Below are positions 1 through 64,000 of a DNA stretch of 64,000 nt, piece after piece. The DNA lies in NCBI RefSeq assembly GCF_006345805.1, contig NC_043023.1:3286001-3350000 (forward strand), in the 5' to 3' direction. Source of the stretch: Octopus sinensis. Lineage: Eukaryota. Each line of letters starts with the position of its first letter. The first letter of the stretch is position 1. The notes under the pieces are model-generated. The model was not told the origin of the DNA, did no database searches, and saw nothing but the letters and a program-made list of their open reading frames with translations. A program made the translations under genes and the position numbers.

Positions 1-345
1 CTGGCATCTGCCATGTATGGATGGTGCATTTTACATGCCACCGGCACAGGTATTGCCACTACAATCCCCATTTGATTTTTGATACTGATCTACTTGACTC
101 AATGGGTCTCCTCAAGCACAGCAGGTCACCCTACGATCCAAGGTAAGCACAGCAGGCCGTCCTGCGATCCAAGGCACTTTTGAAGGGCTGGGGCTTCTAT
201 GTGAAGCTGGTGCAGGAAACAACCATGAACTCACATTATTTGTCGGGTCTTCGCAGTCATAGCATATCTCCAGAAGTCTCGGTCTTCCGTTATTGCCTCT
301 GTGAGAATCCGGAAATTTTTCGTCACACACCTGAGACCTCTTCAG
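1..345 (-). mobile_element. 3' end of an RTE-clade LINE (C-terminus plus 3' UTR)
   Basis: Reverse strand reads ...LTEAITEDRDFWRYAMTAKTR, like the end of the RTE ORF at about 23240-23300, followed by similar UTR motifs. Confidence 0.7.
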
Positions 346-704
346 TGACTGTTGCCTTCTTACTCCATTTCTTTGCTTTCCAAATATGAAATTGTTGATC
401 TCTTTGCAGTTTTAGACGATTTTTCTTTATTTTCAGCTGTGTGTACTATGTTGAATCCACAAGAAGCAAAAGTGAGGAAAATTCCTGTTTTCTTCATTAC
501 TTCATCATATCAAAAGAATTCAGGAGCATCGGATTGTGGAGGTACGACTCAATGAACAAATCTTTATATATAAAAGTAAGGTTGTGTGTCTGTCTTCTAC
601 GATTTAGATTCCTAACTACTCCCACATTTTGCGGTGCAGTGTAACCAAAAGCGGGTATCTTATAGTCGTGATTCATATCGAGCCCTTCTGGGTATTAGCA
701 CGTA

Positions 705-1185
705 TCTATGATGAGTCTACGATTTAAAAAAAAATTTATCATCATTTTATTCCATTTTAATGCATTTTTTCGCCATTATATAAGGGAAGTAACTCTCTAA
801 AAATGTCTACGATGAGTCTACGATTTAAAAAAAAATTTACTATCATTTTTTTCCATTTCAATGCATTTTTTTCGCTATTATATAAGGGAAGTAACTCTCT
901 AAAAATGTCTAAGATTAGTCAACGATTAAAAAAACATTTACCATCAATTTTTTCCATTTTAATGCATTTTTTCGCTATTATATAAGGGAAGTAACTCTCT
1001 AAAAATGTCTACGATGAGTCTACGATTTAAAAAAAAAATTACCATCATTTTTTTCCATTTAAATGCATTTTTTTCGCTATTATATAAGGGAAGTAACTCT
1101 CTAAAAATGTCTACGATGAGTCAACGATTAAAAAAGAAATTTACCATCATTTTTTTTCCATTTTTAATGCATTTTTTTGCTATTC
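705..1185. repeat. Tandem repeat, about 101-102 bp unit, about 4.7 copies
   Basis: ATGAGTC(T/A)ACGATT-like motif recurs at about 711, 812, 914, 1014 and 1116. Confidence 0.9.
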
Positions 1186-1604
1186 TTTGGCTATAACTCT
1201 CCAAAAATGCTTCTATAGTTATTTCCCTTACAAACCCAAGCAACGCCAGGCGATACTGCTAGTTATTGATAAAGCTCTTCCAGTAAATCGCAATGTGCCA
1301 CCAAAATATTGCAAGTGTGTTTTTCTTTTCAGCTCCTTCAGTTTTGTTCCATTTGATTTCAAATTTAGTGTATCAATGTAGTTTTGTCTGTTAATTATAT
1401 AAATGAAATTATTTGTTGTCATAAATTGATAAACAGACAGTTAATAGCTATAAAATTTTTTCAATTCTCAGTTATTTTAGCCAAAAGATGTAGCAGAATT
1501 TTGAAAAGACTCTGTTAAACCAATGACAATGATGATGATATATAAAAAATATGGATATAAATTCTTTAAAATCCAACTATGCCAATGCAGTCAGTAAAAG
1601 TTTT

Positions 1605-1765
1605 CTAACAGGGCTGCTGAACAGAATAATTTCCCTTCTTGAAATATTTGTAGCCGAAGAAAGGGAGTCCGAGAAGGATTGCAGCAAGGATGAATGAGCA
1701 AAAAATGATTCCGACAATCTCAAGTGCACTGAAGGTTCTTGATCCATCAGCTTCAGTTTTCGGAT
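1605..1765 (-). CDS. Terminal TM plus cytoplasmic-tail exon of the unnamed Ig-like type I membrane protein
   Basis: Acceptor ttcatcaattgcag|, phase 1. Encodes (D)PKTEADGSRTFSALEIVGIIFCSFILAAILLGLPFFGYKYFKKGNYSVQQPC*: a hydrophobic helix followed by basic residues. Phase matches the Ig-like exon donors. Confidence 0.72.
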
Positions 1766-1851
1766 CTGCAATTGATGAACAATAAAATATACAGCTACAT
1801 TTATATATTTGTTTTACAAGAATTTTGATGTGAAATCGTGTATTGAAACAG

Positions 1852-2138
1852 ATATTGTTGTATCTAGGAATGGTCATTTTGCCAGTTTAGCCAATAAAAA
1901 ATAGAGATACAAAATACAAAATGGCTGACCGTTGCTAAGGAGAGACACACAAATAAGAAAGAAGAAAGCAAAGGACCACTGATGAGGTCACAGGAGTGTG
2001 ACGAAAAAACTCTGGCTGAAATAAGATTAAGATTAATGTATAAAATAAATAACACTGAAGCAAAATAACACCAAATATATAGTGCGTGTGTTTTTATTGG
2101 CTAAACAGGCAAAATGACCATTCCTAAATACAAAAATA
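1852..2138. mobile_element. Small element bounded by about 48-bp inverted repeats
   Basis: atattgttgtatctaggaatggtcattttgccagtttagccaataaaaa is the near reverse complement of tttttattggctaaacaggcaaaatgaccattcctaaatacaaaaatat. Confidence 0.6.
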
Positions 2139-2369
2139 TATAGCCTTTGTTTTTAATAAAAAATAGTAATATCTCCCAAGCTTGACCATTTTCATATTAA
2201 CCTATTAAAAAATACTTTCGTTTCTATTATACAAATTCCAATTTAAAGTGATCTAAAGGAAAAGTCCCCATCAAAATTTCCAGTAACACTATGTTGCACA
2301 CATTAGCTTGGTAATGACAAGGTTGTTTTACTAAAATCTTCATAATTTTCAAAATTTATTCATAAGGTC

Positions 2370-2712
2370 GGTCGGTCAGAACCCCCTTCGGTCACAACAC
2401 AGACCATGGGATTGCACCTAGAAAGTTACCTTCCTAGTCGCAAGTCTGGGCAAGGCTGTTTATGGAAGACCAGCAGTCGCCCATGCATACCAGCCTCTCC
2501 TCTCCACACCACTGATGTTATCCAAGGGAAAGGCAAAGGGGCCGATACAGCTTGGCACCCGTGACGTTGCAACTCATTTCTACAGCTGAGTGAATTGGAG
2601 CAACGTGGAATAATGTGTCTTGCTCAAGGACACAACATGCAGCCTGGTCCGGGATTCAAGCTCACAACCTCACGATCGTAAGCTTGATGCTCTAACCGCT
2701 GAGCCATGCACC
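2370..2712 (-). mobile_element. tRNA-derived SINE
   Basis: Minus-strand head gcatggctcagcggttagagc...ttgaatccc with A/B-box-like motifs, then gtgtccttgagcaagacac, a motif common in SINE bodies. Confidence 0.6.
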
Positions 2713-2815
2713 TTCATACAAAAGCAATGTATTTCAACAGAAATATGGTAAGGAATAGGTTAACACAAACCAGTATCCGAGAGGAGTATATTTAAAAGAT
2801 TAGCTAATCCCCTTC

Positions 2816-3357
2816 AGATCAGTTCATCATTTAGAAGGGTTATATAGGATATGCAAAGTGGATTGACTTTCTTATTCTAGCACAGAAATGCAAGGTCAAC
2901 AGATCAGTCTATGATTTAGAAGGGTTATATAGGATATGCAAAGGGGATTGACTTTCTTATTCTAGCACAGAAATGCAAGGTCAACAGATCAGTCTATGAT
3001 TTAGAAGGGTTATATAGGATATGCAAAGGGGTTTGACTTTCTTATTCTAGCACAGAAATGCAAGGTCAACAGATCAGTCTATGATTTAGAAGGGTTATAT
3101 AGGATATGCAAAAGGGATTGACTTTCTTATTCTAGCACAGAAATGCAAGGTCAACAGATCAGTCCATGCTTTAGAAGGGTTATATAGGATATGCAAAGGG
3201 GATTGACTTTGTTATTCTAGCACAGAAATGCAAGGTCAACAGATCAGTCCATGATTTAGAAGGGTTATATAGGATATGCAAAGGGGATTGACTTTCTTAT
3301 TCTAGCACAGAAATGCAAGGTCAACAGATCAGTCCATGATTTAGAAGGGTTATATAG
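2816..3357. repeat. Minisatellite, 85-bp unit, about 6.3 copies
   Basis: ttagaagggtt recurs at 2831, 2916, 3001, 3086, 3171, 3256 and 3341. Confidence 0.95.
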
Positions 3358-3701
3358 CAAAAGCAAACACAGGGCTTCTGTCAAATTTTGCCATTAAAAA
3401 TATTTTTCTCTTCAAATTCAACCTTCATGATTAACTGGAAAATGTCACTCATTTCTATAACAATTAAATAGTACAATTGACAGATAATCCTAGGTAATGA
3501 AACTAACTAATCCATTCCTCGAACTATAAAAATATCCCGCCATGGGTTGTTATAAAGACTTATCAATTCAAAACAGAAAAGAAAAACTAAGACAGAAGTA
3601 AACCTTGAAATTGTCAAGTTACAAACTTTGAATTTGTGTAAATATTATGAAAATATTCGTGCAGCTGTTGTTGTTGTTACCATTATTATTATTATTATTC
3701 A

Positions 3702-3985
3702 GTAGTTTTATTTTTATCGCGTGCTTTCACTTCACTACTGAGCGCAGCTCTGTGTGCCTTAGGTATCTGCTGTGATTTGTTGTTATGCTCTGATGGTTAT
3801 TGTATGGAAAGTGTTCTGCGTAGGATGTGTGCAGTGCCTAGTAGTGCAATTTTCTGTATGTTATATGTGTTTGTAAGTCCTGGTGTTTTTGCTATGTATT
3901 TGTCTGAATATTTTTTTATCATGCCTAATGCAACTACTATGATAGGAATTGTTTCTGTTTTCAGATTCCACATTCTGGTTACCTC
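3702..3985 (-). mobile_element. 5'-truncated R4/Dong-like non-LTR retrotransposon inserted in (TAA)n
   Basis: Encodes EVTRMWNLKTETIPIIVVALGMIKK...IQKIALLGTAHILRRTLSIQ*, resembling the C-terminus of R4-clade elements. Flanked by (ATT)n on both sides. Confidence 0.7.
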
Positions 3986-4034
3986 TATTTTATTATTATT
4001 ATTATTATAATTATTATCATCATCATTATCATTA

Positions 4035-4595
4035 TTGAGTGAGCGAGCAGAGCATGCCATCAAAGTGACACTGGGGTAAAATATACGAAGCCCAGTATAC
4101 CCATCATGACTACCCGTCTGATAAGGGTACACCAGGCACATGCATCACAACCATATGAGCACAACATGGTGATCTCATATCAAGATAAACAGCACATGAC
4201 CTTGCAGGTGGGACCCAGTTAGAATTTTCTTCTGGTCGAGTAACCCATCCCACTCAAAAGGTCCCTGAATAAGGATTGTTTAAGGATGTTGAACGAAACA
4301 CCCATGTTTCCAAAGGTGAATTATCCAAGCCTCCAAGAATTCCTTTCAACACACGGCTATGATGCTCCCCACTACTTCTGCTCATGATCAGAGATGCACA
4401 TATCGTCAGCCACCAAGGGACATGCTCAACTGCTTAAGGTAAAAAAAACTGACAAGCAAATCTCTGGTTTTGAGCAGAATATTTGCTGTAGCCTATCTTT
4501 TATACCAAGACAAAATAATGTACATGATAACACTTCCAGTCAGTTAAGATCAGAAGCCATGAGAACCACTGCCTGGTACTGCATCAGGGCATTTA
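4035..4595 (-). mobile_element. Probable non-autonomous interspersed repeat (SINE-like) flanked by (ATT)n
   Basis: About 560-bp higher-GC block bounded by ATT/ATC microsatellites, with no coding potential. Confidence 0.4.
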
Positions 4596-5059
4596 TTATT
4601 ATTATTATTATTAATTAGGAGGGCAGAGAGGTGGCTGAATTGTTAGCATGCCAGACAAAATGCTTAGCAACATTTTGTCCATCTTTATGTTCTGAGTTCA
4701 AAATCTGCCAAAGTCTACTCTACCTTTCATCCTGCCAGGGACAATAGAATAATTATTAGTTGAGCACTGGGGTCGATGTAATCAACTTACCCTCTCCCAG
4801 CTAAAATTGCTGGCTTTGTGCCAAAATTTGAAACCATTGCTGAACCATTGGCATGCCAGGCAAAATGCTTGGCAGCATTTGATACCTGTTTACATTCTGC
4901 GCTCAAATTTCTCTGAGGTCAACTTAGCCTTTCACCCTTTACAGGTCAATGAAGTAAGTACTAGTTGGGCATTGGGGGTCGATGTAATAAGCCCCACCCC
5001 TGAAATTACTAGCATTGTGCCAAAATCTGCAAATTTACTCTTTTGATTATAACCCGGCT

Positions 5060-5715
5060 CTTTAGTACAACCTGGCTCTTTAGTACAAATATTTGGTTTT
5101 CATAAGTTTTGAATTAAAATCTTCCACCAAACCTTAGTCACAATTTATGTTCCTAACACTAGCTTAATGATAACTAAGTTATTTTACTAAACTCTTTGTT
5201 ATATTTAACCCTTTTGATACCAACCTGGCTGAAACTGCTTCTGGCTCTGTAATACAAATGTCTTGTTTTCATAAGTTTTGAATTAAAATCTTCCACCAAA
5301 CCATAGTCACAATTTATGTTCCTAACACTAGCTTAATGATAACTAAGTTATTTTACTAAATCCTTTGTTATATTTAACCTTTTGATACCAACCTGGCTGA
5401 AACCACCTCTGGCTCTGAGTACAAATGTCTTGTTTTCCTAAGTTTTGAATTAAAATCTTCCACCAAACGTTAGTCACAATTTATGTTCCTAACACTAGCT
5501 AAATTATAACCAAGCTATTTTACTAAATTCTTTGTTATATTTAACCCTTTTGATACCAACCCGGCTGAAACCACCTCTGGCTCTTTAGTACAAATATTTG
5601 GTTTTCAGAAGTTCTGAATTAAAATCTTCCACCAAACTTTAGTCACAATTTATGTTCCTAACATTAGCTTCAAGATAACAAAGTTATTTTACTAAATTCT
5701 TTATTATATTTAAAA
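5060..5715 (+). repeat. About 169-bp tandem units x4 of a TTAACCC-terminated (piggyBac-like) element
   Basis: Units carry ttaacccttttgataccaacc. The same family occurs inverted at 32995-33505. Confidence 0.7.
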
Positions 5716-6124
5716 TAATTGGAAGAAACACAGAGCAACTGAAAATAAATACAGTAACGAAAGGGTTAATATTATTTGAATGGTGGGGGAAAGTTGTGAA
5801 AACAGCAAGAGAGAATGATTCCACTTTAAGTGCCAAGCTGTGAGGGAGAGGGCACTTACCTTTGGTGTTCAAGGAGATGATTGGGTTCCTCGATTTTACA
5901 TAAGGGACCTCCTGTATTAGAAGGATCACATCAATATCATCTATTTTTTCTTCTACTGGTGTTTAATTTGTATACGTCCCTTCTTTATTTATTGTTAACC
6001 ATGTATACTTTCAATTTTTTTAATCCTTTCATATATATAAACCCCCCACACATACACCTTAAGTCTATCTTGGTATTGACCTCCTTATCCTTTGCCCTTG
6101 TGGCAATTAAAAGAAATCATTATT

Positions 6125-6530
6125 GAGAGGCTGTGTGGTAAGTAGCTTCCTTACAAACCACATGGTTCCGGGTTCATTCCCACTGCGTGACACCTTGGGC
6201 AAGTGTCTTCTACTATAGCTTCGGGCTGACCAAAGCCTTGTGAGTTGAATTGGTAGACGGAAACTGAAAGAAGCCCAACGTATATATGTATATATATATA
6301 TATATGTGTGTGTATATGTTTGTGTGTCTGTGTTTGTCCCCCCAACATCGCTTGACAACTGCTGGTGGTGTGTTTACGTCCCTGTAACTTAGCAGTTCGG
6401 CATAAGAGACCGATAGAATAAGTACTAGGCTTCCAAGGAATAAGTCCTGGGGCTGATTTGCTTGACTAAAGGTGGTGCTCCAGCATGGCCGTAGTCAAAT
6501 GACTGAAAGAAGTAAAAGAGTAAAAGAGTA
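6125..6530 (+). mobile_element. tRNA-derived SINE, full length
   Basis: Head ggctgtgtggtaagtagc...gggttcattccc, central (TA)/(TG)n, tail gtaaaagag repeats. Many copies in the window (e.g. 12865-13290, 39335-39720, 46830-47240 reverse). Confidence 0.85.
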
Positions 6531-7075
6531 ACTATCAGCTGAGTCCATTGTGAAGATGGCCCCTCTACTTTCCTTCAACCAGGAAAGGCAACCAGTTTTT
6601 TATATGCTTGAGGCCCAGGGCAAAGGGGAACATATAGTAGACATTGCTGAAAGGGCTAAAGACCAGCAGTTGTCTTTTTGTCAAAACCTTAATAATCTTT
6701 TACAGGTTTCACTTAAAGAGGAAAATCAGGATGGAGAGGTAAGTGCTGCCTTCCAATCAGTTTGTTGAAAGGTGGGTGATAGAGGTGAGCATTACCTGCG
6801 TGAATGGGCCTTCTCTCAGGGTGTACCTGTATATTGGAGAGAAAAGACTAGGAGAGGGCATCCACCCTGGTGGTCAGGGAGACCATGGATTTTGTGGGTT
6901 TTCTTTACATGTAGCCCTTGAAAGTCCCTCCACTCTCAGGGGTTTTACTTTGACTTTGTTTCATTCATTGTATGACTTTTTACATGCTAAAACCCACACT
7001 GGACCCTCCCGAATGTTTTCCTTTGTGTTCGCCCTCTGAGGTTAATAAAGAAATTATTATAAATCATTTCCTTAC

Positions 7076-7324
7076 CTTTTATCTTCAAATGAATGTCAGC
7101 AGCATTTTGGTTGTCATCATCAAATTCCCAAGTCAAACAATTCTTAGTTACGTCTTTGATAAAAAGAGTCGAAGTATTTTCAACATGTGCCACTTTATAG
7201 TAAGGGCCATCAGCGCATGTCCTGTCACATTCATATTTATAATTGTTGCACTTCCAAAACACCGGTCGTTTCATATTTGGTAATGTTATCGTCATTGTGA
7301 CGTTTCCATTGTTCACAGCAATTC
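7076..7324 (-). CDS. Ig-like ectodomain exon, copy A (249 nt, phase 1-1)
   Basis: Acceptor ttctttatttcag|, donor AAAG|gtaagg, open for 83 codons: GIAVNNGNVTMTITLPNMKRPVFWKCNNYKYECDRTCADGPYYKVAHVENTSTLFIKDVTKNCLTWEFDDDNQNAADIHLKIK. Ig fold is inferred from the strand pattern (PVxW; TLxIxDV). Confidence 0.8.
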
Positions 7325-7520
7325 CTGAAATAAAGAAATCGGTTAAGAAGTTTTCTTCACAATCATATGGTTCTGGGTTCAGTCTCACTGCACAGCACCT
7401 TGGGAAAGTGTCTTCTACTACAGCCTCAGCCTTGTGAGTGGATTTGGTAGATGGAAACTGAAAGAATCCTGTCGTGTATATGTATATACATATATGTATA
7501 TATATCTATAAAATAATATG

Positions 7521-8899
7521 TTACATTACTCAATAGTCAAGATAAAACTCTGAGTTTCAGATGCCGAAGTGGAAATCCACAACACCATCTCTTTGGTTAT
7601 CTGGCCAATTTAAAAACGCTATGGAAAAATACCGTTATATAAAGGGAAATTACTGTATTATAATTCTGCTCGCGAACCCACGTGCGTTCTTATACGTCAC
7701 TATGAAAACGTACACATCTTCACTCGCATTTTTCGCCAAATATATACGCATATATATACAACTTCATACACACACACATGTGTACCGTAAAAGTTCATAC
7801 ATACGTCTATATACGCACAAGCACAAGAAAAACCATGGTTAAAGATAACAGAAAAAAAACATAAGGAAGTATACAAAGCATAAAAACCACGTACATATAC
7901 GGATAAGCCCCTATGCACTCATACACACACACGCCCATATATGTACATACCCGCACATATTTATATACGCATACATACACACGCATATACAAAAATTGAA
8001 TATACATATCTCCACCCGCAAAAAAAAATTTTTTTAAATACTAAGTAAAAACGTCTATATATATATATACGTGCATTCTTATGCCCGCATACACACACAT
8101 ATCTAAAACTGCCCACTTATACATATTCACACATGTGTAGAAATGAACCTATATACACGTCTATATAGGCACAGGAAAAAACGCAGGATAGAAATGTACA
8201 GAAAAAATTATTATGCGTGAAAATATAAAAAATATATGAAATAATAAAAGGTATAATGAGATGAAAACTTTTTGGGACATAATATAGAAAGCATGTTCTA
8301 TCTGTTTTCTTTAGGGGACCAAAAACCTAACAACACATGTATGCGGGCATAAGAATGCACGTATATATATATATAGACGTTTTTACTTAGTATTTAAAAT
8401 AATTTTTTGGGGGGTAGGGTGGGGACATATGTATATTCAATTTTTGTATATGCGTGTATAAATATGTGCGGGTATGTACATATATGGGCGTGTGTGTGTA
8501 TGAGTGCATAGGGGCTTATCCTTATATGTACGTGGTTTTTATGCTTTGTATACTTCCTTATGTTTTTTTTCTGTTATCTTTAACCATGGTTTTTCTTGTG
8601 TTTGTGCGTATATAGACGTATGTATGAACTTTTACGGTACACATGTGTGTGTGTATGAGGCTGTATATATATGCGTGTATATTTGGCGAAAAATGCGAGT
8701 GAAGAAGTGTATGTTTCCATAGTGATGTATAAGTACGCACGTGGGTTCGTGAGCAGAGTTATAACACAGTAATTTCCCTTTATTTAACGGTATTTTTTCA
8801 TAGCATTTTTAAATTGGCCAGATAACCAAAGAGATGGTGTTGTGGATTTCCACTTCGGCATCTGAAACTCAGTTTTATCTTGACTATTGAGTAATATAA
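7521..8899. mobile_element. Foldback element with about 570-bp inverted arms and about 235-bp spacer
   Basis: 7521-8100 is the near reverse complement of 8335-8899. Termini ttacattactcaatagtcaag / cttgactattgagtaatataa. Confidence 0.9.
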
Positions 8900-9264
8900 A
8901 ATATTACTTAATAGATAAATTTCCTCTATTTACATAATATTGAAGTCTCTTTCTTTCTTTTATAGTTATTTTCATTTTAATATTTCTATTATATGTAATT
9001 TTCTAGATGGTGTAATTTAATTGTTCATTTTGAATTGATAAAAGGTGGGGTTTTTTTTTATTTTTTGATATAAATATTATATTGTGTGAAATTTGATTTA
9101 GTATTTCTAAATTGAATTTTTTTTTCCCTGTTAGTTTGGATTTATATTCCCTCAAATAATAATTATATACATATATATATTAATTTCAGGGCATCACGGG
9201 CAAGTTATAAATATATAAACACACAAGAGATAAGCAAGGGACAAAATAACAAAATACTTAACAC

Positions 9265-9560
9265 CCAGTCATAATGTTGTAAGAGGCAGCTTCTGCCTGG
9301 TCGGAATCCATGCTGGGTATCAGTAAGCAAGTCATTTTCTTCATGGAACACGATTTGTTTCTTGCAGACTATTCAGTCTATGACTTTGCTGATGTGTGAG
9401 GTCAAAGAGATAGGCCTATAATTTTTAGCACCTGCCCTGCTTCCTCCTTTATGAATACAGCATATTATTCCTTCTTTCAGTTTGTCTGGGAGCTTACAAA
9501 TTAAAAGAAGCTGCAGTGGTTTTGCAAGGCCCAAATATCCTGCCATTTTTATGATTAAAC
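9265..9560 (-). mobile_element. Degenerate LINE reverse-transcriptase fragment
   Basis: Reads KPLQLLL...EGIICCIHKGGSRAGAKNYRPISLTSHISKVID*...TDTQHGFRPGRSCL, which are N-terminal motifs of non-LTR RTs. Confidence 0.8.
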
Positions 9561-10878
9561 TGGCCAGCTCTGGCCTCTCCCATCTAACCTACAATGTCAT
9601 TCCAAAAATTCATCATCGTATCATTGAAATCTCAAAGCTACGAGATATTCCATGATCAATTCAAACCAATGTGAATAAATAAGGATTACATTTCACTGAA
9701 TTATCTGAATGCTAAAGGGTCAATATTTTTGCTCTTGGAAATTAAAAGGGAAAATGTGCAATAGAGACCATCAAAAGAAATTAGACATCTTATTACACTT
9801 AGACTAACGAGTTTTAATTTAATGAGATTTATGTTTATTGGGACATGATTTCATCAGACATGGGTGTACGCCTGATTAAACCATGTCACTTTCCACTTAC
9901 ACCCACCCCACTTATTTTAACCTCTCAGCACCTGGTATAAAGCCACCACACTCACTGCTATGCTCTTCGGTCGGGGCTTTTTCCTTCCGCTTCCTTTGTC
10001 TTTAAAGTTACTTGGCGACCTACTAGTGTTGGTGGCAAGTAAAAATGCCTCCAACTACTCTGTAAAATGGTTGGCATTGAAAAGGAGGAATGAATTCTGC
10101 ATGAAACATCATCATCATCGTTTAACATCCATTTTCCATGCTAGCATGGGTTGGACGGTTCGACCGGGATCTGGGAAGCCAGGAGGCTGCACCAAGCTCC
10201 AGTATGATCTGGCAGAGTTTCTACAGCTGGATGCCCTTCCTAAACGCCAACCACTCCGTGAGTGTATTGGATGCTTTTTATGTGCCAGGGGAGGCTGGTA
10301 ACGGCCACGATCGGTTGGTGGTTTTTACGTGCCACCGACATGGACCCCAGTCAAGGCGGGGCTGGCATCAGCCACGTACAGATGGTGCTTTTTACTTGCC
10401 ACCGGCACAGGTGCCATGACTGATGATGACAAACATCATAACCACAATCCGATTCAGAACGACTGTAATAATCGCAGCTACATGGTAACCAAATGAGTGG
10501 TGGTGCAATGAAGAAAAGCAGCCACTACATGTGGTAAAGTGGTGGGTGTTAGGACGGCCATGAAGCAATAGAAGCCTTGCCAATGCATGGAATGGAGTTC
10601 ACCACAATGCTGTGGTGTGTTGGATTCATAGCAAAATTGAAGGTGTCAGTCCTATATGGACCCCCACAAACCATCATGACCCTGGTCGAAAACCACTGTT
10701 GCAGTACATTCCCTGATGTGCATTTTTGGCTCTTTAGCCTTTCTCAATGGTCAAATTAAAAATTTAAAGAAATCAAAAATCAAAAGATTGGCTAAAAGTT
10801 ATGAGTTAAGGGAAAGAAATAGAAGACAGAATTGAAAAGGTAATGTCTTGGAGAGAAAGGGTTTGTTAATCCACTTAC

Positions 10879-10917
10879 CAATTTCGGTGATTTCCTTAGG
10901 ATACGTATTTGTCAAAC
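10879..10917 (-). CDS. 39-nt mini-exon 1, (C)LTNTYPKEITEI(G)
   Basis: Acceptor tttgtttccattttttacag|, donor G|gtaagt, phase 1-1. Joins the leader exon to Ig exon A in frame and avoids the TGA a direct junction would create. Confidence 0.78.
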
Positions 10918-12240
10918 CTGTAAAAAATGGAAACAAAAATGTTTGATTTTAAGATGATATAATTCAAAATAAGGTGAATAAAAGAACATTATATTTCACA
11001 GTAATCTGATTGCTAAAGGATTAAACCAGCCATATCTGTTTTATGTTTGAACTAGCCACATCCACCCTCTCACACCTACCCTACAATGTCAGTCTAAAAA
11101 TAAACAATCACATCAAAATGTCAAAACTACAAGATAATGAATGATTATTTCAAAAACCAGGAGGGAGGAAGTAGGTAGCTTAATGTGGGTGTGTTGACCC
11201 AAGGAGGGGTAAGAAGAGATAGCCAGATGAGGATGATGGAGGTGGGGTGATCAAGGTATTGAAAGAAGCAGAAGTGGAAAATTGGGAGATGAGCGGGAGG
11301 AGTGAGAGGAAAAGTATTTTCAAGGGTGGTCATTGTTGGGTATGACAATAGATGTTAATAGTTAGGGATGGTGGCACTATAGAACTAAGGGAAATTGGAA
11401 AGGTGGAAGATGGGAGAGGCGAGTATTAAAGGGAGAGAAAGGGTCCACTTACAGATGCTAGTAGTGTAACAAAGGGGAAATCTGAAAAATGAAGATGGGT
11501 TGGTGGCACATCAAAGTACAGAGGTATGTAGACATGTATGAGTAAATAGAGGGAGTTGGTAGCAACAGTAGGAGTAGGTAGTACTAAGTGGTTTGGTTCT
11601 ATTTGAAGAAGAAGATCAGATAAGAATTCAAAGTGTGAGGACGGGGTGGTTGTAAAGATGTATGTGCTGGGTAGCAGGAATGTGCAAAGGTAATCTTTAA
11701 AAATATTTAGAATGGGGGAGGTGGTAATAGTGGAAGTGATATGTTGTTAGTACAACAAAGTTGTAACTTAAGGTTAATCATAAAGAATTACATAGATTTG
11801 ACATAATAGGCAAACAAGGAATAGGTTCTGTGTTTACATGAGAGGATTACATCTGAAAATTTATTAAATAATTAGGGCTTGTGGTTTTGAAAGATAGTGG
11901 ATGATTCTCATACACAGTGCCAAGATTAGTGTTGTATGGGGTGGGCGGGTAGAATATAGGGAATGTTTTGGGACCTGAGGTTCTGTATATAATTTGTTAA
12001 TGAGGTAGATAATTTATAAGTTTAATTGTGGCGGAAAATCAAAAAATTTCCAAAATTTTCTTCCATAGAATGCATCATTTCTAAAGCTCTGCTAAAAACG
12101 AAATTGGAAAAATCCCAGTCCAAACAAAGAAAATCCACCTTATGTGAGTGACCTATTCTAGAACTCTGGGCACTCGAGTAAGTTTGCCTTAACAAAAATA
12201 ACTTGTGGAAAAAATAAAATAAAATAAAAATAAAACTTAC

Positions 12241-12313
12241 AGAAAAATGTTGCAAGCAAATAGCAGAACAAGGTCCAAACAGCCTTGATCTGGTGGGTGA
12301 GAGAGGTGAGCAT
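12241..12313 (-). CDS. Signal-peptide exon, (MLTSLTHQ)IKAVWTLFCYLLATFF
   Basis: Donor T|gtaagt, phase 1, with a hydrophobic h-region. The part above about 12291 comes from the duplicated intron, so the ATG at 12313 is junction-derived and uncertain. Confidence 0.6.
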
Positions 12314-12595
12314 TACCTGAGTGAATGGGCCTTCTCTTAGTGTATACCTGTATATTGAAGAGAAAAGACTGGGGAGGGCATCCACCCTGGTGGTCAGGGA
12401 GACCATGGATTTTGTGGGATTTCTTTATGTGTGGCGCTTGAAAGTCCCCCCATTCTCAGGGGTTTTACTTTGACTTTGTTTCATTCATTGTATGACATTT
12501 TACATGCTAAAACCCACACTGGACCCTCCCGAATGTTTTCCTTTGTGTTCGCCCTCTGAGGTTAATAAAGAAATTATTATAAATCATTTCCTTAC

Positions 12596-12844
12596 TGTTT
12601 ATCTTCAAATGATTGTCTGCAGCATTTTGGTTGTCTTCATCAAATTTCCAAGTCAAACATTTCTTAGTTACATCTTTGATCCAAAGCGTGGGAGTACCTC
12701 CACTATTTGCCACTTTATAGTCAGGGCCATCAGCGCATATCCTGTCACATTCATATTTATAATTGTGGAACCACCAAACCACCGGTTGTCTAATGTTTGG
12801 TATTTTTATCCTAAGGATGAAATTTCGATTGCGCACAGCAATTC
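12596..12844 (-). CDS. Ig-like ectodomain exon, copy B (249 nt, phase 1-1)
   Basis: Same splice sites as copy A. GIAVRNRNFILRIKIPNIRQPVVWWFHNYKYECDRICADGPDYKVANSGGTPTLWIKDVTKKCLTWKFDEDNQNAADNHLKIN. No stops or indels. Confidence 0.8.
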
Positions 12845-14562
12845 CTGAAATAAAGAAATCAGTTAAGAAGTTTTCTCTACAATTATATGGTTCTGGGTTC
12901 AGTCCCACTGCACAGCACCTTGGGAAAGTGTCTTCTACTACAGCCTCAGCCTTGTGAGTGGATTTGGTAGATGGAAACTGAAAGAAGCCTGTCGTGTATA
13001 TGTATATACATATAGGTAAATATAAATATATACACACATATATATATATGTGTGTGTGTGTGGTGTTTGTGTGTGTGTTTGTGTGTCTGTGTTTGTTCCC
13101 CCAACATAGCTTGACAACCGATGCTGGTGTGTTCATGCCCCCGTAACTTAGCGGTTTGGCAAAAGGGTCTGATAGAATAAGTACTAGGCTTACAAAGAAT
13201 AAGTCCTGGGGTTCATTTGCTCGACTAAAGGTGGTGCTCCAGCATGGCCGCAGTCAAATGAGTAAAACAAGTAAAAGAGTAAAGAGTAAAGGGTATATAT
13301 ATAAATAGAAAATTTCAAAGCTATGAGATATTCCATGATCAATTCAAACCAATGTGGATAAATAAGGATTACATTTCACTGAATTATCTGAATGCTAAAG
13401 GGTTAATGTTTTTGCCCTTGGAAATTAAAAGGGAAAATGTGCAATAGAGACCATCAAAAGAAATTAGACATCTTATTACACTTAGACTAACGAGTTTTAA
13501 TTTAATGAGATTTATGTTTATTGGGACATGATTTCATCAGACATGGGTGTACGCCTGATTAAACCATGTCACTTTCCACTTACACCCACCCCACTTATTT
13601 TAACCTCTCAGCACCTGGTATAAAGCCACCACACTCACTGCTATGCTCTTCGGTTGGGGCTTATTCCTTCCGCTTCCTTTTTCTTTATAGTTACTTGGCG
13701 ACCTACTAGTGTTGGTGGCGAGTAAAAATGCCTCCAAGTACTCTGTAAAATGGTTGGCATTAAAAAGTAGGAATGAATTCTGCATGAAACGTCATCATCA
13801 TCGTTTAACATCCGTTTTCCATGCTAGCATGGATTGGACGGTTCGACCGGGATCTGGGAAGCCAGGAGGCTGCACCAGGATCCAGTGTGATCTGGCAGAG
13901 TTTCTACAGCTGGATGCCCTTCCTAAACGCCAACCACTACGTGAGTGTAGTGGTTACTTTTTATGTGCCAGGGGAGGCTGGCAACGACCATGATCGGTTG
14001 GTGGTTTTTACGTGCCACCGACATGGACCCCAGTCAAGGCGGCACTGGCATCGGCCACGTACAGATGGTGCTTCTTACGTGCCACTGGCACAGGTGCCAT
14101 GACTGATGATGACAAACATCACAACCACAGTCCTATTCAGAACGACTGTCATAATCACTGCTACATGGTAACCAAATGAGTGGTGGTGCAATGAAGAAAA
14201 GCAGCCACTACATGTGGTAAAGTGGTGGGTGCTAGGAGGGCCATGAAGCAATAGAAGCCTTGCCAATGCATGGAATGGAGTTCACCACAATGCTGTGGTG
14301 TGTTGGATTCATAGCAAAATTGAAGGTGTCAGTCCTATATAGGACCCCCACAAACCATCATGACCCTGGTCGAAAACCACTGTTGCAGTACATTCCCTGA
14401 TGTGCATTTTTGGCTCTTTAGCCTTTCTCAATGGTCAAATTAAAAATTTAAAGAAATCAAAAATCAAAAGATTGGCTAAAAGTTATGAGTTAAGGGAAAG
14501 AAATAGAAGACAGAATTGAAAAGGTAATGTCTTGGAGAGAAAAGGTTTGTTAATCCACTTAC

Positions 14563-14601
14563 CAATTTCGGTGATTTCCTTAGGATACGTATTTGTCAAA
14601 C
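14563..14601 (-). CDS. 39-nt mini-exon 2, (C)LTNTYPKEITEI
   Basis: Identical to mini-exon 1, intact AG/GT. Confidence 0.65.
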
Positions 14602-16763
14602 CTGTAAAAAATGAAAACAAAAACGTTTGATTTTAAGATGATATAATTCAAAATAATGTGAATAAAAGAACATTATATTTCACAGTAATCTGATTGCTAA
14701 AGGATTAAACCTGCCATATTAAACCAGCCATATCTGTTTTATGTTTGAAGTAGCCACATCCACCCTCTCACACCTACCCTACAATGTCAGTCTAAAAATA
14801 AACAATCACATCATCAAAATGTCAAAACTACAAGATAATGAATGATTAATTCAAAAACCAGGAGGGAGGAAGTAGGTAGCTTAATGTGGGTGTGTTGACA
14901 CAAGGAGGGGTAAGAAGAGATAGGCAGATGAGGAAGATGGAGGTGAGGTGATCAGGGGATTGAAAGAAGTAGAAGTGGAAAATTGGGAGATGAGTGGGAG
15001 GTGTGAGAGGAAAAGTATTTTCAAGGGTGGTCATTGTTGGGTATGACAATAGATGTTAATAGTTAGGGATGGTGGCACTATAGAACTAAGGGAAATTGGA
15101 AAGGTGGAAGATGGGAGAGGCGAGTATTAAAGGGAGAGAAAGGGTCCACTTACAGATGCTGGTAGTGTAGTAAGGGGAAATCTGAAAGATGAAGATGGGT
15201 CGGCGGCACATCAAAGTACAGAGGTATGTAGACATGTATGAGTAAATAGAGGGAGTTGGTAACAAAAGTAGGAGTAGGTAGTACTAAGTGGTTTGGTTCT
15301 ACTTGAAGAAGAAGATCAGATAAGAATTCAAAGTGTGAGGACGGGGTTGTAAAGATGTATGTGCTGGGTAGCAGGAATGTGCAAAGGTAATCTTAAAAAA
15401 TATTTAGAATGGGGGAGGTGGTAATAGTGGAAGTGATATGTTGTTAGTACAACAAAGTTGTAACTTAAGGTTAATCATAAAGAATTACATAGATTTAACA
15501 TAATAGGCAAACAAGGATTAGGTTCTGTGTTTACATGAGAGGATTACATCTGAAAATTTATTAAATAATTAGGGGTTGTGGTTTTGAAAGATAGTGGATG
15601 ATTCTCATACACAGTGCCAAGATTAGTATTGTATGGGGTGGGTGGGTGTGAGGGCTCACTGTTAATTAACCAGGGTAGAATATAGGGAATGTTTTGGGAC
15701 CTGAGCTTCTGTATATAATTTGTTAATGATGTAGTTAATTTATAAGTTGGATTGTGGTGGAAAATCAAAAATGTTCCAAAATTTTCTTCCATAAAATGCA
15801 TCATTTCTAAAGCTCAGCTCAAAACAAAATTGGAAAAATCCCTACTGAAACAAAGAAAATCCACCTTACGTGAGTGACCTATTCCAGACCTCTGTGCACT
15901 TGAGTAAGATTGCCTTAACAAAAATATCCTACCCCACTTATTTTAACCTCTCAGCACCTGGTATAAAGCCACCACCCTCACTGCTATGCTCTTCGGTCGG
16001 GGCTTTTTCCTTCCGTGTCCTTTGTCTTTATTGTTACTAGGCGACCTACTAGTGTTGGTGCCTGGCTCCAGTCTGATCTGGCAGAGTTTCTATAGCTGTT
16101 TGCCCTTCCTAAACACCAACCACTCCGTGAGTGTAGTGGGTGCTTTTTATGTGCCACCAGCACAGGTGCCAGGGGAGGTTCGCAACGGCCACGATCGGTT
16201 GGTGGTTTTTACGTGCCACCGACATGGAAGCCAGTCAAGGCGGTGCTGGCATCGGCCACGTACAGATGGTGCTTCTTACATGCCACTGGCACAGGTGCCA
16301 TGACTGATGATGACAAACATCACAACCACAGTCCTATTCAGAACGACTGTCATAATCACTGCTACATGGTAACCAATGAGTGGTGTGTGCAATGAAGAAA
16401 AGCAGCCACTACATGTGGTAAAGTGGTGGGTGCTAGGAGGGCCATGAAGCAATAGCAAAGCCTGCCAATGCATGGAATGGAGTTCACCACAATGCTGTGG
16501 TGTGTTGGATTCATAGCAAAATTGAAGGTGTCAGTCCTATATGGACCCCCACAAACCATCATGACCCTGGTCGAAAACCACTGTTGCAGTACATTCCCTG
16601 ATGTGCATTTTTGGCTCTTTAGCCTTTCTCAGTGGTCAAATTAAAAATTTAAAGAAATCAAAAATCAAAAGATTGGCTAAAAGTTATGAGTTAAGGGAAA
16701 GAAATAGAAGACAGAATTGAAAAGGTAATGTCTTGGAGAGAAAAGGTTTGTTAATCCACTTAC

Positions 16764-16802
16764 CACTTTCGGTGATTTCATCAGTATATGCATTTGTCAA
16801 AC
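16764..16802 (-). CDS. 39-nt mini-exon 3, (C)LTNAYTDEITES
   Basis: Intact splice sites. 6 nt differ from mini-exon 2, all in codons that change amino acid. Confidence 0.6.
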
Positions 16803-18944
16803 CTGTAAAAAATGAAATCAAAAATGTTTGATTTTAAGATGATATAATTCAAAATAATGTGAATAAAAGAACATTATATTTCACAGTAATCTGATTGCTA
16901 AAGGATTAAACCAGCCATATCTGTTTTATGTTTGAAGTAGCCACATCCACCCTCTCACACCTACCCTACAATGTCAGTCTAAAAATAAACAATCACATCA
17001 TCAAAATGTCAAAACTACAAGATAATGAATGATTAATTCAAAAACCAGGAGGCAGGAAGTAGGTAGCTCAATGTGGGTGTGTTGACCCAAGGAGGGGTAA
17101 GAAGAGATAGCCAGATGAGGATGATGGAGGTGGGGTGATCAGGGTATTGAAAGAAGTAGAAGTGGAAAATTGGGAGATGAGTGGGAGGAGTGAGAGGAAA
17201 AGTATTTTCAAGGGTGGTCATTGTTGGGTATGATAATAGATGTTAATAGTTAGGGATGGTGGCACTATAGAACTATGGGAAATTGGAAAGGTGGAAGATG
17301 GGAGAGGCGAGTATTAAGGGAGAGAAAGGGTCCACTTACAGATGCTAGTAGTGTAATAAAGGGGAATCTGAAAGATAGATGAAGATGGGTCGGCGGCACA
17401 TCAAAGTACAGAGGTATGTAGACATGTATGAGTAAATAGAGGGAGTTTGTAGCAAAAGTAGGAGTAGGTGGTACTAAGTGGTTTGGTTCTACTTGAAGAA
17501 GAAGATCAGATAAGAATTCAAAGTGTGAGGACGGGGTGGTTGTAAAGATGTATGTGCTGGGTAGCAGGAATGTGCAAAGGTAATCTTAAGAAATATTTAG
17601 AATGGGGGAGGTGGTAATAGTGGAAGTGATATGTCGTTAGTGCAACTAAGTTGTAACTTAAGGTTAATCATAAAGAATTACATAGATTTGACATAATAGG
17701 CAAACAAGGATTAGGTTCTGTGTTTACATGAGAGGATTACATCTGAAAATTTATTAAATAATTAGGGGTTGTGGTTTTGAAAGATAGTGGATGATTCTCA
17801 TACACAGTGCCAAGATTAGTGTTGAAAGGGGTGGGTGGTGTGAGGGCTCACTGTTAATTACCAGGGTAGATATGAATGGGAAGTGGGAATGGCGACAAAG
17901 GTATTATAAGGGGATGAGTTAAAATGTGGTGAAAATATGTTAAGGTAGTTAAAAATTGGATTGTGGTGGAAAATCAAAAATGTTCCAAAATTTTCTTCCA
18001 TAAAATGCATCATTCTAAGCTGCTAAAAACAAAATGGAAAAATCCCTACTGAAACAAAGAAAATCCACCTTACGTGAGTGACCTATTCCAGACCTCTGTG
18101 CACTTGAGTAAGATTGCCTTAACAAAAATATCCTACCCCACTTATTTTAACTCTCAGCACCTGGTATAAAGCCACCACCCTCACTGCTATGCTCTTCGGT
18201 CGGGGCATTTTCCTTCCGCTTCCTTTGTCTTTATTGTTTAGGCGACCTACTAGTGTTGGTGCCTGGCTCTAGTCTGATCTGGCAGAGTTTCTATAGCTGT
18301 TTGCCTTCCTAAACACCAACCACTCCGTGAGTGTAGTGGATGCTTTTTATGTGCCAGGGGAGGCTCGCAACGGCCACGATCGGTTGGTGGTTTTTACGTG
18401 CCACCGACATGGAAGCCAGTCAAGGCGGGGCTGGCATCGGCCACGTACAGATGGTGCTTTTTACATGCCACCAGCACAGGTGCCATGACTGATGATGACA
18501 AACATCATAACCACAATCCTATTAAGAACGACTGTAATAATCGCAGCTGCATGGTAACCAAATGAGTGGTGGTGCAATGAAGAAAAGCAGCCACTACATG
18601 TGGTAAAGTGGTGGGTGCTAGGAGGGCCATGAAGCAATAGAAGGCTTGCCAATGCATGGAATGGAGTTCACTACAATGCTGTGGCTTGTTGGATCCATAG
18701 CAAAATTGAAGGTGTCAGTCCTATATGGACCCCCACAAACCATCATGACCCTGGTCGAAAACCACTGTTGCAGTACATTCCCTGATGTGCATTTTTGGCT
18801 CTTTAGCCTTTCTCAATGGTCAAATTAGAAATTTAAAGAAATCAAAAATCAAAAGATTGGCTAAAAGTTATGAGTTAAGGAAAGAAATACAGACAGAATT
18901 GAAAAGGTAATGTCTTGGAGAGAAAAGGTTGTTAATCCACTTAC

Positions 18945-18983
18945 CACTTTCGGTGATTTCATCAGTATATGTATTTGTCAAAC
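18945..18983 (-). CDS. 39-nt mini-exon 4, (C)LTNTYTDEITES
   Basis: Intact splice sites, open frame. Confidence 0.55.
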
Positions 18984-21128
18984 CTGTAAAAATGAAATCA
19001 AAAATGTTTGATTTTAAGATGATATAATTCAAAATAATGTGAATAAAAGAATATTATATTTCACAGTAATCTGATTGCTAAAGGATTAAACCAGCCATAT
19101 CTGTTTTATGTTTGAACTAGCCACATCCACCCTCTCACACCTACCCTACAATGTCAGTCCAAAAATAAACAAGTCTAAAAATAAACAATCACATCATCAA
19201 AATGTCAAAACTACAAGATAATGAATGATTAATTCAAAAACCAGGAGGGAGGAAGTAGGTAGCTCAATGTGGGTGTGTTGACCCAAGGAGGGGTAAGAAG
19301 AGATAGCCAGATGAGGATGATGGAGGTGTGGTGATCAAGGTATTGAAAGAAGCAGAAGTGGAAAATTGGGAGATGAGTGGGAGGAGTGAGAGGAAAAGTA
19401 TTTTCAAGGGTGGTCATTGTTGGGTATGATAATAGATGTTAATAGTTAGGGATGGTGGCACTATAGAACTAAGGGAAATTGGAAAGGTGGAAGATGGGAG
19501 AGGCGAGTATTAAAGGGAGAGAAAGGGTCCACTTACAGATGCTAGTAGTGTAATAAAGGGGAAATCTGAAAGATGAAGATGGGTCGGCGGCACATCAAAG
19601 TACAGAGGTATGTAGACATGTATGAGTAAATAGAGGGAGTTTGTAGCAAAAGTAGGAGTAGGTGGTACTAAGTGGTTTGGTTCTACTTGAAGAAGAAGAT
19701 CAGATAAGAATTCAAAGTGTGAGGACGGGGTGGTTGTAAAGATGTATGTGCTGGGTAGCAGGAATGTGCAAAGGTAATCTTAAGAAATATTTAGAATGGG
19801 GGAGGTGGTAATAGTGGAAGTGATATGTCGTTAGTGCAACTAAGTTGTAACTTAAGGTTAATCATAAAGAATTACATAGATTTGACATAATAGGCAAACA
19901 AGGATTAGGTTCTGTGTTTACATGAGAGGATTACATCTGAAAATTTATTAAATAATTAGGGGTTGTGGTTTTGAAAGATAGTGGATGATTCTCATACACA
20001 GTGCCAAGATTAGTGTTGAAAGGGGTGGGTGGGTGTGAGGGCTCACTGTTAATTAACCAGGGTAGAATATAGGGAATGTTTTGGGACCTGAGGTTTTGTA
20101 TATAATTTGTTAATGAGGTAGTTAATTTATAAGTTGGATTGTGGTGGAAAATCAAAAATGTTCCAAAATTTTCTTCCATAAAATGCATCATTTCTAAAGC
20201 TCAGCTCAAAACAAAATTGGAAAAATCCCTACTGAAACAAAGAAAATCCACCTTACGTGAGTGACCTATTCCAGACCTCTGTGCACTTGAGTAAGATTGC
20301 CTTAACAAAAATATCCTACCCCACTTATTTTAACCTCTCAGCACCTGGTATAAAGCCACCACCTTCACTGCTATGCTCTTCGGTCGGGGCTTTTTCCTTC
20401 CGCTTCCTTTGTCTTTATTGTTACTAGGCGACCTACTAGTGTTGGTGCCTGGCTCTAGTCTGATCTGGCAGAGTTTCTATAGCTGTTTGCCCTTCCTAAA
20501 CACCAACCACTCCGTGAGTGTAGTGGATGCTTTTTATGTGCCAGGGGAGGCTCGCAACGGCCACGATCGGTTGGTGGTTTTTACGTGCCACCGACATGGA
20601 AGCCAGTCAAGGCGGGGCTGGCATCGGCCACGTACAGATGGTGCTTTTTACATGCCACCAGCACAAGTGCCATAAGTGATGATGACAAACATCATAACCA
20701 CAATCCTATTAAGAACGACTGTAATAATCGCAGCTACATGGTAACCAAATGAGTGGTGGTGCAATGAAGAAAAGCAGCCACTACATGTGGTAAAGCGGTG
20801 GGTGCTAGGAGGGCCATGAGCAATAGAAGGCTTGCCAATGCATGGAATGGAGTTCACTACAATGCTGTGGCTTGTTGGATCCATAGCAGAATTGAAGGTG
20901 TCAGTCCTATATGACCCCACAAACCATCATGACCCTGGTCGAAAACCCTGTTGCAGTACATTCCCTGATGTGCATTTTTGGCTCTTTAGCCTTTCTCAAA
21001 GGTTAAATAAAAATTTAAAGAAATCAAAGTCAAAAGATTGGCTAAAAGTTATGAGTTAAGGGAAAGAAATAGAAGACAGAATTGAAAAGGTAATGTCTTG
21101 GAGAGAAAAGGTTTGTTAATCCACTTAC

Positions 21129-21167
21129 CAATTTCGGTGATTTCCTTAGGATACGTATTTGTGAAAA
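21129..21167 (-). CDS. 39-nt mini-exon 5, (F)FTNTYPKEITEI
   Basis: Acceptor ttttcattctttacag|, donor G|gtaagt, open frame. Confidence 0.6.
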
Positions 21168-21419
21168 CTGTAAAGAATGAAAACAAAAACGTTTGATTTT
21201 AAGATGATATAATTCAAAATAATGTGAATAAAAGAACATTATATTTCACAGTAATCTGATTGCTAAAGGATTAAGCCAGCCATATCTGTTTTATGTTTGA
21301 ACTAGCCACATCCACCCTCTCACACCTACCCTACAATGTCAGTCCAAAAATAAACAAGTCTAAAAATAAACAATCACATCATCAAAATGTCAAAACTACA
21401 AGATAATGAATGATTAATT

Positions 21420-21519
21420 NNNNNNNNNNNNNNNNNNNNNNNNNNNNNNNNNNNNNNNNNNNNNNNNNNNNNNNNNNNNNNNNNNNNNNNNNNNNNNNNN
21501 NNNNNNNNNNNNNNNNNNN
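21420..21519. other. Assembly gap (100 N, true size unknown)
   Basis: Run of N. Confidence 1.
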
Positions 21520-23845
21520 ATGGATGATGGGCACTTGCTTTTAATGTTGGTGAAAAGAAAGAGGCTGGAGAAGCCATTATGAAAGACTGCTGAATGAGGA
21601 GAATGAATGGGAGGAGGAGAACCTGCCAAATGTTGACCAAGTAGAGGGACCAGCTATCCAAATAGACAGCCCCCTTGTAGTTAAGGCAATTAAGGATATG
21701 AAAACAGGTAAAGCCCCTGGCCCATCAGGAATCACTGCTGGGATGCTTAAAACAGCTGGCTATGTGGGCTATGGCCTAGTCACCCGCATTGTAAACCAGG
21801 TAGTTCACAATGGAGTCATACCCAATGACTGGCGTAGCAGCACCATAGTCAACTGCTACAAGGGTAAGGGTGATGCTCTAGATAGAAATAACTACAGGGG
21901 TATTAAACTGTTGGATCAGGTGATGAAGGTCACAGAGAGGGTCATAACCCATCTCATTAGGGAGAGAATTTGCTTAGATGAGATGCAGTTCGGTTTTGTG
22001 CCGGGTAGAAGCACCACTGATGCTATATTCCTGGTCCGACAACTGCAGGAGAAGTACCTAGCTAAAGATAAACCCCTCTACATAGCTTTTGTGGACTTGG
22101 AGAAAGCCTTTGACAGGGTTCCCCGATCCCTTATCTGGTGGTCGATGCGGAAACTGGAAATTGACGAATGGCTAATAAGGGCTGTACAGGCTCTATACAG
22201 AGAGGCTGTCAGCAAGGTTAGGATTGGCAACGAATATAGTGAAGAATTCCGGGTAGAAGTAGGTGTACACCAAGGCTCAGCCCTCAGTCCCCTTTTATTC
22301 ATCATAGTCCTCCAGGCAATAACAGAGGAATTCAAAACAGGATGCCCCTGGGAGCTCCTCTATGCCGATGACCTGGCTCTCATAGCAGAATCACTACCGG
22401 AACTAGAAGAGAAATTCGGGTGTGGAAGCAAGGGTTGGAATCAAAGGGCCTTAGAATAAATGTAGCAAAGACCAAAGTATTAGTAAGCAGCAAGCGTACT
22501 CAGCACACATCCCCTCGGGTAGGTGGCCCTGCTCAACCTGTAGGAAAGGTACAGGTAGAAACTCCATAAGATGCACCCAATGTAAGTTATGGACACATAA
22601 GAGGTGCAGCAACATTAAAGGGAAATTAACAGATAAGATAGCTTTCATGTGCGGCAGATGCACGGGACAATAGACACAAACAGACACTCAGAAAACAGAT
22701 TCATCACACTCCAGGGAGAAGAAACTAGAAGTAGTTGATAGTTTCCGCTACCTGGGAGACCAAGTTAGTAGCGGAGGTGGATGCACAGAGAGTATCACCA
22801 CTAGAATACGAATAGCCTGGGCAAAGTTCAGAAAGCTCCTACCCCTACTGGCAACAAAGGGTCTCTCGCTCAGAGTGAAAGGTAGATTGTATGATGCATG
22901 TGTGTGAACTGCCATGCTTCACGGTAGTGAAACATGGGCTGTGACTGCAGAGGACATGCGTAGACTTGAAAGAAATGAAGCTAGCATGATCCGCTGGATG
23001 TGTAATGTCAGTGTGCACGCACAACAGAGTGTAAGCACCCTGAGAGAAATGCTGGACATAAGAAGCATCAGATGTGGTGTGCAAGAGCGACGCTTGCGAT
23101 GGTATGGTCATGTACTGCGGATGGATGAGGAGAGATGTGTGAAGAAGTGCCACTCCCAAACAGTTGAAGGAATCAGGGGGAGAGGTAGACCCAGGAAGAC
23201 ATGGGATGAGGTAGTCAAGCATGACCTCAGAGCGTTGGGCCTCACTGAGGCAATGGCGAAGGACCGAGATCTCTGGAGATATGCTGTGACTGTAAAGACC
23301 CGGGCTGCTTCCTGCACCAGTTCCGCATAGACCCCTGCCCATTCAAAGTACCCTGGATCCCGGAACGTCTCGCTGTGCTTGAGGAAACCTGTTGAGTCAA
23401 GTACATGAACATGAACATCGAAATAAATATCAATGGAAATAGTAGTTGTGATACCTGTGCCGGTGGCACATAAAAAGCACCATCCGTACGTGGCCGTTGC
23501 CAGCGCCGCCTCGACTGGCTTCTGTGCCGGTGGCACATAAAAAGCACCAACCGAACATGGCCGTTGCCAGCGCCGCCTTAGTTGGCTTCTGTGCCGGTGG
23601 CACGTTAAAAGCACCAACCGATCATGGCCGATGCCGGACCCCCCTGGCACCTGTGCAGGTGGCACGTAAAAAGCACCCACTACACTCGCGGAGTGGTTGG
23701 CGTTAGGAAGAGCATCCAGCTGTAGAAACACTGCCAGATAAGACTGGAGCCTGGTGCAGCCCCTGGCTTCCCAGACCCCGGTCGAACCGTCCAACCCATG
23801 CTAGCGCGGAAAACGGACGTTAAACAATGATGATGAAGATGATGT
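21520..23845 (+). mobile_element. RTE-clade LINE, degenerate (RT, PHD-like insert, C-terminus, 3' UTR, (GAT)n tail)
   Basis: ORF 21698-22459 has KAPGPSG, NYRGIKLL, QFGF, FVDLEKAFD, GVHQGSALSPLLF and YADD. Frameshifts near 22417 and 22495, TGA near 22906. C-terminal RRLRWYGHV...GRGRPRKTW. Confidence 0.95.
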
Positions 23846-25478
23846 ACTGAATTTTTTTTAATTCCAAAAGTAAAAAGGTTATGAGTGGTTATATGGGGGA
23901 CTTAAACGTGAATTCCACCAAAAATCAAATTTTCAAACTAATTTCTTTTTAATAGCATAAATGTTTTTATGGGAATAAAAATATTGAAGAACATTAATAC
24001 ATGTTACAGTGAGGAAGAAACAAAAATGGGATGTGTTAGAAACAACAGGCAGATCTCCCTTAAATCACACACCTTTCTTTACTCATAACTTTCTGACAAA
24101 TGGATATTAATGGATGTATCGGAATTTGTTGTGTAAAGGTTTTATGAGGGTGGGGTGAAAAGTTTTGGAAAATACACATCAGTCAGCTTTATTTCCTCAT
24201 AACTTTTGGAAAAATGGATATTTCTTTAATGAAATTTTCTACAAATATCATTCAGATTGTGAAGGTGATGATTATATCAGAATTTAATACGTAAACAAAA
24301 TTTGTGGGCTCACACACATACATAATTACATACACATCATGAATTGAAACTTAAAATTTTGATAAAAAATGTTATATCTGCGCGTGTGTGTGTGTGCAAA
24401 CATATCAATTTTTTTTTTTTTTAGAATAGATTTCAATCTAATTATAATCTACAACATCTGAAGCATATTTGTTGCAAATTTCGTTTAAAAGAATGTTCAT
24501 TTTTCTGGACGATATGAGGAAAGAAAGTCAGAGGTGTATGGCGGGTCGGGTGGGGGGCATTTGTGTAGATATGCTTCTGCTTCTTTCAGCAATTTGACTG
24601 GGGTTTTTCAAACAAATTGAGCCCAGGACTTATTTCTAAGCCTAGAACTAATTGTATTGATATATTTTGCTGAAATACTAAATTAGGGGGACCACATACA
24701 CACACACACATACTCATGACAGGCTCCTTTCAGTTTCTGGCTACCAAATCCACTCACAAGGCCTTGAGTGATGCATGGTTTTAATAGCAGACACTTGGGG
24801 TCGATTTGCTCAACTAAAGGTGGTGCTCCAGCATGGCCACAGTGAAATGACTAGAACAAGTAAAAGAGTAACTTCTAATGAAGTTTTAAACAAACACCTT
24901 TCAAATGGCATAGATTACGATTACAAAAAATTTGTGGGGAAAATTTTTCCTGAGGGCGTGGAAAGAGGAGTTTCGGATGAAGAAGACCAAATAAGTTGGA
25001 ACTAATCTCCATATACCCTGAGTCCACAGCATCCAAGTGGTATTTGTTGAAACTTTCATTAAAAAGTATCCATTTTTCTCGAACAAAGTCGGTGGGGTAC
25101 ACATCTATAGTTACGGCTTTTGAAAACATTATTTTTTAAAAAGCTTTTATAGAGAAACAACATCGGTGAGGACTGTCCATCGTTAGGTCTAAATTATATT
25201 ACAGACTTTTAACATGCTACATCCATATCATTTAATTAGAAATAATTTTCATTAATTACGTAGATGCAACGGTTGGCCCGAGGCTATAGTTGAGAACTCT
25301 TCCCCAAAGTAGTACTGAGAATGAAATCATATGGTTGGGAAGCTAGCTAAATAATATTTGGGATACCTCTGTCGCAACTAAGTATTGATGCAGATGCCTT
25401 ATCTACGATTCCTTATGACGATCCGATCAATGATTTTGCAATTCAAAAAAAGTAGGAGAAAGTTTTATTTTATCGGCA

Positions 25479-25895
25479 ATCTTTCGTCTCTAGTAGACCC
25501 TTCCGTCGATTTCCGTAAAAAAAAATTTTTTTTTTACATATGGGCTTGCGGGAACTTTTGAAGTAATGAGAGCGAAAGAGACTAAGAGAAAGCGATTGTA
25601 TGACGAGGGAAATTCTTTTGAAGTTACCGTGCATGTGAAGCATTGATGTACATGTGTGTGTGTGTGTGTGTTTGATGGGGTGTGGGAGACAGACAGTATG
25701 TTGTGTAAGTGAAGTGCTTCTGTTAGTGTGTGTGAAGAGACAGAGTAATGTGTGAAAGAGAGAGATAACTGAAATTTTTTACTCGGTGTATGTGTATATG
25801 TATGTATATTACTTCAAAAGTTCCCGCAAGCACATGTGTCAAAAAAAAAAAAATTTTACGGAAATCGACGGAAAGGTCTACTAGAGACGAAAGGT
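25479..25895. mobile_element. MITE with about 50-bp terminal inverted repeats (TIRs)
   Basis: atctttcgtctctagtagacccttccgtcgatttccgtaaaa ... ttttacggaaatcgacggaaaggtctactagagacgaaaggt. Partial second copy at about 40293-40610. Confidence 0.8.
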
Positions 25896-26357
25896 AATTG
25901 TTTATATTTTGAATTACATAATCTTTTAAGGAGACACCAAATTCTTTTAAGTGCTTAGGGCCTCGATGGCCCGGCCCAACGTGGAATTTAAAAAGACTTA
26001 CCCTAGAACAAGGATTGCAGTAACGTCAATGGCGCCTCTGCTGACAACTTCTTCACCAATGAAATTCAACCACGGCAGCTTCTATTAACTTCTCGTCTAA
26101 CTCTCGTATACATATATAACGAAACTTTCACCAAATAATCGCTTATGTCCTGTAGATTGAGCGTATTTTATGATTTTTTGGGAAAAAGAACTTCTTTGGT
26201 CTTCAAAAAAAAAAAAATAATAATAATTGGTATTCCTTCAGTATGACTCGAAAAATTCGACTTTGGCCTCGTATATTTCTGTGGCAATCGGGTTGTGTGT
26301 CAGTTCTTGTCCGTGTCTCTGTGTGCTTCTTCTTATCTGTGTATTTATGCAAAGATT

Positions 26358-26672
26358 TGGTACTACTAGTGGTTCCGGGTGCACACGCATGCATCCGCGC
26401 CATCTAGTGGTAAGTAGTCAATCCTACAACAACTTTTTAACCCTAACCCTAACCCTAACCTTAGTTGGTTTATAAAAATAATTTAATTACTTAGTTTACA
26501 AAATTATTTACTTTGCGTTTTATTTACTTTATTCAAAAAATATTATTTAATTTTCTTTCATATGTATTCAGCCTTGAGATACAAACACAAGCGGAAGTCG
26601 TTGTAGGATCGACTACTTACGACTAGCTAGTGCAGATGTGCGCACCGGGATCACTGTTTGCTAGTAGTACCC
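26358..26672. mobile_element. MITE family A (GGGTACTACT termini) with 6-bp TSD and (CCCTAA)n interior
   Basis: (T)GGTACTACTAG...CTAGTAGTACCC, flanks aagatt / aagact. Confidence 0.75.
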
Positions 26673-28829
26673 AAGACTTTTTGGTTAAACTAAAGCGTCT
26701 CACCCCAGTCATTAAAAAAAAAATAGTGTAGCCCCAGCATGGCCACAATCTAATGACAGAAACAAGTAAAAGATAAAAGAACACACACACACACACACAT
26801 GCATTATTTCTGAAAGGCTCCATTTCCCTGAGTTACCAATTTCTGATCATCAAGTTTCCAATGAAACTTTGCTGGCCAAATTTTGTTTTATTTCCACAGC
26901 ATAAAAACATAAAAATAGAACAGGCACACACACACACACACACAGACAAGATCTTGCCTGTTCTGTTTTTATATATTTGTGCTGTGGAATTTTTCATTTG
27001 AAACTTGACGAAAAAAGTCTTGGGTATTACTTACACTATTTTTTTTTTTTAGTTTAACCCATTTCTTGTCTATTTTTTATAATTCCTTTCACATTTACGA
27101 CACACATCCAAAGCAAAATTTTTTGAGGGTCCCTAAGATGCTATTGGATTCCCAATTTGCTGTTTTCTTACATGGATCTCCTAAAATCTTATATGGACAC
27201 TCAGGAGCCATGTGGACCCTGTTTGAGAACCACTGCTTTCAAGTATTACATTAAAGCATTATTTAAACCACAAACAGTTTCAGGATTTTGAGTGTATGGA
27301 GCTTATAACATTTATAATAATACTAGTCTGAAGGCTGCACACAATGTGGACCTTTACGCTTACTCTTGCGGAAGGATAATTTGGCCTACAGCCCCAAACT
27401 AAAGTGGGCTAAATAGCATGACCATAATACATCTATAATGACTGTATGCCTTGGTGGTGGTTAAACTAAAGCGTTTGACTCGGTCATAAAAAAAAAATAG
27501 TGTAATAGGTGTAAGTAATACCCAAGACTTTTTTATTCAAGTTTCAAAGGAAACATTGCTGGCCTAATTTTGTTATATTTATATTCAGCAGCACAAATAC
27601 ATAAAAACAGAACAGGCACACACACACAACACAGACAAGATCTTTTATTATGTATAGATATGTAACAGTCCCACTGCGTGGTGGCATCTTGGGCAAGTGT
27701 TTCTACTATAGTCTTGAGAGTGGATTTGGTGCATGGAAACTGAAAGAAGCCCCTGTGTGTGTTTGTCCCCCTTACCCCACAACATCGTTTGACAACCGAT
27801 CCTGGTGTGTTTACGTCCCTGTAACTTAGCAGTTCAGCAAAAGAGACTGATAGAATAAGTACTAGGCTTACAAAAGTAGGTCCCAGGGTCGATTTGCTCG
27901 ACTAAAGGGGGTGCTCCAGGATGGCCGCAGTCAAATGAATGAAACAAGTAAAAGAGCAAAAGAGTAAGGAGTAAAACAGTGCCCCAGCATGGCCACAATC
28001 TAATGACGGAAACAAGTAAAAGATAAAAGAACACACACACACACACACATGCATTATTACTGAAAGGCTCCATTTCCCTGAGTTACTAATTTCCCATCAT
28101 CAGCTGGTAAATTGATCTTCCTTTTCTTTTGAAATATTCCCCATTTGAATAAGCTTTTGAAATTTGAAATGGAAGTTTGAAGGAAACACTTATCTTTATG
28201 CTCTATTGTTCAAAAAACCTTTGTGAACGACAAGTAGCAAAGAATTGGCTGCCTCAAGGTTATACTTTTGATTTTGTATCTGGTTATCGTGGTAATACTA
28301 TTACAAACATCTTAAACCCCTTATGAGTGAAGTCCTGCAAATGTCTTATGTTTAAATAATGTTTTACAGTTATATAGGCGCAGGAGTGGCTGTGTGGTAA
28401 GTAGCTTGCTAACCAACCACATGTTTGTGGCATCTTGGGCAAGTGTCTTCTGCTATAGCCTCGGGCCGACCAAAGCCTCGTAAGTGGATTTGGTAGGCGG
28501 AAACTGAAAGAAGCCCGTCTTAGGCTATAGTAGAAGACACTTGCCCAAGGAGCCACACAGTGGGACTGAACCCGGAACCATGTGGTTGGTAAGCAAGCTA
28601 CTTACCACACAGCCACTCCTACGCCTTGTATCAAAATTAATAACAAAAAGCACAGGTGTGACTGAGTAGTAAGAAGCTTGCTTCCCTACTGCATGGTCCT
28701 GGGTTCAGTCTTACTGTGCGGCACCTGGGGTAAGTGTCTTCTACTATAGTCGCATGCCAACTAAAGCTTTGTGAGTGGATTTGATAGATGAAAACTGAAA
28801 GAAACTCATCATACTCCTTGTTTTTTTCT

Positions 28830-30045
28830 GTGTCCCTGTTTGTAGAAGAGCGTAGGCTCGAAACGTAAAGGATTTTTTCTATTCGTGAGCATTATACTAA
28901 TACATCTGTTTGTTTTTGTACACCACCTGTCTTTGTCTTTTTGTTTTTTTTGTAAACTCTCCCTATATATATATGCGTGTATATATATATATATTGTTTT
29001 GGGATTTGGTTTGCAAGATTCTTTATATGAGTTCGTGTGTTGAAGCATATTTTGTTGAGTCTGAGGAGAGTCATTTTCTTTTTGTGCCTTATAATGTAAC
29101 ACACTCACCGATAAAATAGTCAAGACTATTGAAAAGGTTGCAAAACGCAACTAAAATTTTAGGAAAATAAAAATAAGAAAAAAGTGGAAATTTTATCGGC
29201 GAGTGTGTTAAATTATAAGGGACAAAAAGAAAATGACTCTCCCCAGACACAACAGTATATGTATATATATATATATATATATGTTAATCGTTTTGGGATT
29301 TGGTTTGCAAGATTCTTTATATGAGTTCGTGTGTTGAAGCATATTTTGTTGAGTCTGAGGAGAGTCATTTTCTTTTTGTGCCTTATAATGTAACACACTC
29401 ACCGATAAAATAGTCAAGACTATTGAAAAGGTTGCAAAACGCAACTAAAATTTTAGGAAAATAAAAATAAGAAAAAAGTGGAAATTTTATCGGCGAGTGT
29501 GTTAAATTATAAGGGACAAAAAGAAAATGACTCTCCCCAGACACAACAGTATATGTATATATATATATATATATGTTAATCGTTTTGGGATTTGGTTTGC
29601 AAGATTCTTTATATGAGTTCGTGTGTTGAAGCATATTTTGTTGAGTCTGAGGAGAGTCATTTTCTTTTTGTGCCTTATAATGTAACACACTCACCGATAA
29701 AATAGTCAAGACTATTGAAAAGGTTGCAAAACGCAACTAAAATTTTAGGAAAATAAAAATAAGAAAAAAGTGGAAATTTTATCGGCGAGTGTGTTAAATT
29801 ATAAGGGACAAAAAGAAAACGACTCTCCCCAGACACAACAGTATATGTATATATATATATATATATATATTTCGTTTTGGGATTCGGTTTGCAAGATTCT
29901 TTATGTGAGTTCGTGTGTTGAAGCATATTCTGTTGTGTCTGGGGAGAGTCAATTTCTTTTAGTGACTTGTAATTTAACACACTCACCGGTAAAATTTCCA
30001 CTTATTTCTTAAAATTTTCGTTGCATCTTGCAACCTTTTCAATAT
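28830..30045. repeat. About 292-bp tandem units with internal inverted repeats (Penelope-like LTR-derived, inferred)
   Basis: gagagtcattttctttttgtgccttataat...ccgataaaa and its reverse complement alternate. Three to four units. Confidence 0.7.
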
Positions 30046-30529
30046 GCCTATAAGCATACACATACAAACATCTAAATCTCTCTTTACCTGTTCCAGTTGG
30101 TCACTTGACTGTGGCCATGTTGGGGCACCGCCTTAAAAACTTTTAGTTGAATGAATCAATCCAGTACTTATTTTATTGATACATTATTGGTGTCTACTGC
30201 CAAACTGCTGAGTTACAGGGATGTAAACAAAACAACACCAGTTGTTTAGTGGTAGTGGGGACAAACATAAATACACACACACTGTCTTCATGGAAGATTG
30301 GAAATTAAGAACACCGCTTCCATGACAGGGACACTCGTTTACGACAATCACATGAGGTTAAAGCAAAGAAACTGTAACACATAAAAAAATGGCACCCCAT
30401 CGGTTATGAGGGCTTCAGTGGATCTGATCAACAGAACAGCCTGCTCCTGAAATTAATGTGCAAGTGGTTGAGCATTCCACAGATATCTGGACCCTAAAGC
30501 TCTCAACATATTATCCTGTATATTTTTAT

Positions 30530-31570
30530 TTAGAGTTGTGATCCCCGTGCCAATGGCACATAAAAGGCACCATCCGAACATGGCTAATGTCAGCACCACC
30601 TGGACTAGCTTCCATGCTGGTGGCACATAAAAAGTACCAACCAATTGTGGTTGTTGCCAGCCGCCTCTAGCCCCTTTGCTGGTGGCACGTAAAAGGCACC
30701 AACCGATCTTGGTCGTTGCCAGCTGCCTCTGGCCCCTGTGCCGGTGGCACATAAAAAGCACCAACCGATTGTGGTCGTTGCCAGCCGCCTCTAGCCCCTT
30801 TGCTGGTGGCACGTAAAAGGCACCAACCGATTGTGGTCGTTGCCAGCTGCCTCTAGCCCCTTTGCTGGTGGCACGTAAAAGGCACCAACCGATTGTGGTC
30901 GTTGCCAGCCGCCTCTGGCCCCTTTGCTGGTGGGACATAAAAGGCAACAACCGATCTTGGTCGTTGCCAGCTACCTCTGGCCCCTGTGCCGGTGGCACGT
31001 AAAAAGCACCAACCGATTGTGGTCGTTGCCAGCCGCCTCTGGCACGTAAAAGCACTTGCTCAAGGATGATGGGTTGCCAGGTATTGAACTTGTGACCTTA
31101 TGGCTTTAAGCAAAATACCCTAACCACTAAGCTACATGCTTTCACTTTCGACTTACATTCGAAATCGGTCAAAAATCAATGGAAATTGTAGTTGTGATAC
31201 CAGTGCCAGTAGCTGGTGGCATGTAAAACACACCAAATGATAGTGGCTGTTGCCAGCCTCCCCTGGCACCTGTGCCGGTGGCATGTAAAAAGCACCAATC
31301 CGATTGTGGCCGTTGCCAGCCTCCCCTGGCACGTAAAAAGCACCAACCGATCGTGGGCGTTGCCAGACTCCCCTGGCACCTGTGCCGGTGTCATGTAAAA
31401 AGCACCCACTACACTCACGGAGTGGTTGGCGTTAGGAAGAGGCATCCAGCTGTAGAAACATTGCCAGATCAGACTGGAGCCTGGTGCAGCCTCCTGGCTT
31501 CCCAGACCCCGGTTGAACCGTCCAACCCATGCTAGCATGGAAAACGGACATTAAACGATGATGATGATGA
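30530..31570 (-). repeat. RTE 3' UTR-like elements with internally amplified about 60-bp subrepeats
   Basis: ggtggcacgtaaaaggcaccaaccgattgtggtcgttgccagc repeated about 7 times, then a copy of the RTE tail. Confidence 0.75.
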
Positions 31571-32699
31571 TGCTTCATCAAATCCACTCACAAGTCTTTG
31601 GTTGACCAGAGGCTAAAGGAGACACTTGCCCATGGTGCCATGCAGTGGGATTGAACTTGGAGCCATGTGGTTTGGAAGCAATCATCTTCTCACACAGCCA
31701 TGCTCATCATCATTATTATTTAATGTCCGTTGTCCATGCTGGAAGGCTGAGCCAGGATCCAGTCTGATTTGGCATGGCTTTCTACAGCTGGATGCCCTTC
31801 CAAATGCCAACCACTCCAAGGGTGCTTTTACATTCCACCGGCATGGGTGCCATTTGCATGGCACTGGTATCTGTCACGACTGCGATTTTGGTTGCTGATG
31901 GGTCTTCTTCTCAAGCATGACGTAATGCCAAAGGTCTTGGCCATTGCCTCTGTGAAGCCTAACCCTCGAAAGGAACTCTGCCACTCTGCCCCCATGGGGC
32001 TCATTAATTAAAAAACACCAAGTTACCTCTTTTGTTTGTAATTTCTTTATTTGTTCTTTTTGTTGTTTTTGTTTGAAATGACATGAAACTAAATAATAAT
32101 AATAATAATAATAATAATAAAGCTGATCCAAGAAAAACGGTAAAATGCTAACTGGGAATCAGACCAGAAATATGGTAGAGACAATAAGGGAAATGACTCA
32201 ACTTGCTAGAAATAGCAGCCAGATGTCCTTCAAATTACATCCTTCTATTTAAAGTCAGTATTGAACTGTATAGTTACTGGTATCAAAATTCAAGGAAAAA
32301 TGGGATGATCATGGCTGGAAGCCCCTGAACTGCCTTCTTGTTTGATCAAGGCTGGCCTAGGGCTAAACAACAACACAATCATCTATACAGTCATGGGATA
32401 TCCCAAAGAGATAGACAGGATGGTCATTGATGGAACGTCCTGGACCACTTCTGATCGTAAGTTCTGTTGGGTTTAGGGCAGACCTGGGGCTAAAAAGAAA
32501 CAACAACAACAACTGTAACGACAAACAAATAGATGGGATGGTCATTGATGGAACCTCCTGGACCATTCTTGATTGTAAGTTCTGCTGAGTCCAGGGCTGA
32601 CTCGGGGCTAAAAAACAACAAACACATAGACACACAAAAGTCCAGCTTCTCTGCCTGTGGGGGCAGGGCCCTCAGGCTCACACAGAAGCATATCCTTGT

Positions 32700-32877
32700 T
32701 TATCGAAGCCAAGGGTCAGGTCGGTTCTTTCTCATTAGGAACTCAATTTTCTGGTTCATACTGTTGTCGTAGATCCTCTTACACCTCTCATAGCTAAGCC
32801 GGCGCCTCTTTTGAAATGGTTTCTCGTAGTACATTCGTTGGCGGTGAAGTTCTAATACTTTGTCCACTCGCAGGATT
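32700..32877 (-). CDS. MRPS21: Mitochondrial ribosomal protein S21, coding exon 2
   Basis: Acceptor ctctctcccttag|, phase 2. (R)ILRVDKVLELHRQRMYYEKPFQKRRRLSYERCKRIYDNSMNQKIEFLMRKNRPDPWLR* matches bS21m YYEKP...FLMRKNR.DPW. Confidence 0.95.
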
Positions 32878-32994
32878 CTAAGGGAGAGAGAGAGAGAAAG
32901 AAAAGCAATGGTGAGAGATTTATCTTTGCTTCCTGTGATTAACTCTTTTGTTACTGTATTTATTTTGAGATGTTCTGTGTTTCTTTCAATTAAT

Positions 32995-33505
32995 TTTAAA
33001 TATAACAAAGAATTTAGTAAAATAACTTAGTTATCATTAAGCTAGTGTTAGGAACATAAATTGCGACTAAGGTTTGGTGGAAGATTTTAATTCAAAACTT
33101 ATGAAAACAAGACATTTGTATTACAGAGCCAGAGCCGGTTTCAGCCAGGTTAGTATCAAAAGGGTTAAATATAACAAAGAATTTAGTAAAATAACTTAGT
33201 TGTCATTAAGCTGGTGTTAGGAACATAAATTGTGACTATGGTTTGGTGGAAGATTTTAATTCAAAACTTATGAAAACAAGACATTTGTACTACAGAGCCA
33301 GAGGTGGTTTCAGCCAGGTTTGTATCAAAAGGGTTAAATATAACAAAGAATTTAGTAAAATAACTTAGTTGTCATTAAGCTGGTGTTAGGAACATAAATT
33401 GTGACTAAAGTTTGGTGGAAGATTTTAATTCAAAACTTTTGAAAACAAGACATTTGTACTCAGAGCCAGAGGCGGTGTGGCCAGGTTGGTAATGAAAGGG
33501 TTAAA
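32995..33505 (-). repeat. About 169-bp tandem units x3, piggyBac-like termini
   Basis: Reverse complement of the 5060-5715 family, with aaagggttaa ends. Confidence 0.7.
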
Positions 33506-34329
33506 GAAGAGAGAGTGTTGTTTTGCCCTGTGAAAGTCTTCATGTAATAGGGACTTAATGACACATATATGCTTCTTTATTAGCCACACGGGGCTGAACA
33601 CAGACAGGACAAATTACAAAGTAGAGCTTTTCTTTTTGGGGAGAAAAGAAAAAAAAAAGTGGGGTAGGTTTTCGATCAAAAGGGATCGTAAAAAGGAAAA
33701 AGAAAAAAAAGAGAGAGGCTATTCGAGTGTGATCGTTATACCTGTGCTAGTAGGGTGCCAAGAGCACCATCCGAGCGTGATCATTGTCAGAGCAGCCAAC
33801 TGGATTCCGTACCCGTGGCACGTAAAAGGGCACCATTCGAGCGTAATCGTCACCAACGTCGTTTCACTGGCACCTGTAAAAGATTTGAGCGAGGTCGTTG
33901 CCAGTATCACCTGACTGGCCCTGTGCCGGTGGCACGTAAAAAGCACCCACTACACTCTTGGAGTGGTTGGCATCCAGCTGTAGAAACTCTGCCAGATCAA
34001 GACTGGAGCCTGGTGCAGCCATCTGGTTCGCCAGACCTCAGTCAAAACCGTCCAACCCATGCTAGCATGGAAAGTGGATGTTAAACGATGATGATGATGA
34101 TCAATAGGAATCGTGTATCACAGAAATGTCATGATGTAAACTGTAGAGGGGGAAGCAGATAAGGTTTATCTGTGGGAAGAAAAGCCTACGGAAAAGACCA
34201 CGGTAACCTCGGTCACTTTCCTTTTCAAGTGATACTTGAAGAAATTGATGAGAGATTGACCAGAGAGGAAAGTGTTTGTCTCCAATCCTTTCAGACACGC
34301 TCACCAGATACATTCTTTCATCACTTATA

Positions 34330-34880
34330 CCAACTATTGTACTATACATTAGATAAAGTAGTCCTAGATACACTATGCCTGAATAAAAGATGGGATGGTC
34401 ACAGCTGGAACGTCTTTGATCATAGGTCTGTCTAGATCAGGACTGACCTGGAGCTAAACTCCACTAACTACTACACTGTACATCAGATACTGTAGTCCTA
34501 GATACACTATGTTCAAATAAAAAGTGGGATGGTCATAACTGGACCGTCTTCAATCAGACAGTTGGGTCAGGGCTGACCTGGGGTTTAACAGCAACAACTA
34601 TAGCTACTAATACAGACTACAATACTAGACATTAGATAATGTAGTCTTAGATACACTATGCCTGAATATAAGATGGGATGGTCACAGCTGGAACATCTTT
34701 GATCATAGGTCGACTGGATTAGGACTGGCCTGGGGCTAAGCAACAACAACAACAACCATAACCACTAATACAGACTACAATACTATACATTAGATAATGT
34801 AGTCCTAGATACACTATACCTGAATAAAAGATGGGGTGGTCACAGCTGGAACATCTTTGATCATAGGCCAGAAGGACCAG
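34330..34880 (-). repeat. Tandem copies of an about 100-130 bp repeat, same family as 58200-59570
   Basis: Recurrent tagataatgtagtcctagatacactatgcctgaataaaagatgggatggtcacagctgg. Confidence 0.75.
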
Positions 34881-35828
34881 GAATAAAATGGGATTAAAAA
34901 ACAATAACTATAGGTACTAGGGCCTCTTGGAGGTGAGGTGGCTGAGTTCCTTTTGAGTGTTGGGTTTCGTGGAGGCAAAGTGACCAAGCACCCACGTGTT
35001 TGGCCACACGGAGGAAATGACCAAAATCTTTAGCATTATGTCGTGGCAGATACAGGGTGTCATGCAAATGGCACCCAAGCTGGTGGCATGTAAAAACCAT
35101 TCATTACACTCTTGGAGTGGTTGGCATTAGGAAGTTCCTTCTCAAGCCATGCCTGGCTCATAGGGGCCGGTTTCCTGGTTTCCTTCAAAATCGAAATCCA
35201 TCAACATCAATGGAAATTGCAGCTGTGATACCAGTGCCGGTGGTACGTAAGAGAAAAAACTGCCGTTCAAACCGAAAACATCCAAATCTTCCACTAAGCC
35301 CCGGACCAACATCTAAGTGGATTTGGTAGATGGAAACTGAAAGAAGCCCGTCTTTTATATATATCATAATCGCAGGAGTGGCTGTATAGTAAGAAACTTA
35401 CTTCTCAATCACATGGTTCCGGGTTCAGTCCCACTGAGTGGCACCCTGATCAAGTGTCTTCTACTACAGCCTCGGACCGACCAACGCCTTGTGAGTGGAT
35501 TTGGTAGACGGAAACTGAAAGAAGCCCGTCGTTTATATATATAATCTTTATGTGTGTGCATCTGAGATCTTTCACTACCGCCGTTATTTTGTTTGCGTCT
35601 TCGTAAACTTAATGGCAAAAATGCCCAATACTATAAAAATAAGGGATCTTTTATTTTTTAAATCTGCCGGTCAACGTGAAAAGATCCAAAATAAGCACTG
35701 GGGTCGATTTGCTCGGCTAAAACCCTACCAGGCAGTGACCCGGCCGGCCCTTGTCGAATAACCTCAGAAGAGGGCTAATGTTGAATCGCACCTCTCCTGG
35801 AAAAATGCATTTTTTAAAAACATTTTTA

Positions 35829-36255
35829 CGGGTTCCTACGTTTTGGATGTCGGAGATTACGAATATGCAAAAAAAAATAATTTACAAATAAATTCTTCGA
35901 GCAGAGTATATGCAAAACGAAGTTACATTTCGTCGTTTCCGAGACAGTTTTTATAATTACTGTTAAGTTTTCATTCCGATCGAACAACACGTTTTGTTTT
36001 TATCAATTTTGAATTAATCAGAAGTACCATTTCGGGTTCCTACGTTTTAGATGTCGGAGATTAGGAATATGCAAACATAAATAATAATAAAAATTTACAA
36101 ATAGACTTTTCGAGCAGAGTATATACAAAAATACAAAACGAAGTTACGTTTCGTGGTTTCCGAGTCAGTTTTTATAATAACTGTTAAGTTTTCATTCCAA
36201 TCGAAGAACACGGTTTGTTTTTATTAATTTTGAATTAATCAGAAGTAACATTTAT
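35829..36255. repeat. About 205-bp tandem duplication in the MRPS21 intron
   Basis: cgggttcctacgttt...cagaagta occurs twice (35829 and 36032). Confidence 0.8.
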
Positions 36256-36300
36256 TTTTTTTCGGGGCAATATTCAAGCCGTGATTATTATATAACATAC

Positions 36301-36386
36301 CTGTCCAGTGTCCGGTAAGCAACATCGAGTTGGTTGTCCTTGACAAGGACGGTCCTTGCTATAAACCTCATGTGGTTGGCAGACAT
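36301..36386 (-). CDS. MRPS21: Mitochondrial ribosomal protein S21, coding exon 1
   Basis: MSANHMRFIARTVLVKDNQLDVAYRTLDR, donor AG|gtatgt, phase 2. 86+178 = 264 nt, giving 87 aa. Confidence 0.95.
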
Positions 36387-36429
36387 GATAGTCGCGAGGA
36401 AGGGAGTGAGGAGGAGGAGGAACTAAAGG

Positions 36430-38165
36430 TGTGATGAGAGAGTGAAAGAAAGTGAGTGAGCGAGGGGGAGAAAATTTAAAGCGAGGAGGAGAGAGGGAGA
36501 GATAGACTGACTGTGTAAGGTGGAGGAACTACAAGTGTGATGAGAGAGTGAAAGAAAGTACGTGAGGAGGAGAGAGTAAGAGATAGACTGACTGAGGGGG
36601 AGATAGTGAGAGTTAGACTGACTGAGTAAGGCGGAGGAACTACAAGTGTGATGAGTGAGTGAAATATATCGTGTGAGTGAGGGGGAGAAATTAAAAGCGA
36701 GGAGGAGAGAGTAAGAGATAGACTGACTGAGTAAAGGCGGAGGAACTACAAGTGTGATGAGAGAGTGAAGGGGAGAGAGTGAGAGATAGACTGACTAAGT
36801 AAGGCGGAGGAACTACAAGTGTGATGAGAGAGGGGGAGAAATTAAAAGCGAGGAGGAGAGAATAAGAGATAGACTGACTGAGTAAGGAGGAGGTGGGATG
36901 AGCGAGAATATTCAGTGAACGAGGAGGAGGAATGCGAGAGGGAGTAAGAGATTGTAAGAGCGAAAGACAGAGAGAGGGATTCTGTAAATGTGGAGGAAGA
37001 GGAGAAACAGGTAAAGAGGGGGGAAAGGAGAAACAGATTAAGAATAGAGATGGGGAAGCCGGAGAAAAAGAGAGAGGGAAAGAGTAAGAAGTAGAAGAGT
37101 GGAGGGTAGAGGACTTACGAATGTGAGTGAGGGAAAGTAAAAAGATACATAGAATATAAAGGAGTAGGAGGAAGGGAGAGACAGAAAATATAAAGGTGTA
37201 GGAGGCGCTCTCGCGTACTCGCGCATCCGCACAAGCTAGTCATGACTAGTCGATCCTTTGTGTTTTTGTGTTTTATTTACTTTGTTTAAAAAATTATTTA
37301 CTCGTGTTTTTGTCTTTTATTTATTTTCTTTAACAAAAATTATTTACTTTGTGCAAAAAAATTATTTATTTTGTGTTTTATTTACTTTGCTTGGGAGTCG
37401 TTTTAGGATCGACTAGTCACGACTTTTTTCTTTCACTCTCTCACATTCGTAAGTCCTCTACCCTCCACTCTTCTTCTTACTCTTTCCTCTCTCTCTCTCT
37501 CTCTCTTTTCCTCCGGCTTTCCCATCTCTATTCTTAATCTGTTTCTCTTTTTCCCCCCTCTTTACTTGTTTCTCCTCTTCCTCCACATATACAGAATCCC
37601 TCTCTCTCTTTCGCTCTTACATTCTCTTACTCCCTCTCCCCATTCCTCCTCCTCGTTCACTGTTCGCTAGTAGTACCGTAGGAGGAGGAGGAACTACAAG
37701 TGTGATGAGAGAGTGAAAAAAAGTGAGTGAGTGAGGGGGAGAAATTAAAAGCGAGGAGAAGAGAGTGAGAGGCGGAGGAACTACAAGTGTGATGAGAGAG
37801 TGAAAAAAGTGAGTGAGTGAGGGGGAGAAATTAAAAGCGAGGAGAAGAGAGTGAGAGGCGGAGGAACTACAAGTGTGATGAGGGAGTGAAAGAAAGTGAG
37901 TGAGTGAGGGGGAGAAATTAAAAGCGAGGAGAAGAGAGTGAGAGGCGGAGGAACTACAAGTGTGATGAGGGAGTGAAGGAAAGTGAGTGAGTGAGGGGGA
38001 GAAATTAAAAGCGAGGTGGAGAGAGGGAGCGATAGACAGACTGAGAAAGGCGGAGGAACTACAAGTGTGATGAGAGAGTGAAAGAAAGCTCTTACATTCT
38101 CTTACTCCCTCTCTCCCATTCCTCCTCCTCGTTCACTGCTCGCTAGTAGTACCGTAGGAGGAAGG
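36430..38165. repeat. GA-rich tandem repeats (about 87-bp unit) plus a family-A-like MITE with long inverted arms
   Basis: gaggaactacaagtgtgatgag repeats. About 36915-37136 is inverted relative to about 37430-37662. ctagtagtacc end at about 37677. Confidence 0.75.
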
Positions 38166-38244
38166 GAGAGAGATAGAATTTAACAGGGAGTAGGAGGGAG
38201 AAAAATAAGGACGGCGCTAGAGATTTTTTTTTTAAAGCCCGGAG

Positions 38245-38359
38245 CTTACTTTCACTTTAAACGTGACTTCCGCTTCCGGTTATATAAAGTAACGCGCGGC
38301 CTTTAATCCTGAACAGAAAACTGCCCTCTTTAGGGATCGAACTCGAAAACGACGTAAGT
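38245..38359. promoter_or_regulatory. Probable bidirectional MRPS21/NUP62 promoter with two non-coding first exons
   Basis: CpG-rich patch, tandem ETS-like CTTCCGCTTCCGG (38267-38279), TATATAAA. Divergent donors: minus |gtaagc at 38249 and plus |gtaagt at 38354. Confidence 0.65.
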
Positions 38360-38519
38360 ATCCATCATATGTGTGTATATATATATATAAGGAGATCGAC
38401 AGGAAAAAGAGGGGTTGGATTTAGTAAGGGTTAATTAGCTTAATTTACGGAATTTCGATGGTGAAATCCAATTAACGTTTTTGTTAATTGTTTTCCCACT
38501 TAATTGGTTTTTGTTTCCT

Positions 38520-41303
38520 CATAACTTTCAGAAATATTGGTATTTTTAAATGAAATTATTTAGAATTACTTTACAGGTGATGTAGATTAAGGTTGTATCG
38601 GAATTTAATGTGAAAACGAAAGGCATACATGTACATGCCTGGGTATTTCTTGAGAACAGTGGTCCCAGTGCGCGCACTCGCATATCCGCGCAAGCTAGTC
38701 ACGACTAGTCGGTCCTTGTTTAAAAGATTATTTACTTTGTTTAACAAAAATGGGATCTTTTTGCTTTATCCGGCAGTTTATTAACATAATTTCTAGGTAA
38801 CTAAACACTTTTAAACTTCGTATACTGATAGAATGTGTTTATAGAACATCTTTTTCTCTTGGCTTTATTGAGACAATTCTATAGTTTGTAAGATATTTGT
38901 TGGTTTTTCTCTTCAATTTCTGCAATTTCAACCAATCAATGACGTCTATTGGAGGTAAAAATCATTCTTTGCCGTATGAATATGTCCCTCGTTTAAGAAA
39001 CAGATGGTAAAAATGGGTTTATTTACATTTGCGAAGAAAAAAAGATACCCTTCTCCCCCAACCCTAACTAACCCTAACCCTATAACATTGGAATGCAATA
39101 GATCGATACTAGGGTCATAATTATGGATGACAATTTCATATGACACCGCTAGAAAAAACTGCCGTTCAAACCGAAAAGATCCTCAGAAACATTGGTTATT
39201 TTTAAATGAAATTATTTAGAATTACTTTACTGGTGATGTAGATTAAGGTTGTATCGGAATTTAATGTGAAAACAAAAGGCGTACATGTCTGGGATCTTTT
39301 CGGTTTGAACGGCAGTTTTTAAAAATAATTTCCACCAGGAGTGGCTGTGTGGTAAGTAGCTTGCTAACCATCCACATGGTTCCGGGTTCAGTCCCACTGC
39401 GTGGCATCTTGGGCAAGTGTCTTCTACTATAACCTCACACCGACCAAAGCCTTGTGAATGGATTTGGTAGACGGAAACTGAAAAAAGTCCATCGTATATA
39501 TATATATGCGTGTGTGTGTCTGTGTTTGTCCCCCTAGCATTGTTTGACAACTGATGCTGGTGTGTTTATGTCCCCGTTACTTAGCGGTTCGGCAAAAGAG
39601 ACCGATAGAATAAGTACTGGGCTTACAAAAGAATAAGTCCCAGGGTCGAGTTGCTCGACTAAAGGCGGTGCTCCAGCATGGCCACAGTCAAATGACTGAA
39701 ACAAGTAAAAGAGAGTAACAAAAAATTTCAAACTTCGTATTCTGGTAGAATGTGTTTATAAAACATCTTTTTCTCTTGGTTTTATTGAGAAAATTCTATA
39801 GTTTGTAAGATAATTGTTGTTTTTTTTTGCTTCAATTTCTGTAATTTCAACCAATCAGTGTCGTCCATTGAGGTAAAAACTTGTGCCGTATGAATATGTC
39901 CCTCGTTTAAGAAAAGATTGGGTTTATTTACATTTCTGAAGAAAAAAAAGATACCTTTCGCCCTAACCCTAAAAGAGATTGAAATGCAATAGATCGATAC
40001 TAGGGTCATAATTATGGGTGACAATATCATATAACAACCGCTAGAAAAAATTGCCGTTCAAACCGAAAAGATCCTCAGAAACATTGGTATTTTTAAATGA
40101 AATTATTTAGAATTACTTTACAGGTGATGTAGGTTACGATTGTATCGGAATTTAAGGTGAAAACGAAAGGCATACATGTACATGTCTGGGATCTTTTCGG
40201 TTTGAACGGCAGTTTGTAACATAATTTCTTTGTAACTAAACATTTTTAAACTTCGTATACTGGTAGAATGTGTTTATGAAACATCTTTTGGCGATCTTTC
40301 GTCTCTAGTAGACCTTTCCGTCGATTTCCGTAAAAAACTTTTTTTTTACATATGGGCTTGCGGGAACTTTTGAAGTAATGAGAGCGAAAGAGACTAAGAG
40401 AAAGCGATTGTATGACGAGGGAAGTTCTTTTGAAGTTACCGTCCAGGGGAAGCATTGATGTACATGTGTGTGTGTGTGTTTGATGGGGCGTGGGAGACAG
40501 ACAGTATGTTGTGTAAGTGAAGTGCTTCTGTTAGTGTGTGTGGAGAGACAGAGTAATGTGTGGAAGAAAGAGATAACTGAAATTTTTTACTCGGTGTATG
40601 TGTATATGTATGTATGCATGTATGTGTGTGTGTATGTATCTATGTATGTATGTGTGTGTGTGTATGTATCTATGTATGTGTATGTATCTATGTATGTGTG
40701 TGTGTATGTATGTATCTATCTATGTGTGTGTGTGTGTGTATGTATGTATGGCCGATTCAGTGTACACAAGGGTCTCTGAGGAGATAGTATTAGTTGAAAG
40801 CTATCAAACCTGCCACACACAAACAACTTCAGCTTTATATACACACACACATACATAGTTCACCTAACCCTAAAATAGATCGATACTAGGGTCATAATTA
40901 TGGGTAACAATTTCATATGACACCGCTAGAAGAATTGCCGTTCAAACCGAAAACATCCTCAGAAACATTGGTATTTTTAAATGAAATTATTTAGAATTAC
41001 TTTACAGGTGATGTAGGTTACGATTGTATCGGAATTTAAGGTGAAAACGAAAGGCATACATATACATGCCTGGGTACTACTTAAGAACAGTGGTCCCAGT
41101 GCGCGCACTCGCATATCCGCGCAAGCTAGTCACGACTAGTCGATCCTTATTGTGTTATTTACTTTGTGTAAAAAAAATTATTTATTTTGTGTTTTATTTA
41201 ATTTGCTTGCTAGTCGTTGTAGGATCGACTAGTCACGACTAGCTAGTGCGGATGCGCGACTAAGCGAGTGCGTGCCCGGGACTGCTGTTCTCAAGTAGTA
41301 CCC
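38520..41303. mobile_element. Nested/tandem MITE cluster (families A and B, one SINE, other fragments)
   Basis: Repeated gggatcttttcggtttgaacggcag / ctgccgttcaaaccgaaaagatcc ends. About 115-bp spacer repeated four times. Complete family-A MITE 41072-41303 with TSD atgcct/atgtct. Confidence 0.8.
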
Positions 41304-41929
41304 ATGTCTACCCCCACCCCCATCTGATTTTGTTTCCTCATAACTTACAGAAAAATGGATATATTTTTTAATGAAATTTTAGAAAGACTTCCGCCCTGTC
41401 CTTCCTCATTTTCTCCCAAATTTATTTATTTTCGTATCTTTTTTCCAAGAATCCCGTTTTCGGATCGGATACGGAGGTTCCAGAAAATTGCCAAAAATCG
41501 GCATTGTGAGTTCCTCCCCTTCACCCCCAAACTTCTTCAATTTTGACATTTTCCCCCCAATACTAACCCTAACCTTAACCTTAAAACCCCAACCCTAACC
41601 GTAAGTAGAGAAATGTTTTGAAATTTTTGTCCAAAACATAATGTCCGTATTTTTCCGTATATTTATAAAATAAAATTCTGAAAAGAGTTTTTTAAAATGA
41701 TGGAAATGGGGGTGGGGGTAATTTAAAACAGGTGATTTTTGCCAATTTTTTTGCAGAATCGTATTCCCTGTACCTGAAAAAAAAAATTTTAAAGGGTACC
41801 AGCATGGAAACCGGACATTAAATGGTGATGATGAGGAGGAGAATTTCTATCGTAGGAGGCAGACCACCATACATACATACATGTGTTGTCTGCAGTCAGT
41901 TGTCATTTTGGCATGACTTCGAAAATTTG

Positions 41930-42600
41930 CTCCAAGTGAGCCGCTCTCTGGCTATCTACCTGTGGCTTTACATAGCTATGGTGCGACCTCACCTGGAATT
42001 TGCATCACCGGTCTGGAACCTCTATCTTGCCCAGGATATTAATCGTCTGGAAGCCGTTGAGCGATGTGTGAACAAGAGAATACCCTCCATCAGGCATTTG
42101 CCATATTCTGAACGCCTTACTTCTCTGGGCATGGTTACATTGAAACTCCAACGTCTGGCAGCTGACTTGGCAGACACCCATAAAATTATTAACCATCTTA
42201 CAAACAATAACTCTGAGCACCTTTTATTAACCATCTTACAAACAATAACTCTGAGCACCCACCAAGAGAATACCCTCCATCAGGCATTTGCCATATTCTG
42301 AATTCCTTACTTCCCTGGGCATGGATCCATTGAAACTCCGACATCTGGCAGCTGACTTGGCAGACACCCATAAAATTATTAACCATCGTACAAACAATAA
42401 CTCTGAGTACCTTTTCAAACTTCACCTGTCTAACACCCGTGGACATGTTTACAAAGTCAGAAAACAGCACAGCTCCCATGACTTTAGAAAACATTTTTTC
42501 ATGCTAAGAGTTGCTGAAGCATGAAACAAACTGCCGGCATCAGTTGTTAGTTGTCGGAGCACTGCATCCTTCAAAACTTCCATGCTTCCTGAGATTTGCC
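41930..42600 (+). mobile_element. CR1/L2-like LINE 3' fragment with internal duplication
   Basis: MVRPHLEFASPVWN...LEAVER...YSERL..L...L..RRL.ADL, with the 42070-42220 segment repeated at 42255-42400. Confidence 0.8.
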
Positions 42601-42765
42601 AACACTACACCTGATTTTCTCCCCTCCATACACACAAAAGCATGTATCTGACTCATACACTGTTCGCTTTCCAGACATTTGTACATTACTGCATATACTT
42701 TATACATACTTTTGACAAGTTGTGGTGCACCTGAGCACTGTATACAATAATTTCATTATTATTAT

Positions 42766-43160
42766 TACTAGCAGTATCGCCTGGCGTTGCTTGGGTTTGT
42801 TTCGACCCTTTAGAATTGGAATTTTTGAAAAGTAAAAATTTTGCATTATGTAGCTTGTTATTCTCTTTAAGTGAACATTTTTCTGGTTGAAATATACTGA
42901 AAAATGGCAACACAGCAGTCGAAAAATCGTGAAAAATAGGGATTTTCATAGAAAAAAAAGCACCTTTTTGATGTAAATAATTTTTGGTGTTAACATGGTC
43001 CGATTTGAATTTTTTCTTCTACGGAATGAAGAGCAAACCTTCTTCTATCATACTCTCAATTTTGGTCAACTTGCGCCGCAGGGTCTCGGAGGAGATAGTG
43101 TTAGTTGAAGGCTACCAAACCTGCCATACACAGACAACTTCAGCTTTATATAGAGAGATT
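42766..43160 (+). mobile_element. Helentron/DINE-1-like non-autonomous element
   Basis: Starts tactagcagtatcgcctggcgttgc and ends acacagacaacttcagctttatatagag. The same 5' end is seen inverted at about 1235-1265. Confidence 0.5.
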
Positions 43161-43295
43161 ATTATTATTATTATATACTGGTCTGTTATTCACTTGAGTT
43201 TGCCATTTCATTTTCCTTTCCACAATATCTTTAAATCTTTGAAATCCCTGATATAGTATGTAACAACATTAAAAATCCCTGTTTTCCCTTTCAGA

Positions 43296-43356
43296 ATGCT
43301 TGGCACCGGTTCAACTTTGTTTGGCAGTGGCCAGACTGCAGCAGCTCCTCCCGCAG
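43296..43356 (+). CDS. NUP62: Nucleoporin p62, coding exon 1
   Basis: tttcag|A ATG; MLGTGSTLFGSGQTAAAPPA; donor G|gttggt, phase 1. Confidence 0.75.
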
Positions 43357-43654
43357 GTTGGTAGTATTTCAAACTTTTATCTCACCTACTTCTCTGGACT
43401 TCTTGGATTCAACACTACCCTCTCGTCTTTCCGTTAGTCTATTCTTTATTCTTTACAGAATTAATAAAGAGGCAATGTGGTTGAGGGTGCACTTTGTATT
43501 CAGGTGGTTTGAGGTTCTGTCCCACTGCGTAGCACCTTGGGCAAGTATCTACTACTGCATCCTCAGGGTGGCCAAAGACTTCTGAGTGGATTTGGTAAAT
43601 GGCAACAGTGTGTGTGATGCTGGTGCCATGGAAAAAGGCACTGGTGCTGTTGCC

Positions 43655-44070
43655 ATGTAAGAAAGGCTGAAGACACTCGACCTTTATTCTCTCGAAAAAC
43701 GCCGCTGCCGTGGTGATCTCATTCTTGCTCACAAAATCATAAGCGGAAGGTGTAACCTCTCGAAAGAGCTGTTCTTCACTCCTGCTCCAGAGCGTCGGCT
43801 GCAAGGTCATTCCGAAAAGCTCTATCTGCGACGATTTCATCTCAATCGAAGGAGAGGGGCTTTCTCCATCCGGGTTGCGGATCCGTGGAATAAGCTGCCG
43901 GACGAGATAGTGAAGATGCCAACAACCGCTCGGTTCAAAGACTCTCTTGGCCAGAAATGGCCTGAACTCTTTGCATGAACACCCTTTCTGTACATAACTC
44001 CATGTCCCCCTACATGGCCTTGCTTTTGATTTTTGAGCCAAAAAATTAACTTAACTTAACTTAAAACGCA
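43655..44070 (+). mobile_element. CR1-like LINE 3' end
   Basis: RRLQGHSEKLYLRRFHLNRRRGAFSIRVADPWNKLP...WPELFA* and a (TTAAC)n tail. Confidence 0.85.
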
Positions 44071-45284
44071 CTGGTGCTGGCGCCATTTAAAAGGCACCAT
44101 TCGAGTGTGATTGTTGCCAGCGTCGCCTTACTGGTACTTGAGCCCCATGCTAGTAGGGTGCTAAGAGCACCATCTGAGCGTGATCGTTGCCAGATCGTTG
44201 GCTAACTGGCTTCCGTGCTGGTGGCACATAAAAGGCACCATTTGAGCGTGATTGTTACCAGCATCGCCTTACTGGCACCTGTGCCGGTGGCATGTGTAAA
44301 AAGATTTGAGCGAGGTCGTTGCCAGTACCAACTGACTGGCCCTCGTGCCGGTGGTACGTAAAAGCACCCACTACACTCTCGGAGTGGTTGGCGTTAGGAA
44401 GGGCATCAAGCTGTAGAAACTCTGCCAGATCAGGATTGGAGCCTGGTGCAGCCATCTGATTCGCCAGCCCTCAGTCCAACCCATGCCAGCATGGAAAGCA
44501 GACATTAAACGATGATGATGATGTCCTGTAAACAGCACCAGTGCTGGTGTCGCGTAAAAGGCACCGGTGCTGGTGCCATGTAAAGGGCACTGGTTTTGGT
44601 GCTTCATAAAAAGCATTGACACTTGTGCCTTGAAAAAAAGGCACTGGTGCCACATAAAAAGCCCTGGTGCTGGTATTAGGAAGGACATCCAGCCTGTAGA
44701 AATCATGCCAAAACAGACATTGGTGCCTGGGGGTGACTCCCAGTCTTTACAGCTCTTGTCAAAATGTCCAACCTATGCCAGCATGAAAAACGGATGCGAA
44801 ATGATATTAATACATGTGGTATGCGTTACCTTGTCTTAGCATCACATGATTATTATAAATGACTGTCATTCATTTCCAATATTCTGCAAGAAAATGCTTG
44901 GGCAGGGGGAAATATTGTCTTGCTTGGAAATAAAGGTTAGGGTTGTCTACACTGGAGTCATTCAAATAATAAACAGTCACATCATTGAAATCACGAGACT
45001 ACAAGTAATGCATCATTAATTAGAATAATTAAGCATTAAATTTGATAGAGTGATCTGAATGCTAAGGGGTTAAAATGATGAAAGAGAAAGGATACATAAA
45101 TTAAGATCTATTATACTTGGGCCATGACTGCTGAGGATTTTTTAGAAATTTGTCAGCTTGCTTCGAGACACATGCTTTTAGTGATGCATTATATGTGGTT
45201 ATTGACAATTTAAAGTCTATTTCTTGGCATATTTGGCATAGGAATTTTTTTCTTTTCCCTTATTTATAAGTTGTATATATATAT

Positions 45285-46245
45285 ATGGGCCGTGACTACT
45301 GAGGATATGCGTAAGCTCGCAAGAAATGAAGCCAGTATGCTCTGATGGATGTGTAATGTCAGTGTTCATAATCGACAGAGTGTAAGTACCTTGAGAGAAA
45401 AGTTGGACCTAAGAAGCATCAGTTGTGGTGTGCAAGAGAGATATTTGCACTGGTATGGTCATGTGGCGAGAATGGATGAAGATAGTTGTGTGAAAAAGTG
45501 CCACACCCTAGCAGTTGAGGGAACCTGTGGAAGAGGTAGACCTAGGAAGACCTGGGATGAAGTGGTGAAGCACGACCTTCGAACTTTAGGTCTCACTGAG
45601 GAAATGACTAGAGACCGAGACCTTTGGAAGTATGCTGTGTGTGGGAAGACCCGGTAGGTCAAGTGAGACCATAACCCGTGGCCTCTACCTGGGACGTAGC
45701 CAGCCCACTTATGTGTTTCCTTCTTGGGACACAAAACTCCACTTGTGAAGACCTGTTGAGGCAAGTGAAAATCAAAATCGTAATCGATCAACATCAATGG
45801 AATTTGTAACTGAGATACCAGTGCCGGTGGCACGTAAGAGAACCATCCGAACGTGGCTGTAGCCAGTGCCGCCCTGACTGGCTTCCGTGCCGGTGGGACT
45901 TAAAAAGCACCATCCGACAATTGCCGTTGCCAGCTTCGTCTGGTTTCCGTGCTGGTAGCACGTACAAAGCACCATCCGATCGTGGGCGTTTGCCAGCCTC
46001 GTCTGGCCACTGTGCTGGTGGCACGTACAAAGCACCATCCGATTGTGGCCGTTGCCAGCCTCGTCTGGCACATAAAAAGCGCCCACTACACTCATGGAGC
46101 GGTTGGCATTAGGAAGGGCATCCAGCCGTAGAAACACTGCCAGATCAGATTGGAGTCTGGTGCAGCCTCCTGGCTTCCCAGACCCGGGTCGAATTGTCCA
46201 ACCAATGCAAGCATGGAAAACGGATGCTAAACGATGATGATGATG
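45285..46245 (+). mobile_element. 5'-truncated RTE LINE with 3' UTR
   Basis: WAVTTEDMRKL...WYGHVARM...GRGRPRKTW, then the repeated UTR and (GAT)n tail. Confidence 0.85.
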
Positions 46246-47429
46246 TTTTTATAGCAAGTTGATGCAGGTAGTTTATCCTGTCTCCCCCTCCGACACTTCA
46301 TGTAGTTGTAAAAACTGCATTATTTACGGGATGACACAATCATCATCATCATCATCATCATCATCGTTTAACGTCTGCTTTTCATGCTAGCATGGGTTGG
46401 ACGATTTTGCCTGAGGGCTGGCGAACCAGACGGCCGCACCAGGCTCCAATCTGATCTGGCAGGGTTTCTACAGCTTGATGCCCTTCCTAATACCAACCAC
46501 TCCGAGAGTGTAGTAGGTGGTTGGCGTTAGGAAGGGCATCTGGCTGTAGAAATGTTGATGATGATGATGATGATATGTGTATGTTTATATATATATATAT
46601 ATATAGATAGATAGATGTGTGTGTTTATATCATCATCATCGTTTAACGTCCGCTTTCCCTGCTAGCATGGGTTGGACGAATTTGCCTGAGGGCTGGCGAA
46701 CCAGACGGCCGCACCAGGCTCCAATCTTGATCTGGCAGAGTTTCTACAGCTTGATGCCCTTCCTAATGCCAACCACTCCGAGAGTGTAGTGGGTGCTTTT
46801 TACGTACCACCAGCACGTAAAATATACTCTTACTCTCTTTTTTTACTCTTTTACTTGTTTCAGTCATTTGACTGCGGCCATGCTGGAGCACCGCCTTTAG
46901 TCGAGCAAATCGACCCCGGGACTTATTCTTTTGTAAGCCCAGTACTTATTCTATCGGTCTCTTTTGCCGAACCGCTAAGTTATGGGGATGTAAACACACC
47001 AGCATCGGTTGTCAAGCAATGCTAGGGGGACAAACACAGACACACAAACACATACACACACATACATATATTTATACATATATACGACGGGCTTCTTTCA
47101 GTTTCCGTCTACCAAATCCACCCACAAGGCATTGGTCGGCCGGGGGCTATAGCAGAAGACACTTGCCCAAGATGCCACGCAGTGGGACTGAACCCGGAAC
47201 CATGTGGTTGGTTAGCAAGCTACTTACCACACAGCCACTACGGACATTATAAAAATAAATTGGTACTGGAATCAGTCCTCTTGACTAAAAATTCTTCAAA
47301 GTGGTGGGCCAGCATGGCTGCAGTCTAATGACTGAAGCAAATACCAGATAAAGGGTCAAAATTACAGGCATTGTTTTTCTCACTCTCTCTCACGCATTCT
47401 TATATCTTTACATTTGTTTCTTCTTTCAG

Positions 47430-47558
47430 GGGCACCCACATTTGGCAGTGGGTTAACAGCAGACAATAAACCAGCAGCAGGTTTTACATTTGGGACTGCA
47501 CCAGCTGGGACCGGTGCTTCACTTCAAGGAGGGGCAGTACCCAGAGCTTTCGTATTTA
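47430..47558 (+). CDS. NUP62: Nucleoporin p62, coding exon 2 (FG repeats)
   Basis: APTFGSGLTADNKPAAGFTFGTAPAG...; AG/GT, phase 1-1. Confidence 0.85.
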
Positions 47559-48379
47559 GTAAGTATTTATTTTATCTCTGTTAAATGCCGGTGCCATGTA
47601 AAAAGCATCCGGTCCACACTGTAAAGTGGTCGGTGTTTGGAAGGGCATCCAGCTGTAAAGACCATGCCAAAACTGACGTGCCTGTGCTTGTGCTATGGCA
47701 AAAAGCACGGAGTCCACTCTATGGGGTGGTCGTTGTTTGGAAGGGCATCCAGCTGTAAAGACCATGCCAAAACTGACCTGCCTGTGTTTGTGCTATGTCA
47801 AAAAGCACGGAGTCCACTCTATGGGGTGGTTGTTGTTAGGAAGGGCATCCAGCTGTAAGAGCCCTGCCAAAAGAGACACAGATGTCTGGTGCAGTTTTCT
47901 GCTTGACCAAACCATCCAACCCATGCCAGCATGGAAAGCAGACATTAAACGATAATGGCCCCGTGCCAGTGGCACATAAAAGCACCCACTACACTCTTGG
48001 AGTGGTTGGCGTTAGGAAGGGCATCTAGCAGTAGAAACTCTGCCAGATCAGACTGGAGCCTGGTGCAGCCATCTGGTTCACCATTCCTCAATCAAATCGT
48101 CCAACCCATGCTAGCATGGAAAGCAGACCTTAAACAATGATGATATACACACATCACTATCTATCTATATATATATATATAACGACATGTTGGATTGTTA
48201 GCCCCTACACGCAGTTTTTTTTCTCTACTTGTTTCTTTTCTGTGTATCTTTCTATTGAAGAGCATAGGCTCGAAACGTAAAAGACTTGTTTTATTTCTAT
48301 TCCTGAGCGCCATACTGATATATTTGTTTGTTTGTACTCCACCTGCCTTCGTCTTTTGTTTATTTTCGTAAACCTTCCG

Positions 48380-48416
48380 TTATATATATAATATATTGTA
48401 TATATATGTATATATG

Positions 48417-48513
<97 letters not shown>

Positions 48514-48525
48514 GTATATATATAA
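48380..48525. repeat. (TA)n microsatellite
   Basis: Long imperfect TA run. Confidence 0.95.
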
Positions 48526-50013
48526 AAACATATACATCATCATCATCAATGTTTCTACTGCCGGACACCCTTCCTAATGCCAACCACCCACTACACTCTC
48601 GGAGTGGTTGGCGTATAGGAAGGGCATCCAGCTGTAGAAACTCTGCCAGATCAGATTGGAGCCTGGTGCAGCCATCTGGTTCACCAGTCCTCAGTCAAAA
48701 TCGTCCAACCCATGTCAGCATGGTAAGCAGACATTAAACGATGATGATGGTCCTTGTGGCAATTTAAGGAATTGCCCAGGGAGTGTATCAGTTTATTAAC
48801 CATATAGTAAGCTACAAAATTCTTACGTTCTCTTGATTTCCTGTAATTCATGGTTCCATCAGACAAAATCTAAAAGACAAGGGAGGATGAGCTTGATTCA
48901 GTTTCCCCTTTACCAAATCTGCTTACAAGGCTTTTGTTGGTCCATGATTATAGTAGAAGACACTTACCCAAGGTGCCACGCAGTGGGACTGAACCCAGAA
49001 CCTTCGTGTTTGAGAAGCACATGTCTTACCACACAGCCACATCTGCACCTGTGTGCACACACACACAGACACACACACACATCAGCTTTCAAGTTTCCAT
49101 CTGACAAAGCTATAGAGGATGACACTTGCCCAAGGTGTCATGCAGTGGGATTGAACCCAGAACCTTCGTGTTTGAGAAGCACATGTCTTACCACACAGCC
49201 ACATCTGCACCTGTGTGCACACACACACAGACACACACACACATCAGCTTTCAAGTTTCCATCTGACAAAGCTATAGAGGATGACACTTGCCCAAGGTGT
49301 CATGCAGTGGGATTGAACCCAGAACCTTCGTGTTTGAGAACCACACTTCTTACCACACAGCCACATCAGCTTCTTTGAAGTTTCCATCTGTCAATTCTAC
49401 TGATAAAGCTTTGGTTGATTCAGAGCTACAGAAGATGACCCTTGCCCTTGATGTTGTGCAGTGGGACTGAACCAGAAACTATATATTTGGGAAGCAAGCT
49501 TCTTAACCACACATCCCTACCACCAGCACCTGTGTTATATCAAATTTCATACCTGAAAGGTGGTGAGCTGGCAGAATCGTTAGCACGCCAGGCAAAATGC
49601 GTAGCCGTATTTTGTCTGCCGTTACGTTCTGAGTTCAAATTCCGCCGAGGTTGACTTTGCCTTTCATCGTTTCAAGGTCGATAAATTAAGTACCAGTTAT
49701 GCACTGGGGTCGATGTAATTGACTTAATCCGTTTGTCTGTCCTTGTTTGTCCCCTCTGTATTTAAGCCCCTTGTAGGTAGTAAAAGAAATAGGTATTTCG
49801 TCTGCCGTTACGTTCTGGGTTCAAATTCCGTCGAGGTCGACTTTGCTTTTCATCCTTTCGGGGTCGATAAATTAAGTACCAGTTACGCACTGGGGTCGAT
49901 GTAATTGACTTAATCCGTTTGTCTGTCCTTGTTTGTCCCCTCTATGTTTAGCCCCTTGTGGGTAGTAAAGAAATATATATCAAATTTCATCCCTTTTTTT
50001 TCTCTTTTTGCAG

Positions 50014-50301
50014 GCCCCAGCACCACCGCAGCCAGTACCAGTGCCCCTGCAGTCGCTTCCAATCCGGGGTCATTCAGCTTTAACCCTTCTAGTGTGTCAG
50101 CAGCACAGCCAACCTTTGGGGCCACGCCAAGTAGTAGCTTCAGTTTCTCATTAGCGACAGGGGCACCAACGGCCCCTACAACTACCCCTGCAGCTGCCAC
50201 CGGTTTGGCTACCCCAATCCCCGCTGCCCTCCCTGTTATTACCACAGCTGATCCTGGGGCCGCTTTCAGTTTTACGCCCCAAGCCACCAGCACCACCACA
50301 G
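50014..50301 (+). CDS. NUP62: Nucleoporin p62, coding exon 3 (FG, Thr/Ala-rich)
   Basis: PSTTAASTSAPAVASNPGSFSFNP...PTFGATPSSSFSFS...; phase 1-1. Confidence 0.9.
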
Positions 50302-50870
50302 GTAAGATGTCTTTGTTTCTCTCTGTCCTTTTACTGGTTTCTGTGATTTGGATTATGGCCATGCTGGAGCAGTCCCCTGAAGGGTTTTAGTCAAACAAAA
50401 TCAACCCCAGTTTTTTATCTTTCATCTTTTACTTGCTTCAGTCATTAAACTATGGCCAGGCTCGGGCACTGCCTTGTGCTCTTTCACTTGTTTCAGTCAT
50501 TTGACTGTGGCCATGCTGGAGCACCGCCTTTAGTCAAGCAAATCCACCCCAGGACTATAGAGTATAGAACTATAGAACAAGCATATCTCAACAATGGGCT
50601 TCTTTCAGTTTCCGTCTACCAAATTCACTCACATGCTTAGAGATATTCCAAAAATTATTACTCTTTTACTTGTTCCAGTCATTTGACTTTGGCCATGCTG
50701 GAGCACTGCTTTTAGTCGAGCAGATCAACCCCCAGGACTTATTCTTCATAAGCCTAGTACTTACTATACCGGTCTCTTTTGCCGAACAGCTAAGTTAGAG
50801 GGACGTAAACACACCAGCATCAGTTGTCAAGCGATGTTGAGGGGACAAACACAGACACACAGACATATAC

Positions 50871-50901
<31 letters not shown>

Positions 50902-52288
50902 TATATATATTATATATATATATACCCCATAGGCTTCTTTCAGTTTCTGTCTACCAAATCCACTCCCAAGGCTTTGGTCGACCTGAAGCTATAGTAGAAG
51001 ACACTTGCCCAAGGTGCCACGCAGTGGGACTGAACCTGGAATCATGTGGTTCATAAGCAAGCTGCTTACCACACAGCCACTCTTGCGCCTGTAAGAATTT
51101 TTACTCAAAGGAATTGGCTCCAGTACTTCTTTTTCTTTTTTTTAAGTCCGGTGTCTGCTTTATTGATATCTTTAGCTGAACCACTAAGTCACTGGCATGT
51201 AAACACCGACACTGGTTGTCAAGCAGTGGTGGTGGTCAAACCCAGACACAGTGGAGGCACATGGCCTAGTGGTTAGAGTAGCAGACTTGCAGTCGAGGGA
51301 TCGCGGGTTCGAATCTCAGTCCAGGCAATGTGTGTGTTTAAGAGCGAAACACCTAAGCTCCACGCGGCTCTGGCAGAAGGTAATGGCGAAACTTCTGCTG
51401 ACTCTTTCGCCACAACTTTCTCTTGCTCTTTCCTCCTGCATCTTGCAGCTCACCTGCGACAGACCAGCGTCCCGTCCAGGTGGGGAACCGATATGCCAAG
51501 GAAACCGGGAAACTGGTCTTTAGTGTAGACTTAGAACATAATGGTTGGGTAATATCCATGGTCTCATTCGGCTGTGCTTGGGAATCCAGCTGGAAGATGT
51601 AATGACAGTCGCTTCTGATTAGACCCTATGGAGGAGGTGTCTGAGGACTATACCCTTATGACCAAAGGCAGTGATCTGGCAGAATCGTTAGCACGCCAGG
51701 TGAAATACTTAGCCGTGTTTCGTCTGCCGTTACGTTCTGAGTTCAAATTCTGCCGAGGTCGACTTTGCCTTTCATCCTTTCGGGGTCAATAAATAAAGTA
51801 CCAGTTACGCACTGGGGTCGATATAATCAACTTAATCTGTTTGTTTGTCCCCTCTGTGTTTAGCCCCTTGTGGATAATAAAGAAATAGGTATTTCGTCTG
51901 CCGTTACGTTCTGAGTTCAAATTCCACTTAGGTCGACTTTGCCTTTCATCCTTTCGGGGTCGATAAATTAAGTACCAGTTACGCACTGTGGTCGATATAA
52001 TTGACTTAATCCATTTGTCTGTCCTTGTTTGTCCCCTCTGTGTTTAGCCCCTTGTGGGTAATAAAGAAATAGGTGCCCTTATGACCAATTTAAGACATGG
52101 GGTAGACCAAGGGCAAGATGGCTGGATAATATCTATAGTCACTTTGGTCAGGCTTGGGGATTCGGCCAGAAAGTGTAATAGCTGCTGCTTCTATCAGGAC
52201 CATATGAAGGAAATACCTAGGGCTTTAACCCCACAACCCTTCAAAGAATAATGGATGGAATGGAAGGCCTATGTAAACTTAGATTCCT

Positions 52289-52707
52289 GGGATCTTTTCC
52301 GTTTGACCGGCAGTTTTTTAAAATAATTTCCACATAACTAAACACTTTTAAACTTCCTATGCTGGTAGAATGTGTTTATAAAACATCTTTTTCTCTTGGC
52401 TTTATTGAGAAAATTCTATATGTTGTAAGATATTTATTGGGTTTTTTTTCTTCAATTTCTGCAATTTCAACCAATCAATGACGTCTATTGAGGTAAAAAA
52501 ACACATTTTGTGCCGTATGAATATGTCCCTTGTTTAAGAAACAGATTGGGTTTATTTACATTTCTGAAGAAAAAAAGACACCCTTCCCCCCACCCCTAAC
52601 CCTAAAACAGATTGAAATGCAATAGATCGATACTAGGGTCATAATTATGGGTGACAATTTCATATGACACCGCTACAAAAAACTGCCGGTCAAACCGAAA
52701 AGATCCA
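52289..52707. mobile_element. MITE family B (GGGATCTTTT termini), perfect 6-bp TSD attcct
   Basis: attcct-gggatcttttccgtttgaccggcagttt ... aaactgccggtcaaaccgaaaagatcca-attcct. Confidence 0.9.
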
Positions 52708-52807
52708 ATTCCTGGTGTTGTGGAACGCATCTCAGGTGTGGCCACATACACACACGCCTGTTTTCATATGCTCCCTCTCACGCTTCTAATCTCTTTTAAC
52801 ATTTCAG

Positions 52808-52967
52808 CACCAACAAGCAAGCCCTCTTTCATATTTTCAACAGCAGGGGCAGCTACCACTTCTGCCCCTGGTATTCCCTCTGTTAGCACAGGGCTGGCTC
52901 CCCCCGCTTCCACCACATCTTCCGGATTCGCCTTGGGCTCTGGCGTTGCCCCGACAACAACAGGAAG
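52808..52967 (+). CDS. NUP62: Nucleoporin p62, coding exon 4
   Basis: PTSKPSFIFSTAGAATT...GFALGSGVAPTTTG; phase 1-2. Confidence 0.88.
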
Positions 52968-53660
52968 GTAAGAATTTTTGGTTTTGCATCATTCATTAAT
53001 AACCGATAGCATTGTTGGGTTTGTGGAGGCGCAATGGCCCAGTGGTTAGGGCAGCGGACTCGCGGTCAGAGGTTTGCTACTTACCACAAAGCCACTCCTA
53101 TGCCTATTGGATAATATTCATAGCTTCAGTTGGTCATGCTTGGGAATCCGGTCAGAAACTGTAATGACTGATTGCTTCTGATAGGGCCCTACGGAGGAAG
53201 TGCTTGAGGACACTACTTACATGAACCTCTGATCCTCTAAAGAATAGTGGGCAGTAACATCATTCATCATCATTGTTCGACCGTGGTCGAGACAATGGAA
53301 TTTACTATGTTACGCCAGACTTCACAGTCCATCATAGCATTACGGAGGTCCTATTGCTGGATATCGCCAGCTGACCGGTGTCTGCTACTCTAGGCCGATG
53401 AAGGACAATGATCCTGAAACACGGTGTCCCTAGATGCAGTTCCGGCGGTTGGGGGTTTTTGTCTCCCCTTCGTATGTGTATATAAGGACACAGGATAAAA
53501 TGTGTCGAAGCTGTCAGGAGGCGTTCGATGCCTCCTAGGGCTATATAACGGTGGTGTACCCCCTACTGTCACGTTCTTGTTAGATTGACAGTATACAACC
53601 ATTATATCGCTCCACCACCGTACACCTCTCTATGAGAGATTTAGAAACTCAATATTTCTT

Positions 53661-53712
<52 letters not shown>

Positions 53713-53922
53713 AAACATAATAAAATAGGGTAATAATAAGTTATTATTACCCTATTTTATTATGTTTAAATATTGTTTGATAAATTTGTTTGAAATTTTT
53801 ACTGGCATCCTCTGTCGCTGGGTATAATTTGCATCTGCGCAGTGGTTTGAAAAGTTAGGATTTACAAACCGTTAGGCCTACATGTGGATCTAGCGGTCTG
53901 TATGTCAGGATAATTAAGGCTG

Positions 53923-53992
53923 TCCCACTGAAGAAACTGGCCTTCAGCAAATATTTTTTTGCTGGAAATAGTTAGAAACCATCGGTCTGGGA
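53923..53992 (+). ncRNA. Type I hammerhead ribozyme-like motif (one extra nt before GAAA)
   Basis: Stem I TCCCA/TGGGA, CTGAAGA, stem II AACT...AGTT, GAAA, stem III ACC-atc-GGT, cleavage triplet GUC. Confidence 0.5.
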
Positions 53993-54115
53993 AATAGTTG
54001 GGATGGTAAATGTTTTTATTTTCATTCCTTTCGTGAATTTATCCTTTTTTGTGTTCTAGCACAACGCTTTGCTATTTGGAAGCCTTTTATTGTATATAGA
54101 AATATAAGAGGCTTC

Positions 54116-54147
<32 letters not shown>

Positions 54148-54247
54148 ACCCATGCTAGCATGGAGAACGGACGTTAAACGATGATGATATTTATATTTAT
54201 ATACATGCATAATTACACTCTCTCTCTCTCTGTTTCTTATTCTGCAG

Positions 54248-54494
54248 CTTCCTCAGTACAGCTCCGAGAACAGCAGTAGCGGCTGCAGCAGCAGCAACAA
54301 CAACAACAGCAGTTGTTGCACCAACCATTTCAGCCGTGGCAGTTCCTGGCGGCGAGAGTCAGATGAATTTCCGTCAGCTGGAGGAACAGATCAACAAATG
54401 GATGCTGGAGTTGGAGGAACAGGAGAAGGCTTTCCTCCAGCAGGCGACTCAGGTCAACGCCTGGGACAAGCTGCTTTTGAACAATGGAGATAAG
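54248..54494 (+). CDS. NUP62: Nucleoporin p62, coding exon 5 (start of Nsp1_C coiled coil)
   Basis: MNFRQLEEQINKWMLELEEQEKAFLQQATQVNAWDKLLLNNGDK; phase 2-0. Confidence 0.97.
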
Positions 54495-55217
54495 GTCGGG
54501 TCATCATTGCCTCGTTATTTGTCTGTCCATAGGTTGTGAGCTGGCAGGATCGTTAGCACGCCGGGCAAAATGCTTAGCGGTATTTCGTCTGCCGTTATGT
54601 TCTGAGTTCAAATTCTGCTGAGGTCGACTTTGCCTTTCGTCCTTTCGGGGTCGATAAATTAAGTACCAGTTACGCACTGGGGTCGATATAATCAACTTAG
54701 TCTGTTTGTCTGTCCTTGTTTGTCCCCTCTGTGTTTAGCCCCTTGTGGGCAGTAAAGAAATAGGTATTTCATCTGCCATTACATTCTGGGTTCAAATTCT
54801 GCTGAGGTCAACTTTGCCTTTCATCCTTTCGGGGTCAATAAATTAAGTACCAGTTATACACTGGGGTCAATGTAATCGACTTAATCCATTTGTCTGTCCT
54901 TGTTTGTCCCCTCTGTGTTTAGCCCCTTGTGGGTAGTAAAGAAATAGGTATTTCGTCTGAGTTCAAATTCCGCCATGGTTGACTTTGCCTTTCATCCTTT
55001 CGGGGTCGATAAATTAAGTACCCGGTTGAACAGTGGAGTTAATATAACTGAATTTGACTTGTGCCTATAGTAGAAGGGTTGTATTGCCTTTCATCCTTTC
55101 AAGGTGAATAAAAATTTTTGAAAGTTAAAAATGCTTAGTGGCATTTTGGTTCCAGTAGTTTCTTTAAGTTTCTTTCTCCTCCTTTGACCCTTTATCTCTC
55201 TCTCCTGTACATTACAG

Positions 55218-55402
55218 ATACACCAGCTAAACCACGATTTAGACAGGGTCAAAGTTGACCAACAGAGGCTGGACAATGAACTGGACTTCATTCACTCACA
55301 ACAGAAGGAACTGGAGGACCTCCTGACCCCACTTGAGGCCTCGGTGGAACAGCTCCCACCTCTCAGTTACCAACACCATGCTGACATAGAACGGGAACAC
55401 AC
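55218..55402 (+). CDS. NUP62: Nucleoporin p62, coding exon 6
   Basis: IHQLNHDLDRVKVDQQRLDNELDFIHSQQKELEDLLTPLE...HADIEREHT; phase 0-2. Confidence 0.97.
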
Positions 55403-55540
55403 GTGAGTATTGCCTGTGTTTACATGTGGGGGATAAGGTTCCAGGTTCAGTCCCACTCTGTGGCACCTTGTGCCTGTGGCTTCTGTTATAGCCCTGATCT
55501 GACCAAAACCATGAGTGGATTTTGGTAGGTGGAAACTGTC

Positions 55541-55576
<36 letters not shown>

Positions 55577-55577
55577 C

Positions 55578-56030
55578 TTATAAATAAGGGCAAACGAAAA
55601 AATTTCTGATGCCAAATATGCCGAAAATTGGACATGTCCATTTACCATATAATTTTTTCCGGACTCTTCCACTCTGTGAGTGCCTCAGTTCAAATCGCAC
55701 GTGTCTAGAATGCGCTGGAGTATTTCTATTTTGGATGTATTTGGGGTACTTAATTGTGCCCATGACTTAGTATTTGCTTCTTCCATGGGTATGAGTGAGT
55801 ATCTCATTTATTTCTTTTGCCACATGTATCACTGACGAAGGGAGGGCTGTTATAAACTAACCCTGAAATCGGTCCGATATGGTAATAATGGAATTTTTTT
55901 AGAAATTTCTGTCAACCTTTTTTCGAGTAGCGTGCGTATTGTGAAAAAATTATATGGTTAATGGACAATACGTCCAATTTTTCGGCATATTTGGCATTAG
56001 AAATTTTTTCGTTTGCCCTTATTTATAAGT
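55578..56030. mobile_element. Element bounded by about 80-bp inverted repeats, carrying a hammerhead motif
   Basis: ataagggcaaacgaaaaaatttctgatgccaaatatgccgaaaa... is inverted at ...ttttcggcatatttggcattagaaattttttcgtttgcccttat. A similar arm occurs at about 45225-45270. Confidence 0.75.
55827..55884 (+). ncRNA. Type I hammerhead ribozyme motif with palindromic stem III
   Basis: Stem I TATCA/TGGTA, CTGACGA, stem II AGGG/CCCT, GAAA, ATCGG-T-CCGAT, H17 = A. Confidence 0.65.
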
Positions 56031-56581
56031 TGTTTATAATTTAACCTTTAAAGGTATTTTTTAATATGTTGGCCATTGATAAAATTTTTTTTCGAAAAGA
56101 TTTTATCCTACATTAGAGATATATATATATATAGTTAATCCAAACATGAACAGAGAGAAAACACAACAATGCGAGGATGTTGAACAAGCATAGTGTTATT
56201 GGAAGCTCAGGAAAGGAAAGGAAGAAGGAGGATTTAACATTTGAAACAGAGCTCTTCGTCAGAAACATAGGAAAAGGAAAGATACAAAGAAGGGAAAACG
56301 GAGGGGAAAAAAATCGCCAACAGTACACACGCGGATATATAATATATATATATATATTTTCTTTTATTCTTTTACTTGTTTCAGTCATTTGACTGTGGTT
56401 TTAGTTGAGCAAATCGACCCCCAGGACTTATTCTTTGTAAGCCTAGTACTTATTCTATTGGTCTCCTTTGCTGAACCACTGAGTTACGGGGACGTAAACA
56501 CACCAGCATCAGTTGTCAAGCGATTTTGTGGGGACAAACATACACACACACACACACGTGTGTGTATGTATGTGTGTGTGA

Positions 56582-56613
<32 letters not shown>

Positions 56614-57039
56614 TTATATTTGTATGTGCGGCTGGCAAACGGCCACGATCAATTGGTGCTTTTTACGTATCACCGACACAGACAGTGTGTGTGTATGTGT
56701 ATGTATATATATATATATATATATAATATATATATATATTATATATATATATATTATATATATATATATATAATGTATGTGTGTATGGTGTCTGTTTGCC
56801 CCCCACCCACCTCCCCACTGCCTGACAACTAGTGCTGTATTATTTATGTCATCATAACTTAGCGGTTTGGCAAATGGAGAATGGTAGAATAAGTACCAGG
56901 CTTAAAAAAAAAATTGGGTGATTCATTTGTCTAAAATATTCTTTGAGACGGTGCTCCAGCATGGCCATGGTCTAATGACTGAAATAAATGTCGCTGGGGT
57001 TGACTTTGCCTTTCATCCTTTTGGGGGTTGATAAAATAA

Positions 57040-57950
57040 GTACTATTTAAAACCTGGGGGTTTTAAATTCCTCCGAAATTGCTGGACTTGTGCCAAAATT
57101 TGAAACTGCACTCTATGTCATGCTGGTGAGACCCATATTGGAGTACGGGATTCAAGCCTCTTCTTATCTCCTCAAAGACATACAGCATCTCGAAAGAGTC
57201 CAGAAGCTGGCTACCCGCATGGTTCTTGGTCTCAAGCATTTGTCTTATGAAGAAAGGCTGAAGACGCTCGACCTTTATTCTCTAGAAAAACGCCACTGCC
57301 GTGCTGATCTCATTCTTGCTCACAACATCATAAGCGGAAAGTGTAACCTCTCGAAAGAGCTGTTCTTCACTCCTGCTCCAGAACGTCGGCTGCGGGGTCA
57401 CTCCGAAAAGCTCTATTCTGCGACGATTTCATCTCAATCGAAGGAGAGGGGCTTTCTCCGTCCGGGTTGCGGATCTGTGGAATAAGCTGCCGGACGAGAT
57501 AGTGAAGATGCTGATGACCGCTCGGTTCAAAGTCTCTCTTGACCAGAAATAGCCTGAACTCTTTGCATGACCACCCTCCCTGTACATAACTCCATGTCCC
57601 CCTACATGGCCTCACAACATCATAAGCGGAAAGTATAACCTCTCGAAAGAGCTGTTCTTCACTCCTGCTCCAGAGCGTGGGCTGTGGGGTCACTCCGAAA
57701 AGCTCTATCTGCGACGATTTCATCTCAATCGAAGGAGAGGGGCTTTCTCTGTCCGGGTTGCGGATCCATGGAATAAGCTGCCGGACGAGATAGTGAAGAT
57801 GCCGACGACCGCTCGGTTCAAAGTCTCTCTTGACCAGAAATGGCCTGAACTCTTTGCATGAACACCCTCCCTGTACATAACTCCATGTCCCCCTACATGG
57901 CCTTGCCTTTGGCTTTTTGTGCCAAAAAATTAACTAACTAACTAACTAAT
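57040..57950 (+). mobile_element. CR1-like LINE 3' fragment with a 292-bp tandem duplication
   Basis: LVRPILEYG...LERVQKLATRMVLGLKHLSYEERLKTLDLYSLEKR; terminal unit repeated. Confidence 0.88.
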
Positions 57951-57988
57951 TTGAGCTGTTAATTGTGTTGTTTTGTTTATTTAACCAG

Positions 57989-58100
57989 CTACCAATTGGC
58001 CGAAAGTATAGACGGTCAGCTAAAGAGAATGGTGCTTGATTTGAAGGAGATCATCGACCATCTGAATACGACCAACACCAGTGAAGAGAATACAGATCCT
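57989..58100 (+). CDS. NUP62: Nucleoporin p62, coding exon 7
   Basis: YQLAESIDGQLKRMVLDLKEIIDHLNTTNTSEENTDP; phase 2-0. Confidence 0.97.
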
Positions 58101-58199
58101 GTAAGTAACTATTTTGGAAGGGGTCAGAGAGAAAGAGAGAGGTGTGATGGAGAGGGGACGTCTTTTGTTTTAGCCCCGGTCAGTTGTTATCCGGCTGCC

Positions 58200-59570
58200 C
58201 TATGATCAAAGATGTTCCAACTGTGACCATCCCATCTTTTATTCAGGCATAGTGCATCTAGGACTACATTATCTAATGTACAGCATCATACTTGATATTA
58301 GTGGCTATACTTGTTCTGTTGTTGTTTAACCCTGGGTCAGTCCTGATCCAGTCGACCTATGATCAAAGATGTTCCAGCTGTGACCATCCCATCTTTTATT
58401 CAGGCATAGTGTATCTAGGACTACATTATCTAATGTATAGTATAGTAGTATTAGTGGCTATATTTGTTGTTGTTTAGCCCCGGGTCAGTCCTGATCCGGA
58501 TAGGTTTATGATCAAAGATGTTCCATTTGTGACCATCCCATCTTTTATTCAGGCATAGTGTATCTAGGACTACATTATCTAATGTTCAGTATATTAGTTA
58601 GTATCAGTGGTGTGTCTAGATCCAGATAGGCTTATGATCAAAGACGTTCCATTTGTGACCATCCATCTTTTATTCAGGCATAGTGTATCTAGGACTACAT
58701 TATCTAATGTATAGTATAGTAGTATTAGTGGCTATATTTGTTGTTGTTTAGCCCCGGGTCAGTCCTGATCCGGATAGGTTTATGATCAAAGATGTTCCAT
58801 TTGTGACCATCCCATCTTTTATTCAGGCATAGTGTATCTAGGACTACATTATCTAATGTTCAGTATATTAGTTAGTATCAGTGGTGTGTCTAGATCCAGA
58901 TAGGCTTATGATCAAAGACGTTCCATTTGTGACCATCCCATCTTTTATTCAGGCATAGTGTATCTAGGACTACATTATCTAATGTTCAGTCTAGTAGTTA
59001 GTATCAGTGGTGTGTCTAGATCCAGATAGGCTTATGATCAAAGACGTTCCATTTGTGACCATCCCATCTTTTATTCAGGCATAGTGTATCTAGGACTACA
59101 TTATCTAATGTATAATATTGTAGATAGTATTACTGGCTGTTGTTGTTTAGTCCCAGGTCAGTCCAGATCCAGTAAGCCTGTGATCAAAGATGTTCCAGCT
59201 GTGACCATCCCATCTTTTTTTCAGACTTAGTGTATCTAGGACTACATTATCTAATGTACATTATAATAGTTAGCATTAGTAGTTATTGTTATTACTGTTT
59301 AGCCCCAGGTCAGTCCTGATCCAGTAGACCTCTGACCAAAGATGTTCCAGCCGTGACTATCTCATTTTTTTTTCAGACATGGTGTATCTAGGAGTACATT
59401 ATCTAATGTACAGCATAGTAATTAGTATTACTGGCTATTGTTGTTGCTGTTGTTTAACCCTAGGCTAGTCCTGATCCAGCAACCCTATGATCAAAGATGT
59501 TCCAGTTGTGACCATATCCTCTTTGATTCTGACACAGTGTATCTAGGACTACATTATCTAATGTAGTGTA
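58200..59570 (+). repeat. Tandem array of about 85-130 bp units (about 11-12 copies)
   Basis: Recurrent atgatcaaagatgttcca..tgtgaccatcccatcttttattcaggcatagtgtatctaggactacattatctaatgt. Confidence 0.9.
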
Positions 59571-59690
59571 ATTGTAATTGATGTCATTGACTGGAACACT
59601 TGGCAGGTGATGCTGCAGCATGGCCACAATCTAGCAATAAATAGATATAATATAACAATCCATTCAATGAAGTTACCTTTTCTTCTGCAG

Positions 59691-59757
59691 GTTCACCAAA
59701 TCACGAAAATCCTGAATGCTCATATGGACTCTCTACGGTGGATTGACCAAAATGCTG
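59691..59757 (+). CDS. NUP62: Nucleoporin p62, coding exon 8
   Basis: VHQITKILNAHMDSLRWIDQNA; phase 0-1. Confidence 0.97.
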
Positions 59758-60169
59758 GTAAGTCATCCTGCATCATAAACCACTCCATCATAAGCTTAAT
59801 CATTCAACATCATCATCGTTTAACGTCCGTTTTCCGCTCTAGCACGGGTTGGACGGTTCGACCGGGGTCTGGGAAGCCAGGGGCTGCTCCAGGCTCCAGT
59901 CTGATCTGGCAGAGTTTCTACGGCTGGATGCCCTTCCTAACGCCAATCACTCCGAGAGTGTACTGGGTGCTTTTTACGTGCCACCTTCACAGGTGCCAGG
60001 GGGAGGGTCCGGCACCGCCCACGATCAGTTGGAGCTTTTAACGTGCCAGCAGCACGGAAGCCAGCCAAGGTGGCGCTGGCGACGTTCGGATGGTGCTTTT
60101 TATATGCCACCAGCACAGAAGCCAGTCGGGGCGGTGCTTCACATGGGTTGGACGGAATTTGTTGATGCA

Positions 60170-61160
60170 AGTGAAGATGCTGACGACCGCTCGGTTCAAA
60201 GTCTCTCTTGACCAGAAATGGCCTGAACTCTTTGTATGACCACCCTCCCTGTACATAACTCCATGTCCCCCTACATGGCCTCACAACATCATAAGCGGAA
60301 AGTATAACCTCTCGAAAGAGCTGTTCTTCACTCCTGCTCCAGAGCGTGGGCTGCGGGGGTCACTCTGAAAAGCTCTATCTGCGACGATTTCATCTCAATC
60401 GAAGGAGAGGGGCTTTCTCCATCCGGGTTGTGGATCCATGGAATAAGCTGCCGGACGAGATAGTGAAGATGCCGACGACCGCTCGGTTCAAAGTCTCTCT
60501 CGACCAGAAATGGCTTGAACTCTTTGCATGAACACCCTCCCTGTACATAACTCCATGTCCCCCTACATGGCCTCACAACATCATAAGCGGAAAGTATAAC
60601 CTCTCGAAAGAGCTGTTCTTCACTCCTGCTCCAGAGCGTGGGCTGTGGGGGTCACTCTGAAAAGCTCTATCTGCGACGATTTCATCTCAATCGAAGGAGA
60701 GGGGCTTTCTCCGTCCGGGTTGCGGATCCATGGAATAAGCTGCCGGACGTGATAGTGAAGATGCCGACGACCGCTCGGTTCAAAGTCTCTCTCGACCAGA
60801 AATGGCTTGAACTCTTTGCATGAACACCCTCCCTGTACATAACTCCATGTCCCCCTACATGGCCTCACAACATCATAAGCGGAAAGTATAACCTCTCGAA
60901 AGAGCTGTTCTTCACTCCTGCTCCAGAGCGTGGGCTGCGGGGGTCACTCTGAAAAGCTCTATCTGCGACGATTTCATCTCAATCGAAGGAGAGGGGCTTT
61001 CTCCGTCCGGGTTGTGGATCCATGGAATAAGCTGCCGGACGAGATAGTGAAGATGCCGACGACCGCTCGGTTCAAAGTCTCTCTTGACCAGAAATGGCTT
61101 GAACTCTTTGTATGACCACCCTCCCTCTACATGGCCTTGCTTTTGCTTTTTGTGCCAATA
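60170..61160 (+). mobile_element. About 3.3 tandem 292-bp copies of a CR1-like LINE 3' end
   Basis: Units at about 60280, 60572 and 60864 with the same junction as at about 57610. Confidence 0.9.
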
Positions 61161-61659
61161 AAAATTGAATTGAATTGAATTATTATTAACCAGCTTAAAA
61201 GCTGCACTCCATGTGGACTTTTGAGCTGGTTCCTGCAAAGGGCTAATTGGACCTGCAGCCCAAAACTAAGGATTGTTGTTTAACATCCGCTTCATCATCA
61301 TCGTTTAACGTCCGCTTTCCATGCTAGCATGGGTTGGATGATTTGACTGAGGATTGGTGAACCAGATGGCTGCACCAGGCTCCAATCTGATCTGGCAGAG
61401 TTTCTACAGCTGAATGCCCTTCCTAACGCCAACCACTCTGAGAGTGTGGTGGGTGCTTTTTTGTGTGTCACCGGCACGAGGGCCAGTCAGGCGATTCTGG
61501 CACCACCGTTGGCAAGGTCTGTTTCAGCATGGTTTTTACAGCTGGATGCCCTTCAAAATGCCAACCACTTAACAGTGCAGACTGAATGCTTTTTAAGTGA
61601 TACCAGTACTGATGGGGTCACCAAATAATTTGCAAGACGAAGAGCCTTTGAGAGGTTTG

Positions 61660-62230
61660 ATGCGGCGAGCTGGCAGAACCATTAGCATGCGGGGTGAAAT
61701 GCTTAGCGGTTTTTCATCTACCGCCACGTTCTGAGTTCAAATTCCACCGAGGTCGACTTTGCCTTTCATCCTTTCGGGGTCGATAAATTAAGTACCAGTT
61801 AGGCACTGGGGTCGATGTAATCGACTTAATCACTTTGTCTGTCCTTGTTTGACCCCTCTGTGTGTAGCCCCTTGTGGGTAGTAAAGAAATAGGTATTTCG
61901 TCTGCCTCTATGTTCTGAATTCAAATTCTGCCGAGGTTGACTTGCCTTTCATCCTTTCGGGGTCGATTTAATAAGTACCAGATACGCACTGGGGTCGATG
62001 TAATCGACTTAATCCGTTTGTCTATCCTTGTTTGACCCCTCTGTGTTTAGCCCCTTGTGGGTAGTAAAGAAATAGGTATTTCGTCTGCCATTACGTTCTG
62101 AGTTCAAATCCCGCCAAGGTCAACTTTACCTTTCAACCTTTCGGGGTCGATATAATTGACTTAATCTGTTTGTCTGTCCTTGTTTGTCCCCTCTGTGTTT
62201 AGCCCCTTGTGGGTAGTAAAGAAATAGGTA
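61660..62230 (+). mobile_element. SINE with tandemly repeated about 185-bp body
   Basis: gcggcgagctggcagaaccattagc head, then repeated ttcaaattccgccgaggtcgactttgcc...agtaaagaaataggtattt. Also at 49560-49980, 51675-52075 and 54535-55020. Confidence 0.75.
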
Positions 62231-62403
62231 TTGGCGGAGGTGACCTTGTGTCAGGTGATGAGAAGCTCAAGTGTGACAGAGGGATAGAAACAGTTGTAGA
62301 GGGGATAAATGGTTACCAGTCAGTAGATTGAGTCTTCTACTCTAGCAGATACGGTAATTAGTTATGTGTTATTGGTCGTTAATTAAGTTCGTTATCGTTT
62401 CAG

Positions 62404-62495
62404 GACTGCTCAACCGCCGTGTGGAGGACATCTCCAAGCAGATGGAACTCCAGAGGAAGGAGCAAGAAAGGAACTACAGACTGGTCTTTAACTGA
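62404..62495 (+). CDS. NUP62: Nucleoporin p62, coding exon 9 (stop)
   Basis: (G)LLNRRVEDISKQMELQRKEQERNYRLVFN*. Total CDS 1341 nt = 446 aa plus stop. Confidence 0.97.
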
Positions 62496-62619
62496 ACGAC
62501 CCCATCAAACATTGCAGGGCGATTGGAGGGACATGCCCTGTTGTTTTTCTCACACCTCCATCCATCTATCCATCCATTCCGAACATCAATACTATCCATT
62601 TTGACAAAATCCCATCCAG

Positions 62620-63660
62620 CAATGGAACATTACACACATCTAGTTACTGCTTCCCGGAGCAGTTCCTACCCCCTAAAACATACAGACATACAGAATATCT
62701 ATATGGAAATGTGGTGGGAGAACTGAGCCCAATGAAGCCCCACTCCCTACATTACACAGACCTACAAAATAATCATCTGGGAATGAGAGGGGACAGTGTT
62801 CAGGGTAGTCCTTACCCCCTACAACACATATATACTTAAAGACTAACCATCTGGGAATGAGTCGGGTGGGGGACAAAGCCCAATGCAGTCCCTGTCCCCT
62901 ACAACATACAGAATAACCATATGGAAATGTAGAAGGACCTGAGCCCAAAGAAGCTCCTACTCCCTACATTACACAGGATAACCATCTGGGAATGAAGGGG
63001 TGGGTACACTGCCAGAGCAGTCACACCCCCTACAACACGCATACATACAGAATAATCATCAAGGAGTGATGGGGACACTGCCCAGAGAGTCCCTGTCCCC
63101 TACAACACATATACACACAGAATGCCCAAAATAGTCTTCCTCCCTCCTTCTACAATACATATACATACAGAATAACCCTCTGGTAATGAAGGTGGACATG
63201 GCCCAAACAGCCCCTACTCCCTACAGCTCATATACATACAAACTAACCTTCATGGGATGAGGTGGAACAGAACCCAGAGTAGTCCCTACCCCTTACAACA
63301 CACATAGATACTGATTAACCATCTGGGAGTGAAGGGGAACACTGCCCAGAGCAGTCCCACCCCCTAGAACACACACAGAATAATCATCGGGGAATAAGGG
63401 GGTAACAGAGCCCAGAGCAGTCCCTACCCCCTACTACACATATACATACAAAATAACCTGAGAATGAAGTGGGGAGCCCAGAGCCCTATCCCCTACAACT
63501 CATATATATACAGACTAACTCTCTGGGAATGAACAGGGCATAGGGACCTGAGCAGTCTGCCCTCTACAACAGATATACACACAAAATAACCACCAGAGAA
63601 TTAGGTGGGGACAATGTCCAGAACAGTCCATATTTTGGGGGCTGATTGATAACCCAGACC
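62620..63660. repeat. Degenerate about 60-bp minisatellite just 3' of the NUP62 stop
   Basis: About 17 copies of cccctacaacacatatacatacagaataaccatctgggaatga... Confidence 0.85.
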
Positions 63661-64000
63661 AGTCACTGCCTTGTCCTAGAATACAGACTTACAGATTGAC
63701 CCTTATCTCCTTCTTCTTTGACTGAAAGAGAAGCACCTTAAGTTGTATTTTGGGGGCAATTTTTTTTCCTTTTGGTGGGGGGGGAGGGTTTTTTTAAAAA
63801 TAAAAAATAAAAGAATTGTTAAAGTTCCCTATTGTTTGGATTCTTTTCTTTCTCCCTCTTTTTTTTTGCAGAAATTGAAGAAAAACAACAACAAATATCT
63901 TACAAACTATAGAATTTAGTACCAGTTATAAGGAATCCACTCGTGGGATTCAACGCGTTAGAAAGAACAGCTAGGTTCTATAACCACAAAATTAGGGATA

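What the first reader, a model, noticed from the sequence alone, without database searches (positions are those of the whole stretch)
1605..21419. Hidden minus-strand gene for a small Ig-like type I membrane receptor, spread across the repeat array
Four exon types join with canonical GT-AG sites and matching phase 1: leader 12313-12241, mini-exon 10917-10879, ectodomain 7324-7076, TM/tail 1765-1605. The CDS is 522 nt (173 aa): ...IKAVWTLFCYLLATFFCLTNT/YPKEITEIGIAVNNGNVTMTI...WKC...ECDRTCADG...TLFIKDVT...HLKIKDPK...ALEIVGIIFCSFILAAILLGLPFFGYKYFKKGNYSVQQPC. The leader would hit TGA if spliced directly to the ectodomain exon, and the 39-nt exon rescues the frame, which supports the model. I do not recognise the family. 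The strand pattern suggests an Ig V/I-like domain lacking the canonical B-F disulfide, with a CxxxC motif instead. This looks like a lineage-specific recognition receptor.
Basis: partly seen in the sequence, partly recalled or inferred. Interest (0 to 1): 0.92.

Follow-up and report, generated by a model that had tools for sequence, protein, structure and literature searches.

The report
Octopus Ig-like membrane gene, mis-modelled start
The exons are real and belong to a large, fast-diversifying, octopus-only family of small cell-surface proteins with an unusual immunoglobulin-like domain, but the proposed first exon is probably wrong and a second domain exon was missed.

Summary
All four exons sit at the stated coordinates with GT-AG sites and phase 1, and they give the stated 173-aa product. 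The window is Octopus sinensis.

Three exon types are genuine: the 39-nt linker, the 249-nt domain exon and the TM/tail exon. The domain has at least 83 mostly open copies in this genome. Relatives occur in O. vulgaris, O. bimaculoides and Argonauta, all labelled "uncharacterized".

With its linker, the domain is predicted (pLDDT 85) as an 8-strand Ig-like sandwich. The best structural matches are titin, obscurin and CD58.

Three points do not hold:
- **Missed exon.** A second intact domain exon (12845-12597) was overlooked.
- **Leader.** The "leader" is an internal relic leader exon (12289-12241). Its ATG is AAG here but ATG in O. vulgaris.
- **Likely gene.** The O. vulgaris ortholog is modelled as a two-module protein. 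Its true 5' exons fall in the assembly gap at 21420-21519.

A new result is that exons diverge faster than their introns, with omega about 1.9 among recent paralogs. Function is unknown and no transcript data were available.

The parts
21420..21519 (.). Assembly gap (100 N). By collinearity it replaces about 5.3 kb that in O. vulgaris carries the 5'UTR exon A and the true leader exon B (ATGATGGAC..., 49 nt).
   Evidence: N run. Window 26017-21520 matches L031 18817-23325 and window 21419... matches L031 28612.... Exons A and B sit at L031 ~24718-24794 and 27444-27492. They have no match in the window.
9627..21419 (.). 2.19-kb tandem repeat array of at least 5 units. It is interrupted at 12201-13309 by the domain'/relic-leader segment. 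Each unit carries one linker mini-exon and a SINE-like piece.
   Evidence: Self-BLAST at 91-94% identity with period ~2186. The same array is present in O. vulgaris with one unit fewer upstream of the first domain exon.
21129..21167 (-). Linker mini-exon copy 1 (FTNTYPKEITEIG), 39 nt, phase 1-1, AG/GT. It is the type used directly after the leader in the O. vulgaris model.
18945..18983 (-). Linker mini-exon copy 2 (LTNTYTDEITESG), with intact splice sites. Its use in a transcript is unknown.
16764..16802 (-). Linker mini-exon copy 3 (LTNAYTDEITESG), with intact splice sites. Its use in a transcript is unknown.
14563..14601 (-). Linker mini-exon copy 4 (LTNTYPKEITEIG), with intact splice sites. 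Its use in a transcript is unknown.
12597..12845 (-). Domain exon' (module 1), 249 nt, phase 1-1. Acceptor is tttcag|, donor is CA|gtaagg, and the frame is open. It encodes GIAVRNRNFILRIKIPNIRQPVVWWFHNYKYECDRICADG....
   Evidence: It differs from O. vulgaris P0001 module 1 at 4 of 249 nt.
12290..12313 (-). This is intron sequence upstream of the relic leader's acceptor; 22 of the 24 nt (12313-12292) lie inside the duplicated 740-bp segment.
   Evidence: The paralogous copy at 6792-6771 has the same ATG followed by unrelated sequence.
12241..12289 (-). Internal relic leader exon B', 49 nt, cag| acceptor, |gtaagt donor. It reads ATC AAG GCT... here and ATC ATG GCT... (IMAVWTLFCYLLATFF) in O. vulgaris. 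It is homologous to paralog leaders such as MAKWILFCLLFVTF.
10879..10917 (-). It encodes the inter-module linker and most of predicted strand A of module 2.
7076..7324 (-). It encodes the Ig-like domain with WKC...YECDRTC...KNC.
1605..1765 (-). TM/tail exon with a TAG stop. It encodes a stalk, a hydrophobic helix and a 16-aa tail (GYKYFKKGNYSVQQPC).
   Evidence: The O. vulgaris ortholog differs by 15 substitutions plus a 15-nt in-frame length difference, and keeps the same stop.
6771..7510 (.). One copy of a 740-bp duplication (SINE end + domain exon + ~300 nt of intron). The partner copy is at 12292-13030.
   Evidence: Exon identity is 83.1% versus 95% in the flanks.

Best explanation
Window 1605-21419 (minus strand) holds most of one member of an octopod-specific multigene family. 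The family encodes small type I membrane glycoproteins built from non-canonical Ig-like modules.

**Module design.** Each module is encoded by two frame-neutral, phase 1-1 exons. A 39-nt linker exon supplies most of strand A. A 249-nt exon supplies the end of strand A and strands B-G. The 249-nt exon carries an invariant Trp in strand C, a CxxxC at C'/C'-D, and a second Cys pair (end of C, start of F) that is almost always present or absent together. A final exon supplies the stalk, one TM helix and a ~16-aa tail.

**Most likely product at this locus (inferred).** The product is a two-module protein: leader (lost in the assembly gap at 21420-21519), then linker 21167-21129, domain' 12845-12597, linker 10917-10879, domain 7324-7076, and TM 1765-1605. 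This matches the model for the collinear O. vulgaris ortholog.

It is an internal relic leader exon left by the duplication that added the second module. It must be skipped, because including its 49 nt would shift the frame. In O. sinensis it has lost its ATG.

**Function (inferred).** The protein is probably a cell-surface recognition or adhesion molecule. The family is being diversified: exons diverge faster than their flanking introns, and omega exceeds 1 among recent paralogs. With no signalling domain in the tail, any signal would need a partner protein.

**Shown here:** exon anatomy, family membership, predicted fold, taxonomic distribution, and divergence pattern.
**Inferred only:** which exons are joined in real transcripts, the signal peptide, membrane topology, disulfide pairing, and function.
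For: **Exon anatomy and translation:**

**Family.**
- At least 83 domain-exon matches in the genome, clustered on the same scaffold (C27, mainly 16.1-16.6 Mb).
- Annotated relatives have 1-4 modules plus a TM.

**Ortholog.** O. vulgaris locus L031 is collinear at 95-97% identity. P0001 uses leader, linker, domain', linker, domain and TM.

**Relic leader.** Same 49-nt length. Its downstream intron is 94% identical to that of the true leader. The start codon is ATG in O. vulgaris and AAG here.

**Fold.**
- AF2 pLDDT 85, pTM 0.77, 8 strands.
- Foldseek gives 92 hits at E<=1e-3: titin M1 1.6e-5, CD58 domain 1 2.9e-5, obscurin TM-score 0.66-0.72.
- The only PDB sequence hit is titin, at E 2.2.
- I-set scores 23.6 bits in the 4-module paralog.

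**Cysteine pattern:** alignments.

**Membrane features:** hydropathy peak 2.67 at residues 129-160, and sequons N45 and N87.

**Diversification.**
- Window duplicate: exon 83.1% versus flanks 95% identity, p=5e-7.
- Local alignment: exon divergence exceeds flank divergence in 44 of 47 paralog pairs.
- Global alignment: median dN 0.181, dS 0.112, intron K 0.120. dN exceeds intron K in 69 of 88 pairs (30 at p<0.01), and dN exceeds dS in 67 of 88.
- Linker exons diverge 10.8% versus 1.6% for their flanks.
- ML omega is 1.94 for 14 close paralogs. Against omega=1, 2dlnL=12.8.
Against: - No transcript evidence of any kind was available, so the exon joining is by homology to a computational O. vulgaris model. 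That model is itself partly chimeric: its first exon is MRPS21 exon 1 read out of frame.
- RefSeq's own O. sinensis model (P0003) joins the 7324-7076 exon to exons of the next family gene about 100 kb away. It skips the 1765-1605 TM exon.
- The true leader of this gene is not in the assembly.
- Module 1 has lost one Cys of the co-varying pair, leaving an unpaired Cys. This could signal decay.
- Omega over all 23 sequences is 0.68, not above 1.
- Gene conversion or mosaic exchange among tandem paralogs can mimic exon-accelerated divergence, and paralog pairs are not independent.
- The window protein has no Pfam hit at all.
- The structure is a prediction, made on the O. vulgaris ortholog's module (96% identical).
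Confidence: 0.6

Rival explanations
1. The reader's model is correct as an independent transcript. An internal promoter upstream of 12313 gives a one-module 173-aa protein (12313-12241 / 10917-10879 / 7324-7076 / 1765-1605) that uses the upstream ATG.
For: - The ORF and splice sites are intact.
- The N-terminus has a signal-like hydrophobic core.
- The 49-nt core is a genuine family leader exon, and in O. vulgaris it keeps its own ATG. There, a one-module product MAVWTLF...-linker-domain-TM is fully plausible.
- One-module family members exist, such as P0015 and P0016.
Against: - In the window the canonical start is AAG.
- The substitute ATG lies in duplicated intron sequence upstream of the exon's own acceptor. 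Family leader exons are normally entered by splicing from a 5'UTR exon, which would exclude that ATG.
- The O. vulgaris annotation skips this exon.
- This exact protein is absent from the 15-billion-protein collection.
Confidence: 0.15
2. RefSeq's structure is right. The 7324-7076 exon belongs to a long gene (LOC115225442) whose 3' part (linker, domain, TM) lies about 100 kb downstream on C27. The 1765-1605 exon is then unused or belongs to another isoform.
For: P0003 equals window 7295-7077 at 100% identity, followed by a linker, the domain of locus L015 (C27:3192363-3192614) and a different TM. All junctions are phase 1, so such joins are in frame.
Against: - The model starts at an internal Met with no signal peptide.
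- It passes over an intact TM exon with a conserved stop that the O. vulgaris ortholog model uses.
- It also passes over a separate leader-type exon at C27:3215728.
- Automatic models in this family are demonstrably chimeric elsewhere. Examples are the H2B fusions P0004 and P0005 and the MRPS21 fusion P0001.
Confidence: 0.1
3. The locus is a decaying or non-functional copy in O. sinensis. The open frames are simply young duplicates that have not yet accumulated stops.
For: - The internal leader has lost its start codon.
- Module 1 has an unpaired Cys.
- The between-species changes in the two domain exons are 6 non-synonymous and 1 synonymous.
- The TM exon has diverged strongly between species.
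Against: - All eleven exon copies keep AG/GT borders and open frames in both species.
- The TM-exon length difference is in frame and the stop is conserved.
- Exons changing faster than neutral flanks is not what relaxed constraint alone gives.
Confidence: 0.12

Closest known systems
Octopus vulgaris 'Hypothetical predicted protein' P0001 (300 aa, GCA_951406725.2, OX597842.1)
   Same: It is the ortholog. The locus is collinear at 95-97% identity. Differences are 4/249 nt in module 1 and 3/249 nt in module 2. It has the same tandem linker array and the same TM exon position.
   Different: It has one array unit fewer. Its internal leader keeps ATG. Its TM exon is 15 nt longer and carries 15 substitutions. 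Its annotated N-terminus is an out-of-frame MRPS21 exon plus a translated 5'UTR exon.
Octopus sinensis RefSeq LOC115225442 (XP_029652262.2, P0003), LOC115225115 (P0006, 4 modules) and LOC115225116 (P0002, 2 modules)
   Same: Same family and same exon design. P0003 contains the window's domain exon at 100% identity. Multi-module proteins with one or two linker exons between modules are the norm in this family.
   Different: P0003 omits the window's TM exon, module 1 and any leader. All of these entries are named only 'uncharacterized protein', and no paper mentioning the LOC ids was found.
Ig superfamily I-set/V-set domains, especially those without the B-F disulfide (CD2/CD58 N-terminal domains) and titin/obscurin I-set domains
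   Same: The predicted 8-strand sandwich superposes at TM-score 0.6-0.7 with E down to 1.6e-5. It has a conserved Trp in strand C and an E-F 'STLxIxxV...W.F.D.N' motif.
   Different: - No Pfam Ig model matches the window protein.
- There is no Cys in strand B or at the canonical F position.
- Instead there is a CxxxC at C'/C'-D and a co-varying Cys pair at the C end and F start.
- Sequence identity to any solved Ig domain is only 12-20%.
Haliotis rufescens uncharacterized LOC124119024 (P0028; 5 repeats + TM)
   Same: It is a type I membrane protein with repeated ~95-aa modules carrying CxxxC, 'STLTIhsV' and 'tW.i.D.N' motifs. The profile hit has E 3e-14 and hhalign aligns 49 columns. The whole protein scores 56.8 bits on I-set.
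   Different: The hhalign probability is only 61%, the N-terminal half of the module differs, and homology versus convergence within Ig-like domains is not settled.
Diversified multigene Ig-type surface receptor families (vertebrate KIR/LILR/NITR, snail FREPs, amphioxus VCBPs) - an analogy drawn from general knowledge, not tested
   Same: The evolutionary mode is similar: tandem clusters, birth-and-death duplication, modular phase-1 Ig exons, and elevated dN/dS.
   Different: There is no sequence relationship, no ITIM/ITAM or charged TM residue, no attached fibrinogen or chitin-binding domain, and no expression or ligand data.

Membership tests
Immunoglobulin superfamily (Ig-like domain) | Greek-key beta-sandwich of 7-9 strands | tested here: met
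   This is a prediction only. AF2 gives pLDDT 85 and pTM 0.77 with strands A, B, C, C', D, E, F and G. Foldseek returns 92 PDB hits at E<=1e-3, and all those listed are Ig-like. The exon-only model without strand A was weak: pLDDT 75, best E 0.04.
Immunoglobulin superfamily (Ig-like domain) | Canonical disulfide between strands B and F | tested here: not met
   There is no Cys in predicted strand B (VTMTIT) or at the F-strand core position (LTWEF). The cysteines lie at the C end, at C'/C'-D (CxxxC), and just before F.
Immunoglobulin superfamily (Ig-like domain) | Conserved Trp in strand C | tested here: met
   The Trp is invariant in 23 paralogs (W24 of A1) and at least 90% conserved in 29 modules (W39 of A3). 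It lies in predicted strand C.
Immunoglobulin superfamily (Ig-like domain) | Match to a curated Ig profile (Pfam I-set, V-set, Ig_3) above threshold | tested here: not met
   The window protein has no Pfam family at E<=10. The 4-module paralog P0006 scores 23.6 bits against the 23.7-bit I-set cut-off.
Octopod LOC115225115/115225116-type family (unnamed, uncharacterized) | ~83-aa domain with P-N-M-K-R-P-x-x-W, Y-E-C-D-R-T-C, S-T-L-W-I and T-W-x-F-x-D-D-N motifs | tested here: met
   The window domains are 52-75% identical to 21 paralogs and carry the invariant P, W, C, C, Y, V, I, F, N and L positions. Profile hits range from E 1e-173 to 1e-20 against octopod proteins.
Octopod LOC115225115/115225116-type family (unnamed, uncharacterized) | Exon design: 49-nt leader, 39-nt linker, 249-nt domain exon and TM/tail exon, all phase 1 | tested here: met
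   Protein junctions in P0001, P0002, P0004 and P0006 agree.
Type I single-pass membrane protein | Cleavable N-terminal signal peptide | tested here: inconclusive
   The relic leader is hydrophobic (KD 1.72) and homologous to paralog leaders, but it lacks its start codon here. The likely real leader lies in the assembly gap. No signal-peptide predictor was available.
Type I single-pass membrane protein | One C-terminal TM helix, short cytosolic tail, N-glycosylation sequons in the ectodomain | tested here: met
   The hydropathy peak is 2.67 over residues 129-160. The tail is 16 aa. Sequons are NVT and NTS in the domain. This is sequence-level evidence only.
HYR_4C (PF23237) / HYR domains | Full-length profile similarity to the HYR-like 4-Cys domain | tested here: not met
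   Bacterial HYR_4C repeat proteins appeared in the profile search. However, hhalign aligns only 15 columns (the TW.F.D.N.N motif) at 48% probability. The window protein has no Pfam hit.
   There is no Pfam hit. The relatives are leader+TM proteins. The only RT-like ORF nearby (21554-22459, + strand) is separate.

The most novel reading that the evidence does not exclude
The family is an octopod-specific, rapidly diversifying repertoire of Ig-like surface receptors, for immune-type, self/non-self or gamete/cell recognition. Variety would come from three sources: duplication of frame-neutral exon modules, exon-targeted diversifying selection or micro-conversion, and possibly combinatorial or alternative joining of tandem leader-linker-domain units to shared downstream TM exons. 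This would be functionally analogous to KIR/NITR-type or clustered variable-exon systems in a lineage with no known diversified Ig receptors.
Probability: 0.25. Interest if true: 0.8.

Novelty: new variant of a known kind. Interest (0 to 1): 0.55.

Why it matters
Cephalopods lack adaptive immunity, and their known lineage-specific expansions (protocadherins, zinc fingers, GPCRs, chemotactile receptors) are central to ideas about their biology.

This would be an unreported family of at least 80 modules. It encodes small Ig-like membrane proteins, is confined to octopods, and has exons that evolve faster than their introns (omega about 1.9). That makes it a concrete candidate for a diversified recognition system, and its expression and binding can be tested directly.

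At the practical level, the locus shows how tandem paralogs, an assembly gap and frame-neutral exons mislead both a human reader and two automatic annotations. The result was three different, partly chimeric gene models for one locus.

Tried and rejected
- **Pfam scan** of the 173-aa model: nothing at E<=10.
- **PDB sequence profile search:** only titin at E 2.2.
- **AF2 on the 249-nt exon alone:** a mediocre model (pLDDT 75) with non-significant Foldseek hits. Adding the linker, which supplies strand A, fixed this.
- **AF2 on the spliced window protein:** The 96%-identical O. vulgaris module was used as the target instead.
- **Homology to bacterial HYR_4C repeats:** rejected. Only a 15-column motif aligns, at 48% probability.
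- **Unplaced scaffold C9316 as the missing 5' end of this gene:** rejected. It carries a different leader (IMGISNLLKVVLLFSIIYF) and its own TM exon, has no domain exon, and is not collinear.
- **Search for the true leader in the window:** absent.
- **Locus look-up for RefSeq P0003:** not on record.
- **Literature searches** by LOC ids and by topic: no paper on this family.
- **Global omega over all 23 paralogs:** 0.68, not above 1. The omega>1 claim is therefore limited to the recently expanded clade.

Full report
**1. Observation**

They are 12313-12241 (73 nt), 10917-10879 (39 nt), 7324-7076 (249 nt) and 1765-1605 (161 nt, ending in TAG).
- Each internal border has AG and GT.
- Every junction is phase 1.
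- The joined 522-nt CDS gives the quoted 173-aa protein.
- A direct leader-to-domain join creates T|GA.

The window is G000:C27:3286001-3350000 of a 2.72-Gb assembly. It is Octopus sinensis. RefSeq XP_029652262.2 (LOC115225442) matches the 7324-7076 exon at 100% identity and lies on a contig of the same length as C27.

**2. Repeat context**

A 2.19-kb tandem array runs from 9627 to 21419 and stops at a 100-N assembly gap at 21420-21519.

It carries five copies of the 39-nt exon, at 21167-21129, 18983-18945, 16802-16764, 14601-14563 and 10917-10879. All have intact AG/GT borders and an open frame.

A 740-bp duplication links 6771-7510 with 12292-13030. It contains a second, intact 249-nt domain exon at 12845-12597, with acceptor tttcag|, donor CA|gtaagg and phase 1-1.

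**3. Family**

- The domain plus TM query finds at least 83 places in the same genome. Nearly all are free of stops. Most lie on C27 at 16.1-16.6 Mb.
- Database relatives are all 'uncharacterized' or 'hypothetical' proteins. They come from O. sinensis, O. vulgaris, O. bimaculoides and Argonauta hians.
- These proteins share one architecture: leader, then one to four (linker + domain) modules, then a TM and a short GYKYF-type tail.
- One weak relative is a Haliotis rufescens protein with five repeats and a TM. The profile E-value is 3e-14, and hhalign aligns 49 columns at 61% probability.
- Bacterial HYR_4C repeat proteins also surfaced, but only a 15-column motif aligns, so I reject homology.
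- Pfam finds nothing in the window protein.
- No paper mentioning the family's LOC ids was found. Topic searches also gave nothing relevant.

**4. Ortholog and corrected gene model**

The O. vulgaris locus L031 is collinear with the window at 95-97% identity. Its annotated protein P0001 reads:
- leader MMDLFKLVLLLLMTCAV
- linker FTNTYPKEITEIG
- domain', equivalent to window 12845-12597
- linker
- domain, equivalent to window 7324-7076
- TM exon, equivalent to window 1765-1605

Its 5'UTR exon (L031 ~24718-24794) and its 49-nt leader exon (27444-27492) fall in the L031 interval 23325-28612. That interval has no counterpart in the window and corresponds to the N gap.

The first 8 residues of P0001 (MLLTGHWT) are MRPS21 exon 1 read out of frame (window 36325-36302). 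That model is therefore itself chimeric at its 5' end.

**5.

The last 49 nt (12289-12241) are a true family leader exon, for four reasons:
- It has the same length as the O. vulgaris leader.
- It has its own cag| acceptor.
- The 68 nt of intron after its donor are 94% identical to the intron after the true O. vulgaris leader.
- Its peptide AVWTLFCYLLATF resembles paralog leaders such as AKWILFCLLFVTF.

In O. vulgaris this internal exon reads ATC ATG GCT. In the window it reads ATC AAG GCT, and this is the only difference in 49 nt.

The other copy (6792-6771) has the same ATG followed by unrelated sequence.

If the 49-nt exon were included after domain', it would shift the frame, so it must be skipped in a two-module transcript.

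In O. sinensis it needs an undocumented internal promoter.

RefSeq's P0003 starts at the first in-frame Met inside the domain exon. This is what one expects when no upstream start is available. It then jumps to the next family gene about 100 kb away (its second domain is locus L015) and skips the 1765-1605 exon.

I could not obtain transcript evidence, so the choice among models rests on homology.

**6. Fold**

- The exon-only AF2 model was mediocre: pLDDT 75, best Foldseek E 0.04.
- With the linker included and 29 aligned modules, the target being the O. vulgaris module (96% identical to the window's), the model reached pLDDT 85 and pTM 0.77.
- Its strands are A 12-19, B 24-29, C 37-41, C' 44-48, D 58-63, E 66-71, F 80-84 and G 90-98. 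The linker exon supplies the first five residues of strand A; the last three come from the domain exon.
- Foldseek gave 92 PDB hits at E<=1e-3, all Ig-like among those listed. The best are titin M1 (1.6e-5), CD58 domain 1 (2.9e-5) and obscurin Ig32 (TM-score 0.66/0.72).
- There is no Cys in strand B or at the core position of strand F.
- The invariant cysteines are the CxxxC (YECDRTC) at C'/C'-D.
- The WKC and K-x-C cysteines are gained and lost together across paralogs, which suggests a C-F disulfide.
- Hydropathy shows one strong TM segment, and the ectodomain has two N-glycosylation sequons.

**7. Divergence pattern (new)**

- Within the window's 740-bp duplication, the exon is 83.1% identical (42/249 mismatches). 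The flanks are about 95% identical (25/490 mismatches). Fisher p is 5e-7.
- Among the five linker copies, exon divergence is 10.8% versus 1.6% in 250-nt flanks.
- With local alignment, 44 of 47 paralog pairs with alignable flanks show more divergence in the exon than in the flanks.
- With global alignment, median dN is 0.181, dS 0.112 and intron K 0.120. dN exceeds dS in 67 of 88 pairs. dN exceeds intron K in 69 of 88 pairs, 30 of them at p<0.01.
- ML codon models give omega 0.68 over all 23 sequences.
- For the 14 recently diverged paralogs, including both window exons, omega is 1.94. lnL is -1441.18 versus -1447.58 with omega fixed at 1, so 2dlnL=12.8 and p is about 3e-4.
- Between species, the two domain exons differ by 6 non-synonymous and 1 synonymous changes. 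The TM exon differs by 15 substitutions and a 15-nt in-frame length change, with the stop conserved.

Caveats: the pairs are not independent, and gene conversion or mosaicism among tandem paralogs can inflate such signals.

**8. Interpretation**

The locus encodes a member of an octopod-specific family of small type I membrane glycoproteins built from non-canonical Ig-like modules.

The most probable product here has two modules, with its real 5' exons lost in the assembly gap.

The frame-neutral exon pairs, tandem duplication and faster-than-intron exon change point to a diversifying cell-surface recognition role. The short tail implies any signalling would go through partners. Function, expression and topology remain inferred.

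**9. Verdict**

The gene model is wrong at the 5' end and misses one module. The family is already present in databases, but uncharacterized.

I rate it a new variant of a known kind (a lineage-specific Ig-superfamily branch). Interest is moderate, and comes mainly from the diversification signal.

Noticed in passing
window 36386-36300 and 32876-32709 (minus): A two-exon mitochondrial ribosomal protein S21 (MRPS21) gene lies just upstream. Exon 1 encodes MSANHMRFIARTVLVKDNQLDVAYRTLDR, and exon 2 is 59% identical to human MRPS21 residues ~30-85. The O. vulgaris model P0001 starts in exon 1 read out of frame, so it is an annotation chimera.
   Followed up: partly
window 21420-21519 and 21554-22459 (+): A 100-N assembly gap sits exactly at the upstream end of the tandem array. 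A reverse-transcriptase ORF fragment (YADD motif, LINE-like) lies immediately beyond it.
   Followed up: partly
G000:C9316 (71-kb unplaced scaffold), about 23.9-44.3 kb: This is a paralogous or rearranged copy of the locus. It has its own 5'UTR exon, a leader (IMGISNLLKVVLLFSIIYF), one 2.19-kb linker unit and a TM exon, but no domain exon. It resembles the domain-less protein P0005. It also carries about 40 copies of the 85-bp satellite.
   Followed up: partly
window 2815-3357, 5072-5713 and 32996-33505: An 85-bp satellite (6.4 copies) and a 169-bp satellite (3.8 copies) lie inside the last intron of the gene. The 169-bp satellite recurs inverted near MRPS21.
   Followed up: no
proteins P0004, P0005 (O. 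vulgaris): Two annotated family members are fused to a histone H2B N-terminal part through the family's 5'UTR exon read as coding (..LLLPE|TKFFSLFVFPSWFLKLPIASSHNYK..). These look like further chimeric gene models.
   Followed up: no
alignments A1/A3 (family-wide): The first and fourth cysteines of the domain (WKC and K-x-C) are almost always present or absent together. Some members that lack them gain a different pair (F-C-D...C-S) near strand F/G. Window module 1 keeps only the fourth, leaving an unpaired Cys.
   Followed up: partly
window 49914-50390 (+): This is an FG/Ser/Thr/Ala-rich open frame (..QPTFGATPSSSFSFS..AAFSFTPQ..). It may be part of the nucleoporin Nsp1/NUP62-like gene that flanks the O. 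vulgaris locus, where the neighbouring gene has an Nsp1_C hit.
   Followed up: no
window 7344-7510, 12864-13030 and many sites between 23 and 62 kb: Octopus SINE-like elements are abundant. One ends only ~20 nt upstream of the polypyrimidine tract of both domain exons and was co-duplicated with them.
   Followed up: no

What the first reader, a model, noticed from the sequence alone, without database searches (positions are those of the whole stretch)
10879..21167. Cassette of five frame-symmetric 39-nt mini-exons with variant sequences: possible combinatorial splicing
Each tandem unit carries one mini-exon with intact strong splice sites: PKEITEI (1, 2), AYTDEITES (3), TYTDEITES (4) and FFTNTYPKEITEI (5). 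Units 2 and 3 differ at 6 of 39 exon nt, all in amino-acid-changing codons, but at only about 2 of 150 adjacent intron nt. All mini-exons and both ectodomain exons are phase 1-1, so any subset keeps the frame. Possible products include one- or two-domain isoforms with different mature N-termini, a miniature Dscam-like arrangement. Analogy only; no isoform is observed here.
Basis: partly seen in the sequence, partly recalled or inferred. Interest (0 to 1): 0.82.

Follow-up and report, generated by a model that had tools for sequence, protein, structure and literature searches.

The report
Tandem mini-exon copies in octopus Ig gene
An octopus-only gene for a small two-Ig-domain membrane protein carries five in-frame copies of its 39-base "pre-domain" mini-exon, three of them left over from a deletion followed by unequal crossing-over; whether the spare copies are spliced in, skipped or mixed is still unknown.

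Summary
Five 39-nt, phase 1-1 mini-exons with cag|…|gtaagt sites lie on the minus strand at the stated coordinates. They belong to an Octopus-restricted family of type I membrane proteins built from the module leader, 39-nt mini-exon, 249-nt Ig-like exon and TM exon. The window is Octopus sinensis. The independently assembled, gap-free O. vulgaris locus has the same array with four copies, so the array is not made of collapsed alleles. All short 2.2-kb units share one 1,382-bp deletion junction that removed an Ig exon and the next leader. The extra O. sinensis copy is a chimera typical of unequal crossing-over. Two exon types have been swapped between units by short-tract conversion since the species split. 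Orthologous exons differ at 6/39 nt, against under 2% in their flanks.

Splicing is untested here. The one O. vulgaris model joins the first mini-exon directly to Ig exon A and skips two copies. Predicted paralog mRNAs include consecutive mini-exons, skip domain exons and use alternative leaders. I found nothing that would enforce Dscam-like exclusivity. My verdict is a real and evolutionarily dynamic tandem exon duplication, and a plausible but unproven source of N-terminal variants. Interest is moderate to low.

The parts
21129..21167 (-). mini-exon 5, first in transcription: (V)FTNTYPKEITEI. It is the partner of the leader exon and the ortholog of O. vulgaris V1.
   Evidence: 0/39 exon differences from V1 and 0.7% in the flanks.
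18945..18983 (-). mini-exon 4: LTNTYTDEITES. This is the extra copy in O. sinensis. Its exon and about 150 nt downstream resemble unit 3; the rest of the unit resembles unit 5/V1.
16764..16802 (-). mini-exon 3: LTNAYTDEITES. An orphan copy, ortholog of O. vulgaris V2.
   Evidence: 1/39 exon differences, 2.4% in the flanks.
14563..14601 (-). mini-exon 2: LTNTYPKEITEI. The native partner of Ig exon A and ortholog of V3, although the exon differs from V3 at 6/39.
12596..12844 (-). Ig-like exon A, 249 nt, phase 1-1. It lacks the family's first conserved Cys (WWF instead of WKC).
12241..12289 (-). Decayed internal leader exon, (AAG)AVWTLFCYLLATFF followed by gtaagt. The ATG is intact in O. vulgaris (L001 35552-35600).
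10879..10917 (-). mini-exon 1, identical to mini-exon 2. The native partner of Ig exon B and ortholog of V4; the exon differs from V4 at 6/39 while 0/236 differ upstream.
7076..7324 (-). Ig-like exon B, 249 nt, phase 1-1.
   Evidence: It matches the first 73 residues of O. sinensis XP protein P0004 exactly (sequence against the translation).
1605..1765 (-). Terminal exon: stalk, transmembrane helix, short cytoplasmic tail and stop codon.
   Evidence: helix 256-294 in the ortholog model.
14602..21167 (-). Three head-to-tail short units of 2201, 2181 and 2184 bp. Each is a mini-exon plus intron and lacks the 1,382-bp segment that holds an Ig exon and a leader. The identical deletion junction lies at 15930/15931, 18134/18135 and 20317/20318.
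12205..13586 (-). Segment present only in the long unit (Ig exon A plus the decayed leader) and absent from every short unit.
21420..21519 (.). 100-N assembly gap. In O. vulgaris the matching 4.2 kb (L001 23325-27533) holds a 5' exon and the true leader exon, MMDLFKLVLLLLMTCA.
36302..36325 (-). First, probably untranslated, exon of the gene. It matches the start of the O. vulgaris model exactly (MLLTGHWT).

Best explanation
**What it is.** The five segments are genuine, splice-competent copies of the standard 39-nt mini-exon of an Octopus-specific Ig-superfamily gene family. The family's ancestral module is: leader exon, about 1.3-kb intron, 39-nt mini-exon, intron, 249-nt Ig exon, TM exon. 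The mini-exon encodes the end of the signal peptide or the interdomain linker, plus the first beta-strand of the Ig-like domain that follows.

**Role of each copy.**
- mini2 and mini1 are the native partners of Ig exons A and B.
- mini5 is the partner of the leader. Its own Ig exon, together with the next leader, was removed by a single 1,382-bp deletion.
- The resulting 2.2-kb deletion-bearing unit was then copied by unequal crossing-over. O. vulgaris has two such units and O. sinensis three. mini4 is the chimeric crossover product.

**Sequence exchange.** Two exon sequence types exist: P (TYPKEITEI) and D (AYTDEITES). Short-tract gene conversion moves them between units, and this has happened since the two species split about 2.5 Mya.

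**Splicing (inferred, not shown).** The spare copies keep the same flanks as the used ones, so the spliceosome should see them. I think the most likely outcome is variable, largely unregulated skipping or inclusion. That would give N-terminal extensions of 0-3 extra 13-residue peptides ahead of Ig domain A. The form seen in O. vulgaris (first mini-exon joined to Ig exon A) would be a major product. I do not expect a Dscam-like regulated one-of-N choice.
For: **Family and module.**
- All 29 database relatives are Octopus proteins.
- The canonical module is seen in O. bimaculoides L003, with the same acceptor context, and in O. sinensis L002.
- Fold: there are two beta-sandwich domains, and the C-terminal half of the mini-exon peptide forms the first strand. 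The top Foldseek hits are titin, NCAM2 and Dpr Ig tandems. Pfam I-set is sub-threshold for this protein and above threshold in member P0009.

**The array is real.**
- The gap-free O. vulgaris locus has four copies in the same order and spacing.

**Origin.**
- One identical deletion junction is present in all five short units of both species.
- The intron just 3' of the true leader is homologous to the intron 3' of the internal leader.
- The body of unit 4 is about 1% from both unit 5 and V1, while its exon and about 150 nt downstream resemble unit 3/V2.

**Gene conversion.**
- The orthologous pairs S2/V3 and S1/V4 each differ at 6/39 in the exon, against 1.8-1.9% in the flanks (p about 1e-4).
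- The upstream markers at -23 and -16 travel with the exon type in S2/V3.

**Splicing inference.**
- The O. vulgaris model is leader-V1-IgA-V4-IgB-TM.
- That annotation used RNA-seq and Iso-Seq through PASA/EVM (PMC10700109).
- Paralog models contain consecutive mini-exons (P0016; isoform X8) or no mini-exon between domains (P0006).
Against: - No RNA data for this gene could be examined, so every statement about inclusion or skipping is inference.
- The O. vulgaris model is a single consensus model, and it may itself be partly ab initio.
- The paralog model with two consecutive mini-exons argues that all copies could be included constitutively.
- The exon is a local island of mostly non-synonymous change (8 of 9 variable sites). 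Both domain-adjacent exons switched type together in one lineage. Both facts could reflect selection on the peptide, which would mean the copies matter.
- Copy number 5 rests on one long-read assembly. Units 4 and 5 carry an excess of private 1-bp deletions.
Confidence: 0.6

Rival explanations
1. One reading: the array is a functional alternative-splicing cassette, combinatorial or one-of-N. It would diversify the mature N-terminus and first strand of an Ig-like surface receptor, as a small-scale analogue of Dscam or of schistosome micro-exon genes.
For: - All exons are symmetric and in frame, with intact sites.
- The sister-species model skips two copies.
- The family's predicted isoforms mix modules.
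- Exon differences are clustered and 8 of 9 are non-synonymous.
- The copies skipped in O. vulgaris (V2, V3), and their O. sinensis counterparts, carry -16A and a 9-bp complement between the polypyrimidine tract and the exon. The used copies lack this.
Against: - There is no mechanism for exclusivity: 2.2-kb GT-AG introns, a 39-nt in-frame length, and no docking/selector pairs.
- Local folds are not better than shuffles (z from -0.6 to +1.5).
- No isoform with a middle copy appears among 5.8 billion proteins.
- Copy number differs between species that split 2.5 My ago, and the new copy is a plain crossover chimera.
- The whole gene evolves fast: 6 of 7 Ig-exon differences between the species are non-synonymous. 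The exon's pattern is therefore not special.
Confidence: 0.15
2. All five mini-exons are constitutive. The mature protein would then carry four tandem 13-residue T/E-rich peptides as an N-terminal stalk before Ig domain A.
For: - The spare copies keep at least 250 nt upstream and about 1 kb downstream nearly identical to the copies that are used.
- The same mini-exon is included in every family model.
- The paralog LOC115225372 model includes two consecutive mini-exons and an orphan one before its TM exon.
Against: The O. vulgaris ortholog model, from an annotation that used Iso-Seq, omits V2 and V3. No longer isoform is on record.
Confidence: 0.2
3. The array, or its fifth copy, is an assembly artefact caused by collapsed haplotypes or a repeat mis-join next to the gap.
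For: - A 100-N gap lies 252 nt upstream of mini5.
- Units 4 and 5 have 9 and 5 private small deletions, against 1-2 elsewhere.
- O. vulgaris has one unit fewer.
Against: - An independent ONT-based assembly of the sister species, with no gap, shows the same tandem order with four copies.
- The units differ by 1-6% and each has private changes. Unit 4 has a private ~90-bp replaced segment (within 17855-17965) found nowhere else in the window or in L001.
- Units 5, 4 and 3 lie within one contig.
Confidence: 0.05

Closest known systems
Paralogs in the same Octopus family: O. sinensis LOC115225372 (P0016) and LOC115225116 isoforms X1-X8
   Same: They share the same module: leader, 39-nt mini-exon with a conserved acceptor, 249-nt Ig exon and TM exon, all phase 1-1. 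Their models contain consecutive or orphan mini-exons, domain-exon skipping, alternative leaders and alternative TM exons.
   Different: Those genes have at most two adjacent mini-exons. Here four precede one Ig exon, in near-identical 2.2-kb units. The paralog isoforms are computed models whose read support I could not see.
Dscam1 variable exon clusters with docking/selector RNA pairing (PMC4691838, PMC6071210; details from general knowledge)
   Same: Both are tandem arrays of homologous exons of equal length and phase that encode part of an Ig domain of a surface receptor. Both arise by tandem exon duplication.
   Different: Dscam exons are strictly mutually exclusive, enforced by competing RNA structures. 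Here nothing enforces exclusivity: the lengths stay in frame, the introns are long, and I found no docking/selector complement. The scale is 4-5 copies rather than 12-48.
Schistosoma micro-exon genes (MEGs; PMC10526429)
   Same: Short symmetric exons follow a signal-peptide exon, so skipping any subset keeps the frame. In both cases the product is a fast-evolving surface or secreted protein.
   Different: MEG coding regions consist almost entirely of micro-exons of 3-81 bp. Here two 249-nt Ig exons carry most of the protein, and the mini-exons are recent duplicates of one another.
Alternatively spliced small exons in vertebrate type I receptors (NCAM MSD1/VASE mini-exons, CD45 exons A/B/C). 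This is from my own knowledge and was not checked here.
   Same: Small in-frame cassette exons change a Thr/Ser-rich extracellular N-terminal or hinge segment of an Ig-superfamily or receptor protein.
   Different: Those exons are unrelated to one another in sequence and their regulated use is documented. Here the exons are tandem duplicates and their use is unknown.
Generic tandem exon duplication by unequal crossing-over (general knowledge)
   Same: Units lie head to tail with one shared junction. Copy number differs between sister species, one unit is chimeric, and units exchange sequence by gene conversion.
   Different: Nothing essential differs. This is the category the locus fits best.

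Membership tests
Mutually exclusive exon cluster (Dscam1 type) | Tandem array of homologous exons of the same length and phase | tested here: met
   Five 39-nt phase 1-1 exons at about 2.2-kb spacing.
Mutually exclusive exon cluster (Dscam1 type) | Exactly one exon of the array in each mRNA | tested here: inconclusive
   No RNA data were available. The single O. vulgaris model uses one of the three copies before Ig exon A. Paralog models contain two in a row.
Mutually exclusive exon cluster (Dscam1 type) | A mechanism that enforces exclusivity: competing docking/selector RNA pairing, an intron too short, incompatible splice-site classes, or frameshift/NMD on double inclusion | tested here: not met
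   Introns are 2.14-2.16 kb, all GT-AG, and 39 nt keeps the frame. The best inverted repeats are 16-28 nt at 75-85% complementarity. Local folds have z from -0.6 to +1.5 against shuffles. This is a weak test for long-range pairing.
Mutually exclusive exon cluster (Dscam1 type) | Variants encode alternative versions of one structural element | tested here: inconclusive
   The AlphaFold model puts the C-terminal half of the peptide (EITEI) in the first beta-strand of each domain, but pLDDT there is only 46-59.
Micro-exon gene (schistosome MEG type) | Short symmetric exons (multiples of 3) downstream of a signal-peptide exon | tested here: met
Micro-exon gene (schistosome MEG type) | Most of the coding sequence made of micro-exons | tested here: not met
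   Two 249-nt Ig exons and a 161-nt TM exon carry most of the protein.
Micro-exon gene (schistosome MEG type) | Observed transcript variants produced by micro-exon skipping | not testable with these tools
   Only predicted protein models are available.
Immunoglobulin superfamily domain | Match to a curated Ig profile above its threshold | tested here: inconclusive
   This protein scores 16.4 bits on I-set against a 23.7 cut-off. Family member P0009 scores 35.5 bits.
Immunoglobulin superfamily domain | Beta-sandwich fold resembling solved Ig domains | tested here: met
   Two sandwich domains, with mean pLDDT 70.7 and domain cores at 80-91. The top Foldseek PDB hits are titin Z1Z2/I-band, NCAM2 and Dpr/DIP, at probability 1.00.
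Octopus leader / mini-exon / Ig / TM family (LOC115225116 and relatives) | Sequence homology of the ectodomain and TM region | tested here: met
   E-values from 1e-169 to 1e-9 to 29 Octopus proteins. The O. vulgaris ortholog is 86% identical over 100% of the query.
Octopus leader / mini-exon / Ig / TM family (LOC115225116 and relatives) | A 39-nt phase 1-1 mini-exon with a conserved acceptor, ahead of a 249-nt phase 1-1 domain exon | tested here: met
   Seen in the window, L001, L002 and O. bimaculoides L003.
Tandem duplication by unequal crossing-over | Head-to-tail units sharing one junction, copy-number difference between close relatives, and a chimeric unit | tested here: met
   The junction is identical in five units of two species. 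There are 5 copies against 4. Unit 4 is a chimera of unit 3 and unit 5.

The most novel reading that the evidence does not exclude
The whole Octopus-specific cluster could work as a diversification system for surface receptors. The cluster consists of leader, mini-exon, Ig and TM modules, all phase 1-1. Its annotated models splice across modules and even across neighbouring genes. The tandem mini-exon array would then be one layer of that system. Copy-number change and exon-limited gene conversion would supply new N-terminal strands. Alternative leaders, mini-exon choice and domain skipping would combine them in individual cells.
Probability: 0.1. Interest if true: 0.7.

Novelty: new member of a known kind. 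Interest (0 to 1): 0.35.

Why it matters
If the spare mini-exons are used differentially, this would be an example in cephalopods of receptor N-terminal diversification by tandem exon duplication. It would sit in a lineage-restricted Ig family that nobody has characterised. Cephalopods are better known for RNA editing than for splicing-based diversity. Even if the copies are not used that way, the locus is a clean, datable case (about 2.5 My) of three linked processes: orphan exons created by deletion of their partner exon, multiplication by unequal crossing-over, and sequence exchange by conversion tracts barely longer than the exon. It also flags an annotation problem. The O. sinensis gene has no proper model because its leader lies in an assembly gap.

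Tried and rejected
- **Leader exon in the window.** I searched with tblastn and blastn using the O. vulgaris leader and the region around it. It is absent. Only the intron 3' of the leader matches, at the internal decayed leader.
- **Docking/selector-type complementarity across 10800-21419.** Only short 75-85% matches turned up. One lies between Ig exon A and the tract upstream of mini3/mini4, and I regard it as chance.
- **Local RNA structure around each acceptor.** The D-type copies fold 3-5 kcal/mol better and pair the polypyrimidine tract with the exon. No fold beats dinucleotide shuffles. I kept this only as a lead.
- **Exon as the most variable 39-nt window of the unit.** Rejected, because 12% of windows are as variable.
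- **Paralog loci.** The LOC115225116 locus is not retrievable because the gene range is 380 kb. P0001 and P0019 are not on record. The LOC115225442 range is too long.
- **Literature.** No paper mentions any of the family's LOC or UniProt identifiers.
- **Plus-strand ORFs inside the units (up to 126 aa).** They lie in a dispersed 62-67-nt periodic repeat that recurs elsewhere in the window, so I did not pursue them as genes.
- **Second database search with concatenated mini-exon peptides.** I judged it unnecessary. Any isoform carrying Ig exon A or B would already have appeared or in the cluster listing.
Full report
**What is in the sequence.**
The finding lies on the minus strand of a eukaryotic gene. 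Five 39-nt segments sit at 21129-21167, 18945-18983, 16764-16802, 14563-14601 and 10879-10917. Each is preceded by a long pyrimidine tract ending in cag, and each is followed by gtaagtgga.

Read in phase 1 they encode (x)FTNTYPKEITEI, LTNTYTDEITES, LTNAYTDEITES, LTNTYPKEITEI and LTNTYPKEITEI. Two 249-nt exons (12596-12844 and 7076-7324) and a terminal exon (1605-1765) complete an open reading frame. That frame encodes two about 83-residue domains, a transmembrane helix and a short tail. All of the mini-exons and both domain exons are phase 1-1.

Units 2 and 3 differ at 6/39 exon positions, against 3/236 upstream and 1/142 downstream (Fisher p=7e-5).

**What the gene is.**
A search of 5.8 billion proteins returned 29 relatives, all from Octopus sinensis, O. 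vulgaris or O. bimaculoides, and all uncharacterised.
- Exon B is identical to the start of an O. sinensis RefSeq protein (P0004), so the window is O. sinensis.
- O. vulgaris CAI9743493.1 (P0002) is the ortholog, at 86% identity over the full query.
- Pfam gives only sub-threshold I-set matches for this protein. One family member passes the threshold.
- An AlphaFold model of the ortholog shows two beta-sandwich domains plus a TM helix. Its best PDB matches are tandem Ig domains of titin, NCAM2 and Dpr/DIP.

The family is therefore a lineage-restricted set of small type I Ig-superfamily proteins.

**The family's module.**
The exon module is constant across members: leader exon, 39-nt mini-exon, 249-nt domain exon and TM exon. 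It appears with the same acceptor context in an O. bimaculoides single-domain member and in an O. sinensis two-domain member.

In the model, the C-terminal half of the mini-exon peptide (EITEI, with the family-invariant Ile) forms the first strand of the following domain. Confidence for that strand is low. By comparison with other members (…CLASA|G.Y.I.QS…), the N-terminal half supplies either the signal-peptide cleavage region or the interdomain linker. This last point is inference.

**Is the array real?**
The O. vulgaris locus (L001) comes from an independent ONT-based assembly and has no gap. It holds four mini-exons in the same order and spacing (2188, 2205 and 3681 bp), followed by Ig exon A, one mini-exon, Ig exon B and the TM exon.

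Flank divergence identifies the orthologous pairs:

| O. sinensis | O. vulgaris | Flank divergence |
|---|---|---|
| mini5 | V1 | 0.7% |
| mini3 | V2 | 2.4% |
| mini2 | V3 | 1.8% |
| mini1 | V4 | 1.9% |

So the array is neither collapsed alleles nor scattered paralogs.

The O. sinensis leader is missing only because 4.2 kb present in O. vulgaris falls into the 100-N gap at 21420-21519. That 4.2 kb contains a 5' exon and the leader MMDLFKLVLLLLMTCA. This also explains why RefSeq has no proper model for the gene.

**How the array arose.**
The long unit from mini2 to mini1 is 3,684 bp. It contains Ig exon A and, 300 bp further on, a leader-like exon with a phase-1 gtaagt donor. That exon has an intact ATG in O. 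vulgaris and AAG in the window. The intron after this internal leader is homologous to the intron after the true leader. The ancestral repeat was therefore a whole leader, mini-exon and Ig module.

Every short unit lacks the same 1,382 bp (window 12205-13586) and has an identical junction. There are three short units in O. sinensis and two in O. vulgaris. This points to one deletion that removed an Ig exon and the next leader and left two mini-exons adjacent. The 2.2-kb product was then multiplied.

The extra O. sinensis unit (mini4) is about 1% from both unit 5 and V1 over its body. Its exon and about 150 nt downstream resemble unit 3/V2 instead. That is the structure expected of an unequal crossover between misaligned units.

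One caution applies. Units 4 and 5 carry more private 1-bp deletions than the others, so the consensus there is less polished. The count of five deserves confirmation.

**The exon-versus-intron contrast.**
Two exon types exist, P (ACGTATCCTAAG…ATTG) and D (GCATATACTGAT…AGTG). The orthologous pairs mini2/V3 and mini1/V4 each differ at 6/39 exon positions while their flanks differ by under 2% (p about 1e-4). For mini1/V4 there is no difference in 236 nt upstream. For mini2/V3 the markers at -23 and -16 switch together with the exon.

This is the signature of short-tract gene conversion, or of sorting of old exon haplotypes, since the species split about 2.5 Mya (date from PMC10700109).

Of the nine variable exon positions among the nine copies, eight are non-synonymous. 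The exon is more variable than its ±250-nt neighbourhood (9/39 against 31/466, p=0.002). However, 12% of 39-nt windows elsewhere in the unit are equally variable.

The rest of the gene also evolves fast. Six of seven Ig-exon differences between the species are non-synonymous, and the TM exon differs by many substitutions and two indels. The pattern is therefore compatible with selection on the peptide but does not require it. Cross-polishing of repeats during assembly is a residual caveat for single-base patterns.

**Splicing.**
Nothing here shows transcripts of this gene. The indirect evidence is mixed.
- The O. vulgaris model joins leader, V1, Ig exon A, V4, Ig exon B and TM, omitting V2 and V3. 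It comes from an annotation that used RNA-seq and Iso-Seq. Its two upstream non-coding-looking exons suggest a transcript basis. No longer isoform exists in the database.
- Paralog models, in contrast, contain two consecutive mini-exons and an orphan one before the TM exon (LOC115225372).
- Other paralog models show two consecutive mini-exons after domain skipping (LOC115225116 X8), alternative leaders with different first mini-exons (X1/X2/X3/X5), alternative TM exons (X4), or no mini-exon between two domains (P0006).

Modular, in-frame exon use is therefore a family habit, at least in computed models.

I tested the features that define Dscam-type exclusivity and did not find them.
- The introns are long GT-AG introns, and double inclusion stays in frame.
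- No docking/selector-like complement exists.
- Local folds do not beat shuffles.

One weak lead remains. The copies skipped in O. vulgaris, and their O. sinensis counterparts (V2, V3, mini3, mini4), carry -16A and a perfect 9-bp complement between the polypyrimidine tract and the exon (UGAUUUCAU/AUGAAAUCA). The used copies lack it.

**Verdict.**
Its structural meaning is settled with good confidence: this is a tandem exon duplication in an Octopus-specific Ig gene, created by deletion, unequal crossing-over and gene conversion.

I rate regulated combinatorial use at about 0.15, constitutive inclusion at about 0.2, and variable, largely unregulated use with the O. vulgaris-like form prominent as the most likely outcome.

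The locus is a new member of a known kind and of moderate-to-low interest. It would rise sharply if junction reads showed patterned use.

Noticed in passing
window 21420-21519 (gap), compared with L001 23325-27533: The 100-N gap hides about 4.2 kb that in O. vulgaris holds a 5' exon and the true leader exon. The O. sinensis gene therefore has no complete RefSeq model. The RefSeq protein P0004 (LOC115225442) starts at the first in-frame Met inside Ig exon B. It continues into a mini-exon, Ig exon and TM exon more than 100 kb away, bypassing the TM exon at 1605-1765.
   Followed up: partly
window 12241-12289 (-); L001 35552-35600: An internal leader exon lies between Ig exon A and mini-exon 1. 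It has an intact ATG (MAVWTLFCYLLATFF) with a phase-1 donor in O. vulgaris, and AAG instead of ATG in O. sinensis. It could give a one-domain isoform in one species only.
   Followed up: partly
window 1605-1765 (-): The TM/cytoplasmic exon is far more diverged between O. sinensis and O. vulgaris than the Ig exons or introns. It has many substitutions plus 12-nt and 3-nt indels within the membrane-spanning part.
   Followed up: partly
window 12596-12844 (-): In both species Ig exon A lacks the family's first conserved cysteine (WWF/WLF instead of WKC) and the NxT site at the start of the domain. It may be a degenerating or re-purposed domain.
   Followed up: no
window about 17860-17950: Unit 4 carries a private replaced segment of about 90 bp. 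It has no match elsewhere in the window or in the O. vulgaris locus, and its origin is unknown.
   Followed up: partly
window 16803-21167: Units 4 and 5 have 9 and 5 private small deletions, mostly single bases, against 1-2 in the other short units. This suggests a less well polished consensus in this part of the O. sinensis assembly.
   Followed up: partly
window 16811-16819 paired with 16774-16782 (mini3); same offsets for mini4 (18992-19000 with 18955-18963); L001 V2 and V3: D-type copies have -16A and a perfect 9-bp complement between the polypyrimidine tract (UGAUUUCAU) and the exon (AUGAAAUCA). They also have an 8-bp AU hairpin just upstream. P-type copies and V4 have two mismatches in the complement. 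The copies with the stem are the ones omitted from the O. vulgaris model. The folds are not significant against shuffles.
   Followed up: partly
window 21554-23327 (+): A reverse-transcriptase ORF (Pfam RVT_1, 86 bits) of a retroelement lies directly beside the gap, inside the intron upstream of the array. It is shared with O. vulgaris, since that region aligns at 95.9%.
   Followed up: partly
window 49929-50390 (+): An ORF rich in FSF/FG-type repeats. The syntenic O. vulgaris neighbour gene has an Nsp1_C (nucleoporin) domain, so this is probably an exon of a Nup62-like gene.
   Followed up: no
window 23455-23677, 30615-31043, 45878-46069, and inside each unit (e.g. 13850-14100): A dispersed 62-67-nt periodic repeat (…GGTGGCACGTAAAAAGCACC…) recurs through the window and in the intron after every mini-exon. 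It accounts for the plus-strand ORFs in the units.
   Followed up: no
O. sinensis scaffold CM016885.1 (context listing); P0015: The family's gene cluster is interleaved with repeated histone gene quartets. One O. vulgaris model (P0015) even fuses a histone H2B-like N-terminus to a family member, which is probably an annotation chimera.
   Followed up: no
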